DNA of 64,000 nt from Candidatus Poribacteria bacterium (GTDB taxonomy: Bacteria > Poribacteria > WGA-4E > WGA-3G), in NCBI GenBank assembly GCA_965198235.1, contig OZ240248.1, forward strand, positions 3,744,001-3,808,000, written 5' to 3'. Position numbers and translations under genes: made by a program. Below are positions 1 through 64,000 of this stretch, piece after piece. The notes under the pieces are model-generated. The model saw only the letters and a program-made list of their open reading frames with translations, did not search any database and had not been told where the DNA came from. The number at the start of each line of letters is the position of its first letter. Positions within the stretch are counted from its first letter, which is position 1.

Positions 1-404
1 CGCCCGCGTTTGGAGAAAATCCAAAGCACGTGGGAATACCAGAATCCGTGTTTAACTGGAGAGTGTACATCTTGTTCTGTGTCGGAGTACTTATGGTGCT
101 CACGATGTTTTGCTGCCCACCAAAGTACGCTGCGTTGTGCTGAACTCTGACCCAAGAATGCCAGAAAAAATTGGAATCCGCGGCTTGTTTTGAATGAGCG
201 GTGCGAAAAATAACGATGAAATCCAGCAGTAATTCCAAACATGCGGATAACATACAATGCGCCACATATAATCCAATCGATGGGTTGAATGTCCACCCAG
301 AAAATCGCAAAACAGGCAAGGTGAACCATTAGGAAAGGCAGGACGCGTGGATGAATAATGTCCTCCTCATGGGAAGGACCCGAAATCTCTGTTTCTGTAG
401 ACAC
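1..404 (-). CDS. Acyl-CoA (Delta-9-type) fatty acid desaturase, 5' part (runs off the window start)
   Basis: Manual translation from GTG at 404 gives ...GITAGFHRYFSHRSFKTSR...WWAAKHREHHKYSDTEQDVHSPVKHGFWYSH, with the His boxes of membrane desaturases. Confidence 0.85.
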   Translation of the reverse strand, partial: MSTETEISGPSHEEDIIHPRVLPFLMVHLACFAIFWVDIQPIDWIICGALYVIRMFGITAGFHRYFSHRSFKTSRGFQFFLAFLGQSSAQRSVLWWAAKHREHHKYSDTEQDVHSPVKHGFWYSHVLWIFSKRG

Positions 405-704
405 TATTGTTATGTTCCTTTTGCTTTTAGCTTTCTCGCATAACGACTATGTTTTGCGGCGTTGAAAATTTACCCGTACACATCGGCGACATATCTTAAC
501 GGAAACCGCAGTTATTGATGAAATGTTGGAGCCAAGAAATACCACATTTTGCCAAAAAAGCGATTTTTTATGCTTGCTTCCTTACAGATCTTCCAATTGA
601 GGGGTGACTGTCGTTCGAGGTATTGAGGTGAATATTTGTAAATTTCAAATTAATTATAGGGCGAGGCACAGATCGCCTCACTCTACAATGTGAGTCGGTC
701 GGTT

Positions 705-2498
705 CTATTGCTTTTCACGCAGACGTGCTTCTAACGCTGCCAATTCATCGGATAACGCTTCAGGTAGTGTTTCCTCAAAGCGTGCGTAATGTTCCCGAAT
801 GGATTCAATTTCATTGAGCCATTCTTCGACATCGACGTTCAGGAGTTCTCCCATCTGGTCGTCCGCTACGTCTAATCCACTGGTATCAATAGCACCGGAT
901 GCGGGTAGGTAACCGATCGGTGTTTCAACAGCCTCGCCTTTGCCAGTGACACGTTCCACGATCCACTTAAGCACGCGACTGTTTTCGCCGAAGCCGGGCC
1001 AGAGCCATCCGCCGTCAGCGTCTTTGCGGAACCAATTGACGTAGAAAATCTTCGGCAATTTGCTGGCTTCGGTATTTTTGCCCATCTCCAGCCAGTGTGC
1101 AAAGTAATCGCCCATGTTGTAGCCACAGAACGGAAGCATCGCCATCGGATCGCGTCGAAGTTCACCGACTGTACCAGCAGCAGCCGCTGTGCGTTCGGAG
1201 GAAGCAATAGAGCCGATAAAGGTGCCGTGCTGCCAGTCAAACGTTTCAAACACGAGCGGGACGGTAGTGGCACGTCGTCCACCGAAAAGGATCGCCGAGA
1301 TTGGGACACCGTTCGGATTCTCCCAATTCGGGTCGATAATCGGGCATTGCGCCGCGGGGGTGGTATAGCGAGCATTCGGGTGTGCTGCGGTTTTTTCATC
1401 ACCAGGGTGCCACTCTTCACCGAGCCAACTTGTGAGCGTTTCGGGTGGATCTTCGCTCATCTCTTCCCACCAGACATCGGTATCCTCTGTGAGGGCGGCA
1501 TTCGTGAAGATCGAGTTTGATGCGAGCGTGTGCATCGCATTCGGGTTGGTATCCATTGACGTGCCGGGGGCAACACCGAAAAAGCCTGCTTCGGGGTTGA
1601 TAGCGTAGAGCCTTCCGTCTTCACCGAATTTCATCCATGCGATGTCGTCGCCGATGGTCTCAGCTTTCCAACCGGGTAGGGTTGGCGTGAGCATCGCGAG
1701 GTTCGTCTTACCACAGGCACTTGGGAACGCTGCAGCGATGTAAGTTTTCTCGCCTTCCGGACTCGTTAATCCCAAAATGAGCATGTGTTCTGCCATCCAT
1801 CCATCGTTTTTCGCCATGATAGAGGCGATACGGAGGGCATAGCATTTTTTACCGAGCAGCGCGTTCCCACCATAGCCGCTACCGTAGGACCAGATGGAAC
1901 GTTCCTCGGGAAAATGTACGATGTATTTGTTATCCGAGTCGCAGGGCCAGACAACATCAGTTTGTCCGGGTTCCAATGGCATTCCGACGGAATGTAAACA
2001 CGGCACAAAGTCGCCGTCTTCGCCTAAGACCTCTAATACAGCACTACCCATGCGTGTCATAATCCGCATGTTGACAACGACGTAAGGTGAATCGCTGATT
2101 TCAACGCCGATATGTGAGATAGGTGAACCGAGTGGTCCCATACTGAACGGCACGACGTACATCGTCCTGCCTTTCATGCAACCCTTGAAAAGTCCTTTGA
2201 GGGTTTCTTTCATCTCGTTGGGGTCGTGCCAGTTGTTTGTCGGTCCAGCTTCAAGCGGCGTTTTCGCGCAGATGAACGTTCGATCTTCAACGCGTGCGAC
2301 ATCGGCAGGATTGGAATGCGCCAGGTAACTCCCTGGGCGTTTTTCGGGATCCAAGCGAACGAATGTCCCTTTTTGAACTAATTCTTCGCACAGTCGATCG
2401 TTTTCTTCTTGAGAACCGTCACACCAATAGATAGAATCGGGTTGACAAAGCGCAGCGGCTTCTTCGACCCAACTCTGTAATTTCTTGTTTTTGGTCAT
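705..2498 (-). CDS. pckG: Phosphoenolpyruvate carboxykinase (GTP)
   Basis: Motifs [30 protein letters not shown]; 597 aa. Confidence 0.97.
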
Positions 2499-2587
2499 TT
2501 AAACCTCCAGTTATTGAATATGCTTGTTATTGCTCCGTATATAATTGTATAACATATTTCCTTACCTTGCAAATTAAAAGGTAGACG

Positions 2588-4525
2588 CTAAAACGCCGCG
2601 CCAAGGTTAACGTGGATTTTCCCTCGCAATAGGGAGTCTCCTGCCGCGAGACCATAATTGATACGTAAGATACCGCCTCTTGATTCAAGTCGCGCCCCAA
2701 ATCCGTAGCCGACGCGGAGTGTATCAAAAACGGATGGGGTTTCAATCAAGGTTACAGCACCTAAATCGGTAAAGACAAAGATTTGCGAATCAGGTCCGAC
2801 GAGAAATCGGTATTCGAGGTTGGCATACACACGCCGCGGTCCAGAAAACCAATCTTCATCGTACCCGCGCAAAGTGGTCGCACCACCGAGATAGAAAAGT
2901 TCGGTTGGCGGGATATTAACACCCCATGCAGCGGCACCGTGGAGTTCAACGGCAACAGTCTGTTTCCGCCATGTTGGGAAATATTGTTGTAGAGAAAGCC
3001 ATGCTTTTCGGAGACGAAAATCACTCCGTGACACTTCAAAGGCGACGCTATCACGCCGTCCGCGTGTCGGATTCAGAAAATAGTCACGGGTATCCCGTGT
3101 CAACCGGAGTGTGACGCTGTATTTCGTGCCGATGTATGGCGTAGGTTCGGTGGGTGAAATAGCGCGTGGATCGGAGAAGATCGGCGTTTGGGTCTCAAAA
3201 GAAGGTGTTGTCACTGAAGGTAAACCAACATTTGGCACGTTGATCCGTTTATATCCCAACGCCATAATCCCTTCAAAGACGCGTCCGAAGTTCGTTGTTG
3301 CGCTCACGCTACCTGACTGTTCTTCGGAAACGGTTTCTGAGGCATTATCAGGAAAACCTTGGAGTTGTCCTCTATCGGGATTGCGTTGTTTGAGCTGCCC
3401 GTATTCTATGCCGACGGTTAGCGGTTTGCCAAATATCCACGGTTCTGCGTAGCCGAGTCGTAAGATCTTTAGCAGACCGGATTTCCAATAGAGGTTAACC
3501 TGTCTTCCCGTTCCTAACAGGTTGGTTTCTCGGGCTTCAAGCACGCCAGTGAGTTGTGGTGCAGCGTCAACGTCTGAATCTGGTGGGGCATATCCGATAA
3601 CCCCGCTCAGTTGCCCTGTTCGGGCTTCGGTTACTCGCGCGTGAAAATTGATCCTATCTTCTGTTTCACCCGCTTCCAACACATTCGGATTAACTTGATA
3701 GAAATATCCCAAATTTCGTAAGCGACGATAACTTGTGTCAATGTCACGCTGTTTGAAGTTTTGGTGTGGTTTCACGCGGATTTCCCTAAGGACTACCTCA
3801 GTTTTCGTTTTCTTCAGTCCGCTTACCTTGACTTCACCAATCCGGACCTGTGCCCCTTCCCTGATGTGTAACTCAAAATTGATGGTGCCTGTTTCTGGCA
3901 AAAGTTGAATATTCTTAGGTTCAATCTCAACTTTCGGATATCCGTGTTCACTGTATAATGCTTGAGTGCGTTCAATTCCCTGTTCCAACACCGCCTGTAT
4001 AAAAAGTTGTCCCTCTTTTATGCCGAGTTGATCTCGAATTTCGTCTACTGAAAAGCATTGATTTCCCGACACTGTTAACGTCCCAATGCGGAGTTGTTTG
4101 CCTTCAACAATTTCTACCGTGATAGACACAGACGTTTCACCGTTGACATGTCCAGATCCAGAAATCACTGTGATGTTGGAAGATGTTTCTGCGAAAATAA
4201 AGCCTGCGTCCCGATACTCTGCTACGATGCGTTCAAACCCTTCTATAATTTCCTCACGAGAATAGGGTTTTTCTTCCTTCCATCCGAATAGAGTTATCAG
4301 CTTTTTCTCATTTAAATGTGCATTCCCAGTGAAACGGAGTTGGCGAATACGATAGTATGAGTGTGTTGTCTCCTCTGTTTCGTTGTCCGGTATTATTGCA
4401 TTTTCTGAAGAGGTGCTCTGGTCCAGATCCTCTGATCCATACAACAGTGTTTGCGGATGACTCGTTAAACAAAAGAGTAAACCACTAAAAATAAGTATGA
4501 ACTGTGGAAGTTGGGGTCTATACAT
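2588..4525 (-). CDS. Omp85 (BamA/TamA-family) outer-membrane protein with about 3 POTRA domains
   Basis: Signal peptide, POTRA-like repeats, NLLGTGR, LGGATTLRGY loop-6 motif, C-terminal Phe. Confidence 0.88.
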   Translation of the reverse strand: MYRPQLPQFILIFSGLLFCLTSHPQTLLYGSEDLDQSTSSENAIIPDNETEETTHSYYRIRQLRFTGNAHLNEKKLITLFGWKEEKPYSREEIIEGFERIVAEYRDAGFIFAETSSNITVISGSGHVNGETSVSITVEIVEGKQLRIGTLTVSGNQCFSVDEIRDQLGIKEGQLFIQAVLEQGIERTQALYSEHGYPKVEIEPKNIQLLPETGTINFELHIREGAQVRIGEVKVSGLKKTKTEVVLREIRVKPHQNFKQRDIDTSYRRLRNLGYFYQVNPNVLEAGETEDRINFHARVTEARTGQLSGVIGYAPPDSDVDAAPQLTGVLEARETNLLGTGRQVNLYWKSGLLKILRLGYAEPWIFGKPLTVGIEYGQLKQRNPDRGQLQGFPDNASETVSEEQSGSVSATTNFGRVFEGIMALGYKRINVPNVGLPSVTTPSFETQTPIFSDPRAISPTEPTPYIGTKYSVTLRLTRDTRDYFLNPTRGRRDSVAFEVSRSDFRLRKAWLSLQQYFPTWRKQTVAVELHGAAAWGVNIPPTELFYLGGATTLRGYDEDWFSGPRRVYANLEYRFLVGPDSQIFVFTDLGAVTLIETPSVFDTLRVGYGFGARLESRGGILRINYGLAAGDSLLRGKIHVNLGAAF

Positions 4526-4809
4526 CTATTCTCTCCATTAGATAAGTGCCTATGCTATCGTAAATAATTTTAACATGCACGCTACGCTACAGGCAAACCC
4601 GTGCTTCTACAGATTTTTTCCTGATTGCGACAATGTGAGAAATCAATCTTCAGTTAAACGCAATATTTTGGTGAACAAGAAAAAAATTTGATAAAAATTT
4701 GAATTTATGGTATCATAATTAGTAAGAGTCGCTAAATTTATAAATTATTCAAAGAAATTTTGGCAATATGGGCATGAAAGTTACGCCCACAAGGAGATAG
4801 ATATATATT

Positions 4810-6792
4810 ATGCCAAATGCCTTATTTGTTTATCCTAAATTCCCGCCATCCTATTGGGGCTTTAAGTACGCTTTAGAATTTCTTGGTAAAAAATCATCGA
4901 TGCCCCCGCTTGGATTGTTGACGATCGCTGGTATGTTCCCCAAGAATTATAACCTTAAAGTCGTCGATATAAACATTGAACCGTTGACGGATGCGCATCT
5001 CGAATGGGCGGATGTAGTGTTGACATCGACAATGATTGTTCAAAAAGATTCTCTTTATGATGTTGCCGAACGCTGTAATCGAGCAGGGGTCCCTATCATT
5101 GCTGGCGGACCGCACCCGACCTCCTACTACGATAATATCAAAGAGGAAACCGATGCTGAGATTGACCATTTTCTCTTTGGTGAAGTTGAAGAGAGCTTTG
5201 AAGAGTTCTTAACCGATTTTGAGAGTGGTAGTGCGCAAGAGATCTATCGTGAGAAGCGGAAACCGGATATCACGATGACACCACCGCCCCGCTACGACCT
5301 TATCGATATTAATGCTTACGGGTCAATGGCACTCCAGTTTTCGCGTGGGTGTCCTTTCAATTGCGAATTTTGCGACATTACGAAGTTGTTCGGGCGCGTG
5401 CCACGCACTAAAAGCAATGAACAGATGCTTGCTGAGTTTGAACTTCTCTATAAACTCGGTTGGGATGGTGCGATGTTTGTTGTTGATGATAATTTTATCG
5501 GTAACAAGCGCGATGCAATGCGTTTACTTCCCGCTGTGAAGCAGTGGCAAGAGGAACGCCAATTCCCCTTCTCGCTCTACACCGAAGCCAGCGTAAACCT
5601 CGTCGAAATCCCTGAGATGCTCGACGCAATGAGCGACGCAGGATTTAACATGGTATTCCTCGGTATCGAAAGTCCAAATGATGAAGCACTCCTCACCACC
5701 TCCAAAGGACAGAACACCAGCAAAGAGGAGGCGGCAGGTAGTTACCTCTTGCGTGCAATTAGGGAGATACAGAGCAAGGGGATGGAGGTCACAGGTGGAT
5801 TTATTATCGGGCTTGATGGTGATACTGAATTTGATTCTCACATCAATTTTATTCAGGAAGCCGGTATACCTATGGCGATGGCAGGTCTGCTGACGGCTTT
5901 GAAGGAGACCGACCTTTGGCACCGATTGAAACAGGAAGATCGGTTGCTTGTGGAATCCAGCGGAAATAATACCGACATGAGCCTCAATTTTGTCCCTGAA
6001 ATGCCGCGCGAGGAACTCCTATCGGAGTATCGGCGTGTCGTTTCAACGCTCTATGATCCGACCTTAAAGAACTATTTTGCCCGATGTTTGACCTTGCTTG
6101 AGCATATGCCTCAGACATCACACAACGTCCGATCGATTAAGAAAGAAGAACTGCTCGCATTTCTTCGGTCGATCCAGCAGCAGCTTTTCTCCAGGCAGGG
6201 ATTGGAGTACGCACGATATTTGCTGAAGACATTCAAAGACTATCCTAAGATGTTCCCGGAAGCCGTGCGATTGGCGATCATGGGTTACCATTTGGAAAAG
6301 ACGACGCGTCATACCATCGCTGTTGAGGATTTCAGAAACTTCTTGGCTCACGAAATGGATACGTTTAAGGAGAAGATTTCGCCCTTTGAACAGGCTCAAG
6401 GCGATCGGATGAATGAGATTCAGAACTATTCGCGGCAACTCTTTGCACGCGTGAAGAAGGAATACGATTCGATTCACGAGGATTTCCGATACGCGGCGCA
6501 CAGCGCACTTGCCGGTTTTCAGAAATCGGTGTTCAAGGAATACTTGGACGCGGAACTCGATGCTTTTAAAGCGGCTGTCAGCACTTTCGCAAAGGCGCAG
6601 ACTGAGAGACTCGGTGAACTCCAAACGTATATTCACAATCTCTTTACCCGCGTTCGTGCCCAACACGAGCAACTCCACGACGATTTCAAGCAGAACGCCC
6701 AAGAAACCTTTGACGCTTTCCATGACTCCGTCCAGCGGCATTTAGAACAACTCTTCGGTTCTGTTCCTGTACAGATTGAAGGACTCAGTTAA
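4810..6792 (+). CDS. B12-binding radical SAM protein (DUF4070-type) with a duplicated helical C-terminal extension
   Basis: PPLGLLT N-terminus, GGPHPT cobalamin-domain motif, SRGCPFNCEFC (CxxxCxxC). Confidence 0.88.
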   Translation: MPNALFVYPKFPPSYWGFKYALEFLGKKSSMPPLGLLTIAGMFPKNYNLKVVDINIEPLTDAHLEWADVVLTSTMIVQKDSLYDVAERCNRAGVPIIAGGPHPTSYYDNIKEETDAEIDHFLFGEVEESFEEFLTDFESGSAQEIYREKRKPDITMTPPPRYDLIDINAYGSMALQFSRGCPFNCEFCDITKLFGRVPRTKSNEQMLAEFELLYKLGWDGAMFVVDDNFIGNKRDAMRLLPAVKQWQEERQFPFSLYTEASVNLVEIPEMLDAMSDAGFNMVFLGIESPNDEALLTTSKGQNTSKEEAAGSYLLRAIREIQSKGMEVTGGFIIGLDGDTEFDSHINFIQEAGIPMAMAGLLTALKETDLWHRLKQEDRLLVESSGNNTDMSLNFVPEMPREELLSEYRRVVSTLYDPTLKNYFARCLTLLEHMPQTSHNVRSIKKEELLAFLRSIQQQLFSRQGLEYARYLLKTFKDYPKMFPEAVRLAIMGYHLEKTTRHTIAVEDFRNFLAHEMDTFKEKISPFEQAQGDRMNEIQNYSRQLFARVKKEYDSIHEDFRYAAHSALAGFQKSVFKEYLDAELDAFKAAVSTFAKAQTERLGELQTYIHNLFTRVRAQHEQLHDDFKQNAQETFDAFHDSVQRHLEQLFGSVPVQIEGLS

Positions 6793-6799
6793 TCAGACC

Positions 6800-8374
6800 A
6801 TGGCGTCTATTGAGATAGAGTATCTCGGTTTTACCTATCCGAGTCGTGAGACTCCGACGCTGCACGGGATTACGACGCGTGTGCCTTCCGGAGCGTTTGT
6901 GCTACTGACGGGTCCAACAGGGTGTGGCAAGTCGACTTTGCTGCGGACACTAAACGGTTTGATTCCGCATGCTTCGGCAGGAACGCTCACTGGAACGGTG
7001 CGTCTTAACGATAAGGCCATCGCTGCACAACCCCTCGCGACTACGTGTCAGCAGGTCGCGCTTCTCTTCCAAAATCCCGACGATCAACTCTTTTGCACGC
7101 GAGTCGAGGACGAAATCGCCTTTGGACTCGAAAATCTCGGTTTCCCTCCCGAAAAAATTAAAGAACGGATTGCTGTTGCCTTGAAACAGGTAGGACTCCC
7201 GGACTTTGCCTCACGGGAGATCTCATCGCTTTCTGGTGGTCAAAAACAGCGCGTTGCTCTTGCTGCTGTCTGTGCGATGCAACCACAAGTGCTGCTGTTA
7301 GATGAGCCAACGAGCCATCTTGATCCACAGGGAACACATGACATCCTCACTATCGTCACGCAGTTGAATAGGGAGTTGGGGATAACGATTATTTTGGCAA
7401 CGCATCGAACCAAGGAAGTTGCCACGCTGTGTGACCATGTATGGCTGATGGACGAAGGACGGCTCTGCCTGGATTTGCCTGAAGCGGAAGCGTTTCAGGA
7501 TCTCACGCCATATCAGCGTTTGGGTGTGCAGGTTCCGAAAACCGAGGAATCCTCAGTAGACGCATCGTTATCGAGCCCTTCAACTGTATCGGCTAAAAGT
7601 GTTCACGAGTCAACATCTCAGACCTCTCTCCTCAGCATCCGCGAAATCCAATTCAGTTATCCGAACACCGATGAGGATGCGGTGCGTTCAATTTCCTGCG
7701 AGGTGCCGCGTGGAGAGGTTCTCGCTATCATGGGCGCGAACGGTTCTGGTAAAACGACATTGATCCATCTCATCGCGGGATTGCTGCGTCCGACGACAGG
7801 GGAGGTTGTCATTGCCGGGAAATCGTCCAGTCGTCCGAAGCTTCATCAATTGGCAGGTAAAATCGGTATCGTTTTTCAAGATCCAGACCTATTGCTACAG
7901 GCGGAGACGGTTCGCGATGAGGTCGCGTTTGGTCCCAAAAACCTCAAATTCCCTGCACAGACCCTCGAAAATAGGGTTAATAGAATACTTGAGCGATTTG
8001 ATTTACGGGATATTGACTTAGAGGCACCGTATTCGCTGTCTCGAGGACAACGCCAACGGACTGCTGTCGCGGCAACTTTTTCTCTGCACCCTGAGCTTTT
8101 CCTCCTTGATGAACCCACCACGGGTCAAGATGCTCAACATCTCCACCAGTTGATGGACGAACTCTGCGATGAAATCCGGCGCGAAAATAAAACCCTCATT
8201 TTTGCAACACACGACACAGAACTCACCCTAAAATATGCTGACCGTGTCCTCTTATTGCGCGACGGTAAAGTAATTTTCGATGGCGCGCCTGATTCCGCTT
8301 TTACAAATCCTGAGCTCCTACAGCGGGCATCGCTCCTCGCTCAGCTCCCAACCGCAGTAAATGCGGTTTCCTAA
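6800..8374 (+). CDS. ECF-type ABC transporter ATPase with two fused ATPase domains
   Basis: Two Walker A motifs (GPTGCGKS, GANGSGKT), FQNPDDQL/FQDPDLLL Q-loops, LSGGQKQR/LSRGQRQR signatures. Confidence 0.9.
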   Translation: MASIEIEYLGFTYPSRETPTLHGITTRVPSGAFVLLTGPTGCGKSTLLRTLNGLIPHASAGTLTGTVRLNDKAIAAQPLATTCQQVALLFQNPDDQLFCTRVEDEIAFGLENLGFPPEKIKERIAVALKQVGLPDFASREISSLSGGQKQRVALAAVCAMQPQVLLLDEPTSHLDPQGTHDILTIVTQLNRELGITIILATHRTKEVATLCDHVWLMDEGRLCLDLPEAEAFQDLTPYQRLGVQVPKTEESSVDASLSSPSTVSAKSVHESTSQTSLLSIREIQFSYPNTDEDAVRSISCEVPRGEVLAIMGANGSGKTTLIHLIAGLLRPTTGEVVIAGKSSSRPKLHQLAGKIGIVFQDPDLLLQAETVRDEVAFGPKNLKFPAQTLENRVNRILERFDLRDIDLEAPYSLSRGQRQRTAVAATFSLHPELFLLDEPTTGQDAQHLHQLMDELCDEIRRENKTLIFATHDTELTLKYADRVLLLRDGKVIFDGAPDSAFTNPELLQRASLLAQLPTAVNAVS

Positions 8375-8561
8375 CCGCACCGGATCTGCCCAAGCATCTT
8401 CCATTAATTGATTAGTCCCAAGGCACTTCTCTACTCACGGGCAAAGTTTGTAACCAGCGAATCTTCTGATGTATAGATAGTTCATAAATCGCCTTGATCG
8501 GAGAAATATACTTGATAGCCATCATCGAATATGCTATACTTGAGTTGAAAGGAGGGCTTGC

Positions 8562-9317
8562 ATGATTACCCGACAAGAGATTCAATCTACATGTGATGAC
8601 ATCGTGCGTGAATTCGCACCGCTACAAGTTATTCTTTTTGGCTCCTATGCTTATGGTACGCCAACAGAGGACTCGGATGTAGATCTGCTCGTCGTGATGC
8701 CTGTTCCAAAATCGGAATTTATCCGTAAAGCAATTGAGATTCGACAACGTATTCCCTATCGTTTCGGTATGGATCTCTTGGTTCGATCGCCGGAAGAGAT
8801 TGCCTATCGTGTCTCGTATAACGATTGGTTTCTTCGCGAGATTACTGAAAAAGGTGAGCTGCTCCATGGTTCTAACACACACAACAATATAGGAAACCCA
8901 CCACACACGCCGAACCCTGTCAAAAAGGAGAAGGACTGCATGAACCCGCTGACGCTGGAATGGATAGAGAAGGCTGAAGAAGATTATAATACAGCAAAGT
9001 GGCTTCAGCAATCACCTAATCCGGTCTATAATTCTATTTGCTTTCATGCCCAACAGTGTATTGAAAAATACCTCAAGGTATGGTTGCAAGAGGCAGACAT
9101 TCCTGTGCCAAGGACCCATAACCTTGAAGAATTGCTGGGGTTGATTGTAACGACGTTGCCTGCTTGGCACGATTGGCAGCCTGATTTTAAAATAATAACG
9201 GCATACGCGGTAGAGTCACGCTATCCTGGAGACTCAGCAACCGCCGACAATGTCCAGCATGCGATGCACATTTGTGATGAAGTACGTCAAGCCGTTCGGA
9301 CACATTTGAAACTATAG
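8562..9317 (+). CDS. Fused MNT (minimal nucleotidyltransferase)-HEPN protein
   Basis: N-terminal GSYAYG...DSDVDLLV; C-terminal FHAQQCIEKYLK, RTHNL, RYP of the HEPN family. Confidence 0.85.
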   Translation: MITRQEIQSTCDDIVREFAPLQVILFGSYAYGTPTEDSDVDLLVVMPVPKSEFIRKAIEIRQRIPYRFGMDLLVRSPEEIAYRVSYNDWFLREITEKGELLHGSNTHNNIGNPPHTPNPVKKEKDCMNPLTLEWIEKAEEDYNTAKWLQQSPNPVYNSICFHAQQCIEKYLKVWLQEADIPVPRTHNLEELLGLIVTTLPAWHDWQPDFKIITAYAVESRYPGDSATADNVQHAMHICDEVRQAVRTHLKL

Positions 9318-9488
9318 TAAAATCGAAAAATATCTCTCACTGCGAGGCAACTTTACGAAACAACATCCCCTCGCATCGCTGGCGAGGTTTCCTGCAGAAA
9401 TCCGCTCGCGGCAAATAAGGTATAATCCGAGTTCATAATCCAATAAGGAGAAAATCAAGTAAAAATAAATACAATTTTTCATGCTTTA

Positions 9489-9917
9489 GTGCTTTTTATG
9501 GCAGTCCTAACTTTCAGCATGCCTTTTGTCACCTTTGCCCAACAGCATTCTATGCAGGCAGAGGCTGTAATCGCTGCTGAACAAGATGCCAATAAAGATG
9601 TGAACAAACCTTTTTGGTTTGGTGCTGGTTGTCTTCTTTCTGGACTCTTCTTTTTGCCGCCTCCGTTTGGTTATATTGTGCCGCCATCTGGTGCTGTTGG
9701 GACCTATTTCTATCGACCGGCACCGTCAGCTTCTCGGTTGATTGGGAAATCGCCTGAATATGTAGACACCTACACATCAGTCTATAAATTAAAAAGAGGG
9801 AATATTCAGGCGCAATGGACATCAGCTGGTTGTCTCAGTGGTTGCGTCATACTTGGGACGATAGCTGTGAGTATACGCATAGGTATTGGACTTGGAGTAG
9901 AAGCTGCAAAACAGTGA
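9489..9917 (+). CDS. Hypothetical exported/membrane protein
   Basis: Signal-like N-terminus and hydrophobic Gly-rich segments; true start uncertain (see findings). Confidence 0.6.
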   Translation: MLFMAVLTFSMPFVTFAQQHSMQAEAVIAAEQDANKDVNKPFWFGAGCLLSGLFFLPPPFGYIVPPSGAVGTYFYRPAPSASRLIGKSPEYVDTYTSVYKLKRGNIQAQWTSAGCLSGCVILGTIAVSIRIGIGLGVEAAKQ

Positions 9918-9979
9918 ACTTGAAAATCAATGTGGTGGCAAGTGCCAGAGGTTTGCCACCACACTGTTCATAGAGATAG

Positions 9980-10699
9980 ATGTTTAAAAACGCTTTATTC
10001 TCCATAACACTCTTGTTTATATTCCTTCTCGTTGATATTCTTTACGCTGCGCCGTTAAAGACCCTCTCCTTGGACTTTACGCGCGAATTAACCGAGAACG
10101 ACAAAACGGAACGCATCTCAGGTACACTTCATTACGACGCAAAAGCGGCACGGGTTGTCGTTGAGGTTAGCGAGCCGCTCAAGCAGATAATGGTCGTGAA
10201 GGATAAGTCGTTAGAGATCTATTACCCTGTAGAGAAACAGGCATTCCGTTTTATCTCTGAAGGACGGATTCCACTCCCGTTTGTTGAATCCATCATTCAG
10301 TCTACACAAGCGGAGTATGGATTGACAGCAATCGGGTATTCTTTGGAAAAGCACGATATCGTAGACGAGATTCTCTATAGCTATTGGAGTCCCCCTAAGA
10401 AAGCGAAAGACCAACTCGGTACTATTATCTTAGGTATGCAGGACGATAGACTTATCTCTGCCGAGGTCAAGAATCCGAAAGGGCATATCATCGCCAGATC
10501 GCACTACCAGAACCACACCAAAGTAGACGTTAACTATGTTCCGATGATGGTTACCTCCAGTACGTATGATGATAACTCCGAAGTACTCCAATACGAACAG
10601 GTTATCTATAGCAACCCACTGGTAAACGTGGATCCACCAAATCCAATACTCAATTTCACAATCCCTGAATCGGTGGAGGTTAAAGAGGTCAAATGGTGA
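9980..10699 (+). CDS. Exported protein, possibly LolA-like fold
   Basis: Signal peptide, beta-rich pattern, C-terminal FTIPESVEV resembling the LolA F-x-x-P-x-x-V ending. Confidence 0.5.
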   Translation: MFKNALFSITLLFIFLLVDILYAAPLKTLSLDFTRELTENDKTERISGTLHYDAKAARVVVEVSEPLKQIMVVKDKSLEIYYPVEKQAFRFISEGRIPLPFVESIIQSTQAEYGLTAIGYSLEKHDIVDEILYSYWSPPKKAKDQLGTIILGMQDDRLISAEVKNPKGHIIARSHYQNHTKVDVNYVPMMVTSSTYDDNSEVLQYEQVIYSNPLVNVDPPNPILNFTIPESVEVKEVKW

Positions 10700-11136
10700 G
10701 TCGCCTTGTTTGTCGTCCATCCATCTTTTTCTGTGTATGTTGTTTTTCAGTTATTCTCTTCATTTCACCTGCGTTTTCTGGTGAAGCAACGGATCTTGAG
10801 TTCATTCGTAAGTTTAACCCAATGACAACACAGAAACCCCAAGAGATTGTCCGCTTTAATCCACAGGAACCTTCCGAACTGGAACTTGTCGCGACCGGAT
10901 TGATTCGGCTTTACCAGAAGTTTGTCTCCAGCCAAGACGGTCCAACATGTAACTTCCAACCGACCTGTTCTCGCTTCGGCATGGCGTGCATACAGGAATA
11001 TGGTGTAGTCCGAGGGATACTGCTTACTGCTGATAGACTCATCCGGTGCAACGGGTCGCAGTCGCAGCATTACCACAAAGATGGCGTAACAGGTAAATAC
11101 ATGGACCCCGTTTCAGACTATGCAACACTAAAATAG
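10693..11136 (+). CDS. YidD-domain protein with N-terminal signal sequence
   Basis: LIRLYQKFVS-x5-CNFQPTCS...YGVVRG...DRLIRCN matches the YidD signature. Confidence 0.8.
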   Translation: MVSRLVCRPSIFFCVCCFSVILFISPAFSGEATDLEFIRKFNPMTTQKPQEIVRFNPQEPSELELVATGLIRLYQKFVSSQDGPTCNFQPTCSRFGMACIQEYGVVRGILLTADRLIRCNGSQSQHYHKDGVTGKYMDPVSDYATLK

Positions 11137-11180
11137 TCAAGAAGTTGGGTTTCGCTACATTCAGGCCAACTACGAGTTAT

Positions 11181-12065
11181 ATGAACACCACGCAAATCCC
11201 CAAATTCCTACTCATCATCTTCTTTGCTATTACACTTTTACCCTTCACAGCCGCCGAAGAATCTATTGAATACTATGCTCCCGAAAACGTCCGTAAATTC
11301 GCTGATTTTCTATATGAGCAAGGTGATTACCGCCGCGCCGCGGGTGAATACCAACGTTATCTCTTTTATCAACCACAAGAAAGCCAGCAGATACGCTATA
11401 GAATTGCCCTCTGCTATCGTTTTGCGGGTCAAACCGAGCAAGCCCTCCAGAGTTTTCAGACGCTTTTACGGACGCACCCTGAAGGTCGGTATGTAAGCCG
11501 TGCCTACTATCAGATTGGTGCCACCTATTTCCTGACGGATCAGTTTGCGCAATCTGCGCGATTTCTACGTGAAACTTTGTCACGCGTAACAGATGCCCAG
11601 CAACACGCCGAAGCCGAGCAGCTCATTGGACTTTCTTATCTGATGCAGAAACAGTGGTCTGAAGCGGGTGAGATTTTCAAGACGTTGCAGGGATCGGAGG
11701 TGGCTTCGATCAGCCAAAAGGCGATAGTATATCACAATTTTGCAGAGGCAGGTGCACATCTGCCCACCCGTAGTCCGTTTTTGGCTGGGGTACTCTCTAC
11801 AATTGTCCCCGGAGCTGGCCGACTCTATACGGGTAGGATCAGCGATGCGCTTACATCTCTGCTCACTGTTACTTTAACAGGATGGCAGGCTTACGACGGT
11901 TTCCACAGGGATGGCATATCATCAGTGAAAGGATGGACGCTCGGCACAATCAGTGGTATCCTCTACGTGGGTAACATCTACGGTTCGGTAATTTCAGCCC
12001 GCGTTTACAATCGTCACGTAGCGGACGAGTTCTTGACAACACTATCTGTAGAATTACCGTATTGA
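11181..12065 (+). CDS. Exported TPR protein with C-terminal hydrophobic domain
   Basis: TPR-like helices (FADFLYEQGDYRRAAGEY, AYYQIGATYF) and LSTIVPGAGRLY motif. Confidence 0.8.
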   Translation: MNTTQIPKFLLIIFFAITLLPFTAAEESIEYYAPENVRKFADFLYEQGDYRRAAGEYQRYLFYQPQESQQIRYRIALCYRFAGQTEQALQSFQTLLRTHPEGRYVSRAYYQIGATYFLTDQFAQSARFLRETLSRVTDAQQHAEAEQLIGLSYLMQKQWSEAGEIFKTLQGSEVASISQKAIVYHNFAEAGAHLPTRSPFLAGVLSTIVPGAGRLYTGRISDALTSLLTVTLTGWQAYDGFHRDGISSVKGWTLGTISGILYVGNIYGSVISARVYNRHVADEFLTTLSVELPY

Positions 12066-12088
12066 TTGAGAAACCCTACATATCCTAC

Positions 12089-13105
12089 TCATCGCCTTGT
12101 GACGAATTCTGGTTGTGCAACTTGCATGCGGATTGGCGGTAACCCTGCCGCGATGGCTTCAACGTCATCTGTAACCCTTCTGCCGATGTCGAAAAGTGCG
12201 TGGTCGATAGCACCCGCCATGTGACAGGTGAGTATCGTATTTTCGGTCTCTCGGACCGGATGATCGGACGGGGGCGGTTCCTCAGGATAGACATCAATCG
12301 TTGCTCGAAATCTGCCAGCATTTGTCAATTCAAGGAGCGCGTCGAAATCAACAAGGTGCGAACGGCTTGCTAAGACAAGCACTGCCCCCGGCTTAATCTG
12401 TGCCAATTTCTCGTAAGTCAGCAGCTCCCTGTTCTCCAGTGTTGGAATCGCTAAAACGAAGGTGACATCGCACGTTTGCAGCAGTTCCTCCAACCCCATC
12501 GGATGTATTCCCTGCTGTTCTAAATGTGTATCAGGAAGCCACGGATCGTAGGCGTGCAGTTTACATTTGAAAGGTGCTAACAGCAGTCGAAGCTCCCGTG
12601 CGAGGTTTCCATAGCCGATGATACCCACCGTTGCATTATAGAGCGTGCAAATGTCGGCTTGCCCACGCCACCCCCAGTTCTCTTCACCTCGACGCATTCG
12701 TCGATCGGCATCGACGATGTTCCGTAAGGCAGCCAGGGCGTGTCCCAACGCCATCTCAGCCACCATTTTGGCGAAAGCAGGCGCGCAACTCAGCACACGA
12801 ATACTCCGTCTGAAGCAGGTTTGGTAATCAACCTGTCCCTTTCTGGGATGTGCACCGCCTACCTCCATAATAGTCGTCAGATGCGGCGCGGCATTTTCGT
12901 CAACATCCCCGACCCCGTAGCTGGGAATACCTATCAGAATAGATGCCTCTTTCTTGGCTTCGGTCCACGCATCTTCGGGCATCTGTTCGTCTTTACCCCA
13001 GATAACTTCAACAGTATTCCCAAGCCGTTGCAGGTCGCCTGATGTGAAAATGGTGTCGAGTTGCCGTACCGGACGCGTATGCAAAATCGCTTTTAACATT
13101 ATCAA
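12089..13105 (-). CDS. D-isomer-specific 2-hydroxyacid dehydrogenase family protein
   Basis: GIIGYGNLA NAD motif, YDPW, DVYPEEP, TCHMAG. Confidence 0.88.
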   Translation of the reverse strand: MIMLKAILHTRPVRQLDTIFTSGDLQRLGNTVEVIWGKDEQMPEDAWTEAKKEASILIGIPSYGVGDVDENAAPHLTTIMEVGGAHPRKGQVDYQTCFRRSIRVLSCAPAFAKMVAEMALGHALAALRNIVDADRRMRRGEENWGWRGQADICTLYNATVGIIGYGNLARELRLLLAPFKCKLHAYDPWLPDTHLEQQGIHPMGLEELLQTCDVTFVLAIPTLENRELLTYEKLAQIKPGAVLVLASRSHLVDFDALLELTNAGRFRATIDVYPEEPPPSDHPVRETENTILTCHMAGAIDHALFDIGRRVTDDVEAIAAGLPPIRMQVAQPEFVTRR

Positions 13106-13124
13106 TCCTTTTTTAAGTACCTTT

Positions 13125-13681
13125 TTATCGCATAAGATCTGACTTAAGTTTTCCCCATGTTGTTGCCAGTTTATCTTGAGGTTTTACTGTTAATACGCCT
13201 TCGATGCCTCTGTTCATTAACTCCTGAATCTCCTGCTCGGAGTGTGCAATGTTGGAAATCCTGACCTCATCCATTCGTCCTTCTAAGAATGGACCTGCAC
13301 CCCGGCCGAGCCACAAGACCTCGTTATTCGGAACGATGTCTCCACCGATTTTGCCTTCACCGTCCAAAACGCCATTGATGTAAATCTTGGCTTCACCGGA
13401 CTTCGCATCGTAGGTACCAGCGATATGTGTCCATTTTTTAAGTGGCATGTCTGTTTTACCGGCAATAGCAGCAGCACCCCAAGCCCCGGATTACCCTCTC
13501 CCCATTTCGGACCCATAAGTTCGCCATCGTTGTTGTTTCCAGAGAGATCTTTAACGGTCTTCCCCGCCCCTGTTTCAAAAGTGTAAAGAAGGACAGTGTG
13601 TTCATCTTGCGCGAAGCTAATCAAGTTCTCAGCAGATATTAACAAGAGGACTAACGTTAGCCAGCGTATGCTGTTCTGCAT
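13125..13681 (-). pseudogene. LamG-domain exported protein, internally deleted and frameshifted
   Basis: One frame has the signal peptide plus LLYTFETGAGKTVKDLSGNNNDG; another has WTHIAGTYD...MDEVRIS...KLATTWGKLK; junction near 13485. Confidence 0.8.
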
Positions 13682-13765
13682 GATGGGATTTTTCCTTACT
13701 TAAGTGTGATTTGGCATTTTAGCATAGATCGATCCAACCCGCAATTCAAAAATGGACATACCGTC

Positions 13766-13803
13766 TTTTCTGAACAAATTTGATGCCGATTTGCCTAATC
13801 TAA
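13766..13803 (+). promoter_or_regulatory. Conserved bipartite motif TTTTCTGAACAAATT-N8-ATTTGCCTAATCTAA (copy 1), candidate alternative-sigma promoter
   Basis: Both 15-bp halves and the spacing are identical to 18550-18587. Confidence 0.55.
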
Positions 13804-13977
13804 CAAGGGGAATAGACCAAAATCTTCCAACTGTTAGAGAGAAAAATCTATGACGCGAAACAGGTTACCATTGTTCTTGCGTTATTTTTTTTCAGCGTTA
13901 TACTGAAGCCATGAAAAACACAAAACAGCGAGTTTCGCCCCACTTTTCTATAGAGACGCTCAAAATTGGGACTTGAC

Positions 13978-16029
13978 ATGCAGTATACATCGCAGCAAAA
14001 TGATTGGTTGGTTCAACCCTTTCGTCAGCCCGCTTCAGTAGAAAAAACGGACAATCAGCTTACTCTTGATAACGGGCTCATTCAGCGAACATTCGTCACC
14101 TCACCTAATTTCGCAACGGTTGATTATACCAATCAAATTACCGGTAGCAGTCTTCTTCGTGGCATCAAACCAGAGGCGGTACTTACGATTAACGGATGCC
14201 AATTTGAGGTAGGTGGCTTGAAAGGGCAACCCGACTATGCCTATCTTGATTTGGATTGGGTTTCGGACTTGACAAGTGACGGGAACGCATTTCAATTTCG
14301 CGAATATCGAGTTGGTGAAACTGAAACCCGCTATCCGTGGGTACGCAGGCGTTCCACAACATCATCCGTATATCCACCAGAGGGTGTGACACTGACCGTT
14401 GAATTCGCGTCCCCGCTATCCGTTGACGCCCTCCGGGTTTGTGGGCATTATGAACTCTACCGAGGCGTTCCGGTACTGTCCAAGTGGGTCACTGTTCGCA
14501 ATGAGAGCCAAAAACCGATTCAACTTGATGCCTTAAACTGTAAAATCCTTGCGGTCAATGAGCAGGAGAAGCATCGGCTACATGTCGAGAGCGATTATGC
14601 TTTCAGTGGAATGGAAGCGACACACTGGGGTCCAGATGTGAATTACAAGACACAGGTTGATTATCACTATCAGATGCCACTGTTGATGACAAGTTGTTAT
14701 CCACTCGGTCCGGGAATACTTCCTCAACCGGGAGAGACTTTCAAGGGTTTCCGCACCTTTGAAATTCTACATGATAGTGATGATCGTGAACGAAAAGGAC
14801 TTGCACGCCGCAAGATGTATCGCACAGTCGCGCCACAGGTCGCAGAGAATCCAATTCTAATGCACGTTCGGAGTGCCGAACCGGACGCGGTCCGTTTGGC
14901 GATCGATCAGTGCGCCGAAGTCGGATTTGAGATGGTGATTATGACCTTTGGAAGCGGATTTAACATTGAGAGCGAAAACCCGGAATACATCACCACAATG
15001 AAGGAATTGACCGATTATGCACATCGCAAAGGTATTCAGCTCGGTGGTTATACATTGATGTGTGCTTCTCGGAATGTGGGTGAAGATTTTAACTGTATTG
15101 ACCCGGACACTGGGCAACCCGGGAGTAGATTTGGGCAGAGTGCTTGTCTTGCGAGCAGATGGGCGGACGGCTATTTTCAGCGAGTGCTGAATTTCATGGA
15201 TGCAACCGGAATGGATGTCATAGAAACTGATGGTCCTTATCATGGTGACATCTGTGCGGCAACGACGCACGAACACCATAACGGCTTGGCGGATTCGCAG
15301 TTGCGCCAGTGGGAAGCGTGTGTTCTTTTTTACCACGAATGCCGAAAACGCGGTATCTATGTCAATTCGCCAGATAGGTATTACCTCAACGGTTCAAACA
15401 AATGTGGTATGGGCTATCGCGAAACGAATTTCAGCTTGCCCCGCGAGCGACAAATTCTAATTGCCCGGCAGAATATCTACGATGGAACTTTTGAAAAGAC
15501 ACCGAGTATGGGTTGGATGTTCGTCCCGTCGGTGGAGTACCACGGTGGCGGAGAAGCCGCAACGTTTGAACCGCTTTGCGAACACCTTGATGATTACGAA
15601 TCACATCTATCACAGAACTTCGGCAGTGGTGTGATTGCGTGCTATCGCGGTCCCCGACTTTTTGATACTGAACAGACGAAAGCAGTCGTTAAGAAATGGG
15701 TTGACTTCTACAAAAAGTATCGCCCAATATTGGATTCTGACCTGATTCACGTGCGCCGTCCAGATGGTCGTTCCATTGATTGTGTGCTTCACGCCAACTC
15801 GCAAATCAACCCCTGTGGACTCGCGATGCTCTATAATCCTACGCTGACGGTGCAACAGATCACTTTGAAACTATCGCTCTATTATACTGGGTTGTCGGAA
15901 ATTGCCAAGGTTCGTGAAGAAGAAGGAGCACCTAAACATTACAAGATCGACCGGGATTACAACGTTGAGATTCCGATTAAGATGGAAGCTAAGAGCGTAA
16001 GTTATCTCGTTATTGAACCTGAAGTTTGA
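13978..16029 (+). CDS. Alpha-galactosidase-like (GH36/GH27 clan) glycoside hydrolase
   Basis: Resembles bacterial proteins annotated as alpha-galactosidase (IDQCAEVGFEMVIMTFGSG, ETDGPYHGD); family assignment from recall only. Confidence 0.55.
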   Translation: MQYTSQQNDWLVQPFRQPASVEKTDNQLTLDNGLIQRTFVTSPNFATVDYTNQITGSSLLRGIKPEAVLTINGCQFEVGGLKGQPDYAYLDLDWVSDLTSDGNAFQFREYRVGETETRYPWVRRRSTTSSVYPPEGVTLTVEFASPLSVDALRVCGHYELYRGVPVLSKWVTVRNESQKPIQLDALNCKILAVNEQEKHRLHVESDYAFSGMEATHWGPDVNYKTQVDYHYQMPLLMTSCYPLGPGILPQPGETFKGFRTFEILHDSDDRERKGLARRKMYRTVAPQVAENPILMHVRSAEPDAVRLAIDQCAEVGFEMVIMTFGSGFNIESENPEYITTMKELTDYAHRKGIQLGGYTLMCASRNVGEDFNCIDPDTGQPGSRFGQSACLASRWADGYFQRVLNFMDATGMDVIETDGPYHGDICAATTHEHHNGLADSQLRQWEACVLFYHECRKRGIYVNSPDRYYLNGSNKCGMGYRETNFSLPRERQILIARQNIYDGTFEKTPSMGWMFVPSVEYHGGGEAATFEPLCEHLDDYESHLSQNFGSGVIACYRGPRLFDTEQTKAVVKKWVDFYKKYRPILDSDLIHVRRPDGRSIDCVLHANSQINPCGLAMLYNPTLTVQQITLKLSLYYTGLSEIAKVREEEGAPKHYKIDRDYNVEIPIKMEAKSVSYLVIEPEV

Positions 16030-16338
16030 ATCCACCCTATTTTTTCGAGTGTATTGCCCAAATAATATTTTTCTTAAAGGAAACCGCGAAATCCCCTTAT
16101 TAGGGGACTTTGAGAAGAGTTCTTGGTGAAGTTGATAGAAGGTTATACCATTTCTGAAAATAAATATCACATAGACGGCTTTTCTGAAGGGATACACGGC
16201 AGCACAAACTAAAAGTTTATGCTACATGCATATTGAAACGTATTCAATTAGAAATGGTATTACAACACCAGTGAAGCACAAAGTGCTATAATCCTGATTT
16301 TCCAATCAGGAGACTGCACTGGACAATTGGAGAAAAAA

Positions 16339-17106
16339 ATGAGAGTCATCCAATTAAAAAAAGCAATTTTGGTATACGTGATGCTGGTCTCCATCAGTTT
16401 CATGATTCCAGATCTAAGTTCTGCCAAACTCGATGCGGACGCACTTTTGGGAATATGGTTCTTTGATGAAGGTAAAGGCGGTGAGGCAATAGATTCTTCC
16501 GAGAATGGCAATGACGGAGAGATTGTTGATGCCCAATGGGTCGATGGTGAGTTCGGCAAAGCCCTAAAGTTTGAGGGAGGAGGTCATGTTGCTGTCGGTG
16601 ATTTTTCTGACTATGAGGATGAAGTATCAATCGTCGCTTTGATTAAAACGCCTGCAGCCCCTGCATGGTCTGACATCATCGTAGGTCCCTGCGGCGATGT
16701 TATCTTGACATTAAGGGACCACAAATTAAATTTCGCTGGACAGTGTGCGCAACCGATTCCGCATAATACGTGGTCTAAAAGTTTATTGAACGATGATAAG
16801 TGGCACCAGATTTCAGGTACGTATGACGGAAAAGAAGTGAAGGTCTATATTGATGGTGAAGAAGAAGCATCTAATGCCGCCGCAGGTCCATTTAAAGCGG
16901 GTCCAAAGTATATTGGCTCCAGAGACGACAAGCAGGAGGCTTTCACCGGTCTCATTGATGAGATTGCATTTTTCAATGTTGCACTCTCAGAAGCTGATGT
17001 GAAGGCGATTGCAGACAGTGGATTATCTATCGCACTCGGTTTTGCCGCGGTGTCTCCTCAAGCGAAACTGGCGACGGCTTGGGCGAGATTGAAAACGGAA
17101 CATTAA
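16339..17106 (+). CDS. Exported LamG (ConA-like jellyroll) protein
   Basis: Signal peptide, GIWFFDEG, GEFGKAL, WHQISGTYDG, IDEIAFFN, tail AVSPQAKLATAWARLK. Confidence 0.88.
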   Translation: MRVIQLKKAILVYVMLVSISFMIPDLSSAKLDADALLGIWFFDEGKGGEAIDSSENGNDGEIVDAQWVDGEFGKALKFEGGGHVAVGDFSDYEDEVSIVALIKTPAAPAWSDIIVGPCGDVILTLRDHKLNFAGQCAQPIPHNTWSKSLLNDDKWHQISGTYDGKEVKVYIDGEEEASNAAAGPFKAGPKYIGSRDDKQEAFTGLIDEIAFFNVALSEADVKAIADSGLSIALGFAAVSPQAKLATAWARLKTEH

Positions 17107-17220
17107 CTTGTTGAGGGTATTAACTTCGTTATTATACGTGCGCTCAGATTCGGTATGTAGTGAATCAGTCCAGATGCGCGCACTGCCTTGCAGTGAGAGT
17201 CGTTGGGGTTGAACGAAACG

Positions 17221-18045
17221 TCAAAAATCAGAGGATTTCGCAACGAGACGCCAATGTTGACTGCACTCCAGCGGCCAATCGGTACAAATAGCGTCCATTT
17301 TGATGGCGCGGGCTTTGTCCCAGATGTCAGATTGCTTCGCACCGATGTGCAAGGCGAGCCAAACTTGTTTACCGAGCTTATGAGCCTGTTCCATCGCTTT
17401 CGCATTCGGAATGAAATGCACCCACAAGCAGTCTGCGAGTGGATCCTGCAGTGCTGCGGCAAACTTATCGGCTTCACTGTTATTTAGATATACCGTGGTC
17501 TTTAGTTTCGGATTGGCTTGTTTGAATCGACAACTCGAATCGCTGGGCTGACCGAAGGCGCAGAGTTGATTAAACAGTCCGTATTTTTCGACGAGCTGCA
17601 CGATGTTCTGCTCAATCCTCGGCGAGATGAGTTTCATATTCAGTGCGATGGTCACCGGAGTTCGCTGACGCTCGCGAATGAGTTTGAACACCTCTTCTAA
17701 TGTCGGTACCTTCTCACCATTGAAACGCTGATCGAACCAACTTCCGGCATCCAGTTTTCGGATTTCCGCCAAGGTCATTTTAATTACTTCGCCGGTGCCG
17801 TTGGTCGTGCGGTCCACAGTCTTGTCGTGAATGACCACCAGGTGTTCGTCGCGTGTTTGGTAGACGTCCAACTCTATTGATAAGCCCAACTCGATGGCAG
17901 CGGCAAAAGCGGGTAGAGTGTTCTCAGGCGCGTGCTGCACCAAACCGCGGTGAGCGAGCAAGATTGGATCCGCTACCGACTCATTCGCCGCTGGCTCTGG
18001 CGGCGCGGCGATCGCACACATAAATATCAGCATGTTGAACGACAT
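17221..18045 (-). CDS. Glycerophosphodiester phosphodiesterase family protein
   Basis: AHRG, PENTLPAF, ELDV, HDKTVDRTTNG, ICTDWP. Confidence 0.92.
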   Translation of the reverse strand: MSFNMLIFMCAIAAPPEPAANESVADPILLAHRGLVQHAPENTLPAFAAAIELGLSIELDVYQTRDEHLVVIHDKTVDRTTNGTGEVIKMTLAEIRKLDAGSWFDQRFNGEKVPTLEEVFKLIRERQRTPVTIALNMKLISPRIEQNIVQLVEKYGLFNQLCAFGQPSDSSCRFKQANPKLKTTVYLNNSEADKFAAALQDPLADCLWVHFIPNAKAMEQAHKLGKQVWLALHIGAKQSDIWDKARAIKMDAICTDWPLECSQHWRLVAKSSDF

Positions 18046-18187
18046 AATTTATCTCCTGGTAGCAAATGAAGCCTCATCTGGCGGAACGAAACGGCGATTT
18101 TCCGATGCATCGAAGCCCGGCTTGTTGTTTTCCTTGGTTGCACTAAAGGAATTGACGGATACCCTCTCAACCACGTTGCACGGCATC

Positions 18188-18323
18188 ATAGTAAAGTCGA
18201 AAGATAACTCTCACTGCGAGGCAGTTTTGTAGCATAAACTGTTAGTTTGGGTTTCCTCTGTAGGACGCAGACTAACAGTCTACGCTACAGTAGAGGTGTC
18301 CAAGTAATTATGGGCTTTACTAT
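18188..18323. repeat. Composite MITE/REP-like element
   Basis: Imperfect terminal IRs ATAGTAAAGTC...GGGCTTTACTAT; left 37 bp nearly identical to 9313-9349; internal GTAGCATAAACTGTTAGT...ACTAACAGTCTACGCTAC palindrome. Confidence 0.55.
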
Positions 18324-18549
18324 AACTGCAAAAATGATAACACACTTAGCCAAAATAGTGGAGAGAAAAGATAGAAATACGTGGATTCGGTAAAAGAGAC
18401 GGGTTCTTATACGGAATCAACACCGACTGTCAGACGCGCCTTCGACTTTGTCTATGTCTCCTCAAAGTGGTCCCTTACTATTCATGCATAAATTTTGACT
18501 TCCTGAGACCCACCCTACGAAAGAAAACCTGCGCGCGAAAGATGGGTAT

Positions 18550-18587
18550 TTTTCTGAACAAATTCAGCCCTTATTTGCCTAATCTAA
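18550..18587 (+). promoter_or_regulatory. Conserved bipartite motif (copy 2) upstream of the 18640 gene
   Basis: Identical halves to 13766-13803. Confidence 0.55.
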
Positions 18588-20727
18588 GTAAAGAACGTAT
18601 GCTTCCCATAAAAATTCCCAACGCTTAGAGAGGAAACAAATGAAACGGAAACATGTTATTATAACCCTTTTCCTGTGTGCAGTGGTATTTTCATTGGCAG
18701 TCGTCCTAAACACTTGGACCCAAGATGAGCTGTCGAAAGAAGAGACACGATTTGACCTTGACCAGAATGATGAACTCAGTGACGCTGAAAAGCAACTCAT
18801 GTTTAGGGTGATGAGACTCGAAGCCGCCAGAGGCACCAAGTTCAGTGCGCAACAGATACGTGAGATGCTAAGTGGGCAGCGGGATAGATCCCGTCGAAGG
18901 GGTGGGTTCGGTGGACGACGCGGTTCCAGGGAGCCTTCAGGACCGCGCTTGGATCCGGAACAGGTCGCATTCAAGGATGGTGCAGCTACAGTCCCCGATC
19001 GCGAAACCTTTGAAAAATTATCGTATCAAGGAACAGATGTACGTATTGACACGCAACTTACCGGAATTGAATTTGTAAAATTTCAGATTGAGAATACACA
19101 TACACAAAATCCACAACTCTATTTCATGAATACGGAGACCCATCGCTCCCATGGTAGTTTCATGAGTGCTGCTGGTTTGGGGCGAGGGCAAGGACAGATG
19201 CGTGGTGTGCTTAGCTACCGTCCGCTTTTCATGGCTCCAAATGGTGAACCCGGTGTTTATACCTTTGAATTTAATCCAAACGATGCATTCCCGTTTGAAG
19301 AGATCAAACTTGCGCACGATCTGCTTGTGGCGAAGATGCCTGTACTGAAAAATAGGCTTGGTTATTGCCCATTGTGGGGCGCGATCGACATTTATGATCG
19401 AGAAAAGGCACTCTATGACGCTGCAGAATTCCCTGTTTATTTTGAGGACGATCTCTATGCGAATATCGGCTACCTTCCGCTGAATCAAGCAGCGTCATTC
19501 GGTCGACTGCGTATATTGGAGACAGACGAACGTCCTACAGTTCGTGACATCGTCATTTGCAAAACTCTACCGAACGAGATGCCACGAGTTGCTGGGGTAA
19601 TCACCGGAGTTCGACAGACACCGCTTTCACACGTCAATCTTCGTGCGATTCAGGACAAAGTCCCCAACGCCTTCATCGCCACGGCGTGGGAAAACAAGGA
19701 GATCGCACCGCTCATCGGTAGATATGTCTACTATGAGGTGAACGCCGATGGCTTTGAGATTAGGGAGGCAACGTTTAAGGAAGTAAAGACACACTTCGCC
19801 GATTTACGTCCGTCGAAGACACAGAAACCTGGGCGTGATCTCTCTGTTCCGAAGGTGTTGCCGCTTGACAGCATCGGTTTTGCAGACGCTGCACGCTTCG
19901 GTGTGAAAACGGCTAATCTGGCAACGCTTCGGACGTTAGGATTTCCCGCAGGTACAGTACCAAACGGTTTTGGTGTGCCGTTGTACTTTTACGATGCGTT
20001 CATGAAACACAACGGCTTCTATGCAGAGGCACTACTCAAAGATTCCAAATTTCAGGATAATTACGACACGAGGGAGGCTGAACTGAAAGGGTTGAGAGAG
20101 CGCATCGAGAAGGGTGAAATGCCGACATGGATGATGGACGCACTTTCGGAATTACAGAACGCATTTCCAGAGGGCACATCCCTCCGATGCCGTTCCAGTA
20201 CTAACAACGAGGATTTACCCGGCTTCAGTGGAGCAGGCTTATATGATTCCTATACACATCACCCAGACGAAGGACACCTATCCAAGTCGGTTAAACAAGT
20301 GTTTGCAAGTCTCTGGAATTTCCGTGCATTTGAAGCACGCGAATTCTATCGCATTGACCACTTCGCTACGGCTATGGGGGTACTTGTCCATCCCAATTTC
20401 GCAAACGAATTGGCGAATGGGGTTGCTGTAACTGATGATGTTGTTTATCAAACGGTCGGAAATTACTACCTCAACACGCAGGTTGGCGAGGACCTCGTGA
20501 CGAACCCTGAAGAGCAATCCATTCCTGAAGAAGTTCTCATGGATTGGTGGGACAGCACTAACTACAGGGTTGTGAAAACTTCCAATCGCACAGAAGACAA
20601 CAAGCGAATCTTGACGGATGCCTATCTACGTGAACTAAGTCGTTATCTTATGGTAATACACAACAAATTCAGCCAGTTATACGGTCCCTGAAGTGCATAC
20701 GCTTATTTAGACCACAATTTCGCAAAG

Positions 20728-21576
20728 TTAAGATAAGGTTTGTCGTTGAAATTCCATAGGAGTCAAATACCCTAACGCCGAATGCGGGCGTTTCTGATGA
20801 TACACCTGTGTGATAAAATGTCCGATGCGATCTCTCGCCTCGGTGATGCTTTGATAGTCATTGATGTGAACTTCTTCCTCTTTGAGCGTGCGAATGAGTC
20901 TTTCCGCATATCCGTTCTCCCAAGGCCGTCCGCGCTGTGCGACGGAAATCTCAACGCCATGTTCTTGGAGCGTTGTGATGTAGGCACTTGAAAGATACTG
21001 CACGCCTTGATCGGAATGATGAATCTCAGGGACGCTGTGGCGTAATGCTTCTTTGAGCGGTTTGAGCGTCAGAGATTGGTTCAAGTGCTGACTGATCTGC
21101 CAAGCTTTGATGATTCGGGTGAAAACATCCATGAGCAGGCAGACATAGATGAAACGTCCATTGAGACGAACATAGGTAATATCAGACACCCAGACCTGAT
21201 CCTGACGAGAGACTTCAAGGGTTTCGAGCAGGTTGCTCCAAGGTTTTTCACCCTGAAGCGATTTTGTTGTTTGACACGCACGCTTGACAGTGACCAAAAG
21301 ATTCCTATTTTTCATCAATCGTGCGACGCGTCGGGTCCCAACGGTGTGTCCCATACGCAGTAGCAACTGCGTGATACGCCTATACCCGTATCTCGGATAC
21401 CGTCCCGCAAGCGTCTCTATTTCCGATCGTAGCAGATCTTCGGACGGATCCTCTTGGGGGTGATAATAGAAACTGCTGCGGTTGAAACCGAGTGTTTCAC
21501 AAATCTCTCGCACGGAATACTCCTTGTGCAATGCCGAAATGAGGCTTCGCTTTTCGGATAAGGTCATTTCAACCAA
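20728..21576 (-). CDS. IS3 transposase OrfB (DDE integrase core)
   Basis: YGYRRI, WVSDITY, HHSDQGVQY, ENGYAERLIRTLKEE, RPHSALGYLTP. Confidence 0.95.
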   Translation of the reverse strand: MVEMTLSEKRSLISALHKEYSVREICETLGFNRSSFYYHPQEDPSEDLLRSEIETLAGRYPRYGYRRITQLLLRMGHTVGTRRVARLMKNRNLLVTVKRACQTTKSLQGEKPWSNLLETLEVSRQDQVWVSDITYVRLNGRFIYVCLLMDVFTRIIKAWQISQHLNQSLTLKPLKEALRHSVPEIHHSDQGVQYLSSAYITTLQEHGVEISVAQRGRPWENGYAERLIRTLKEEEVHINDYQSITEARDRIGHFITQVYHQKRPHSALGYLTPMEFQRQTLS

Positions 21577-21851
21577 TCCAAAGCTTTTTTTTGGATGTCT
21601 AATGCCACGGTTAATCTCCCAACAAGCTGCTCAAGATGGGCGATACGCTTCTCGGAAACCTCACTCGACTGCTTATCAGTAGAGTCAAACAGCGTCGACG
21701 CATTTTCAAGCAACTGTCGCTTCCACTGTGAGAGTTGATTTTCGTTGAGATTATGTCGTCGACACACTTCTGCTTGGGAAGTCGCACCGCTGAGGACTTC
21801 AAGAACAACTTCAGCTTTAAACTCAGGCGTGAATTTTCTTCGTTTCGCCAT
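21564..21851 (-). CDS. IS3 transposase OrfA (HTH)
   Basis: MAKRRKFTPEFKAEVV...LSQWKRQ; A8G slippery run near its 3' end. Confidence 0.92.
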   Translation of the reverse strand: MAKRRKFTPEFKAEVVLEVLSGATSQAEVCRRHNLNENQLSQWKRQLLENASTLFDSTDKQSSEVSEKRIAHLEQLVGRLTVALDIQKKALDWLK

Positions 21852-22413
21852 CGGATAACTCCTTTCTAATGAGATTGTATTGTAGCACAATCTTCCTTTA
21901 GGGAGTGGTCTAAAAAACCGTAGGCAGTACACCCGCTGCGCAAACGGCGGATTTCGCTATGGAGATTGAGTTCAAGATTACAAAGGACGGTAAATTCTCG
22001 GTTAAGCAGGCGAGACCGTGGGTGCGATGAGTTTATTGTCTTCAACCAATGTAGGTGCGGAGCAAGTTTGAATATTAAATATGCACACTACACGTTGATG
22101 GCGGTCGGGGAAACCCCGCTCCTACGAGTTCGACGCTTGACAGAGAATCGAAAGATTATTTCTTAATATTACTGGTTTCATGAAGTTTAAATAAATATTT
22201 CGGTAATTCCATAACCATATCGGGTGCGGTTAGGAATGCAGATCGCAAATGTAAAGCAAAGACAAATTTTGCCGCGTGTGGGCAAAATTTGGGCGAGTAC
22301 GCCGCAAAACCGCACCTACCGGGCCTGGGGGAATAAATATTACCGAATTAAATTCTTAATTTTCATCCAACCGCACCGGACCTCTTCTTTTTCTGATCTA
22401 ACACATTTGTTGA

Positions 22414-24654
22414 TTACGGATTCCACCAGTACGTCATTTTCCCGACAACCGTCCAGCCGAGGAGTTTGACCCCGCCATCACGAGTGTCGTAACTCTGATC
22501 GAAGACAAGGTAGAAATCGCTGCCGGGACGGTAGATATAGTTGACTAAAAAGTTAGCGGAGAACACGTCCCTGTCGGTGCTCCATTGTGTGAACAATTTC
22601 GTGAAAAGTGTCGTTGAGAAGGAGTAGCCGATACGTCCGCCGAAAGCATTGGCATCGAATTCTTCATCAGGCAGGGTAATACGGTTAAATTCAATAAACG
22701 GTTCGATACTAAGCCTCGCAGTCGGTCTGGCGATCGCATCTATTAAGAAACCACGTCTCGTGCCGTTATAAAACTCGCCGAATTCCACTTGCAGTTGTGC
22801 AGCAATCATACGACTGCTGCTGGTCCGAATCGAGGTCTGGAACGAAGTAAAATTGTAATCGTCAACTGGGATGCTTACCCCTTGAATCCGAAAATTATGA
22901 TCGAGATTTTCTGTCATGTTCTTGATTTGGAACCTGATGTCATCCCCTGTTTCAAACTCAAATTGCGTATCAAAAGTTATCTCTTGGGTTTCCAATTCGT
23001 TCTCTTGTGTCAGAACGAGATCGATCTCCGGACCAATCTGAATCTCACGGATACCAAATTTGTCTGGCCATGGCGTGTAGCTGGCATCACCGCGAAAGCG
23101 CCGGACATCCCTACGTTGAATGTAACCGACTTCCGGATTAAAGTCCTCGCCAATGTCTGTATATGAACCGTCGAGTCGAAACAGATTCGTCCGCCAATCA
23201 CCACCAATAAAGAAGGCGTTGCTATTTCCAGAGATATCCGCTTCAAAGGTGCGAGACCACAATCCTTGGACATTAATTTCTCTCGTTGGTCGGTACGAAA
23301 AATCAAGTCCCATCGTCCGGTTGTAGGCATCGATATCTTGCTTATTAATGACAATTCCTCCAACAGTCGATCCTTTTAGGATGTCTCGGTTCACCCGCAC
23401 CACTGAATAGTTCGTCCGTGGCTCATCGACGGGGGGTTGACCTATCTGAAATTCGTCATCTTTAAACTTGTTCGTCAACACATTCAGAATCCCTATACCG
23501 TAAGGTCCGATTTTCCCGGTCATTTTGCCACCACCGAGAATCGGAATTGCGTGCCCTTTTGCGAGTCCGATGCGACGGCTATAAAAGAGCAGTAAAGGTG
23601 GTGGTCTACGGAAACTCGGACGTGGAATCCCGACATCGAAAATACTGGCACCTTCTAAGAAAAACGGACGCTGCTCCGGGAAAAAGAGACTGAAACGGGT
23701 CAGGTTTACCTGCTCTTGGTCTGCCTCCACCTGCGCGAAATCGGTGTTAACAGTCAAATCGGCAGTCAGGTTTGAAGTTACGCCGTATTTGAGGTCCAAG
23801 CCGGCTTCGAACACACTTTCAGTTTCTTTTGTTGACGATACGTAACTCGCACCCGGTAATACATAAGGTAGCAATTCCAGATGTCTTGATGGAGTAATAC
23901 CCTCTAATCCTTCGAGTGTGCCAAAATAGGCAGTCCGATACTTCGCCAACCCTCCGTACGTCTTGGGCGCCTCGTTCCATGCATCAATTTCCTGCTTTCG
24001 TGCGATTTCGCGTCCGAAATTTACGCCCCAGTTCATCACCTCGCTTTGTTCAAAACGGAGCTGGCTAAACGGAATTGCGATTTCCGCTGTCCAATGGTCT
24101 TCGTTAATTCTACAACGGCACTCCCAAACAATATCCCAGCTTTGGTTGAGGCTACCACCGCTGTTAGATACCGCCGTGTCTTCTATCCCGCCGACGGGGG
24201 TGAATCGAAAGAAGACAGCGTTTCGCCGGTCGTTGTAGGTATCCAAGAGTAGAAAGCCGTAGTCGTTGGAACGCAAACCTGGAGAGTCCCGACGCATGTC
24301 GTTAGCGACAATCTTGTCCATCTCTGAATCGAAAAAAATGAAACCGAAGTACAGCTTTTTGTCATCATAAAGAATGCGTACTTCGGACTCTTCTGTCGCC
24401 GGTTCACCTTGGTCTGGCTGGATTTGGTATAATTGACGGATCGGCTCTACGCTTTGCCAAACGGCTTCGTCAAGCACCCCATCGACTTTGATTTCCTCAG
24501 AAGTCCGGTGTGCTGACATACGTGGTAGCTCCCGTTCGGTCTGCGCATCGGCACCGTGTGGAACAAATAGCATGCACATCCACAGTAGGAGGAAAAATTT
24601 GGTCTTTCGTATATGTCGGTTAAATTGAAAGTCAGTAGTGGAATGTTGCATCAT
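22414..24654 (-). CDS. CBM9-like plus DUF5916 outer-membrane protein
   Basis: IKVDGVLDEAVW, WTAEIAIPFSQLRF, NTDFAQVEAD, NLTRFSLFFPEQRPFFLEG; RBS before ATG 24654. Confidence 0.85.
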   Translation of the reverse strand: MMQHSTTDFQFNRHIRKTKFFLLLWMCMLFVPHGADAQTERELPRMSAHRTSEEIKVDGVLDEAVWQSVEPIRQLYQIQPDQGEPATEESEVRILYDDKKLYFGFIFFDSEMDKIVANDMRRDSPGLRSNDYGFLLLDTYNDRRNAVFFRFTPVGGIEDTAVSNSGGSLNQSWDIVWECRCRINEDHWTAEIAIPFSQLRFEQSEVMNWGVNFGREIARKQEIDAWNEAPKTYGGLAKYRTAYFGTLEGLEGITPSRHLELLPYVLPGASYVSSTKETESVFEAGLDLKYGVTSNLTADLTVNTDFAQVEADQEQVNLTRFSLFFPEQRPFFLEGASIFDVGIPRPSFRRPPPLLLFYSRRIGLAKGHAIPILGGGKMTGKIGPYGIGILNVLTNKFKDDEFQIGQPPVDEPRTNYSVVRVNRDILKGSTVGGIVINKQDIDAYNRTMGLDFSYRPTREINVQGLWSRTFEADISGNSNAFFIGGDWRTNLFRLDGSYTDIGEDFNPEVGYIQRRDVRRFRGDASYTPWPDKFGIREIQIGPEIDLVLTQENELETQEITFDTQFEFETGDDIRFQIKNMTENLDHNFRIQGVSIPVDDYNFTSFQTSIRTSSSRMIAAQLQVEFGEFYNGTRRGFLIDAIARPTARLSIEPFIEFNRITLPDEEFDANAFGGRIGYSFSTTLFTKLFTQWSTDRDVFSANFLVNYIYRPGSDFYLVFDQSYDTRDGGVKLLGWTVVGKMTYWWNP

Positions 24655-24732
24655 AGGTGAGTGCCTCCTTTTTAGCAAGTGCTGTGTAAAAGGCGGGGTT
24701 ATAAACCCCACCGTCAGTTTCTTCCTTCTACA

Positions 24733-25287
24733 TTAGCGATGATAGATGCTAACCTCCATCCCATCACGTCTACCGGGTCGCCTCCGACTCTCAAACCAGT
24801 GTGTTTCGGAGTCGTAGTGTGAACGGACATGCTCCAGATACTCAGCCATTTGCTCCGCTCTGCCGACGTTGTCAGCGACAATAGTCGCTGGATTGGTTAG
24901 ACGCGATTCAATCGCTTGGAAACAGGAGAAGTAACCCTCTTTGTTGTTATCAAGGAACAGGAAATCTACCGGTTCTTGAATGGTTTTGAGGACTTCTGCA
25001 GCATCCCCAATCCGTGAATCGACAAGATCCGCCACACCTGCCTGTTCAAAATTGTGGCACGCCCGTTGTGCATTGTCAAGGTTTATTTCCACCGTTATCA
25101 AACGTCCCGCACCTAAAGTTTTCAGCACGCGTAACATCCACAACCCAGAATAACCGATAGCAGTTCCGCACTCCATGATTAGCGACGGTTTCGCTTTTTC
25201 AACACAACTTGCGGGCAGCCGCGCTTTATCGGGTCCCAACATCGGAATTCGTTCTTCCCGACATTGGATCGTCCGTGGTCGTTTCAC
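24733..25287 (-). CDS. O-methyltransferase family protein (5' end possibly eroded)
   Basis: ECGTAIGYSGLW SAM motif, DFLFLD, IVADNV. Confidence 0.75.
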   Translation of the reverse strand: MKRPRTIQCREERIPMLGPDKARLPASCVEKAKPSLIMECGTAIGYSGLWMLRVLKTLGAGRLITVEINLDNAQRACHNFEQAGVADLVDSRIGDAAEVLKTIQEPVDFLFLDNNKEGYFSCFQAIESRLTNPATIVADNVGRAEQMAEYLEHVRSHYDSETHWFESRRRPGRRDGMEVSIYHR

Positions 25288-25301
25288 CGATCCATCGGAA
25301 A

Positions 25302-25904
25302 TTAAAGTGGGAATTTCTCATTGATCAGCATAAGCGGTTCCTGATTTGCTAACACCCAATAGGCGCGACTGATAAACTTTTCACCTTCAAGATGTGCGAC
25401 AGCGGACGGTAGATCGGTTAGGACCTCGATACCGCACCAGAGCAACTCACGTCGAGTCTCTAAACCACTGCACCGCAGAAGCCCACCGAGTCCTTGTTTG
25501 TCGGATTCCAAACCGTTCAAAATAGATTCTGGCAGACGTTGAGGCACAATGAGTGAGTCTGCGTAAGTATGAATTATAGGTGATGATTCTTCCTGTGAAT
25601 GGGTTTGGAGTACCACTTGCCGTGAGATAATCTCTGCTCCCGCAGGCAGTTGAAGCCATGTATGTTCAGTAGATAGTGTCTGTTTTGCTTGCTGTAGTAA
25701 GGTTACCTCTACCGGCATGAGCGTGTACGCTTCGATGAACCGCGTAACCGTCCCATCGGCGACGAGTAACCCACGTTGGAATGGCGTGAGGCGTGCGAGG
25801 TTAATTTTTCTTAATGTGTCAGGTTTATCGTCTTGTGCGACAAAGAGTGATTTCATCCGTGTGTTGACGAAAGTTCCTGATTGTGAGATTGTGTCTGCTT
25901 TCAT
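25302..25904 (-). CDS. Chorismate pyruvate-lyase-like (DUF98/UbiC fold) protein
   Basis: LLVADGTVTRFIEAY, GLGGLLR...LETRRE, PLMLINEKFP. Confidence 0.75.
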   Translation of the reverse strand: MKADTISQSGTFVNTRMKSLFVAQDDKPDTLRKINLARLTPFQRGLLVADGTVTRFIEAYTLMPVEVTLLQQAKQTLSTEHTWLQLPAGAEIISRQVVLQTHSQEESSPIIHTYADSLIVPQRLPESILNGLESDKQGLGGLLRCSGLETRRELLWCGIEVLTDLPSAVAHLEGEKFISRAYWVLANQEPLMLINEKFPL

Positions 25905-26021
25905 AATGGAAGTTCTCTTTTTTTGTGGAGGAAGCACGTTCACTCAAAGGTGGCATGCAATGTTTAGGTTTGTTGCTCAATTTAGACACGTAAGTCTGAA
26001 AAAAGGTTCGTGAATATGCAT

Positions 26022-26050
26022 TTGACATACCAATCGTAATGGCATATACT
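26022..26050 (+). promoter_or_regulatory. Sigma70-type promoter
   Basis: TTGACA-N17-TATACT upstream of the 26076 gene. Confidence 0.6.
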
Positions 26051-26075
26051 ATCGGCAAAACTATATCTCAGCAAG

Positions 26076-26957
26076 GTGAACGTTATGACTCCTGGTGATG
26101 TTTACGTCCGATCTATATCTCTTTTCTTAATCAGTGCCTCTTTACTCTTCAGCGGTTTCACGGCAATCGCAGGAGAACTTCCGTTATCCCTTGGCAAACA
26201 TCTCTTCACGCAAGGCAACTACGATGCTGCCATCACCGAATATAAACGTTTCCTCTTCTTCCATCCAGATGATGCGCGTGTTGGCGAGGTATATCACAAC
26301 ATCGGACTCGCCTACAGAGCACAGGGGCTGTGGACAGAAGCAGTCACCTCCTTGCGGGCGGCTACACATCTTGCTACAGATGACGAAGCAAAATCGGAAT
26401 ACCAACTGGAACTCGCCGTGACGCTGATCGCCGCGCAGGACTACGACCTCGCCCGATTGGAATTAATTAAAGTGACGATGCGAGCCCCTTCCGCGCAGTT
26501 GGACCGACGCGCACTTTTCTTGCAAGCCGTTGCACATATCTATCAGTTTCGATGGGAGGATGCCCGCGAGACCCTGCGAAACTATACTACCGATGAAAGA
26601 CTGGATATGCTCTTTGATGCCGCTACTGATATATCGCTGAAATCTGCCAAGCTTGCGAGGGTGTTATCTACAATCTTTCCTGGGGCGGGACAAATCTATG
26701 CAGGCGATTGGAGAGGTGGGTTAAATGCGATTGCCCTGAACGGTGCCCTCGGTTTTCTCACCGTTGATGCAGCGTTAGATGGACATTATGTAGACGCGGC
26801 GTTGTTCGGAGGGTTGATTTTCTGGCGTTACTACCGAGGTAACACCTTTCGTGCCGGACAAGCGGCTGAGCAATTCAACCAGCAGGAATCTCGCAGAGCC
26901 GCCGATGCAATCTTGCAGCGACTCCAAGAAATTGTTGGTACACCTTTAAAGCCCTAG
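26076..26957 (+). CDS. Exported TPR protein, paralogue of 11181-12065
   Basis: YDAAITEYKRFLFFHP and LSTIFPGAGQIY motifs shared with 11181. Confidence 0.8.
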   Translation: MNVMTPGDVYVRSISLFLISASLLFSGFTAIAGELPLSLGKHLFTQGNYDAAITEYKRFLFFHPDDARVGEVYHNIGLAYRAQGLWTEAVTSLRAATHLATDDEAKSEYQLELAVTLIAAQDYDLARLELIKVTMRAPSAQLDRRALFLQAVAHIYQFRWEDARETLRNYTTDERLDMLFDAATDISLKSAKLARVLSTIFPGAGQIYAGDWRGGLNAIALNGALGFLTVDAALDGHYVDAALFGGLIFWRYYRGNTFRAGQAAEQFNQQESRRAADAILQRLQEIVGTPLKP

Positions 26958-27141
26958 CAGGACGATAGGTCTATAGTGGTTTCTCCTTGTTCCGCAGGTT
27001 TCCTAAGATCATGGTCCCTCTCGGTCAAGAAACCTGCCCCAGAAAAATAAGCCGAAGCATTTAGCACGTAATGTAATGGAGTGCGGATATACGGAAAGGA
27101 ACATGAATGTTCCAACCCACCTGACCGAACCGCAAGGAAAA

Positions 27142-29046
27142 TTAAAAATACGATTCTGAGCGTTTCTGAAGGGTGTACACAACCGCAACGAGTGCTATTG
27201 CTATGACGAATGTCCAGATATTATAGACGTATGCCAGGAACGCCGCAAGCGCAAGCAATATCCACTCATACCAGTGCATCTTACGGACGAAAAAGCCCAT
27301 TGTTACAATGGAGAAGATAACTGTGCCGACGACAGCCGATACCACAGATAGTGCGTAGGAAAAGAAAGTGCCTCCTGTGAACAGGATGTGGGTATACGCA
27401 AACAGCAGCGGCATGATATAGAGAAGTTTGGAAAACTTGAAGCATGCCCACCCTGTTTTCCATGGGTCGGCACGGGCGATAGCTGCAGCTGCGTAAGCTC
27501 CCAAGGCGACCGGCGGCGTGATGTTCGAGTCTTGACTCAGCCAGAAGATAATGAGATGTGCCGCAATAATCGGTATGCCCATCTCAGGAGTTGTCAGGAT
27601 CGGCACAGCGAGTTCAGAGGTAATCAGATAGGCGGCGGTCACAGGAATTCCCATACCCAGAACTAAAGATGCCGCCGCGAGAAGCATAATTGCGATAACT
27701 CGGCTATCATCCGCAATTGACAACACTAAATCCGGGAATATCCTTCCTAAGCCAGTCAGATCTATGATGGCGACGATGATACCGATAGTGCCAACAGCAC
27801 CGCCAATAGCGAGCGAATTCTTGGCACCGGTCACCATCGCTTCCCAGATACGTTTCGGTGTGAGTCGTGTCTCTTGTTGGAAATAACTCACCGCGATTGT
27901 GACGAGAATCGAGAAAAATGCCGCCTTGTAAGCGGTGTATCCAGCGATTAAGATACCGACAAGCGTAAGCAACGGCAGTAAGTAATACCAACCACTTTTA
28001 AGGAGGGGTAAAAGTTTCGGAATTTCTGCGTCTGGTATCCGTTCTATTCCGTGCTTTTTCGCTTCAAAATGCACCATCACCCCGACGGATAGGAAGTAGA
28101 GGATCGCTGGCACGATGGATAAGAGCGCAATTTTACTGTACGGTAAACCTGTCCGTTCTGCCATCAGAAACGCCCCTGCCCCCATCACGGGTGGTAGAAA
28201 TTGCCCGCCTACGGAGGCGGAAGCCTCGACTGCCCCAGCGATGTGCGGACGAAAACCCGTCCGTTTCATCAACGGTATGGTGAACGTTCCGGTAGCGACT
28301 GTGTTTGCAATTGCACTTCCCGCGACAGAGCCAAAAAAACCAGAGGTCATAACTGAAACTTTCGCCGCTCCGCCAGTTGAACGTCCTGCTATCGACATCG
28401 GTAGGTTGATAAAGAATTGACCGACCCCCGATTTTTCCAGAAAAGCTCCGAAGAAGATAAAGAGAATCACGTACGTCGCCATCACGTTTGCCATGATGCC
28501 GAAGACCCCGGCTTGACTGAAAAAACAGTATTCGATAATCCTGCGAAGCGTAAGCCCACGGTGTGAGATGATATCCGGCAAAGAGCGACCGAAAAGGGCA
28601 TATAGGATACCGATCACAGCAATGATGGGCAGTGCCCAACCGACTGTCCGACGGCTCACTTCAAAACTAATCAGAATCGCGACCGCGCCTACGAAAATAT
28701 CGAGTTGACTGTAATTGCCTGCCCGATTGGCGAGATTCGGGTACTCTACAATCCAGTAGCCGATGGTGAAGATGCTGAGGACAATCATGCCCAGGTCTAT
28801 GAATGATGGACGGGAGGCTGCGGAGTTCTTCCGACATCGGTAAAAGATGCCGATCAGTGCGAAGGTCAGCAGGAGATAGAAACCGAGATGGAATTGCTCA
28901 CTGGCGCTCCCAAACCCCGCGCTGTAGATATAAAAGAGGACGAGGGCAGCTGCACTGAGTTCAAAAATCCATTTATATACTTTTTCTAATTCAGTCCGTT
29001 GTGTGGTTTCAAAGCCAGCAACTTCTTTTGTTTCAGTCTGTGTCAT
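27142..29046 (-). CDS. TRAP transporter fused permease (4TM/12TM, TAXI-type)
   Basis: GSAIANTVATGTFTIPLMKRTG, GGQFLPPVMGAGAF, ITPPVALGAYAAA. Confidence 0.92.
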   Translation of the reverse strand: MTQTETKEVAGFETTQRTELEKVYKWIFELSAAALVLFYIYSAGFGSASEQFHLGFYLLLTFALIGIFYRCRKNSAASRPSFIDLGMIVLSIFTIGYWIVEYPNLANRAGNYSQLDIFVGAVAILISFEVSRRTVGWALPIIAVIGILYALFGRSLPDIISHRGLTLRRIIEYCFFSQAGVFGIMANVMATYVILFIFFGAFLEKSGVGQFFINLPMSIAGRSTGGAAKVSVMTSGFFGSVAGSAIANTVATGTFTIPLMKRTGFRPHIAGAVEASASVGGQFLPPVMGAGAFLMAERTGLPYSKIALLSIVPAILYFLSVGVMVHFEAKKHGIERIPDAEIPKLLPLLKSGWYYLLPLLTLVGILIAGYTAYKAAFFSILVTIAVSYFQQETRLTPKRIWEAMVTGAKNSLAIGGAVGTIGIIVAIIDLTGLGRIFPDLVLSIADDSRVIAIMLLAAASLVLGMGIPVTAAYLITSELAVPILTTPEMGIPIIAAHLIIFWLSQDSNITPPVALGAYAAAAIARADPWKTGWACFKFSKLLYIMPLLFAYTHILFTGGTFFSYALSVVSAVVGTVIFSIVTMGFFVRKMHWYEWILLALAAFLAYVYNIWTFVIAIALVAVVYTLQKRSESYF

Positions 29047-29293
29047 TTTTCCTCCGCTGTGAGTAATCCCTTTAATAATTCTACATCAAATTGGCGCAGA
29101 AGGCAAACAGTTTTCAACGTATACTTTACATCCGTTGGTTTGTGGTAGGACAATTTATTGCCGTTACACCTTTAGAATGTGCGATGAATCGCACGACTAC
29201 GAACACATTCGCTCATTGAACGTGGTGCTTGCCAAGAAAAGGCAGTTGTGATAGAATAGCGGTACGTCAACTGACTCAGGGAGGAGATACGAA

Positions 29294-30346
29294 ATGGCAA
29301 TAGGATTGGGCGTTATTGGGATGAACCCCACGAATATGGGGTCAACTGCGACACTGTTAAAAGATGTACCGGACCTGAAATATGAACTCCGTGGTATCTG
29401 CGCGAAACGGGCAGATGTGCTTAAGAACTACGCCAGCCAAATCGGCGTGGATTTTTGGACGACAGATTACCGAGAATTGGTGCAGCGCGAAGATATTTCT
29501 GTCATCGCTATCTATTCCCCGGACCACCTGCACGCCGAACATTGCGTCGCGGCGATAGAAGCTGGGAAACATGTCATTTGCACAAAACCGATGGTGACGA
29601 CATTAGCCGATGCGCAACAGTTGGTAGATCTGGTGCGCGAACACAAGGTCAAATTCCTCGTGGGGCAGACGATGCGGTTTGACCTCCAGTTTTTGACGAT
29701 GAAACGGCTCTTTGACGATAGCGATTTAGGCGACATCATGGTGGCAGATGCCTATTATGTCCACGACATGCGCGAGGTTTACGATTTTACACCGTGGCGA
29801 CTCCATGAGCCACAAGATTTGATGTTCGGCGGTGTTGTACACCCGGTTGACATATTGCGCTGTCTTCTCGGTGATGTCGATGAGGTACATGCCTACGGCA
29901 CTAAAGGCACACTCACGCCGGAATACCCGATAAAGAACAATTTCTTTCTCAATCTGAAGTTTAAGAGTGGACAGATTGCGAGAGCGATGGGGCTTTACGA
30001 TATCGTCCATCCCCCGATGCCGATGATGCAGCTCTCTGTTTTCGGAAGTAAAGGGACGATAATTGGGGACTTTACGGACAACAAAGAAGGACACATCAAG
30101 TTGATGCTCGATAAAATGTCCACCAGAGAACCCTTTGAAGTGACCTGTCCTCCTGAAATAGACACAAGCGTTTACGGACATGGACAAACGGTTATCCGAT
30201 ATATGCGCCATTTTCAGCAGTGTCTTGAGGAAGATTTAGAACCATCGCCGAACGTGATTGATGGTGCAAAGTCTATTGCTGTCGGTGTGGCAGCATGGGA
30301 ATCTATTGAGACGGGACAACCTGTGAAAGTATTCAACGAGTTTTAA
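29294..30346 (+). CDS. Gfo/Idh/MocA oxidoreductase
   Basis: SPDHLHAE, AGKHVICTKPM, HPVD. Confidence 0.88.
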   Translation: MAIGLGVIGMNPTNMGSTATLLKDVPDLKYELRGICAKRADVLKNYASQIGVDFWTTDYRELVQREDISVIAIYSPDHLHAEHCVAAIEAGKHVICTKPMVTTLADAQQLVDLVREHKVKFLVGQTMRFDLQFLTMKRLFDDSDLGDIMVADAYYVHDMREVYDFTPWRLHEPQDLMFGGVVHPVDILRCLLGDVDEVHAYGTKGTLTPEYPIKNNFFLNLKFKSGQIARAMGLYDIVHPPMPMMQLSVFGSKGTIIGDFTDNKEGHIKLMLDKMSTREPFEVTCPPEIDTSVYGHGQTVIRYMRHFQQCLEEDLEPSPNVIDGAKSIAVGVAAWESIETGQPVKVFNEF

Positions 30347-30579
30347 CAATGTCCCCCTTATAGGCGCGGTTTTCTAATTTTGCTTGCGCGTTGTCAAAGT
30401 GTTCTGGTAAAAGTGTTTTTTCGTCGTGTCCGCAGTCAACTGCTTCGCAGTGAGAATGACGGCTACGATTTTTGGCCAAAGTTTGTAGTCCCACGCAACG
30501 CGCCGGGACGGCTCAACGGAGAGGGATTCGACAATTCCAACCCACCGCGCCGAACCGCAAGGAACATTAAAAAGTTTTC

Positions 30580-30626
30580 TTGACATTTTGTTTTGTATAA
30601 CATATAATTTAGGTATGCCTAAATTA
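30580..30626 (+). promoter_or_regulatory. Consensus sigma70 promoter with overlapping DtxR-type operator (copy 1)
   Basis: TTGACA-N17-TATAAT; palindrome TAATTTAGGTATGCCTAAATTA at 30605-30626 resembles the DtxR box TTAGGTTAGCCTAA. Confidence 0.85.
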
Positions 30627-30736
30627 ATTTCTCAACGTTTCTAACAATTTTGGCATATAGTGCCTAAAACTGAATGGGTATAACGCCCATACATTTACTT
30701 ACCGCGCCGAACCGCAAGGAACATTAAAAAGTTTTC

Positions 30737-30783
30737 TTGACATTTTGTTTTGTATAACATATAATTTAGGTATGCCTAAATTA
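30737..30783 (+). promoter_or_regulatory. Consensus sigma70 promoter with DtxR-type operator (copy 2)
   Basis: Identical to copy 1, 157 bp downstream. Confidence 0.85.
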
Positions 30784-30912
30784 ATTTCTCAACGTTTCTA
30801 ACAATTTTGGCACATAGTGCCTAAAACTGAATGGGTGTAACGCCCATACATTTACTTACCGCAGTGGGAAACTAAGCGCATTGTCTGTTCCCATTGCGGA
30901 TTGGAAAAAACA

Positions 30913-31572
30913 ATGCTTACACATGCAGCTGAGGATTACCTTAAGTCGATCTATAAATTGCAAGAGAAAGTCGGTAAAGTTTCGACCGGCATTTTGGCGG
31001 AATACCTCAATGTGAAGCCTGCGTCTGCCACTGGGATGATTAAAAAACTAAAGACGATGAAATTGGTGAGCCACGAGCGCTATCGGGGTGTTACGCTGAC
31101 GGATGCTGGAAAAGCAATCGCGCTCGAAATTATCCGGCACCATCGTTTGTTGGAACTTTATCTATTCAAGGCACTCGGTGTTCCGTGGGATGGTGTTCAC
31201 GAGGAAGCCGAGAAATTGGAGCATGTTATTTCGGAAGACGTGGAGGCACGGATGGACAAGTTTCTCGGCTACCCGACTGCCGATCCACACGGTTCCCCTA
31301 TACCCGATAAAAACGGCGTTGTAACAAAAACTGAGTCCGTTCCAATGACAGACTTGTGTAGTGGACAATCCTGCATTGTTGCTGAAGTCAGTGACACTGA
31401 TTCGGCGATGCTTCGGCATTTAGGAAGTTTCAATCTCTACCCGGGCACAGCGTTCCGAGTGATTGAGGTTGCTCCCTTTGAAGGTCCCTATACTATTGAC
31501 ATCGCTGGACAGCAGGTCGTTATTGGGCGTGAGGTTGCGAAACATATTTTTGTCGAGGATGTGGAGGAATAG
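30913..31572 (+). CDS. DtxR/MntR-family metal-dependent repressor with FeoA-like domain
   Basis: EDYLKSIY, RHHRLLELYL, HEEAEKLEH, DPHGSPIP. Confidence 0.93.
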   Translation: MLTHAAEDYLKSIYKLQEKVGKVSTGILAEYLNVKPASATGMIKKLKTMKLVSHERYRGVTLTDAGKAIALEIIRHHRLLELYLFKALGVPWDGVHEEAEKLEHVISEDVEARMDKFLGYPTADPHGSPIPDKNGVVTKTESVPMTDLCSGQSCIVAEVSDTDSAMLRHLGSFNLYPGTAFRVIEVAPFEGPYTIDIAGQQVVIGREVAKHIFVEDVEE

Positions 31573-31758
31573 TTATCGGCTATCGGCTGTCGGCTATCGG
31601 TTAAGAGCTGTTTGTAACAATCTTCCCCAACTTGGAATACTCTAGGAAGTGGTGAATTGTTACATGAAACCTCTTAACCTTAACCATCAACTCGCCTCCG
31701 TTATAAATGTTAAAGCACGAGTTGATGGCTAAAACTGACAACTGACAACCGACAACGA
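31573..31758. repeat. Heptamer arrays in inverted orientation enclosing a 53-bp palindrome
   Basis: (TATCGGC)n...(CTGACAA)n with TTAACCATCAACTCG...CGAGTTGATGGCTAA at 31680-31732. Confidence 0.7.
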
Positions 31759-31764
31759 TAAAAA

Positions 31765-32904
31765 ATGGAACAACAAAAACAGATTCGACCGGATAGAAAA
31801 ACAATCAAGGTATGGAAAAGCCATTTACAAGATGAAGTTGACGCGGGTTTCCTTTATAGTGTTTTCGCCGGTCTTGAATCCGATCCGAAGCGAAAGGACA
31901 TATTAAGTGGACTCGCCGGAGTGGAAAATCGGCATGTAATACGTTGGCGGGAGATGCTTGCTACCTACGATATAAAGGTTAAGAAGCAGCGGCCAACGTT
32001 GAAAGCAAGGTTGATGGCGTGGTATGCTCACCGGTTTGGTAGTGAGTTTCCACTCTCGCAAATGCTCGGTGAGGAGGCTGGTGAAGTCAAAGACTATCTA
32101 ACGCTTCATAGGAACAGCACATTGGCAGATGTGAAGGAGACAGCACTCATTTTAGCCAGAGAATCCGCGATGCATACAGAGAGTTTGCAGGAACTCACCG
32201 GAACGAGTGACGAGCCGTGGCACAAAACCGAATCTGGAGGTATGGTAGGCAACATTGTTTATGGATTTAACGATGGGTTAACGGCGAACTTCGGTTTAGT
32301 TGCCGGTGTCATCGCTGCGACATCGGATGTCTCTACGATTCTTGTGACAGGCATCGTTGGGACGGTCGCGGACTCGCTGTCTATGGGGGCTTCGGGTTAC
32401 CTTGCCGCAAAAAGTGAGCAAGAGGTTTATGAGCACGAAATCGAGGTCGAAAGAGAGGAAATCCGTATCATGCCTGACATTGAGGAGGAGGAACTCGCGC
32501 TTATTTATGCAGCACGAGGTGTACCGGAAGAACAGGCTCGCGAGCTTGCCAAGGAAGTGATGAGCGATCCAGAAAGAGCACTCGCAGAAAAGGTCCAATC
32601 TGAACTTAAAATAGGCGAGTTACATACGACTCCGATCAAAGAAGGATGGATTACAGGATTCGCGACTGCTATCGGCGCCTTCATTCCCGTTGCTCCGTTC
32701 CTTTTTACAAGGGGAGCAGCAGCCATCTGGATCTCATTCACGCTCGCGATGTTATCTCACTTTGCTGTCGGCGCTGCCCGAAGTATCTTCACCGGGCGGA
32801 GTTTGTTTCGCAGTGGCATCGACATGTTCGTTGTAGGGCTTGGTGTCGCAGGGGTTGGCTACCTCGTCGGTGAGCTTTTAGAACGCTTCTTTTTTGGGAA
32901 TTAA
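31765..32904 (+). CDS. VIT1/CCC1-family Fe/Mn transporter with N-terminal ferritin/rubrerythrin-like domain (MbfA-like)
   Basis: ExxH motifs (ENRH, ESAMH); VYGFNDGLTANFGLVAGV, SMGASGYLAAKSEQE. Confidence 0.87.
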   Translation: MEQQKQIRPDRKTIKVWKSHLQDEVDAGFLYSVFAGLESDPKRKDILSGLAGVENRHVIRWREMLATYDIKVKKQRPTLKARLMAWYAHRFGSEFPLSQMLGEEAGEVKDYLTLHRNSTLADVKETALILARESAMHTESLQELTGTSDEPWHKTESGGMVGNIVYGFNDGLTANFGLVAGVIAATSDVSTILVTGIVGTVADSLSMGASGYLAAKSEQEVYEHEIEVEREEIRIMPDIEEEELALIYAARGVPEEQARELAKEVMSDPERALAEKVQSELKIGELHTTPIKEGWITGFATAIGAFIPVAPFLFTRGAAAIWISFTLAMLSHFAVGAARSIFTGRSLFRSGIDMFVVGLGVAGVGYLVGELLERFFFGN

Positions 32905-32908
32905 AATT

Positions 32909-33871
32909 ATGCAGAGAGTTTACATTTCGTTATGTTTGATAGCTATTCTTGTGTTCATGGGGTGTGATTCAAAAAGGAAACCTCCTGATGCTTCCGTTGG
33001 TGGGAAACTTCGTGTTGTCACGACGATCGGTATGATTACCGATATTGTTAAAAATGTTGGTGGCGAACGCGTTGAGGTCACAGGATTAATGGGACCCGGG
33101 GTAGATCCACACCTTTATAAGGCGAGTGCGGGTGATGTGCAGAGGTTAACTTCGGCGCAACTCATTTTCTATAATGGACTGCACCTTGAGTCAAAAATGG
33201 GTGACATCCTTGCCAAGATGTCGGGAAACACGAAGACTGTTGCCGTAACAGATGCAGTTGACCGAAGCCTGCTACTAACACCACCGGAATTTGAAGGGCA
33301 ATACGATCCACACTTATGGTTTGACGTAGCACTATGGATGAAAGCGGTGGGGAAGGTTCGTGATACGCTGAGTGAATTCGATTCGGACAATACGCTAATG
33401 TACTGGACCAATGCTGAACGCTACCTCGCGAAACTTACGGAACTGCACGCGTACGTGAAGGCACAGGCAGAACGCGTACCACCTGAACAACGAATACTCG
33501 TAACGGCACACGACGCTTTTAACTATTTTGGGAAGGCTTATGGGTTTGAGGTGCGCGGGCTACAGGGTATTAGCACCGCAACAGAGGCGGGTATCGCCGA
33601 TGTTCAGGAATTGGCGACCTTTATAGCTAAGAAACGCACCCCCGCAATTTTTGTGGAATCCTCTGTTTCGCCGAGGAGTCTTAAAGCAGTCCAAGCAGCT
33701 GTGAACTCAAAAGGTTTTAATGTGGAGATCGGAGGGCAACTCTACTCCGACGCTATGGGTAACGATGGGACACCTGAAGGCACTTATATTGGGATGGTTC
33801 GCCATAATATTGATACGATTGTGACTGCACTCATTGGGGGAACATCCGCCGGTTCTGTGGTGGGGAATTAA
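32909..33871 (+). CDS. Mn/Zn/Fe ABC transporter substrate-binding lipoprotein (TroA/MntA-like)
   Basis: Lipobox [32 protein letters not shown]. Confidence 0.93.
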
Positions 33872-33873
33872 GC

Positions 33874-34614
33874 ATGCAAGCCTCTGTACCGAAAGCCATT
33901 GAAGTAACCGATCTGACAGTTGCCTATCAAGATCAACCTGTCTTGTGGGATGTCGATTTGGATGTGCCACCAGGGGTGCTTTTGTCGATCGTCGGTCCGA
34001 ATGGTGCAGGCAAAACGACGTTAATCAAGGCGATTTTGGGGTTGGTACGTCCCGCGGCAGGCAACGTCTTGATTTACGACAAACCTTATGAAGCACAACG
34101 TCGGATTGTCGGTTATGTCCCACAACGCGGGACTGTTGACTGGGATTTTCCAACAAACGTCTTAGATGTCGTCATGATGGGACGCTACGGTGCGCTCGGA
34201 TGGATGCGGAGACCCGGAAAGCCGGAACGCGAACTTGCTATGTCCGCATTGGAGAAGGTCGGTATGGAAGCGTACACCAATCGGCAGATCAGTCAACTCT
34301 CTGGCGGGCAACAACAGCGTGTTTTCCTCGCACGCGCCCTTGTTCAAGATGCTACGATATACTTGATGGATGAGCCTTTTCAAGGCGTTGATGCTACCAC
34401 TGAACGCGCGATTGTTACGCTACTTCAGGAGCTCCGAGAAAACGGGAAAACCGTTGTCGTGGTGCATCACGATTTACAGACTGTAACGGACTATTTTGAT
34501 TGGGTAATGCTCTTGAACATTCGCCGGATTGCGAGCGGACCCGTTGACGAAACGTTCACACCTGAAAATTTGCGTGCAACTTATGGCGGTCGTGTCGCAT
34601 TTATGACAAAGTAG
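33874..34614 (+). CDS. Metal ABC transporter ATPase (TroB/MntB-like)
   Basis: [33 protein letters not shown]. Confidence 0.93.
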
Positions 34615-34647
34615 TTGACAGTTAACTGACAACTGATAACTAATAAA

Positions 34648-35586
34648 ATGGAAAATTTGAGTATCCTAACGCATCTTGATTATACACTCATGATTGTTGC
34701 CATCGGTGCTGCCTTACTTGGTGCTGTAAGCGGATCACTCGGCACCTATGCTGTTTTGCGCCGGCAGAGTCTCCTCGGCGATGCTATCTCGCATGCCGCG
34801 TTGCCCGGCGTTGCAATCGCATTTCTGCTGACGGGAAGCAAAACACCTCTGATTCTGGTGCTCGGTGCGGCAATTGCGGGCTGGCTCGGCACGCTGCTCA
34901 TTTTGAGTATCGTGAGGCTGACGCGTATCAAATACGATAGCGCGCTTGGGATCGTGCTCTCTACCTTTTTCGGATTCGGTTTAGTGCTGCATACGCTGAT
35001 TCAGCGTACAGGCAATGCGAATCAAGCCGGATTAGATACGTTTCTCTTCGGACAAGCCGCCACAATTCTGGAGAGTGATATATTGACAATTGGTATACTC
35101 GGGGGTTTTGCAATCATTGTCATGTTTGTCTTTTGGAAAGAGTTGAAACTGTTGATTTTCGATGAAGGTTTCGCTGCATCACTTGGGTTCCCAACCCGCA
35201 TGCTTGACATTCTGTTGACGAGTCTCCTTGTTATAGCGATCGTTCTCGGTTTGCAAGCTGTCGGTGCTGTCCTGATGAGTGCAATGTTGGTCGCGCCAGC
35301 GGTCGCCGCCCGACAATGGACAAATAGGCTCGGTGTGATGATGTTTCTCGCTGCATGTTTTGGGGCACTCGCAGGCGTGAGTGGAACTATTATTAGCAGT
35401 AGTGCTTCACGCATCCCAACCGGTCCAACGATTGTGTTGTGTGCAACAGTTGTGGTAGGCTTCTCGATCGTTTTTGCCTTGAATCGCGGGCTTTTATGGG
35501 ACTGGTTTCGGCACCAACGAAACAAACAGAGTCTAAAAGTGGCAACGGATAGGTTGTTAAAGCAACCGCAACGTGGGAGCGAATAG
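34648..35586 (+). CDS. Metal ABC transporter permease (TroC/MntC-like)
   Basis: LRRQSLLGDAISHAALPG (ABC-3 family). Confidence 0.92.
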   Translation: MENLSILTHLDYTLMIVAIGAALLGAVSGSLGTYAVLRRQSLLGDAISHAALPGVAIAFLLTGSKTPLILVLGAAIAGWLGTLLILSIVRLTRIKYDSALGIVLSTFFGFGLVLHTLIQRTGNANQAGLDTFLFGQAATILESDILTIGILGGFAIIVMFVFWKELKLLIFDEGFAASLGFPTRMLDILLTSLLVIAIVLGLQAVGAVLMSAMLVAPAVAARQWTNRLGVMMFLAACFGALAGVSGTIISSSASRIPTGPTIVLCATVVVGFSIVFALNRGLLWDWFRHQRNKQSLKVATDRLLKQPQRGSE

Positions 35587-35592
35587 TAGGAA

Positions 35593-36702
35593 GTGATGCA
35601 AGGCCATCTTGATATCCAACTCATTGCGATTGTCACGGCGGTGGCATGTGCCTTGCCCGGTGTGTTTTTGGTGCTACGGCGGATGACTTTGATGAGCGAT
35701 GCGATTAGCCACGCGATTCTCCCCGGCATCGTACTTGCTTTTTTTCTCACGGAGAGTCTGTCCTCGCCACTCCTGATTCTTGCCGCTGCGGGAACCGGTG
35801 TGCTTACCGTTGTTTTCGTTGAGTTACTGCAACGGACGAAACTGGTGAAAGAGGATGCCGCGATTGGATTGACGTTCCCCGCCCTTTTCAGCATCGGGGT
35901 GATCCTGATTTCCAGATTTGCAGGCAGTGTTCACTTGGATATGGATGCCGTCCTTCTCGGCGAACTGGCTTACGCGCCGCTTAACCGGTTAGGTGTTTTC
36001 GGATACGATTTTGGTCCCGTATCTGTATATGTCATGGGAACGATTCTGCTGCTGAACCTCGCCTTTATTCTGCTATTTTACAAAGAATTAAAGTTAGCAA
36101 CTTTTGACGCAAGTTTAGCTGCCACGTTAGGGTTCGCGCCTACCCTTATCCACTACGGGCTGATGACACTGGTATCCGTAACAACAGTCGGGGCATTTGA
36201 CGCTGTTGGCTCTATATTAGTCGTTGCTCTCATCGCTGGACCCCCTGCTACCGCTTATCTCATGACAAACAGACTCTCGCTGATGCTCACCCTGAGTGCG
36301 ATTATCGGGAGTGTGAACGCTGTGAGTGGCTATTGGCTCGCGTATCTCTTTGATGTTTCTATTGCGGGGTCGATTGCGACAATGACGCTCCTTGTGTTCG
36401 GGTTGATTTTTCTGGTTGTTCCGAACCGTGGACTTATCGCTATCGCGCGTAGGCGGACACGCCAAAAATGGGAGTTTGCCCAAACGATGTTAGTTATTCA
36501 CCTTTTTAATCACGAGGGACTTCCGGAGGCGGAGGCGGAATCAGAGATAGCACACCTCCATGAGCATCTCCGTTGGGATCCCGCATTTGCGACCCAAGTC
36601 GTAAGATACGCATTGAACAACCGATGTGTTTCTCAAGAGGAGACACTGTTAACGCTAACGGAACATGGGCGCACTGTAGCACAGCAGGCACTTGTGCAAT
36701 AG
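35593..36702 (+). CDS. Metal ABC transporter permease (TroD/MntD-like) with C-terminal winged-helix-like extension
   Basis: DAISHAILPG; soluble C-terminal tail ending LTLTEHGRTVA. Confidence 0.9.
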   Translation: MMQGHLDIQLIAIVTAVACALPGVFLVLRRMTLMSDAISHAILPGIVLAFFLTESLSSPLLILAAAGTGVLTVVFVELLQRTKLVKEDAAIGLTFPALFSIGVILISRFAGSVHLDMDAVLLGELAYAPLNRLGVFGYDFGPVSVYVMGTILLLNLAFILLFYKELKLATFDASLAATLGFAPTLIHYGLMTLVSVTTVGAFDAVGSILVVALIAGPPATAYLMTNRLSLMLTLSAIIGSVNAVSGYWLAYLFDVSIAGSIATMTLLVFGLIFLVVPNRGLIAIARRRTRQKWEFAQTMLVIHLFNHEGLPEAEAESEIAHLHEHLRWDPAFATQVVRYALNNRCVSQEETLLTLTEHGRTVAQQALVQ

Positions 36703-36891
36703 CGATAGACTGGCATCCTGAATCAAGAATCGTTTTCTTGAGACATTCTAATATACTGTTAAAAACAAATCTGACAAACATCGTTTTTTGTGGTATCCTA
36801 TATTATATAGTGGTGTCGGTTTTGCAATTTCGGACAAGCCCACCTCATGAAAAAGATTTGACAACTTCATAGGAGTAGTACCACGATTACA

Positions 36892-37116
36892 ATGACGTAT
36901 AAAGAGTATATCGCTCAAATCGTCTATAGCGAAGAAGACGCTTGTTTCATCGGAGATCTTGTAGGTATTCGTGATATAATCAGTTTTCACGGCGATTCTC
37001 TTGAGGAGATTCGTACCGCTTTTGAAGAATCCGTTGACGATTACCTCTTAACGTGTCAAGAATTCAATCGCTCACCACAGAAGCCTGTTTATGCCAAAGT
37101 GGCGACAGCGGACTGA
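36892..37116 (+). CDS. HicB-family antitoxin (short, orphan)
   Basis: MTYKEYIAQI...DIISFHGDSLEEIRTAFEESVDDYL...PQKP. Confidence 0.82.
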   Translation: MTYKEYIAQIVYSEEDACFIGDLVGIRDIISFHGDSLEEIRTAFEESVDDYLLTCQEFNRSPQKPVYAKVATAD

Positions 37117-37170
37117 TAGGGAAATTAGAATACCCCTCTTACGATGGGTATAAAAATAAAGGGAAAAGCC

Positions 37171-39486
37171 ATGAAACGAATCGGTTGGAAATGGTTTTTA
37201 GGAGGCATTCTCCTTCTCAATATGGTATGGATGGCAAGTGCCGATGAAACAGCACTCAAAAATCCTGATGGCTCATGGAAGTGGACCAATCGACTTATCC
37301 ATGAGACCAGTCCTTACTTATTGCTCCACGCGCATAACCCCGTAGAGTGGTATCCGTGGAATGATGAAGCATTAGCGCGTGCGAAGAAAGAAAACAAGTT
37401 AATTTTTCTCTCTGTCGGATACTCCACATGCTATTGGTGCCACGTCATGGAACGGGAGGTCTTCTCAAATCCAGAAATCGCCGCGGTGATGAACAAAAAC
37501 TTTATTAATATCAAGATTGATAGGGAAGAACGTCCAGACTTAGACGAAATCTATATGACAGCGACGCAGCTCCTGATTCAGCGAGGCGGATGGCCCAACT
37601 CTGTTTTCCTCATCCCTAATTTAAAGCCGTTTTATGCTGGCACCTATTTTCCACCGACAGATATGCCCGGCAGACCGGGGTTTCCAACTATCCTTGATGC
37701 GGTGCATGAAGCTTGGGTAACGCGAGAGGCGGAAGTCATTGCAGCAGCAAACCAGATTTCAAGGACGATTGAGATGGCAACGAGTGGCGGGTTCACCGCA
37801 CTCACTACCACACCACTGGATAGATCCCTTACGACTGCTGCATTGGACTATCTCCGGACTACCTATAATCATGCCTACGGCGGATTTGGTGGCGCACCGA
37901 AATTCCCAAGTCCTGCCAATCTTGAATTTTTGCTAAGTGAATACGAGCGAAGATCGGGGTTACAAACCCCTCCCACAGAAAATGAATCGTTGTTGAAGAT
38001 GGTGACGTATACGCTTGATATGATGGCTTACGGTGGGATGTATGACCAGATAGGCGGCGGGTTTCACCGGTATTCTGTTGATGCAAAATGGCTCGTTCCG
38101 CATTTTGAGAAGATGCTTTACGATAACGCACAATTGGCGAAAGTATACCTCCATGCCTATCAGTTAACACAAGAAGATCGCTATCGGCGTATTGCTGAAG
38201 AGATCTTCGGTTTCATTTTCCGAGAAATGACGGCACCTGAAGGTGGATTCTATTCAGCATTGGATGCTGAAACAGATGCCGAAGAAGGAAAGTATTATGT
38301 GTGGACTGCCGATGAAATTCGGAAGATTCTTGGTAAAAAGCGTGCGGCACGTTTCGCTGGTGTTTATGGCGTTGATAAGGGACCTAATTTTGAGGGTAAA
38401 AATGTTCTCTATGTTCCTAAAGGCACAGCGGCGGAGGATGCTCTCAAGGAAGTAGAATCTGCACGAGAGAAACTCTTAACGGCACGCTTTGATCGCGAAT
38501 ACCCCTTGCTGGACACAAAAATCATTGTTAATTGGAACGGCTTGATGATAGACGCGCTCGCTTACGGCTATCAGGTGCTTGGGAAGGAGCGGTATCTTAT
38601 CGCTGCATCGAAAGCTGCCCGATTTATTCTTGACACCCTGAAAAAACCGGATGGTGAATTGTGTCATGCCTATACTGCAGGTGTTGTAAAACGGGATGTG
38701 TATCTTGATGACTACGCCTTTTTTGTCCGAGGTCTGCTTGGATTGTATCAGGCTACGGGTGATAAAGAGTGGTTGAATTCAGCAAGAACGCTGACTGATG
38801 GGATGATTCGACTTTTTTGGGATGACAAAAACGGAGGCTTCTATTACACGAAGGCGGATGCAAAGCATCTGATTGTGCGTACCAAGAAACCTTATGACTC
38901 CGCAATTCCGTCTGGCAACGCTGTCGCTGTCGCAAATCTATTGGCATTTGGGACGGGTTATCGAGATTATGCTGAAGAAACGCTGCGGAGTTTCGCTAAA
39001 TCCATGTCACAAAGTCCCTCGTCCTTCATGTATATGCACTTTGCCCTTAACCGTTATCTGACCGCAGGAGAAGGACTCAGTTCTGCAGCGCCGTCGATCG
39101 TAAGCGTGACCGCTGAAGTTAATGCCCAAAACAAAGGAATATACGATGTGATGCTTCAACTCAACATTGCTGAGGGGTGGCACATTAACGCGAACCCCGC
39201 GGGTCAAGATAATTTAATTCCAACAACTGTTACGGTGGATGCTGATACCCCGTTTGAAATTCTCGATGTAGCGTATCCGAAAGGGAGATCGACACGCTTT
39301 GAATTTAGTAACGAATCCTTGAATGTTTATGAAGAAAGCCTCACGATTCCGTTGCAGTTAAAACAGAAAGCGAATATGAAGCACGACAAAAACGTCCCAA
39401 TTACGCTAAAACTCACCTATCAACTCTGTAATGAAACCGAATGTTTGTTGCCGCAGACATTAGATATTCCGTTAGAAGTGCCGTAG
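37171..39486 (+). CDS. YyaL/DUF255 thioredoxin-domain protein with C-terminal DsbD-N-like domain
   Basis: [42 protein letters not shown]; C-terminal GWHINANP...[10 protein letters not shown]. Confidence 0.9.
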
Positions 39487-39565
39487 TTTTTCCCAATTAG
39501 CAGTGAGGGTCCTGCCACAACAGATGTATTTACAAAGGACACCTCCCACAATTTACGGGACTCCC

Positions 39566-40033
39566 TTAAAAAGCCCAATCCTTTAGGTTTGGGTCCACCC
39601 CAGTAACGTCCGTGCTGGAGTCCAAAATAGATTTGACATTTCGTCAAAAATGTGGTATAATTTTATGTAACTTGCTGGACAATGCTCTGACCCCGCACAC
39701 TTGTGCGGGTGTTGTCCACCACTGTCAGAGGGGGTATAAACAAGTCGCAACTCTCACTGCGAGGCAACCTTGCTAAAAAACATGTATCGGTAGCAGCCCA
39801 TAAGTTTCGTAGACGTGAAATCCGTCACGCAGGATAACTGCTACCCCCCTTTTTCTTTGGCAGGCAGGGATAGTTTCCGTGAAAGTTTCCGCACGATATG
39901 CCCTCTATCCACTTAATTCAGGATAGTGGGGAATTGCCTGCTGGTGGAGCGATAATAAGACGTTCAACCCTTTCAGAAGAACGCAGTTGCTATGAAACCG
40001 AAGCCCACGCCTTTAGGCGTTGGGTGCTATCAC
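39566..40033 (+). mobile_element. Non-autonomous IS200/IS605-family remnant (no transposase or TnpB ORF)
   Basis: Two directly oriented end hairpins AAGCCCAATCCTTTAGGTTTGGGT (39571) and AAGCCCACGCCTTTAGGCGTTGGGT (40001), the latter followed by ...TCAC. Confidence 0.65.
39633..39661 (+). promoter_or_regulatory. Consensus sigma70 promoter with extended -10
   Basis: TTGACA-N17-TATAAT, with TG one base before the -10. Confidence 0.8.
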
Positions 40034-40081
40034 GAATCCTACCCAATTCTGTTAGTACGCACTACCTTGGGAGGAGCTTGC

Positions 40082-40915
40082 GTGAAAACCTTTATTTCAA
40101 GTTACACTACGATATTTTTTCTGTTAGTGACATGTGTCATTGCATTTGCTGGTGTTGTTGAGGATCCTGTGCTCTATCTCGATGCCTCTGACAACCCTGC
40201 TCATCCGAAGGCATGGGAGAACCTCGGTACCGAAGGCGGTGAATTGCTTGCCGCAGACAAACCAATGGAACTCGAAGAAGGCGAAATTAAAATTCCTACC
40301 CTCGGTATCGTCCAGCCGAACGTGAAGTATTACACCACCACGGATTCCCATCAGACCTTTGGCGGTCCACCCAAGAAAAATACCCCGCTATTTTTCGAGG
40401 ACTGGACCTTGGAGTTCCTCTGTAGGCGCAACGGTGACTTTTTTGTTGAAGAGCATCACTTCGTCGGTTTCCAGAATAGTCCAAGAGAGGGCAAGCAGGG
40501 GATTCGGCTTTGGTTCCGTCCATCGCCTCAGAATCTGGACATCTCTATCCATGCCAAGGGGACTAAGCAAGCCGTTCAACCCCTTAACATTACGCTTAAC
40601 CAAGGTGAATGGAACTGGATAGCAGTCGTCGGTACGAGCGGTAAGTCGATTGTGGCGTATCAAAACGGTAAAGAGGTTAGCAAGCAACCCGGTTTTGATT
40701 TCGATAAGAAAATACCGATAAACGACATCTCTATCGGTGCTAATTCTTGGGATGAACGCCGTCGGAATTTTAACGGTTCAATCGCTATCGTTCGAGTTTA
40801 TGATAAAGCACTGACCGCAGCGGAGATCAACGGGAATATTGATGGCGCGTTTGCTGTTGATCCGGCGGACAAACTCCCGACGACATGGGCACGCGTAAAG
40901 CGCGGCTATGAATAA
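40082..40915 (+). CDS. Exported LamG-like protein
   Basis: GGAGGAG RBS plus GTG at 40082; signal peptide, LYLDAS, FNGSIAIVRVYDKALT, tail AVDPADKLPTTWARVK. Confidence 0.83.
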   Translation: MKTFISSYTTIFFLLVTCVIAFAGVVEDPVLYLDASDNPAHPKAWENLGTEGGELLAADKPMELEEGEIKIPTLGIVQPNVKYYTTTDSHQTFGGPPKKNTPLFFEDWTLEFLCRRNGDFFVEEHHFVGFQNSPREGKQGIRLWFRPSPQNLDISIHAKGTKQAVQPLNITLNQGEWNWIAVVGTSGKSIVAYQNGKEVSKQPGFDFDKKIPINDISIGANSWDERRRNFNGSIAIVRVYDKALTAAEINGNIDGAFAVDPADKLPTTWARVKRGYE

Positions 40916-41106
40916 TAGCGCGCATATACCTCTGGGTCGCGACGCCTTTCTCTCCGCAAAGGTTTTGTAGGAGCTACCTCCTGATCGCGACCCTTTCTCC
41001 TTTCGATATTGACTCTTACGGAAACAGAAATGTCTGGACCTTACCCTATTCGTCCGTCCCACTACCTTGTTCTGGATGATCGCCTCATTGACGTTGCATT
41101 CCGCCT

Positions 41107-42306
41107 CTACAACGTCCCGGCGTGCGCCCGAATCTTCTGGAACGCGTCTAAAATTTGTTGCATATCGCCTGTGTCCCCTAAGAACATGGAATGTCCAAAA
41201 CTACAGACCTCTTCTCTGTAGACTCGTTCTGCGTTCGGGCAATTGAGCGTGCTATAATCAATCGCCTGGTCCCCAAGGTATTTGCGTGGTAATCCGAGCC
41301 GATCAAACAGTTCGGGGTTGCCGAAAGGACCTTCGTTGTAAATGGGTTCACCATGCGCACCGACCCCACACGGAACACCTTCTGCGCGGAGTGCTTCTAA
41401 GAACCTGTCGCGTGAAACACCGCCGAATTCCTCAGATACAAACCGGAAATCCCAATAGTAGAAACACCATCGCGTGGCACGCGCATCGCGCGGGATCGGG
41501 TGGAGCCCATCTATCGCTTCCATGCCCTTGGAGAGATATGCAATATTCCGTTCGCGCGTCTCTACCTGCTCTTCAAACCGTTCCAATTGATTCAGTAAGA
41601 GCGTCGCTTGGAAGTTGGTCATCCGCATATTCAGCTGTGCGAATTGACCTGCCTTTTCTGCGAGTGTTTCATCGTTTGTCAGCACCATTCCGCCTTCGCC
41701 ACAGGTGAGCGTCTTTCCCATCTGGAAGCTGAATGCGCCGAGGTGTCCGATTGAGCCGAGTCCTTTTCCGCGCCATTGTGAACCGTGTGCGTGCGCACAG
41801 TCCTCAATCACTTTGAGATTGCGTCTTTCAGCAATCTCCATGATCGCGTCCATGTCTGCAGGGTAGCCGCCGTTATGCACAGGGATAATCGCCCGCGTTT
41901 GGGGCGTAATGGCTTTCTCAATCGCATCGGGTGCGATATTATAAGTAAGCGGATCGATGTCAACAATCACCGGCACGGCGTTGACACAGACAGCCGATGT
42001 CCCTGTCGCGACAAAAGTGAGCGCGGGGACGATCACCTCATCACCGGCACTGATGCCAGCAGCCTTTAGTGCGCATTGTAACGCCACAGTCCCGTTTGCG
42101 AGTGGAATCCCGTATTTCGCATCCTGAAACGCCGCGAATTTTTCACCGACTTCATCGACTTTCTCGCGTCGGTTCCACGCACCACTCCGCAAGGTCTCTA
42201 AAAGTGCGTTCTCTTCGGTTTCATCATAAATGGGCCAACTTTTCCCTAAACTTCCTTTGACGATAGGTTCACCGCCATTAAGTGCCAACTTGGTTTCCAT
42301 GTCCAT
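41107..42306 (-). CDS. DegT/DnrJ/EryC1/StrS PLP aminotransferase
   Basis: NGTVAL, IEDCAHAHG, FSFQMGKTLTCGEGG. Confidence 0.92.
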   Translation of the reverse strand: MDMETKLALNGGEPIVKGSLGKSWPIYDETEENALLETLRSGAWNRREKVDEVGEKFAAFQDAKYGIPLANGTVALQCALKAAGISAGDEVIVPALTFVATGTSAVCVNAVPVIVDIDPLTYNIAPDAIEKAITPQTRAIIPVHNGGYPADMDAIMEIAERRNLKVIEDCAHAHGSQWRGKGLGSIGHLGAFSFQMGKTLTCGEGGMVLTNDETLAEKAGQFAQLNMRMTNFQATLLLNQLERFEEQVETRERNIAYLSKGMEAIDGLHPIPRDARATRWCFYYWDFRFVSEEFGGVSRDRFLEALRAEGVPCGVGAHGEPIYNEGPFGNPELFDRLGLPRKYLGDQAIDYSTLNCPNAERVYREEVCSFGHSMFLGDTGDMQQILDAFQKIRAHAGTL

Positions 42307-42526
42307 GTCCCCCTTGCTATGTGCTGTAGGAGGGGTGTTTTTGCTTGGGTGTTTCCCCCAAGTAACCCCGATTTCCCTGATACAGATAGTTTGATTTTAG
42401 CAGTGCCTCCTTTTTTAGTCAACCTCTTTGATTTCGTTCGTATCGTAGTGTTTGTAGTATTCTTCTTGCGGATTTCGTCAGAATTCGCTATAGTAATCTT
42501 CGGAAACCCGAAACAGTGTGTAAACT

Positions 42527-43438
42527 ATGGAATCAGTAAATCGGACACTCACAGCAATAGACGGAATCAAAGTAGGACATGCCACCAATTTAACCGCTCG
42601 AACAGGGTGTACCGTTATCCTCTGTCCAGCAGGTGCAACGGCAGGCGTTGATGTGCGCGGTGCTGCCCCGGGCACGCGGGAGACGGAAGCACTCCGTCCC
42701 GGACGTTTGGTCCAAAAGGCACACGCGGTACTTCTGACAGGAGGAAGTGCCTTCGGGTTGGATGCCGCAAGTGGTGTCGTCCAGTACCTTGAGGAAAAGA
42801 ATGTCGGTTTTCCCGCAGGTTCTGTTCGTGTGCCGATCGTTCCCGCGGCTGTTATCTTTGATCTGGGGGTTGGCAATGCGAAAGTCCGCCCTGACAAAGA
42901 GATGGGGTATCAGGCGTGCATTAACGCGACAGATGAACCCGTAGCAATGGGTGCTGTTGGAGCAGGCACAGGTGCTACCGTCGGTAAAGCCCCCGGCGTT
43001 ACATCTTCTCCGGGTGGTGTTGGCTCGGCGTGTGTCCGTCTCGACTCGGGTTTAATTGTTGCGGCAATTACGGTTGTGAATGCGCTTGGGAATGTTGTGC
43101 ATCCGAGGACGGGTGAGATTCTCGCGGGTGGGAAGGAAAACGGTGATTTCGTAGACATCACAGAGCGGCTCTTGGATGCCAACATAGTTCAGGGAACCAA
43201 TACGACTATCGGTGTTGTGGCTACGAATGCGACACTCACCCCTGCGGAGACGAACCGAGTTGCGGAGATGGCGCACGATGGAATGGCGCGCGCCATTCGT
43301 CCGGCACATACGATGTTCGATGGGGATACACTTTTTGCTCTCGCCACAGGATCGCACACCGGAAGCGGTGTAAACGCTGTTGGTATTCTCGCAGCGGAAG
43401 TCGTCGCGGAGGCGATTGTTAACGCCGTGACCGCTTAA
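42527..43438 (+). CDS. P1/S58 (DmpA-like) peptidase
   Basis: VDVRGAAPGTRET, GGSAFGL, NTTIGVVATNA, HTMFDGDT. Confidence 0.9.
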   Translation: MESVNRTLTAIDGIKVGHATNLTARTGCTVILCPAGATAGVDVRGAAPGTRETEALRPGRLVQKAHAVLLTGGSAFGLDAASGVVQYLEEKNVGFPAGSVRVPIVPAAVIFDLGVGNAKVRPDKEMGYQACINATDEPVAMGAVGAGTGATVGKAPGVTSSPGGVGSACVRLDSGLIVAAITVVNALGNVVHPRTGEILAGGKENGDFVDITERLLDANIVQGTNTTIGVVATNATLTPAETNRVAEMAHDGMARAIRPAHTMFDGDTLFALATGSHTGSGVNAVGILAAEVVAEAIVNAVTA

Positions 43439-44838
43439 ATCGATCGTCCTTGCATTGCTTCTGGGATGTCGATACTGAACTCGTTCAGCACTGTTGGGGC
43501 AATATCGTATATACTTTTGGCAGACACGTTTCCTATTTGTCGCGACCGGGAGGTCGTTCCTACATGGGAGTTTGACGCAGATTTGAGAATAAACATTCCC
43601 ATCTCCGCGTGGTTACAATCGTCGGGACCGGTATCGTTTTCGTAGGTATAGATGCTGTTGTATCCGACGCTTCCGACTGAACGCCAAAAGAGGTTGCCGA
43701 AGTAGACGATGAGATCAGGAGCGATGTTTCGACATTCTCGATAAACCTCTTCGGGCTTGAAAACGCGTGTGCCGATGTTATGTCCCTCCTCATCTACGAT
43801 CGCTTCGAGTCGCCCCTTCAATTCATCGCGGATGCTCTCATAATCTTGCGCGCTGACAATTCCATGGGGTTCTCTACCTTCAACATTTATGAAAATTCGT
43901 GCATAGTACCCGCCTTCTCCCCATGCCTTTGTCTGTTGCCAATCTACCATATCCGGTGTCCATCGCGTAATTCCTTGCGGTTCGGTTTTAAGCGTCAGGT
44001 AACCCTGCTTTCGGAGCCATTCGTTGACGCAGATACCTCCGTCCATCCGTTTCGCACCGTGATCGGAGACGACCATGACCGTGGTGTTCTCGTCTACACA
44101 CGCTAACGTCTCTCCGAGTTCGGCATCGAGGATACGATAGTAGTTTCGCATTGTCTCTGAGAACGGCGAGTCCGGTTCATACTTCGGATGCGTTTTATCC
44201 CAAAATCGCCAAAAAGCGTGATGAAGCCGATCTGATCCCATTTCAACCATTGTAAAGAAGTCCCAGTCCTTTGTTTCAAGCAGATAGCGTGCGAGTTTGA
44301 AACGTTCGGCGGTCATTTTGAGAAGTTGTTGTTCCAGTTCGGCGCGTCGGTCGGTCCGAAAATTGGGTATATCGATCATGTAATCGCTTGCGACTTGTGT
44401 GATTTCTCGTGTCAGTCGCCTCGGGAAGGTCCATTGTGAATTGAGATTGGGTGTGAGGAAACTGGTAACCATCCATCCCGGAAACGGTTTCGCCGGATAG
44501 GTGAGTGGCACCCCCAAAACGACCGACTTCTTTTGCGCCTGCCCTAAGAGATCCCAAAGTGTTGGCACTTTGATGGCGTGTGAGTTGGCGATGGTGAGTG
44601 CGTCGTAGGAATAGTCCTTGCGGTTGCGAAATCCGTAGATGCCGAGTTCACCCGGATCGCGGCTGGTCATCATGCACATCCACGCTGGCACGGTGATAGG
44701 TGGGATGGTGCTTTCCAATTCGCCGTAGATGCCTTTTCCCATCAAACGGCGCGTATTGGGCATGTCGGCTTTAAAAGCGTCGAAGACAAGCTCAGGTGCT
44801 GCACAATCCCAACCGATAATGAGGACGCGTTTTCTCAT
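43435..44838 (-). CDS. Alkaline phosphatase-superfamily nucleotide pyrophosphatase/phosphodiesterase
   Basis: IIGWDCA, STIPPITVPAW, DRLHH, VSDHG, DIAPT. Confidence 0.88.
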   Translation of the reverse strand: MRKRVLIIGWDCAAPELVFDAFKADMPNTRRLMGKGIYGELESTIPPITVPAWMCMMTSRDPGELGIYGFRNRKDYSYDALTIANSHAIKVPTLWDLLGQAQKKSVVLGVPLTYPAKPFPGWMVTSFLTPNLNSQWTFPRRLTREITQVASDYMIDIPNFRTDRRAELEQQLLKMTAERFKLARYLLETKDWDFFTMVEMGSDRLHHAFWRFWDKTHPKYEPDSPFSETMRNYYRILDAELGETLACVDENTTVMVVSDHGAKRMDGGICVNEWLRKQGYLTLKTEPQGITRWTPDMVDWQQTKAWGEGGYYARIFINVEGREPHGIVSAQDYESIRDELKGRLEAIVDEEGHNIGTRVFKPEEVYRECRNIAPDLIVYFGNLFWRSVGSVGYNSIYTYENDTGPDDCNHAEMGMFILKSASNSHVGTTSRSRQIGNVSAKSIYDIAPTVLNEFSIDIPEAMQGRSI

Positions 44839-44909
44839 ATTTTTAACTATAAAATTTGCTTGACACTCGCGTTTGACGATAGAATACAACTATCATTCTG
44901 AATTTTTAA

Positions 44910-45710
44910 TCACGGCTTGGTATCGGTATTAACAGGCGATTCGTCGTTGCTAAGGAACCGCTCAATCGTGTTTCTTGTTGCCGGGCGCGTACGGAAATCC
45001 GCAACCCACGGTTCCCGGAAGTACGCTTGCTTTTCACGCGGTAAAGCGGACAGAACTTCAGGCGGAATCGGTAGACGGTGCCAATGTGTTGCGAGATGCG
45101 CGTAGGCGTTTAGCACTGCCACACGCGGTGTCTCCCGTTGCCACACGGGACCGGCGTGACATAAGTTTTCCGTGAAGAAGATTGCACTGCCAGCGGGGCA
45201 TTCGTAGGTCATCAGAAACGGGCTCCGCTTCCCTTCCTCTAACGACATGTGGTCAGGATGCATCACGAAGTTGGATTTGTGACTACCAACTATAAAGTGC
45301 GTCGCACCATCCTTTTTAGAAATGTCTGTTAGTTCAAAGACGACGCGCACCATTCCAGCGTGAATTTGCCCGTTGTTGACGCGATACCCGAAGATTGGAT
45401 CTGCCTGTCGTGGTCCACCACCGTGGAGTTCACCGTGCCTCTGCCCTTTTTCGCGCCAGACAGAGTAGCAGTGCTCTAACCGGATCTCAGGTCCGATAAT
45501 TTCATGTAGGACATCCAGAACTTTGGGGTGATCAATTAGGACGCTCGCGGGACCGCCCGGCGCGGCACGGTGTTCCGGCGGTAAGGATTCTTTGTTGTGA
45601 TGTATCCGGTCGATCTGATCAACGATTGCATCTACTTCATCGCGTTCAAGGATCGCAGGACGAACGAGGAATCCAGTTAAGTCAAATCGAAATTTTTCTT
45701 CATCAGTCAT
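44910..45710 (-). CDS. Phytanoyl-CoA dioxygenase (PhyH) family protein
   Basis: FDLTGFLV, LHGG, GSHK, AGSAIFFTENLCHAG. Confidence 0.82.
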   Translation of the reverse strand: MTDEEKFRFDLTGFLVRPAILERDEVDAIVDQIDRIHHNKESLPPEHRAAPGGPASVLIDHPKVLDVLHEIIGPEIRLEHCYSVWREKGQRHGELHGGGPRQADPIFGYRVNNGQIHAGMVRVVFELTDISKKDGATHFIVGSHKSNFVMHPDHMSLEEGKRSPFLMTYECPAGSAIFFTENLCHAGPVWQRETPRVAVLNAYAHLATHWHRLPIPPEVLSALPREKQAYFREPWVADFRTRPATRNTIERFLSNDESPVNTDTKP

Positions 45711-45758
45711 AGGTTGATAGCTCCTATGTTATCTTTGTAGTAAAGCATAATTAGAAAA

Positions 45759-47117
45759 TTAGGCCCAACGAGGATTTCTGCCGCCGAACCGCTGCTCGCT
45801 GATGTTCCACAACTCTGATAACCCGAGTTGCCGAATGTGTTCCAACCCGGGTAGACACGGATCATTTATGCGGGTTAGCCATCGTTGGAGTTCCGCTTCG
45901 AGTTCTGCCCGCAAATCTTGTGAGTCCTCATCATCAATGAGATTGTTCAATTGATACGGATCGTTGTCGTTGTCGTAAAGCAACCAGCCTGTTCCGTCGT
46001 AGTGGCGCGCGTACGTATAACGGTGCGTGCGGGCACCACGCCACTCGCGAATACCAAAGTTAAAACCTTCACTTCCGTGCAAGGGGACTTCAAGCAACAC
46101 GGATTGTGGTTCGTTAATTGTATTGCCGAGCATCGCTTCTGAAAGGTCAATACCTTCCACACCCTCTGGAATTGATAAGTCGCATAAGGACAACATTGAC
46201 GGCATGAAATCCACGAGGCTTAGCAGGGTGTCGCGGGTAACGCCTGCTGGAATTCTGCGTGGCCAACGAACCATGAAAGGAATACGACTGGATTCGTCCC
46301 ATGGACGTTCTTTTCTGACATGTCCGTGGCTACCGAGCATATCGCCGTGGTCAGATGTGTAGACAAGGATGGTATCGTCAGCGATACCGATTTCGTCAAG
46401 CGCACCCATCAAACGTCCAAGATTTTCATCCAGAGCTGTGATATGCGCGTAGTAGCCGGAGAGATCGTTCCGTGTCGCGGGTGTGTCTACCGCATTCGGG
46501 CGTAACTGGATCTGTTCTGGTGGATACATCGCTTTGTAGCGTTCCGGCACATGTTCATACGGATTGTGTGGCGGTCCCCAACTTACATAGAGGCAGAAGG
46601 GTTCATCGGCATGATCGCGGCAGTATTCAATAGCTTTGTCGGTCTGGAACTCTGGTTCATAGCCGTCAATCTGGAATCGATTTCCGTCCGAGTCGTGGTA
46701 CGGGGCATTGAAATAGTCGTGGTGGCAATTCCAGCCGATCCAATCATCAAAGCCGAACCGCATCTCAGGTGTAATGAACTTGTCTCTGGGCATGCCGCCG
46801 AGGTGCCATTTACCGATGTAGCCGGTTGCGTATCCGGCTTCTTTGAAGACTTCCGCGATGCCAGTTTCCGTCAAAGGGAGCGGTAGATCGTTGGAGACGG
46901 CTTTGTGGTTCAACGGGTATTTGCCTGTCATCAGGCATCCACGCGCCGGCACACATATCGGGACATTAGTGAAGGTATTGGGAAAAAACATCCCTTCCTG
47001 TGCGAGTTGATCCATCGCTGGGGTCTGCACTTGAGGGTTGCCTGCGCATCCGACATCACATTGACGATGCTGGTCGCCAAAGACGAAGATTAAATTGGGT
47101 TTACGAGTAGTTTCCAT
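45759..47117 (-). CDS. Sulfatase (formylglycine type)
   Basis: PNLIF, CVPARGCLMTG (CxPxR), GKWHLG, SDHGDMLGSHG. Confidence 0.93.
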   Translation of the reverse strand: METTRKPNLIFVFGDQHRQCDVGCAGNPQVQTPAMDQLAQEGMFFPNTFTNVPICVPARGCLMTGKYPLNHKAVSNDLPLPLTETGIAEVFKEAGYATGYIGKWHLGGMPRDKFITPEMRFGFDDWIGWNCHHDYFNAPYHDSDGNRFQIDGYEPEFQTDKAIEYCRDHADEPFCLYVSWGPPHNPYEHVPERYKAMYPPEQIQLRPNAVDTPATRNDLSGYYAHITALDENLGRLMGALDEIGIADDTILVYTSDHGDMLGSHGHVRKERPWDESSRIPFMVRWPRRIPAGVTRDTLLSLVDFMPSMLSLCDLSIPEGVEGIDLSEAMLGNTINEPQSVLLEVPLHGSEGFNFGIREWRGARTHRYTYARHYDGTGWLLYDNDNDPYQLNNLIDDEDSQDLRAELEAELQRWLTRINDPCLPGLEHIRQLGLSELWNISEQRFGGRNPRWA

Positions 47118-47131
47118 TTTTTAATTTCTTG

Positions 47132-47294
47132 CTCCTGGGCATCGTTCCACTTCGTTTCACGATGGTTTCTGGTGAATCCCAACGCAATTAAAGATATGTA
47201 CGCTCTTTAAGACTTTCCTTAAAAGCGTTCACAGCACCAGTTGCGTCGGACTTCACTGAAAACTACTGCGGAAAGTAATGGAGCAGTGATCAGA
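47132..47294 (-). repeat. Long imperfect hairpin repeat in the 5' region of the sulfatase gene
   Basis: Arms related to 49345-49470 and 50503-50540; inner stem CGCTCTTTAAG...CTTAAAAGCG. Confidence 0.6.
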
Positions 47295-47316
47295 GTCCCA
47301 TAGGTAAAAAACAATT

Positions 47317-48354
47317 CTAAATCTGCTGCATCCATGTATAAATTTGGCGAAGTGCACTCTCACTCTTTGTCCACAACGCTCTTTTCAGTGGCGAAATTAT
47401 CTTTGTGTAACTGGCGAAGTCTGTCCGGACGGCGCGATACTGTTCCTTATGCGCAATTAACCCTGTGTTCTCTGGTGGCGATGCGCCGAAATCCACCCAT
47501 TCGTATTGTTCATGACACGCCCGTGTGATGATGTGATGGAAAATCGCGTTGTTAGGACGGTATTTCAGGAACGCTGGCGCAGATGCTTCACACCACAACG
47601 TTACGGTCTTATTGAAGAATAGATAGAGCAGTCCTGCGATAATTGTGCCACGATATGTGGCGATAGCAAGTTTGGCGATTTTCCGCTGCAGGAGTGTCTG
47701 CATAAGCGCGCACGGTTTCGGGGTGCCACCTAACCGTTTTACTGTCATGAGATACATGTCGTAAAAGGTGGATAAAGCCGCTTCGCTATCTGTGTCCGTG
47801 ACTGTCACACCCGATTTCTCTGCCTTCCTGACCGCGCCCCGTACCCGTTTGTTATAGGCGTGCCAGAGGGATTCAACATCTCCGTTCGTTTTCAAAAGAT
47901 GTGTGAAATGGTCCGTTCGTTCGTAGCCCATTTCATCGAAAAGATCGTCGTCCGTCGTGGTGTGATTAGGTGTCAGTGTCCAACGGATTTCACACCATCC
48001 CTTTGCTGCTGCTGCGGCTTCGATGGACCTTATCAGTGTTTCAGGGTTTATTTGCCCTGATTCGATAAGGTGTACACCACCAAATAGATTCCACGGCATT
48101 GAGTGCCATAGACGGATGCCCGGTATTGGTTGAAAGACGAAGGCAGGCAGCCCACCTATCACTGAATCATCTTGATTGATGAGTAGGTAAGTTGGGCGTA
48201 GGGGTTGGGTTACCCAACTCCTACCAAACGTGCTCGCTAATGCATCTCGCCACGCGAGACTTTGAAAGGCAGTCGTATCTGGACATTGCCGAAGAATGGC
48301 ATCCCATTTATCCTGATTTTGAGGGGTCAAAGGGTCTAAGATGTACACATGCAT
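47317..48354 (-). CDS. GNAT/FemAB-like acyltransferase
   Basis: RGAVRKAEKSGV, YRPNNAIF, DFGAS, GLIAHKEQ. Confidence 0.82.
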   Translation of the reverse strand: MHVYILDPLTPQNQDKWDAILRQCPDTTAFQSLAWRDALASTFGRSWVTQPLRPTYLLINQDDSVIGGLPAFVFQPIPGIRLWHSMPWNLFGGVHLIESGQINPETLIRSIEAAAAAKGWCEIRWTLTPNHTTTDDDLFDEMGYERTDHFTHLLKTNGDVESLWHAYNKRVRGAVRKAEKSGVTVTDTDSEAALSTFYDMYLMTVKRLGGTPKPCALMQTLLQRKIAKLAIATYRGTIIAGLLYLFFNKTVTLWCEASAPAFLKYRPNNAIFHHIITRACHEQYEWVDFGASPPENTGLIAHKEQYRAVRTDFASYTKIISPLKRALWTKSESALRQIYTWMQQI

Positions 48355-48393
48355 ATCTTGTAGGAGCGAGCTCCAGCTCGCGATTCCTTAGAG

Positions 48394-49332
48394 TTATGCC
48401 GCCAGTGCCGCGAACAGTGCCTTAATGTAACCGACAGAATAAGCTAACCCAACATCGCCTTCTAATTTCGGGATGTGATCGGCGTTGATACATCCGTCAA
48501 ACCCGACTTTTTGTAGTTCACGGACGATTTTGAAAGCGTTCATGTCGCCATCGTCAAGGAGGACTTCCTCAAACGCTCCGGCTGTTGCAAGGCTACCGCG
48601 GACGTTCCGTAGATGAACCATGAAGATACGCCCTTTACGTCCGTAGTTGTTGATTTCGTCAAGAACAATCGCACTACCTCCAGCCTCCGCCCGAGTGCCA
48701 CAACAATAGAGATAGCCAACGTTTCTGCTCGGGAAGGTATCAGTGACACGGTGGAAGCCGAGACCGCCGAGGGGTGTATCCGGGTTCGGCACGTCTGACG
48801 GATGGATAGCGATTTTAATGTCGTATTCATCGGCGATAGGTACGAGTGCTCCGTAAATTTCGGTAAAACGTTTCCACCATTCGTCAAGTGCTTCCATCGT
48901 CGGTGTGGATGGTGGATTTTGGGTTGCGGCACGGCTTTCGCCACGGGAGGTATAACCCCCCCTATGTACGGATGAATAACGTGTCATTAGATAGTCAAAC
49001 GTATCACCCCAAAATCTCTGGCGCGCAATAGGCACACCAGCTTCAGCGAAGACCCGGAGGGCATTACACGTGTGCTCTAACTCCTTTTCGCCATCGGGTT
49101 GACCCCGCATAAACTTTTCTGTGATATTCGGAAGCGTCACGCGGTTGATATCAAGTCCCCAGGAACGGATCCGTTTTTTGATTTTCAACAATTCGTCTAA
49201 GTCGGGGTAACCCTGTTCTTCAACTCCGGGAAAAGCATTACCGCCCCCAAAGTCGATACAGTCTGCACCGAGTTGTGTAACCTGTTTGAGATAGCTATCA
49301 GAAAGTCCGCCATCCCAGACTGAAATTTTCAT
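48394..49332 (-). CDS. Mannonate dehydratase (UxuA)-like protein
   Basis: IAIHPSDVP, VHLRNVRG, DDGDMN, ADHIP, AYSVGYIKAL. Confidence 0.8.
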   Translation of the reverse strand: MKISVWDGGLSDSYLKQVTQLGADCIDFGGGNAFPGVEEQGYPDLDELLKIKKRIRSWGLDINRVTLPNITEKFMRGQPDGEKELEHTCNALRVFAEAGVPIARQRFWGDTFDYLMTRYSSVHRGGYTSRGESRAATQNPPSTPTMEALDEWWKRFTEIYGALVPIADEYDIKIAIHPSDVPNPDTPLGGLGFHRVTDTFPSRNVGYLYCCGTRAEAGGSAIVLDEINNYGRKGRIFMVHLRNVRGSLATAGAFEEVLLDDGDMNAFKIVRELQKVGFDGCINADHIPKLEGDVGLAYSVGYIKALFAALAA

Positions 49333-49480
49333 GTTTTAAATGATCTCCTCTGGGCATTGCTCCATTACATTCCGCAATGGTTTCCGGTAAAGTTAGCAAC
49401 CTCTCATAACCTAAAGCGGGTTCTCAACTTAGACGGAGACCGTTGTGGAACGAAGTGGAACAACGCCCATATTCAATAAA

Positions 49481-50488
49481 TTAAAAAGGTAACGAAACGG
49501 GTTGCCCGCTCTCAACAGATTGATATGCAGCCAATGCGATTTCGACTGCGGCACGACCGTCTAAGCCTGTGATAGGTGGCGATGTGTCGTTACGGATTGC
49601 GTCTACGAAGACGCGAATTTCTTCTTCAACCGGTGACGGCACCTTGATATCTGCCACTTTAATCTGTCGTCCTTCACCCTCAAAAGGTTTAATCTGGATG
49701 GCTGCATCGCCTCCCCAGATCTGTGGAAAATAGATGGAACCGCCTTTGCAATCGACGCGTCCGCCATAACCACCGACAGCGGAGACATGACTGGAGTGGA
49801 GCAATCCGACCGCTCCGTTTGCAAACTGCAAGGAAGCAAGCACAACATCTGGATAGTCGCTTTTATCTGGTCCGTATTGTCCGCCGATGGCATAGACAGA
49901 GGCTACATCTCCACAGGTCCAACGCATAAAGTCTATTTCATGGGCGTTGATTTCCATGAGACTCCCGCCAGACTTCGCACGCTCCAGTCGCCATGGTGTG
50001 TGACTGTACCCACTGCGCCATGGGCCCCCGATCCGATGCACCATCATACAGGCGGGTGCGCCGAGTTCCTCGCTCTGCACAATTTCACGAACGACGGAAT
50101 GCGTCCCGTGGTAACGACATACCAAGCCGATCGTAAGTTTGACACCGTTTGCGTCTGCGGCGGCAATCATCGCGTCGCAGGCCTCCAACGTAGGTGCCAT
50201 CGGTTTTTCGGAAAATACATGTTTGCCTGCATTCGCGGCATCGACTGCCATCTGTGAGTGCATAAATGGTGGTGACGCGATTAGGACTGCACGAATCCGA
50301 TCATCGGCGAGTAATTCGTGGTAATTTAGTGTATAGGACACACTAAGGTCTGTGGCAAGTTTTTCAGCCAGTGCTTCTTGCACATCACTGACAGAGATAA
50401 CTTCTATTCCCTCAACAGCATGGGCACTGGTGGCAAGGCTTCTGCCCATGCCACCGCATCCGATAACGCCAACTCCAATCGTTTCCAT
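49481..50488 (-). CDS. Gfo/Idh/MocA oxidoreductase
   Basis: GVIGCGGMG, GKHVFSEKPM, GGSLMEINAHEID. Confidence 0.9.
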   Translation of the reverse strand: METIGVGVIGCGGMGRSLATSAHAVEGIEVISVSDVQEALAEKLATDLSVSYTLNYHELLADDRIRAVLIASPPFMHSQMAVDAANAGKHVFSEKPMAPTLEACDAMIAAADANGVKLTIGLVCRYHGTHSVVREIVQSEELGAPACMMVHRIGGPWRSGYSHTPWRLERAKSGGSLMEINAHEIDFMRWTCGDVASVYAIGGQYGPDKSDYPDVVLASLQFANGAVGLLHSSHVSAVGGYGGRVDCKGGSIYFPQIWGGDAAIQIKPFEGEGRQIKVADIKVPSPVEEEIRVFVDAIRNDTSPPITGLDGRAAVEIALAAYQSVESGQPVSLPF

Positions 50489-50543
50489 TTTTAATTTATG
50501 GCCTCCTGGGCTGCGCTCCACTTCGTTTCGCGCAGGTTTCCGA

Positions 50544-51443
50544 TTATCTCCGTCTTGCTTTGATATGACCCCAAGTAACGCTCAAATGGCTCGCTGAAGG
50601 ACTGACATCAAGCCCTGTAGCTTCCATGTTGTTCTGAACCTCTGCTGCACTCAGAACGCGATCGTAAATTCGGAATTCGTCAATATACCCCTGAATCGTA
50701 TCGCAATCGCATCCATCTGACCGATCCCCAATGCCGAGGAGAAGCCCTCCCTTTGAAATCTTACCGCCCTTCATGGCGTACTTTTTTTCCTGTTTTCCAT
50801 TCACATAATAGTGAACCGTTTTACCATCATAGGTGCCAGTGAGGTGCAGCCACTCTTCAAGTGGGATGTCCTCCAGTACATTGTCCTGTGCAGCCACCGT
50901 TGATTGGCCACCGGCTCTGACGAAGAAGCCGTGTTGGTTGTCGTCATCGTCATAGTAAAGGCTCGCGACTGCGCTGTTCGTTGGCATATCGTCGAGTGAG
51001 ATAATCCGATTCCAACTGTCATCCAAGGCGTTGACGTAGACCCAACATTCCAAGGAGATCTCCTCCCAATCCCGATCGATTTTCGGTGGGTTTGAATCTT
51101 CAACGAGGAATCGGTCAACACTCCCATCAAAAAGGATGCACTCGCCGACTTTGCAATCGGAGGCGGGTGCGAGTTCAGGGTCCCCCTTAACAGCGGCAGC
51201 GAGTCCTGACAGGAGATCTACCGCCTCGGTTTTGATCTTTACCGTGTCTTTGTCGAAGGACCAATAGGCGATTAAGCCATCTTCAACCGCTCCGACAATT
51301 GCATCGGTAGGTTGGGCATTCCATCCGAGGAACGCGATAAGGAGAAGGGCGAATGCGCGTTTGGCATTCGCAAAGACTGTAAAGAACCGTGAATTTTCCA
51401 CAAAATGTCTGCTCTGAAAACGGGCACCGTTTTTTAGACGCAT
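50544..51443 (-). CDS. Exported LamG protein
   Basis: LIAYWSFD, WLHLTGTYDG, IDEFRIYDRVLS, tail DVSPSASHLSVTWGHIK. Confidence 0.85.
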   Translation of the reverse strand: MRLKNGARFQSRHFVENSRFFTVFANAKRAFALLLIAFLGWNAQPTDAIVGAVEDGLIAYWSFDKDTVKIKTEAVDLLSGLAAAVKGDPELAPASDCKVGECILFDGSVDRFLVEDSNPPKIDRDWEEISLECWVYVNALDDSWNRIISLDDMPTNSAVASLYYDDDDNQHGFFVRAGGQSTVAAQDNVLEDIPLEEWLHLTGTYDGKTVHYYVNGKQEKKYAMKGGKISKGGLLLGIGDRSDGCDCDTIQGYIDEFRIYDRVLSAAEVQNNMEATGLDVSPSASHLSVTWGHIKARRR

Positions 51444-51571
51444 GATTCATTTCCTCCTTCTACCTAATACAGGGGTATGAGTGAGCCAAAGGATGGATAC
51501 TTCGGTTCACAATGTAGGTTCGTTAGGACGTGAGGTATAGATGTCTCGTGTTACACCGAAAAGGAACGGGT

Positions 51572-52966
51572 TTAAAACATGTCGCGCATGGCACGTTCAC
51601 GCCGATCCGCGATTTGACGTTCACGCTCCTCATCAGACTGCCGACCATGTGGTACAGCAATGATGGGTCGGTATTCGGCGACTTCGCTCTTGCGCTTGAA
51701 CACTCGGAAGAAGTCGAAACGGGTTAAGGTTGGCGGAATGTTCCCGGGACACAGTGAATGTACCCCAACATGCACCGAATTTCCCATGCCAACGTTGGTT
51801 TGCCCACAGCTTTTCCATTGAATGCCGTCGTCACTGGCGAAAGCGGAGAATTGGTTACCTCTACGTTCCATGCGTAAGAAGAGTTCTCGGACATTTCTAA
51901 GTCCACTGCTACGTCCGCGTAGATTAAATGAGCGTCCGACGTGGCGTTCAAATCGGACATCGCCTCTGAATGCGTGTGGTCCCGAGGTTTTTTCAAGTCT
52001 GAGGAATCGATTGGGATTTTTCCATACCAATAAGCCACCGTGTTCTTTCAGTTGTGGCGAGATTCGCATGCGAGTTTCAATAGCGAAGTCTCCAGCGACT
52101 TCCATGAGGAGACGGGGTGCACTCATATCGCCGCTTCTGCCGTCTGGACCGTGCCAAAGGTCTTGCCCGGGTTCAGTCCGCATTTCCAGATAGCCTTGGC
52201 GTTCTGCCCAGGAACCGCCGCCTTTCGGGTCGTCCCACCGCCATTCCGGACGCATACGGTTTCCGATGAACTCATCTTCAAATACCATCTCTGTGAACTC
52301 ACCAGAAGATGCCCATCCTTCAATCTTCACAGCGGAGATAGAATCTCCAAAGTTTTGGGGGAGTAAATGGAGGTTCGGCAACTCCTTTTTGTATTCCGAG
52401 GGTTCCATGCGTATGGGTAGAGGTGCCCCCTCAAAGTCAGGGTGTTCGTAAAAGACCACCTCCGCGCCATGTCGCGGGAAATCCGGTCCTTTGAAGATGC
52501 GGATTGACGAAATTCGGTCTTCAAACCAAGTACCACCTTGCGCATCCCGTAGGTTGGCGATATCGCGCAGAATGGTGATTTTTCTACCTCGGAATTCGAC
52601 GTGTTCGTAGCAATCCACAATCAGCGGGATAGTCCCCCACTCCGGTCCAACCACCTCCAGCGTGGAACCGAAGTTGATTGATGAGATTCTGTCGGCGAAG
52701 TTGTAAGCGGTGTCGTGCAGGTTCGGATAAAATCCGGGCCCGAGTGCTAACTTTTGACCGCGGAAATGGCGATGCTGGTAAAGGATGACTTTGTAATTCG
52801 GGTTCGACGAGAAGTTCGGACCCTTATAGACACGAACAGAAGAGATATTGTCTTGAAACCCGATGTCTCGTGTAAAGGGAACAGGCTCCACAACATATCC
52901 CATTCTGCCCCGGAAGTTTGTATGTTGGAACACCTCAACAACGAGGCGCGGTATGACGACTGGCAT
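51572..52966 (-). CDS. Beta/gamma-crystallin repeat protein fused to a ConA-like (DUF1349-type) domain
   Basis: Four motifs [FY]-x-H-x-x-F-x-G...D-x-I-S-[SA]; C-terminal DLW...APRLL...GDFAIET...S-x-DG-x-x-W. Confidence 0.82.
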   Translation of the reverse strand: MPVVIPRLVVEVFQHTNFRGRMGYVVEPVPFTRDIGFQDNISSVRVYKGPNFSSNPNYKVILYQHRHFRGQKLALGPGFYPNLHDTAYNFADRISSINFGSTLEVVGPEWGTIPLIVDCYEHVEFRGRKITILRDIANLRDAQGGTWFEDRISSIRIFKGPDFPRHGAEVVFYEHPDFEGAPLPIRMEPSEYKKELPNLHLLPQNFGDSISAVKIEGWASSGEFTEMVFEDEFIGNRMRPEWRWDDPKGGGSWAERQGYLEMRTEPGQDLWHGPDGRSGDMSAPRLLMEVAGDFAIETRMRISPQLKEHGGLLVWKNPNRFLRLEKTSGPHAFRGDVRFERHVGRSFNLRGRSSGLRNVRELFLRMERRGNQFSAFASDDGIQWKSCGQTNVGMGNSVHVGVHSLCPGNIPPTLTRFDFFRVFKRKSEVAEYRPIIAVPHGRQSDEERERQIADRRERAMRDMF

Positions 52967-52985
52967 TATTTTCTCCTTTTTTAAT

Positions 52986-53130
52986 GGTTATCAGTTTTAA
53001 CCATCAACTCGCACATTGATAAAAGTGTTAAGGCACGAGTTGATGGTTAAGGTTTTCAGTTTTCAGTTAAGAGGTTTCATTTAGAGGTTGCCTCTTGTGA
53101 CTGACGACTGTTAACTGTTAACTGTTAACT
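52986..53130. repeat. Heptamer arrays with nested 54-bp palindrome
   Basis: TTAACCATCAACTCG...CGAGTTGATGGTTAA at 52997-53050; (TTTTCAG)n and (CTGTTAA)n. Confidence 0.7.
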
Positions 53131-54221
53131 ATTTTGAGAGCTGCCTCATAGATTTGAGCATATCCACTCCGATCGGATGTGAATACAACGTGCTTGCCAT
53201 CCGGGCTGAAGGACGGGTGTGGATGTGTATGTTGTGGTGCGTAAACCTGAATCGGACCCGCAGCATACGGGAACGGTCCATTCCAATGCTCACCAATAGA
53301 TGAGGCGTTGGGATAGCATAACGTCTGCGGTTCGCCGATACCGTCACGTGGATCAAAAATTTGGATACCAATATCCGGGAAATTAGTATCTGCCACCATA
53401 AGTGTTCCAGCAGAATCGCTAATGGCATGCCATGCGTTGACCGTTGTCACTTGTCGGTCTATTCCGGTATCGACGTTGACACACCTCACACCCCGGGGCC
53501 AATCGACAAAAGCGAGTTCACGCGTTCCTGGAATCCACGTTTCATGTGTGATCCATTCGTTCTTTTCAACGTTACGGGCATAGAGGCGACGGTTTCCACT
53601 TCCGTCGCGATGGATTACCCACAGTCGATCGGTAAGGGGACCCGCATAGTAGAGCAGATTGGGATCATCGGGACAGAATTGAAGGTGTCCGATACTATCT
53701 CTCCGTAAGATGATATCGTGCCCGCCGGTGTCTGTGTCTATAATAGCGAGTGCGGATTCTTTACCGATGTTGAATCTCACAGCCCACCATCGATTATCGT
53801 GACTCAAGGCGGTAGTGCCCATAGCGGCGGCGACCATACCTTCGTCCTGCATCGCCGTTGCGGCGAAATTGACGAGTTCGCGCTCCTCAAGCGTCTCCAA
53901 ATCTACTTTCCATCCGCTTGTACCTGCTGTGAAGAAAACCGCTTTTCCATCGCGCGAGGGATGCACCGACCATTCCGAGAGGTCAGGTCTGTCTGTTAAT
54001 TGGCGAAGTTCACCCGTCGTCCGTTCTTCTGCGAATATCTGGGGTGTCCCTGTTCGGTATGAGACAAATATCAGCCGCTGCATCGCATCGTCATACGCAG
54101 GTATGATGAAGAATGGATGGTGGTGCAACGCGGACGCAGTCGTCACTTGTCGGATCTGTATTCCGGTGCATCGATCATAAAAGGTCCGTGATTCAGGGGG
54201 ATGAACTGTACCTTTCGCCAT
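53118..54221 (-). CDS. Oligogalacturonate lyase (PL22)-family beta-propeller
   Basis: GHLQFCP, THETW, HPHPSFSPDGKHVVFTSDRSG. Confidence 0.82.
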   Translation of the reverse strand: MAKGTVHPPESRTFYDRCTGIQIRQVTTASALHHHPFFIIPAYDDAMQRLIFVSYRTGTPQIFAEERTTGELRQLTDRPDLSEWSVHPSRDGKAVFFTAGTSGWKVDLETLEERELVNFAATAMQDEGMVAAAMGTTALSHDNRWWAVRFNIGKESALAIIDTDTGGHDIILRRDSIGHLQFCPDDPNLLYYAGPLTDRLWVIHRDGSGNRRLYARNVEKNEWITHETWIPGTRELAFVDWPRGVRCVNVDTGIDRQVTTVNAWHAISDSAGTLMVADTNFPDIGIQIFDPRDGIGEPQTLCYPNASSIGEHWNGPFPYAAGPIQVYAPQHTHPHPSFSPDGKHVVFTSDRSGYAQIYEAALKIVNS

Positions 54222-54312
54222 TCTTTTAATTTTCCTTGCGGTTAAACGACGTGGTCTGTCTTTGAGCGTCCTATTCTTAAATCCTGCTTCGCAGTGAGAA
54301 CCATTTCATTTC

Positions 54313-55311
54313 TTATTCCTCGAACGCGGCATCAAAGGCAACAGCAGAAGGTTCAAAGTCATAGCCCTTGACGGCACCGCACGATTCGCGTGCACCGTGT
54401 TCTCTGTCCATTCCACTGTCTTCCCACTCAATGGAGAGTGGACCGTCGTATTCCATGGTGTTGAGGGCACGAATAACTTCCTCAAAGTTAATGCTACCAC
54501 GACCGATGGAACGGAAGTCCCAATTTCTCCGGACATCTCCGAAGTTCAGATGTCCGCCGAATACACCCGATAAACGGGGTGTGTCTGCCCACCAGACATC
54601 TTTCATGTGGACGTGATAAATCCGATCACTCAGTCGTTCGAGGAATGCTACATAGTCAACGCCTTGATAGCCGAGATGGCTTGGGTCGTAGTTAAATCCG
54701 AACGCTTCTCTGCCATTGACCGCCTCGATGGCACGTTCTGCAGTAACGATGTCAAAGGCAATTTCGGTGGGATGAACTTCGAGTCCAAATTTGACACCGA
54801 CTTCATCGAAGACATCAAAGATCGGGTTCCAGCGATCGGCGAAATCTTCAAAACCGGCATCAATTTGTCCTGGGTCGTTCGGAGGGAAAGAGTACAGAAG
54901 ATGCCATATTGAGCTACCGGTGAAACCGTTGACAACACTTACGCCGAGTTTCGCGGCGGCACGTGCTGTGTTTTTCATCTCTTCGGCAGCGCGTTCCTGA
55001 ACGCCTGCGGGATCTCCATCGCCCCAGATCGCCTCTGACAAGATGCCTTGATGTCGGCTGTCAATATTATCGCAGACTGCCTGTCCAACGAGGTGATTGC
55101 TGATTGCCCAAACTTTGAGTCCGTATTTCGCGAGTAGATCGTGTCTACCTTGGCAGTAGCTATCGTCTGCGAGTGCCTTGTCAACTTCAAAATGGTCGCC
55201 CCAACAGGCGAGTTCTAAGCCATCATAGCCCCAACCACTCGCTTTTTCTGCTAATTCCTCTAATGTTAAGTCTGCCCATTGGCCTGTAAAGAGTGTTACA
55301 GGTCTTGCCAT
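54313..55311 (-). CDS. Sugar phosphate isomerase/epimerase (xylose isomerase-like TIM barrel)
   Basis: [30 protein letters not shown]. Confidence 0.9.
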
Positions 55312-55450
55312 AGTATGTCTCCTTTTATTGGTTATCGGAAACCATCGGCTATCGGCTATCAGTGAAAAGATGTCTAATTAATCAAACCCTCTTACCGACT
55401 GCTGATAGTAAGGGAAGCGAACGCCCTGACTGCCGATTGCCAATATAAAA

Positions 55451-56623
55451 TTACGCGGGAGGCGAATACCTCACATCGATCCACGCGCGTTGTTTACCAC
55501 TATCCACAGCAGCATTAATAAAATGCACACCACGAGCACCATCTTGAACGGTTGGAAAATCTGTGTCGAATTCAGTTGGAGCTTCGCCCGCGATTTTCGC
55601 TGTTATTGTCCGTGCGGCGTTTACATAAATATTTGCGAATGCCTCAATGAACGCTTCTGGGTGTCCGAAAGGTATCCGCGAGTTGTGCTGGACGACCTCC
55701 GACAAATAATCGTTTCCACGTTTGTAAACCTGTTCGGGACCATCGGGGAAGCGAACATAGAGATAGTTCGGATTCTCCTGTTGCCATTCCAGCGATGCAT
55801 CAGTCCCATAGACACGGATACGCAGATTGTTCTCTTCGCCTACCGAGATTTGTGACGCATAAAGTACTCCACGGACTCCGTTTTCATAATGCACGAGTAG
55901 GTTTCCATCGTCTTCTAACAAGCGTCCCTCTACAAAAGTCGTCATATCCGCACAGATTTCTTCGATGTCGAGTCCTGTGATATAGTGTGCCAAGTTCTCT
56001 GCGTGGGAACCGATGTCCCCGATACATGAGGAAGCCCCGGCTTGATTCGGATCGGTACGCCAGACGGCTTGTTTCGCGCCTTCGTTCTCTAAAAATGTGG
56101 CGAGCCAGCCTTGCGGGTATTCGACGACGATTTTACGGAGTGTTCCGAGTTTCCCCTCTTTCACGAGTTCACGTGCCTGCTTCACCATCGGATAGCCTGT
56201 GTAGTTGTGTGTGAGCGCGAAAACGACATCGTGTTCTTTGACGAGTTGACATAGTGTCTCAGCATCAGCGACCGTTGTTGTCATCGGCTTATCACAGACG
56301 ACGTGAAATCCTGCTTCAATAAAGGTTTTGGCGATATCGAAATGGACGTGGTTCGGTGTCACGATTGAGACGAAATCAATGCGTTCGCCATCGGGAAGTT
56401 GGCTCTCTTTCTCTGCCATTTCTTGATAAGACCCGTAGACCCGGTTTGCGTCAAGGAAGAGTTCAGCACCCTGTTGTCGGGATTTTTCGGGTGATGATGA
56501 GAACGCGCCAGCAACGAGTTCTATTTCTCCGTCAAGTGCTGCGGCTTTCCGATGGACGGCACCGATGAACGCATCCGGTCCACCACCTACCATGCCGTAA
56601 CGGGCTTTCCTGTTCAGTGGCAT
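55451..56623 (-). CDS. Gfo/Idh/MocA oxidoreductase
   Basis: [28 protein letters not shown]. Confidence 0.9.
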
Positions 56624-57261
56624 CTTGCGTGTTTTCTCCTTTGCTTTGTAATCTGGGCTTGCAAGTTTCGCCCTATGAGGATATGTTGATTCCAAGATAC
56701 ATTATCTCATATTTTATGATTTTTTTCAAGTTTTTTGCAGCGTCATTCAGTTCTCCTGTAGAAAGGATCTCCGCGTCCGGCCCTCCTGATCACAATTTCG
56801 TTTAACTTTTCCTGGAAATCTGTTATCATTCTCACAATCGTTTACGAGGGTTCGGGTAGTAGTGCTTTGTCACGTCAACATTGAAGTATAGACATCGCGA
56901 GCATGGGGGAAATCCGAAGAAGCACCCAAGCAATACGCAGAAACACCCTATCAAAAACACCCCAAGCAAAAACACTCGCTCCTACAGGTAGAGGTTAGGG
57001 GCTTGTGCCACCTACCCCATCATTTCAAGCTTGACAAAGCAGTAGGTTGGGTTGAACGGACTGAACTAAAACGTTAGCCTCGCCAAAAAACCGGGGGTTC
57101 GTGCTATACACCCACCATCACAGAGATACCGAGTGAAACCCAACGTTCTACCAAAAACGTTGAATAAATAGAAAACCCCAAAATCCGCGCAATCCGCGAT
57201 TCAGACGATGAACAACAGACAACCGACAACCCATCACAACACACAGGAGACAAAAGACCAG

Positions 57262-59235
57262 ATGAACCCTTTCAAAAAGAAGCATCGGGATTACAAATCC
57301 CTCCTACAGGGCGCGCAGATTCTCGTGACGCTTGCGGTGGCGATAGGCATGTTGTTCAGCATCACCCCCGAAGTAGATGGATTTATGGCGTTTGACCATC
57401 AGTCTCAACTTCCAGAGCATATGAGGAGAAAATTCAACAACCTCATCCGTCGGGTGCATAAGGATCAGTGGGTGATTGGCTATGCATACGCCGATCCTGA
57501 ATGGGGTGAACCTGCCGGGGTCTGCCCACCGGAGGCAAGACACAACGGCGCGGCGATTGAGGCAGCCATCACCGATGCCTTGCGCGCCTGGTTGCAGCCT
57601 GTCAAGGACTTGAACACCGGCAAACCCGTCGTCGATGACTTTCGCTATGTCCCGAACTTCGATGTGAGTAATGTGCCTGAGCTTAAGTTGTATGACCTGC
57701 GAATCGTTTTCTTCTGCGACGTTGACAAATCACGCGCATTGACAGGGTCAAGAGAGGCACATCCGCCACAGATCCACATGCACCGAGGCACAGATGTGGA
57801 CGAACGTTTCGAGTTTACCCTCCTGCACGAGATCGGTCATTCCTTCGGTTTACTGGATACCTATCGGAGACAGGAACTTACGCTCGAAGAACTCAGAGTC
57901 AGCAGGGGTGGCTTGCTTGCAACCATCGGACACCAACCCTCTTCGGTGATGTCCGGGCTGTACATCTCTCGCCCCGGTCCCAGACGCATCGCTCAGGACG
58001 ACGCAAACGGTATCGTTTGGCTCTATAAGTTCTATCACGAAAATCTGCCACTTGAAGATTGTATCTTCCCCGACTACGAGTTGGAGACATCTCCCGATGG
58101 GTGTCGTCCGAAGTCTCCACTCATCTTTGAAATCAAACATGGCCCTGATGAGCGCTTTGCGATCCAAGTTATTGAGCAGGATAGAAACACGGATGTCAAT
58201 GCCAAGGACGAAACGGGGTCAACGGCACTCCACCATGCGTTAGAAAAAGGGTATTCACGGCTGCTGGAGAAACTCTTGGTGCATTCAGACCTTGATGTGA
58301 ATGCGAGGAATGCCGAGGGAAGCACGGCACTGTTCTGGGCGGCAAAACGCGGGTCTTACGGTGTGACAGAGCGACTTCTGAAGCACAGGAAGATTGACGT
58401 GAACATCAGAAACACTGCTGGCACGACACCCCTGAAGGCAGCCGCAGCAGAAGAAAACGATCGCATCGTAGAGTTGCTTTTAGAACAGGAGCCCCGTGAA
58501 TCGGATTGGACAGGGGTTGATAAAACCGCTCCCGCACATCAGCGCTCGGTGTTTTACCTACTCCACGATCCGCGTCCATTGATTTTCCATGCGGGGTATC
58601 TGGGAACAGTCCTCGGGGGAGATGCGTTGTTCATTACACAGAAACGGGAAGACGCTTCCATAGAAAGTTATCTCAGCAAAGGAGACTTCACACTCGTGAG
58701 TCATTCGGGTGTCGTTGCGGAGAGTATCAAGATTCGGGAAATCGCATCGTTTCCCGGTGCGGACGGTGAAACAGGCAGCGTGCTTCTGGCAATCAGAGAC
58801 GTAGATCTCTCAGCGTATGAACCGTTACTGGTCTCAACAGACCCCATTCTCACAGAAACGGATGTCGAACTGCTGACGTATAAGTTTGGGTCGGGTATTG
58901 CGTTGAAAGGGAATGACAAAGATAACGCATTGAATCTTCCACTTCAGGTGCGTGCGTGTGTCTCGGTGCCGCATGTCGGGTTGGGTGCCAAAGGTTTATG
59001 GCAGCATACGTGTGGGCCTCCCAACAGCGTTGCGTCGGGGGCATTGCTATTCGATGAGAAGGACGGGATACTCATCGGTTTCTATACCGAACAGGAGGTC
59101 GAGGAGATTCTTGGAGACGGGCTTCCGCTTGCCAACAGTGTGTCTGAGGCGTTGATACGGCTTGTCGACGCCAAGCCGGTAAGTCCGAAAAACAGATTGA
59201 CGACGACATGGGCGGAAATCAAACAGGAGGACTGA
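57262..59235 (+). CDS. Exported metzincin-like zinc metalloprotease with ankyrin repeats and conserved C-terminal tail
   Basis: HEIGHSFGLLD, SSVMS Met-turn, three ankyrin repeats (GSTALH, GSTALF, GTTPL), tail PVSPKNRLTTTWAEIK. Confidence 0.82.
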   Translation: MNPFKKKHRDYKSLLQGAQILVTLAVAIGMLFSITPEVDGFMAFDHQSQLPEHMRRKFNNLIRRVHKDQWVIGYAYADPEWGEPAGVCPPEARHNGAAIEAAITDALRAWLQPVKDLNTGKPVVDDFRYVPNFDVSNVPELKLYDLRIVFFCDVDKSRALTGSREAHPPQIHMHRGTDVDERFEFTLLHEIGHSFGLLDTYRRQELTLEELRVSRGGLLATIGHQPSSVMSGLYISRPGPRRIAQDDANGIVWLYKFYHENLPLEDCIFPDYELETSPDGCRPKSPLIFEIKHGPDERFAIQVIEQDRNTDVNAKDETGSTALHHALEKGYSRLLEKLLVHSDLDVNARNAEGSTALFWAAKRGSYGVTERLLKHRKIDVNIRNTAGTTPLKAAAAEENDRIVELLLEQEPRESDWTGVDKTAPAHQRSVFYLLHDPRPLIFHAGYLGTVLGGDALFITQKREDASIESYLSKGDFTLVSHSGVVAESIKIREIASFPGADGETGSVLLAIRDVDLSAYEPLLVSTDPILTETDVELLTYKFGSGIALKGNDKDNALNLPLQVRACVSVPHVGLGAKGLWQHTCGPPNSVASGALLFDEKDGILIGFYTEQEVEEILGDGLPLANSVSEALIRLVDAKPVSPKNRLTTTWAEIKQED

Positions 59236-59496
59236 ATGCTATTATAACGCAAGTTGCTACCTATTTATAGACATAGCACCCCTAATGAAGATTAAGAATT
59301 TAATCGGGTAATTTTTACCGATGCCCGGTGCGGTTAGGAAACTGCACCTACCGGGCCTGGTTCCCCAAAATCCTCCTAAAGAACGGAAAACTAAATAGCC
59401 ATAGATTTTCCTACATACATCTTCTGGATTTGTGATATACTATTGCAGAAATCGAAAGTGTTTTGCTGTTTGTAGTGCTATTTGGAGGAGATTTGC

Positions 59497-60465
59497 ATGA
59501 GTACAGAAAGAAAATGGGATGATTCAATTGTCCGTTATCCAGACCCGGCGATTGAGGTGCTGGACCCGCGTTTTGGAAAGTATACGATCGGTAATTCTGT
59601 TGTCGAGCGGTTATGGACAGGGTCGCGCTGGGCAGAAGGACCCGTCTGGTTCGGCGATGGCGGTTATCTGCTCTGGAGCGATATTCCAAACAACCGGATC
59701 CTGAAATGGGAGGAATCCACCGGCGAAGTGAGCGTCTACCGTAAACCGTCCAATTATAGCAATGGACATACCCGCGATCGGCAGGGAAGACTCATCAGTT
59801 GTGAACACGGGGCACGGTGTGTCACGCGAACCGAATATGACGGAACGATTACCGTGTTGATGGACAGTTATGATGGGAAGCCTCTCAATGCTCCAAACGA
59901 TGTCGCTGTCCACCCCGATGGGCATGTCTGGTTTACCGATCCCGGATACGGTATTATGCTCAACTATGAAGGACACATAGCCGAATTTGAATTGCCGACC
60001 TGCGTGTATCGTCTCAACCCGGATACCGGCGCAGCAACCATCGTGATAGATGAACTCGAAAAACCGAACGGTATCTGCTTTTCACCCGATTATGAGAAGC
60101 TCTATCTCGTGGATACTGGGGTTACGCATAAAGAGGGGACACCGCGGCATCTCTTCGTCTACGACGTAATAGACGGCGATCGGCTCGGTAAACAGGAGGT
60201 GTTCTGCGATACGGCTCCCGGTATTGCTGACGGTATTCGGTGTGATGTTGATGGAAACCTGTGGGCAAGTGCGGGTTGGGTTGGCGACGGATACGATGGG
60301 GTGCATGTCTTCGCCCCAGACGGAACACGTATCGGACAAATTCACCTCCCAGAAATTTGTGCAAACCTCTGCTTCGGTGGTGTGAAAAGGAACAGGCTCT
60401 TTATGGCAGGCAGTCAATCTCTTTATTCAGTTTATGTAGAAGCGCAAGGGGTGCCGCTTTTTTAG
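59497..60465 (+). CDS. SMP-30/gluconolactonase family protein
   Basis: AEGPVW, PNDV, FTDPGYG, PNGICFSPD, DGIRCD. Confidence 0.92.
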   Translation: MSTERKWDDSIVRYPDPAIEVLDPRFGKYTIGNSVVERLWTGSRWAEGPVWFGDGGYLLWSDIPNNRILKWEESTGEVSVYRKPSNYSNGHTRDRQGRLISCEHGARCVTRTEYDGTITVLMDSYDGKPLNAPNDVAVHPDGHVWFTDPGYGIMLNYEGHIAEFELPTCVYRLNPDTGAATIVIDELEKPNGICFSPDYEKLYLVDTGVTHKEGTPRHLFVYDVIDGDRLGKQEVFCDTAPGIADGIRCDVDGNLWASAGWVGDGYDGVHVFAPDGTRIGQIHLPEICANLCFGGVKRNRLFMAGSQSLYSVYVEAQGVPLF

Positions 60466-60567
60466 TCGGGATTACAAATCGCTTTTACGCTTCTGCGGAG
60501 ACAAAAGGATCCCCAACGGTTTCCTATGCTACGGGACACACAGGCTAACAGCCTATGCTACAAAAGA

Positions 60568-61386
60568 ATGAACATGGAGACTCTCGAACATATCAACTGC
60601 CCAATTTGTGAACGGGATGAAACGGAAGAACTTTTCAATAAGGACACCTTATCGGTGGTCGTCTGCAAGCCGTGCCTGTTGCGCTATGTAAATCCGAGAA
60701 TCAATCGTCAGACGCTTGAGGATGGGTATGTTGAGACTTACTATCCGCCGGATAAAGTAGAACGCATCCGGACGGATAGCATGGAATGGTTGCAGATGAC
60801 GGAGCGTCTGGCTGAATTGGAGAAACAGCATCAGCGTAAGGGAAGGCTCTTAGATGTTGGGTGTGGTATTGGGACGTTTCTCCATCTCGCGCGCGAACAG
60901 GGTTGGGAATCCCACGGCGTTGATCCGTCCAAGAGTGGGAGTGCTTTTGCACAAGAGGTCCATCAATTGGATGTAAAGTGCGGAGATGTCTTTGAAGCCG
61001 GGTTTCCATCTGCCCACTTCGATGCGATTACACTCTACCATGTGTTAGAGCATATCTCGGAATTAAATCCCTTCCTCAGCGAGTTACGCCGAATGCTGAA
61101 GCCTCAGACGGGGACCCTTGTCATTGAAGTGCCGAACGGTGAGAGTTTGCAGAGCCGTCTCCAGAAAGCGGAGTGGCCCTATGTCCACCCGCGCGATCAT
61201 CTCTACTATTTTTCTGCGCGTTCCTTACCAAAATTACTTCGGAAGCACGGTTTTCAGAACATTACATTGGGGAAACCGCGGCGCGTTAACCCGATAACTG
61301 GGATCGGTTTCGCACTTCGTCAAACTGCGACTGCTGCCTTAGTTCGGTTCCATTTAGGTACAGTGATTCGAGTGTATGCGAGTTAG
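60568..61386 (+). CDS. Class I SAM-dependent methyltransferase with N-terminal Zn-ribbon
   Basis: CPIC...CKPC, LLDVGCGIG, HVLEH, EVPN. Confidence 0.88.
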   Translation: MNMETLEHINCPICERDETEELFNKDTLSVVVCKPCLLRYVNPRINRQTLEDGYVETYYPPDKVERIRTDSMEWLQMTERLAELEKQHQRKGRLLDVGCGIGTFLHLAREQGWESHGVDPSKSGSAFAQEVHQLDVKCGDVFEAGFPSAHFDAITLYHVLEHISELNPFLSELRRMLKPQTGTLVIEVPNGESLQSRLQKAEWPYVHPRDHLYYFSARSLPKLLRKHGFQNITLGKPRRVNPITGIGFALRQTATAALVRFHLGTVIRVYAS

Positions 61387-61517
61387 TCAGTATGCGTTAC
61401 GATATCGAGCAAGAGTAGCCCTTAAAAAACTGTAATAGGTGCTTTGAACCCTCAGAAAGCCTGTGAAATTAACCAAAAACCGCGATGGACAACAGGCATG
61501 GCGACCAGACTTAATAG

Positions 61518-62003
61518 TTAAAAAAACGATCTCGGTACTTGATAAGAGAATGTTTGAATGACCTCATTCATGAGTAGCCGTTGTGCAATAGTCTCAAGCA
61601 CTTTCGTATTCAGGGTACCAGTGAACCAATATTTATGTCCCGTGCGAACGGTAGTGACACCCGCGATACCTAAATCGGTGATACCTTTGATGGTGCTATC
61701 ACCGACTGCATCCGTAACACCGGGCTTGAATTGCACTTCAAGTGTCCAATCTATCTCGGTACCATTTTCGGTTCCAAAGGCGTAAGCTTGTGTGATAGGA
61801 TCAGCGAGGAGTTCAGTGCCGATTCGGTCAATAGTTTCTGCGTCGAGGGTTCCTTCGATCCAGTAGACTGTGGCTGTGCGCACAGAATCAATACCATTAA
61901 TACCGAGGTCAGCTATATCCTCAAGGATACCTTGTCCAACGGTATCGGGGACTTCAGGTTTATAATAAACTTCAACTTTCCAGTTTTTCATATTTTTAAT
62001 CAT
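61518..62003 (-). CDS. purS: Tandem (double-domain) PurS, FGAM synthase subunit
   Basis: Two repeats: KPEVPDTVG...LLADPITQ and KPGVTDAVG...LLMNEVIQ. Confidence 0.78.
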   Translation of the reverse strand: MIKNMKNWKVEVYYKPEVPDTVGQGILEDIADLGINGIDSVRTATVYWIEGTLDAETIDRIGTELLADPITQAYAFGTENGTEIDWTLEVQFKPGVTDAVGDSTIKGITDLGIAGVTTVRTGHKYWFTGTLNTKVLETIAQRLLMNEVIQTFSYQVPRSFF

Positions 62004-62135
62004 GGGCCTATCTGAACACTTTTTCTCCGTTGTCGAAAAAGTGGTTTTAGGTTAAGTTAGGAATGTTCCTTAACCGAAGATCGTCAAGGACAACGGACTT
62101 GACGATCAGAAGCAATAGTTAAAAAGTGGTAAAAA

Positions 62136-62960
62136 ATGTCAAAAAAACAGATAAACGTCTTGGTTTTCGGTGCACATCCCGATGATTGTGATATTAAAGC
62201 GGGAGGTGTCGCTGCCTTGTATGCGCAACAGGGACATCGCGTTAAATTTGTCTCTGTTACGAACGGCGATGCCGGGCATCATGAAATGGGTGGCGGTCCT
62301 TTGGCGCAGCGGCGAAATGAAGAAGCGCAAGCCGCCGCCGAAGTCGTCGGTATTGAATATGAATTATTGGACAATCACGATGGCGAACTTATGCCGACAT
62401 TAGAAAACCGATATAAGATTATTCGTACGATTCGTGAATTCCGTCCAGATTTAATAATGACCCACCGTCCGAACGATTATCATCCTGACCATCGGTATAC
62501 GTCAACCTTAGTGCAGGACGCTGCATACATGGTTACTGTGCCGACCATCTGTGCTCTCACACCGCATTTGGATAAAAATCCGGTTATCGCTTATTTGAGT
62601 GATGGTTTCATGAAGCCCTATCCGTTCACGCCGGATGTCGTTGTTGGCATTGATGCTGTCGTTGAACAGAAGATTGATATGCTCCACTGTCACGTATCGC
62701 AGTTTTACGAGTGGCTTCCTTACAACAGCGGCACGTTAGATACCGTCCCTGCTGGTGCATCGGAACGGCATGCATGGCTTGCTGAACGCTTGTTAAATCG
62801 TTTCCAAGATGTCGCCGAAAAGCATCGAGATTTGCTAATAGCACGCTACGGCGAAGAAACGGGAGCACAGATCAAATATGCTGAGGCATTCGAAGGGTGC
62901 GAGTACGGTTCCGCACTAACCGCAGAAAATATACCGACCCTCTTTCCATTTTTCAAGTAA
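62136..62960 (+). CDS. PIG-L/LmbE family deacetylase
   Basis: GAHPDD, TNGDAG, DYHPDH. Confidence 0.9.
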   Translation: MSKKQINVLVFGAHPDDCDIKAGGVAALYAQQGHRVKFVSVTNGDAGHHEMGGGPLAQRRNEEAQAAAEVVGIEYELLDNHDGELMPTLENRYKIIRTIREFRPDLIMTHRPNDYHPDHRYTSTLVQDAAYMVTVPTICALTPHLDKNPVIAYLSDGFMKPYPFTPDVVVGIDAVVEQKIDMLHCHVSQFYEWLPYNSGTLDTVPAGASERHAWLAERLLNRFQDVAEKHRDLLIARYGEETGAQIKYAEAFEGCEYGSALTAENIPTLFPFFK

Positions 62961-62979
62961 GGAGTTTTGTTTTAACGAT

Positions 62980-63240
62980 ATGCCAACGGAACAAGCCAGC
63001 GCCAGGACGCTTATGATGATTGTCAGCGTTATTGGTCTTATCTTTGCGATTGTTATGGTCATTCTTTTTTTTAATGCGGCACCTGCGCGTTCTAATATAG
63101 AGGTGCATCGTGGTTCAGAGGAAGCAGTTGAGTGTCTGAAGTGTCATTTAAGAGGCGATGAAAAATCCCCGACAATGCCACATCTCAATCTCGGTCGGTG
63201 TAACCTCTGCCACGGGTTATCCAAGGAAGATCCACAGTAG
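62980..63240 (+). CDS. Small membrane-anchored dihaem c-type cytochrome
   Basis: N-terminal TM helix; CLKCH and CNLCH. Confidence 0.75.
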   Translation: MPTEQASARTLMMIVSVIGLIFAIVMVILFFNAAPARSNIEVHRGSEEAVECLKCHLRGDEKSPTMPHLNLGRCNLCHGLSKEDPQ

Positions 63241-63257
63241 ATAGTAACCACACTGCA

Positions 63258-64000
63258 CTACGCCACAGCAGTCGAGCGAAGAACGGCTTTTATTCCTACC
63301 CAAGTAACCTTATCTTCTGCCTCGCTGACTACCTCAATACATTGAAACTGATTTGCCTCTAAAACTGACTGGACTTGGGCAAATTCAGCCTCCAAAATCC
63401 CAGAGAAAATGACGATCCCTTCAGGATAGAGCCGCTGTGCACAGAACGGAATCATCGGAAGAATTGCCTTTGTTAGGATATTCCCAATGATGAGATGGTA
63501 TCTGTTTTCTGTTCCCTTGAGCCCATCGCCTTGACATAAACACACCTGCAATGCCACATCGTTTGCCTGAAAATTGGCTGCTGCAACAGGGATTGCTGTT
63601 GAATCAATCTCAATGGCATCAACGTGTTTCGCTCCTAACTTAATAGCAGCAATTGTTAGGATACCTGAACCTGTCCCGATGTCAGCAACGCGATGGTGCG
63701 ATTCGACGGTGCGTTCCAATAATTCGAGGGTGAGTCGTGTGGTTGGATGGTAACCTGTTCCAAATGCCATACCCGGATCAAGTTGAATCAGGATTTCCGT
63801 TTTGTTGTGGGGAACATCGCTCCACGTTGGGGCAATGACAATCCTTCTACCAACACGCTGCGGTGGGAAGGCGGATTTCCATGCCTCTTCCCACTTCTCG
63901 GATTTGACCTGTTTTAAATCAATCGTTGCAGGGTGTGGTTGGATACCCCATGTTGGAAGTTCCGTAAGGAAGTCGCGGAGTTTCTGCATCCGTGCGCTAA
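63258..64000 (-). CDS. prmA: Ribosomal protein L11 methyltransferase (5' end outside the window)
   Basis: WEEAWK, LDPGMAFGTGYHPTT, DIGTGSGIL, FSGIL. Confidence 0.92.
   Translation of the reverse strand, partial: SARMQKLRDFLTELPTWGIQPHPATIDLKQVKSEKWEEAWKSAFPPQRVGRRIVIAPTWSDVPHNKTEILIQLDPGMAFGTGYHPTTRLTLELLERTVESHHRVADIGTGSGILTIAAIKLGAKHVDAIEIDSTAIPVAAANFQANDVALQVCLCQGDGLKGTENRYHLIIGNILTKAILPMIPFCAQRLYPEGIVIFSGILEAEFAQVQSVLEANQFQCIEVVSEAEDKVTWVGIKAVLRSTAVA

Follow-up and report, generated by a model that had tools for sequence, protein, structure and literature searches.

A portable C-terminal tail of about 20 residues on exported proteins of Poribacteria as a candidate sorting or docking tag

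We found that exported proteins of Poribacteria, an uncultivated and mostly sponge-associated phylum that is dominant in many sponge microbiomes, share a peptide module at the C-terminus that is about 20 residues long and, as far as sampled, is seen in Poribacteria only. The tail is conserved, terminal, portable, present on exported proteins only and under selection at the peptide level, which are the properties of the class of tag proposed here. We give an even chance to the reading that it serves, with no membrane helix, as a sorting or docking tag and that a putative partner reads it once Sec export has taken place.

The window, a stretch of 64,000 nucleotides from Candidatus Poribacteria, had been reported to encode five exported ORFs ending in the same motif. 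All five tails were confirmed at the positions given by this preliminary description, whose coordinates correspond to the stop end for the minus-strand genes (13125 and 50544) and to the likely start codon for the plus-strand genes (16339, 40082 and 57262); one carrier, that at 13125, proved to be a broken gene. In the six-frame translation of the window, the core motif [TSVA][TSVA]W[GAS].[LIVM]K matched exactly five times, always 3-5 residues ahead of a stop, whereas resampling the window 200 times with a first-order Markov model gave a mean of 0.26 matches (0.115 near a stop; maximum 2). The tails and their carriers are as follows.

13125..13681, minus strand: LamG carrier remnant; signal-peptide frame 13283-13681, frame of the LamG C-terminal half and tail 13125-13448
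13128..13187, minus strand: tail of this broken LamG gene, V-K-P-Q-D-K-L-A-T-T-W-G-K-L-K plus 5 residues; HMM 30.3 bits
16339..17106, plus strand: carrier gene, Sec signal peptide, Laminin_G_3 and tail; likelier start ATG 16339, longest ORF from TTG 16327
17050..17103, plus strand: tail of this LamG carrier, V-S-P-Q-A-K-L-A-T-A-W-A-R-L-K plus 3 residues; stop 17104-17106; HMM 26.9 bits
40082..40915, plus strand: carrier gene, signal peptide, Laminin_G_3 and tail; longest ORF from 39992, likelier start GTG 40082, directly ahead of the hydrophobic segment
40856..40912, plus strand: its tail, V-D-P-A-D-K-L-P-T-T-W-A-R-V-K plus 4 residues; HMM 31.1 bits
50544..51443, minus strand: carrier gene, signal peptide, Laminin_G_3 and tail
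50547..50606, minus strand: its variant tail with a one-residue insertion, V-S-P-S-A-S-H-L-S-V-T-W-G-H-I-K plus 4 residues; HMM 5.3 bits
57262..59235, plus strand: non-LamG carrier, HExxH metalloprotease-like region, ankyrin repeats and tail; N-terminal hydrophobic signal or anchor
59179..59232, plus strand: its tail, V-S-P-K-N-R-L-T-T-T-W-A-E-I-K plus 3 residues; HMM 26.2 bits

The HMM of the tail, which has 19 columns and was trained on other genomes only, was tested on the 1239 six-frame ORFs of the window and gave about 26-32 bits for four of the tails. The variant tail at 50547-50606 scored no better than the best unrelated ORF (5.8 bits), and its assignment therefore rests on the regular expression and on its 291/299-aa orthologues, in which it is conserved. 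The tail at 17050..17103 is likewise conserved among the orthologues of its carrier. The signal peptide and tail of the carrier at 13125-13681 lie in separate frames because about 226 nt have been lost internally and the frame has changed relative to intact 260-aa orthologues (for example P0128); since this carrier is a deletion remnant, the window holds four intact exported carriers out of five. A GFO/IDH/MocA oxidoreductase gene lies 23 nt downstream of the carrier at 50544..51443 on the same strand.

Laminin_G_3 was found in four carriers, and HExxH and ankyrin repeats in the fifth, which bears out the earlier division into four LamG-like proteins and one unrelated protease-ankyrin protein. 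In the latter, the longest ORF starts at 57208, and the orthologue P0186 begins at a Met matching 57262. The ankyrin repeats occupy about residues 323-430 of the 675-aa ORF, and a C-terminal region of about 240 aa without family assignment precedes the tail.

We scanned 185,579 species genomes with a DNA pattern for the tail and obtained at least 132 loci. Named Poribacteria account for 121 of the 132 loci among the matches listed, so that the tail is enriched in this lineage and, as had been proposed, lineage-specific as far as sampled; the GC content of the loci among these matches spans 0.33 to 0.67. A library search with the tail profile matched 998 protein clusters. The consensus is [G/E]-hydrophobic-[L/F/T]-[A/P/S]-V-[E/D/S]-P-x-[G/D/N]-K-L-[A/T/S]-T-T-W-[G/A]-x-[L/I]-K. 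That V, P, T and W do not vary in the collected sets is due in part to the search pattern, and tails lacking Pro do occur. Between the motif and the stop lie 1-7 residues, in rare cases up to 12, most of them polar or basic (R 17% and K 9% of 472 residues).

The tail occurs strictly at the C-terminus. Among the matches listed from other genomes, 134 of the 136 placeable unique DNA-pattern matches sit 1-12 residues ahead of the stop. All 97 unique HMM matches among 5999 six-frame ORFs (loci L001-L080) fall within this same distance of the stop, and the distance to the protein end is at most 11 residues in 144 of the best 150 of the 998 library clusters. Internal occurrence, named beforehand as an observation that would speak against a signal, was thus not the pattern found.

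To characterize the carriers, we assigned Pfam families to 78 complete proteins: Laminin_G_3 (41), no Pfam (16), PD40 propeller (4), 3keto-disac_hyd (4), NPCBM (4), CBM_4_9 (2), CBM9_1 (2), DUF3108_like (2), DUF3179 (1), BNR (1) and RhaB_D2/PA14 (1). Further types beyond these 78 are the ankyrin/HExxH protein and FG-GAP. Most carriers are small single-domain glycan-binding beta-sandwiches (LamG, CBM4_9, CBM9, NPCBM, DUF1080), and the remainder include beta-propellers and the one metalloprotease-ankyrin protein. The tail is therefore portable across about a dozen unrelated families, as the window alone had suggested.

An N-terminal hydrophobic segment was found in 73 of the 78 carriers versus 11 of the 42 remaining proteins of the window (p = 1.7e-14, Fisher test), in agreement with the expected co-occurrence with signal peptides. 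With a reach of 90 residues, 77 of 78 carriers pass the same cut-off of 2.2, the exception being L017 at 1.91. By inspection, the n-, h- and c-regions of a signal peptide can be read in all 78 N-termini, of which 5 are lipobox-like and 1 is Tat-like. A hydrophobic N-terminal segment was also present in 40 of 43 full-length library matches. Judged from these N-termini, the carriers are probably Sec-exported and mostly non-lipoprotein. The tail was absent from all 42 other annotated proteins of the window, consistent with the earlier remark that no cytoplasmic enzyme there carries it. Because the exported proteins without it include ZnuA (a periplasmic binding protein), Omp85 and exported TPR proteins, the tail marks a subset of exported proteins.

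We then considered whether the tail is an independent feature at all. It could be the last structural strand of LamG, or a repeat DNA element translated at the 3' ends of genes, and the 41 LamG proteins among 78 carriers would fit the former; 37 of 78, including propellers and unrelated beta-sandwiches, have no LamG. For the 16327 carrier, AF2 was run on an alignment of 68 sequences. In the resulting model, the ten-residue blocks from 41 to 230 have mean pLDDT of 91-98 and form the LamG core, residues 242-254 are below 50, and the tail is left undocked from the core. The Pfam LamG model (PF13385) stops 25-30 residues short of the protein end in the window carriers. A LamG or ConA-like structural strand was accordingly rejected, and the tail lies outside the folded domain, on what would be a flexible linker. 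At the DNA level, third codon positions of the motif carry 0.01-0.4 bit and unconstrained first and second positions up to 1.3 bit, and there was no DNA conservation downstream of the stop (132 tails in both cases). Free third positions and the lack of conservation past the stop indicate that selection acts on the peptide and not on DNA. We regard non-independence as most improbable.

The tail has no membrane-spanning stretch: its less polar part, L-x-T-T-W-G-x-L, is 8 residues long. Here the description of the tail as lacking a TM helix and far shorter than a type IX secretion (T9SS) domain was upheld. Across 134 tails, the hydrophobic moment is 0.48 at 160 degrees versus 0.26 for shuffled sequences, and 0.25 versus 0.26 at 100 degrees. 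Because the moment is high at 160 and not at 100 degrees, the tail fits an extended strand offered to a partner.

These values also bear on a fairly unlikely alternative, in which the tail needs no protein partner and adheres directly to a membrane leaflet, lipopolysaccharide or peptidoglycan through an interfacial Trp flanked by Lys. Its analogue is the C-terminal amphipathic helix that fixes the Sec-exported PBP5 of E. coli to the outer face of the inner membrane. PMC2909392 describes this attachment to the membrane surface through roughly the final 18 residues, with no spanning helix. The conserved Lys, Trp and Lys, the Arg/Lys-rich residues after the motif and the helix that AF2 draws at residues 244-257 would suit such an anchor. 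However, this helix has pLDDT below 50, the helical moment is at shuffled level, and the mean hydrophobicity is -0.03 with only three hydrophobic residues. The near-invariance of V-x-P and T-T over hundreds of paralogous families, although partly imposed by the search pattern, also exceeds what lipid binding should require. Unlike the PBP5/PBP6 anchor, which is an amphipathic helix, the Poribacterial tail is not helix-amphipathic, and its sequence is kept across unrelated carrier families and not just among orthologues; a PBP5-type anchor was rejected on the moment and the low-confidence helix.

Under the sorting or docking reading, the carrier would first be exported by Sec and its signal peptide removed. 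A single putative partner common to all carriers, whether a receptor, a scaffold or a processing enzyme, would then recognise the unstructured tail in an extended, strand-like form. Through this partner, every cargo would be kept at or brought to the same place in the envelope, for which the cell surface is the most plausible choice, and the tail might be cleaved. A role as a secretion or surface-anchoring signal, as first suggested, is what we infer from these features. We searched for a recurrent partner gene near the carriers and found none; the 196 unique neighbouring ORFs form similarity clusters of at most 6 members, the largest being one of TPR proteins, whose share is no higher than in the window. 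No exosortase gene and no recurring sortase-like gene was seen among the 31 neighbour families. The Omp85 protein at 2588-4525, once named as a candidate translocator, is of the housekeeping BamA-like type (TIGR03303 at 217.8 bits, below the cutoff of 297; three POTRA matches), and as nothing links it to the tail this suggestion found no support.

The strand-like periodicity could also serve assembly. In this alternative, which we consider unlikely, the tail would act as a donor strand or as an element for oligomerisation that joins carriers mutually or to the incomplete beta-sandwich of a scaffold, following the logic of cohesin-dockerin pairs or pilus strand exchange and yielding multivalent lectin or enzyme complexes. 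The carriers, mostly low-affinity-type glycan-binding modules, would profit from multivalency, their genes often stand in tandem arrays (L028-L030, L038/L039, L078/L079), and one carrier (L005) adjoins an exported protein with cohesin and dockerin-like modules. However, this cohesin family occurs in only 2 neighbouring ORFs (L005, L046) and no scaffold family was found among the carrier neighbours; since the carriers have unrelated folds, there is also no common acceptor site on the cargo itself. Dockerins are, like the tail, portable C-terminal docking modules of secreted carbohydrate-active proteins. They are calcium-binding modules of about 70 residues, and no carrier has a dockerin Pfam match.

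Being disordered, terminal and conserved, the tail also resembles the recognition motifs of proteases or adaptors, and it might be no address but a mark by which an envelope protease or chaperone finds the carriers, as a degron or a handle for quality control. We consider this improbable, since the C-terminal degrons known so far are recognised at the very end of the chain while 1-12 variable residues follow the motif here, and the restriction to lectin-like modules would be hard to explain.

For the sorting or docking reading there is no direct precedent, since we know of no sorting of Sec-exported bacterial proteins by a short linear C-terminal signal with neither a membrane helix nor a folded domain. 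The tail had been called undescribed, and we found no Pfam or NCBIfam model covering it (NCBIfam had no match at E <= 10 on 10 tails) and no paper describing it. C-terminal sorting tags have led repeatedly to new envelope machines, including sortases, exosortases and the type IX system. As the tail has neither a membrane helix nor a folded domain, its reader must work unlike those machines. The tag marks a very large and fast-turning-over set of glycan-binding and other exported proteins, and its profile lists this set in any genome at once. Such a list serves phylogenetic profiling for co-occurring machinery and the search for processed C-termini in metaproteomes. If the tail is a docking peptide, it could find use as a compact display or assembly tag.

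Among the known systems closest to the tail are the tripartite signals and their readers: LPXTG with sortase, PEP-CTERM with exosortase, GlyGly-CTERM with rhombosortase and PGF-CTERM with archaeosortase. These are likewise C-terminal, portable and lineage-restricted, and occur on many paralogues with Sec signals. The order of a short signature, a less polar stretch and basic residues is shared, and V-[E/D]-P of the tail recalls the PEP motif. In contrast to these signals, the tail has no membrane-spanning helix and no NCBIfam sorting-domain match at E <= 10. An LPXTG signal was rejected, as there is no LPXTG, no membrane-length stretch and no NCBIfam match, and 1-12 polar residues follow the motif. 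PEP-CTERM (TIGR02595) was rejected for the missing helix and NCBIfam match, despite V-[E/D]-P and the basic ends.

Type I secretion signals lie within the last 50 or so residues, often with RTX repeats, on proteins without an N-terminal Sec signal; they were rejected because the carriers have Sec-type signal peptides and no RTX Pfam matches. The beta-signal of outer-membrane proteins is, like the tail, a C-terminal strand-like motif with an aromatic residue read by envelope machinery (the BAM complex). However, the carriers are soluble beta-sandwiches or propellers (LamG, CBM or propeller) and not barrels, and the motif is not at the extreme terminus; with F or Y as the last residue in only 27 of 134 tails, this signal was rejected.

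The T9SS C-terminal domain (TIGR04183/Por_Secre_tail) resembles the tail in being C-terminal, without a membrane helix and on Sec-exported proteins, and leads to outer-membrane passage and surface attachment. It is a folded beta-sandwich of roughly 70-100 residues and was rejected, as the tail has about 20 residues, pLDDT below 50 and no TIGR04183, PF18962 or Pfam match. According to Kamke et al. 2014 (PMC3909097), TIGR04183-like domains occur in Poribacteria without the secretion genes. More tentatively, and with some doubt, we suggest that Poribacteria own a sorting pathway in which this linear signal of about 20 residues, with the core K-L-x-T-T-W-G-x-[L/I]-K, and a putative envelope machine would bring Sec-exported lectin-like proteins, some 100 or more in each genome, to the surface. 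Such a pathway would build a glycan-binding coat where the symbionts meet the sponge matrix; in function, the tail would be the counterpart of the type IX C-terminal domain, at one fifth of its size.

Translation of the window and its ORF listing recovered all five C-terminal tails claimed in the preliminary description, where they were taken as a candidate sorting signal. The tail is a peptide of about 20 residues with the approximate core K-L-x-T-T-W-G-x-[L/I]-K, and the genes of the proteins ending in it (carriers) are:
13125-13681 (-), Laminin_G_3 protein, pseudogene remnant
16339-17106 (+), Laminin_G_3 protein, longest ORF from 16327 (the 16327 carrier)
40082-40915 (+), Laminin_G_3 protein
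50544-51443 (-), Laminin_G_3 protein
57262-59235 (+), metalloprotease-ankyrin protein

In a six-frame translation of the 64-kb window, the regular expression [TSVA][TSVA]W[GAS].[LIVM]K had exactly five matches, all 3-5 residues ahead of a stop codon. By comparison, resampling the window 200 times with a first-order Markov model gave a mean of 0.26 matches (0.115 near a stop) and a maximum of 2. Pfam confirmed Laminin_G_3 on four carriers and found the fifth to be unrelated, with ankyrin repeats and a weak HExxH/Peptidase_M10 signal. As had also been claimed, no cytoplasmic enzyme of the window bears the tail: the 42 other annotated proteins all lack it, among them PEPCK, oxidoreductases, a sulfatase, ABC transporters, a ZnuA-type binding protein, a BamA-like Omp85 and exported TPR proteins.

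The description of all five as signal-bearing ORFs failed at 13125-13681 (-). Compared with intact 260-aa orthologues, this gene has an internal loss of ~226 nt and a frame change, which have split the signal peptide from the tail, leaving them in separate frames. What is left is a pseudogene remnant in which the tail is still perfectly encoded. Two carrier genes are separated by a 687-aa ORF (13966-16029, +) that has neither a signal peptide nor a Pfam or NCBIfam match. For the 16327 carrier, close homologues were found at 73-93% identity, and those with an organism name were all Candidatus Poribacteria. Its orthologues keep the tail, and the residues beyond the final Lys are variable. When a five-sequence, 42-residue tail profile was searched against a set of 5.8 billion proteins (longer proteins only), the best 120 matches were orthologues of the window's own carriers, judged by length and Pfam domains, and the search contributed little on other carrier families.

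We then scanned 185,579 species genomes with a degenerate DNA pattern back-translated from V-x-P-x-x-[K/R]-L-x-T-x-W-[G/A]-x-hydrophobic-K, for which a few tens of chance matches are expected over the whole collection by rough estimate. At least 132 loci (L001-L132) were matched; those listed comprised 121 titled Poribacteria, 10 titled 'uncultured bacterium' and 1 titled Comamonadaceae. Among the matches listed, the GC content of the named Poribacterial loci ranged from 0.33 to 0.67, and the tail therefore persists across deep divergence within Poribacteria. The listed loci held 162 pattern matches, 137 of them unique and one running off its locus. The stop codon followed within 1-12 residues, most commonly 3, in 134 of the 136 placeable unique matches listed. 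The two exceptions were L106, at 32 residues, and the Comamonadaceae match, at 41 residues, which has a poor motif and probably arose by chance. Several positions left free in the pattern were conserved, namely E/D after V, G/D/N before K, A/T/S after L and T before W. That V and P are invariant in these sets is partly imposed by the search pattern, since weaker variants without the Pro exist; these were likewise terminal.

Profile searches agreed with the claim that the motif is terminal and not internal. Run on the 5999 six-frame ORFs of L001-L080, a 19-column HMM built from external tails had 97 unique matches at E <= 0.01, all of them 1-12 residues from the stop. A 135-tail profile identified 998 clusters at E <= 0.001 among 1.84 billion representative proteins; in 144 of the best 150 of these the protein ended within 11 residues, and the remaining 6 were short metagenomic fragments. 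With a 65-tail profile, 396 matches at E <= 10 were obtained among 7998 scored candidates, and the three listed with an organism name, too few to define a taxonomic range, were all Poribacteria.

To characterize the carriers, we assigned Pfam families to 78 of them whose ORF is complete, 150 aa or longer and in a fully flanked locus. ORFs below 150 aa and all carriers of L081-L132, whose ORFs run past the locus boundaries, were left out.

Pfam matches of the 78 carriers (number of carriers)
Laminin_G_3: 41
No Pfam match: 16
PD40 beta-propeller: 4
3keto-disac_hyd (DUF1080): 4
NPCBM: 4
CBM_4_9: 2
CBM9_1: 2
DUF3108_like: 2
DUF3179: 1
BNR: 1
RhaB_D2/PA14: 1

Further carriers are the ankyrin/HExxH protein of the window and FG-GAP proteins. 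The tail is thus portable, as proposed, across roughly a dozen unrelated architectures. Short ORFs of 32-139 aa that end in the tail occur among full-length carriers (L008, L019, L062, L072, L078 at 1980-2087, and L080), and tandem arrays of carrier genes are frequent (L028-L030, L038/L039, L078/L079). These features and the window pseudogene suggest rapid gain and decay of the carrier repertoire. At L074, an IS605 OrfB/TnpB-type gene (643-1752, -) directly adjoins duplicated carrier genes.

The co-occurrence of the tail with N-terminal signal peptides was upheld by a crude hydrophobicity test, a best 10-residue Kyte-Doolittle mean of at least 2.2 in the first 70 residues, which was passed by 73/78 carriers vs 11/42 other window proteins (Fisher p = 1.7e-14). 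Extending the reach to 90 residues at the same cut-off raised this to 77/78, the exception being the carrier of L017 (1.91). By eye, all 78 N-termini looked like signal peptides, showing n-, h- and c-regions as well as AxA-like cleavage sites; five were lipobox-like and one was Tat-like. Among 43 full-length library matches, 40 passed; two of the other three begin in the cleavage region of the signal peptide and seem to lack their N-terminus, and in the third no signal peptide is recognisable.

Selection acts on the peptide. Across 132 tails, third codon positions inside the motif carried 0.01-0.4 bit, compared with up to 1.3 bit at free first and second positions, and the 60 nt beyond the motif showed no conservation. 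This indicates selection at the protein level and rules out a repeated DNA element. In the LamG carriers, the Pfam model stops 25-30 residues short of the C-terminus, which places the tail outside Laminin_G_3. AlphaFold2 modelled the 16327 carrier (68-sequence alignment) as a jelly roll with mean pLDDT of 91-98 in ten-residue blocks over residues 41-230; residues 242-254 fell below 50, and the tail was drawn as an undocked helix. A PDB fold search with this model returned only generic ConA-like jelly rolls (TM 0.53-0.63, 13-20% identity). The metalloprotease-ankyrin carrier reached a mean pLDDT of 31 from a 3-sequence alignment only. The tail is therefore not a structural strand of LamG, being outside the Pfam model, undocked and present on non-LamG folds. 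These observations, with the free third positions and unconserved downstream sequence, contradict a fold element or DNA artefact, which we consider barely credible.

Function, destination and partner of the tail are inferred: the data fit a sorting or docking tag that a shared partner would read after Sec export, a reading we hold with about as much doubt as confidence. Direct anchoring in the envelope by the tail itself seems rather unlikely and is weakened by the missing helical amphipathicity. Over the 12 residues after the Pro, the hydrophobic moment was 0.25 at 100 degrees, equal to shuffled sequences, and 0.48 at 160 degrees vs 0.26 shuffled; the tail is not an amphipathic helix and its periodicity is strand-like. 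It is unlikely that the tail is an assembly or donor-strand tag; complex prediction on three chains of the mature 16327 carrier, aimed at tail-mediated self-assembly, scored 0.00, which speaks neither for nor against. A role in marking carriers for turnover is more doubtful still.

For the sorting or docking tag, a partner gene was sought beside the carriers. No recurring dedicated sorting gene was found among 196 unique neighbouring non-carrier ORFs. Their largest similarity cluster had 6 members, all TPR proteins; at ~3% of neighbours vs 2/42 other annotated window proteins, this is no enrichment. Other recurring families included PhyH, methyltransferases and GFO/IDH/MocA. The Omp85 at 2588-4525 (-), previously named as a candidate translocator, could not be sustained in that role: it is BamA-like and nothing connects it to the tail. 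It has three POTRA matches and scored 217.8 bits with the BamA model, below the curated cutoff of 297, aligned from model position 150 on; it is either a short BamA or a paralogue. At L005, an exported 548-aa protein (2103-3749, -) with a cohesin domain, acidic repeats and a C-terminal dockerin-like duplicated segment is convergent to a tail carrier. It has a relative in L046, making two loci only, and is a possible lead to a scaffold.

The carriers at 50544 and 57262 are surrounded by genes (49481-56695, -; 29294-30346, +) for GFO/IDH/MocA oxidoreductases, xylose-isomerase-like TIM barrels, an oligogalacturonate-lyase-like propeller and a beta/gamma-crystallin-DUF1349 protein. With the DUF1080 (3-keto-disaccharide hydrolase) carriers elsewhere, this may reflect a glycoside-oxidation context. 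The window also encodes a metal-homeostasis operon (30901-36702, +) comprising a DtxR-family repressor with a FeoA domain, a VIT1 protein, a ZnuA-type lipoprotein, an ABC ATPase and two ABC-3 permeases. An IS3-type integrase-core (rve) transposase (20728-21576, -) is flanked by genes for a PPDK_N-domain protein and a DUF5916 protein. Nucleotidyltransferase and HEPN domains, which usually form a two-gene toxin-antitoxin-like module, are fused in one 251-aa protein (8562-9317, +).

Whole carriers and 10 isolated tails searched at E <= 10 gave no Pfam or NCBIfam match to the tail apart from DUF6309 on a single tail, which we regard as noise (sub-threshold, E 0.078, 12.8 bits vs cutoff 25). An ESM Atlas search with residues 236-259 of the 16327 carrier stayed in the noise range (best score 0.81). 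A tail-profile search of PDB sequences matched an internal segment of a GH3 beta-glucosidase (7pjj_A, residues 653-665, E 0.13), which has P-x-G-[K/R]-L-x-T-T-W-G in common with the tail, and an adhesin N-terminus (8dj2_A, residues 7-16, E 0.17), both probably by chance. Longer motif strings did not occur in the searched literature, and 'TTWG' appeared only in unrelated texts among the matches listed. Among the papers listed in searches of the Poribacteria literature, none was on the tail; the PDF Tables S8/S9 of Kamke et al. 2014 may include some carrier genes.

Among known targeting systems, encapsulin or microcompartment targeting peptides are ruled out because the carriers have Sec signals, and a prepilin-type leader is ruled out because their N-termini read as ordinary signal peptides. 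How Poribacteria sort proteins bearing C-terminal tags is an open question, as Kamke et al. 2014 (PMC3909097) show: TIGR04183-like C-terminal domains are reported there without type IX genes. That TIGR04183-like domain differs from the tail and is much larger.
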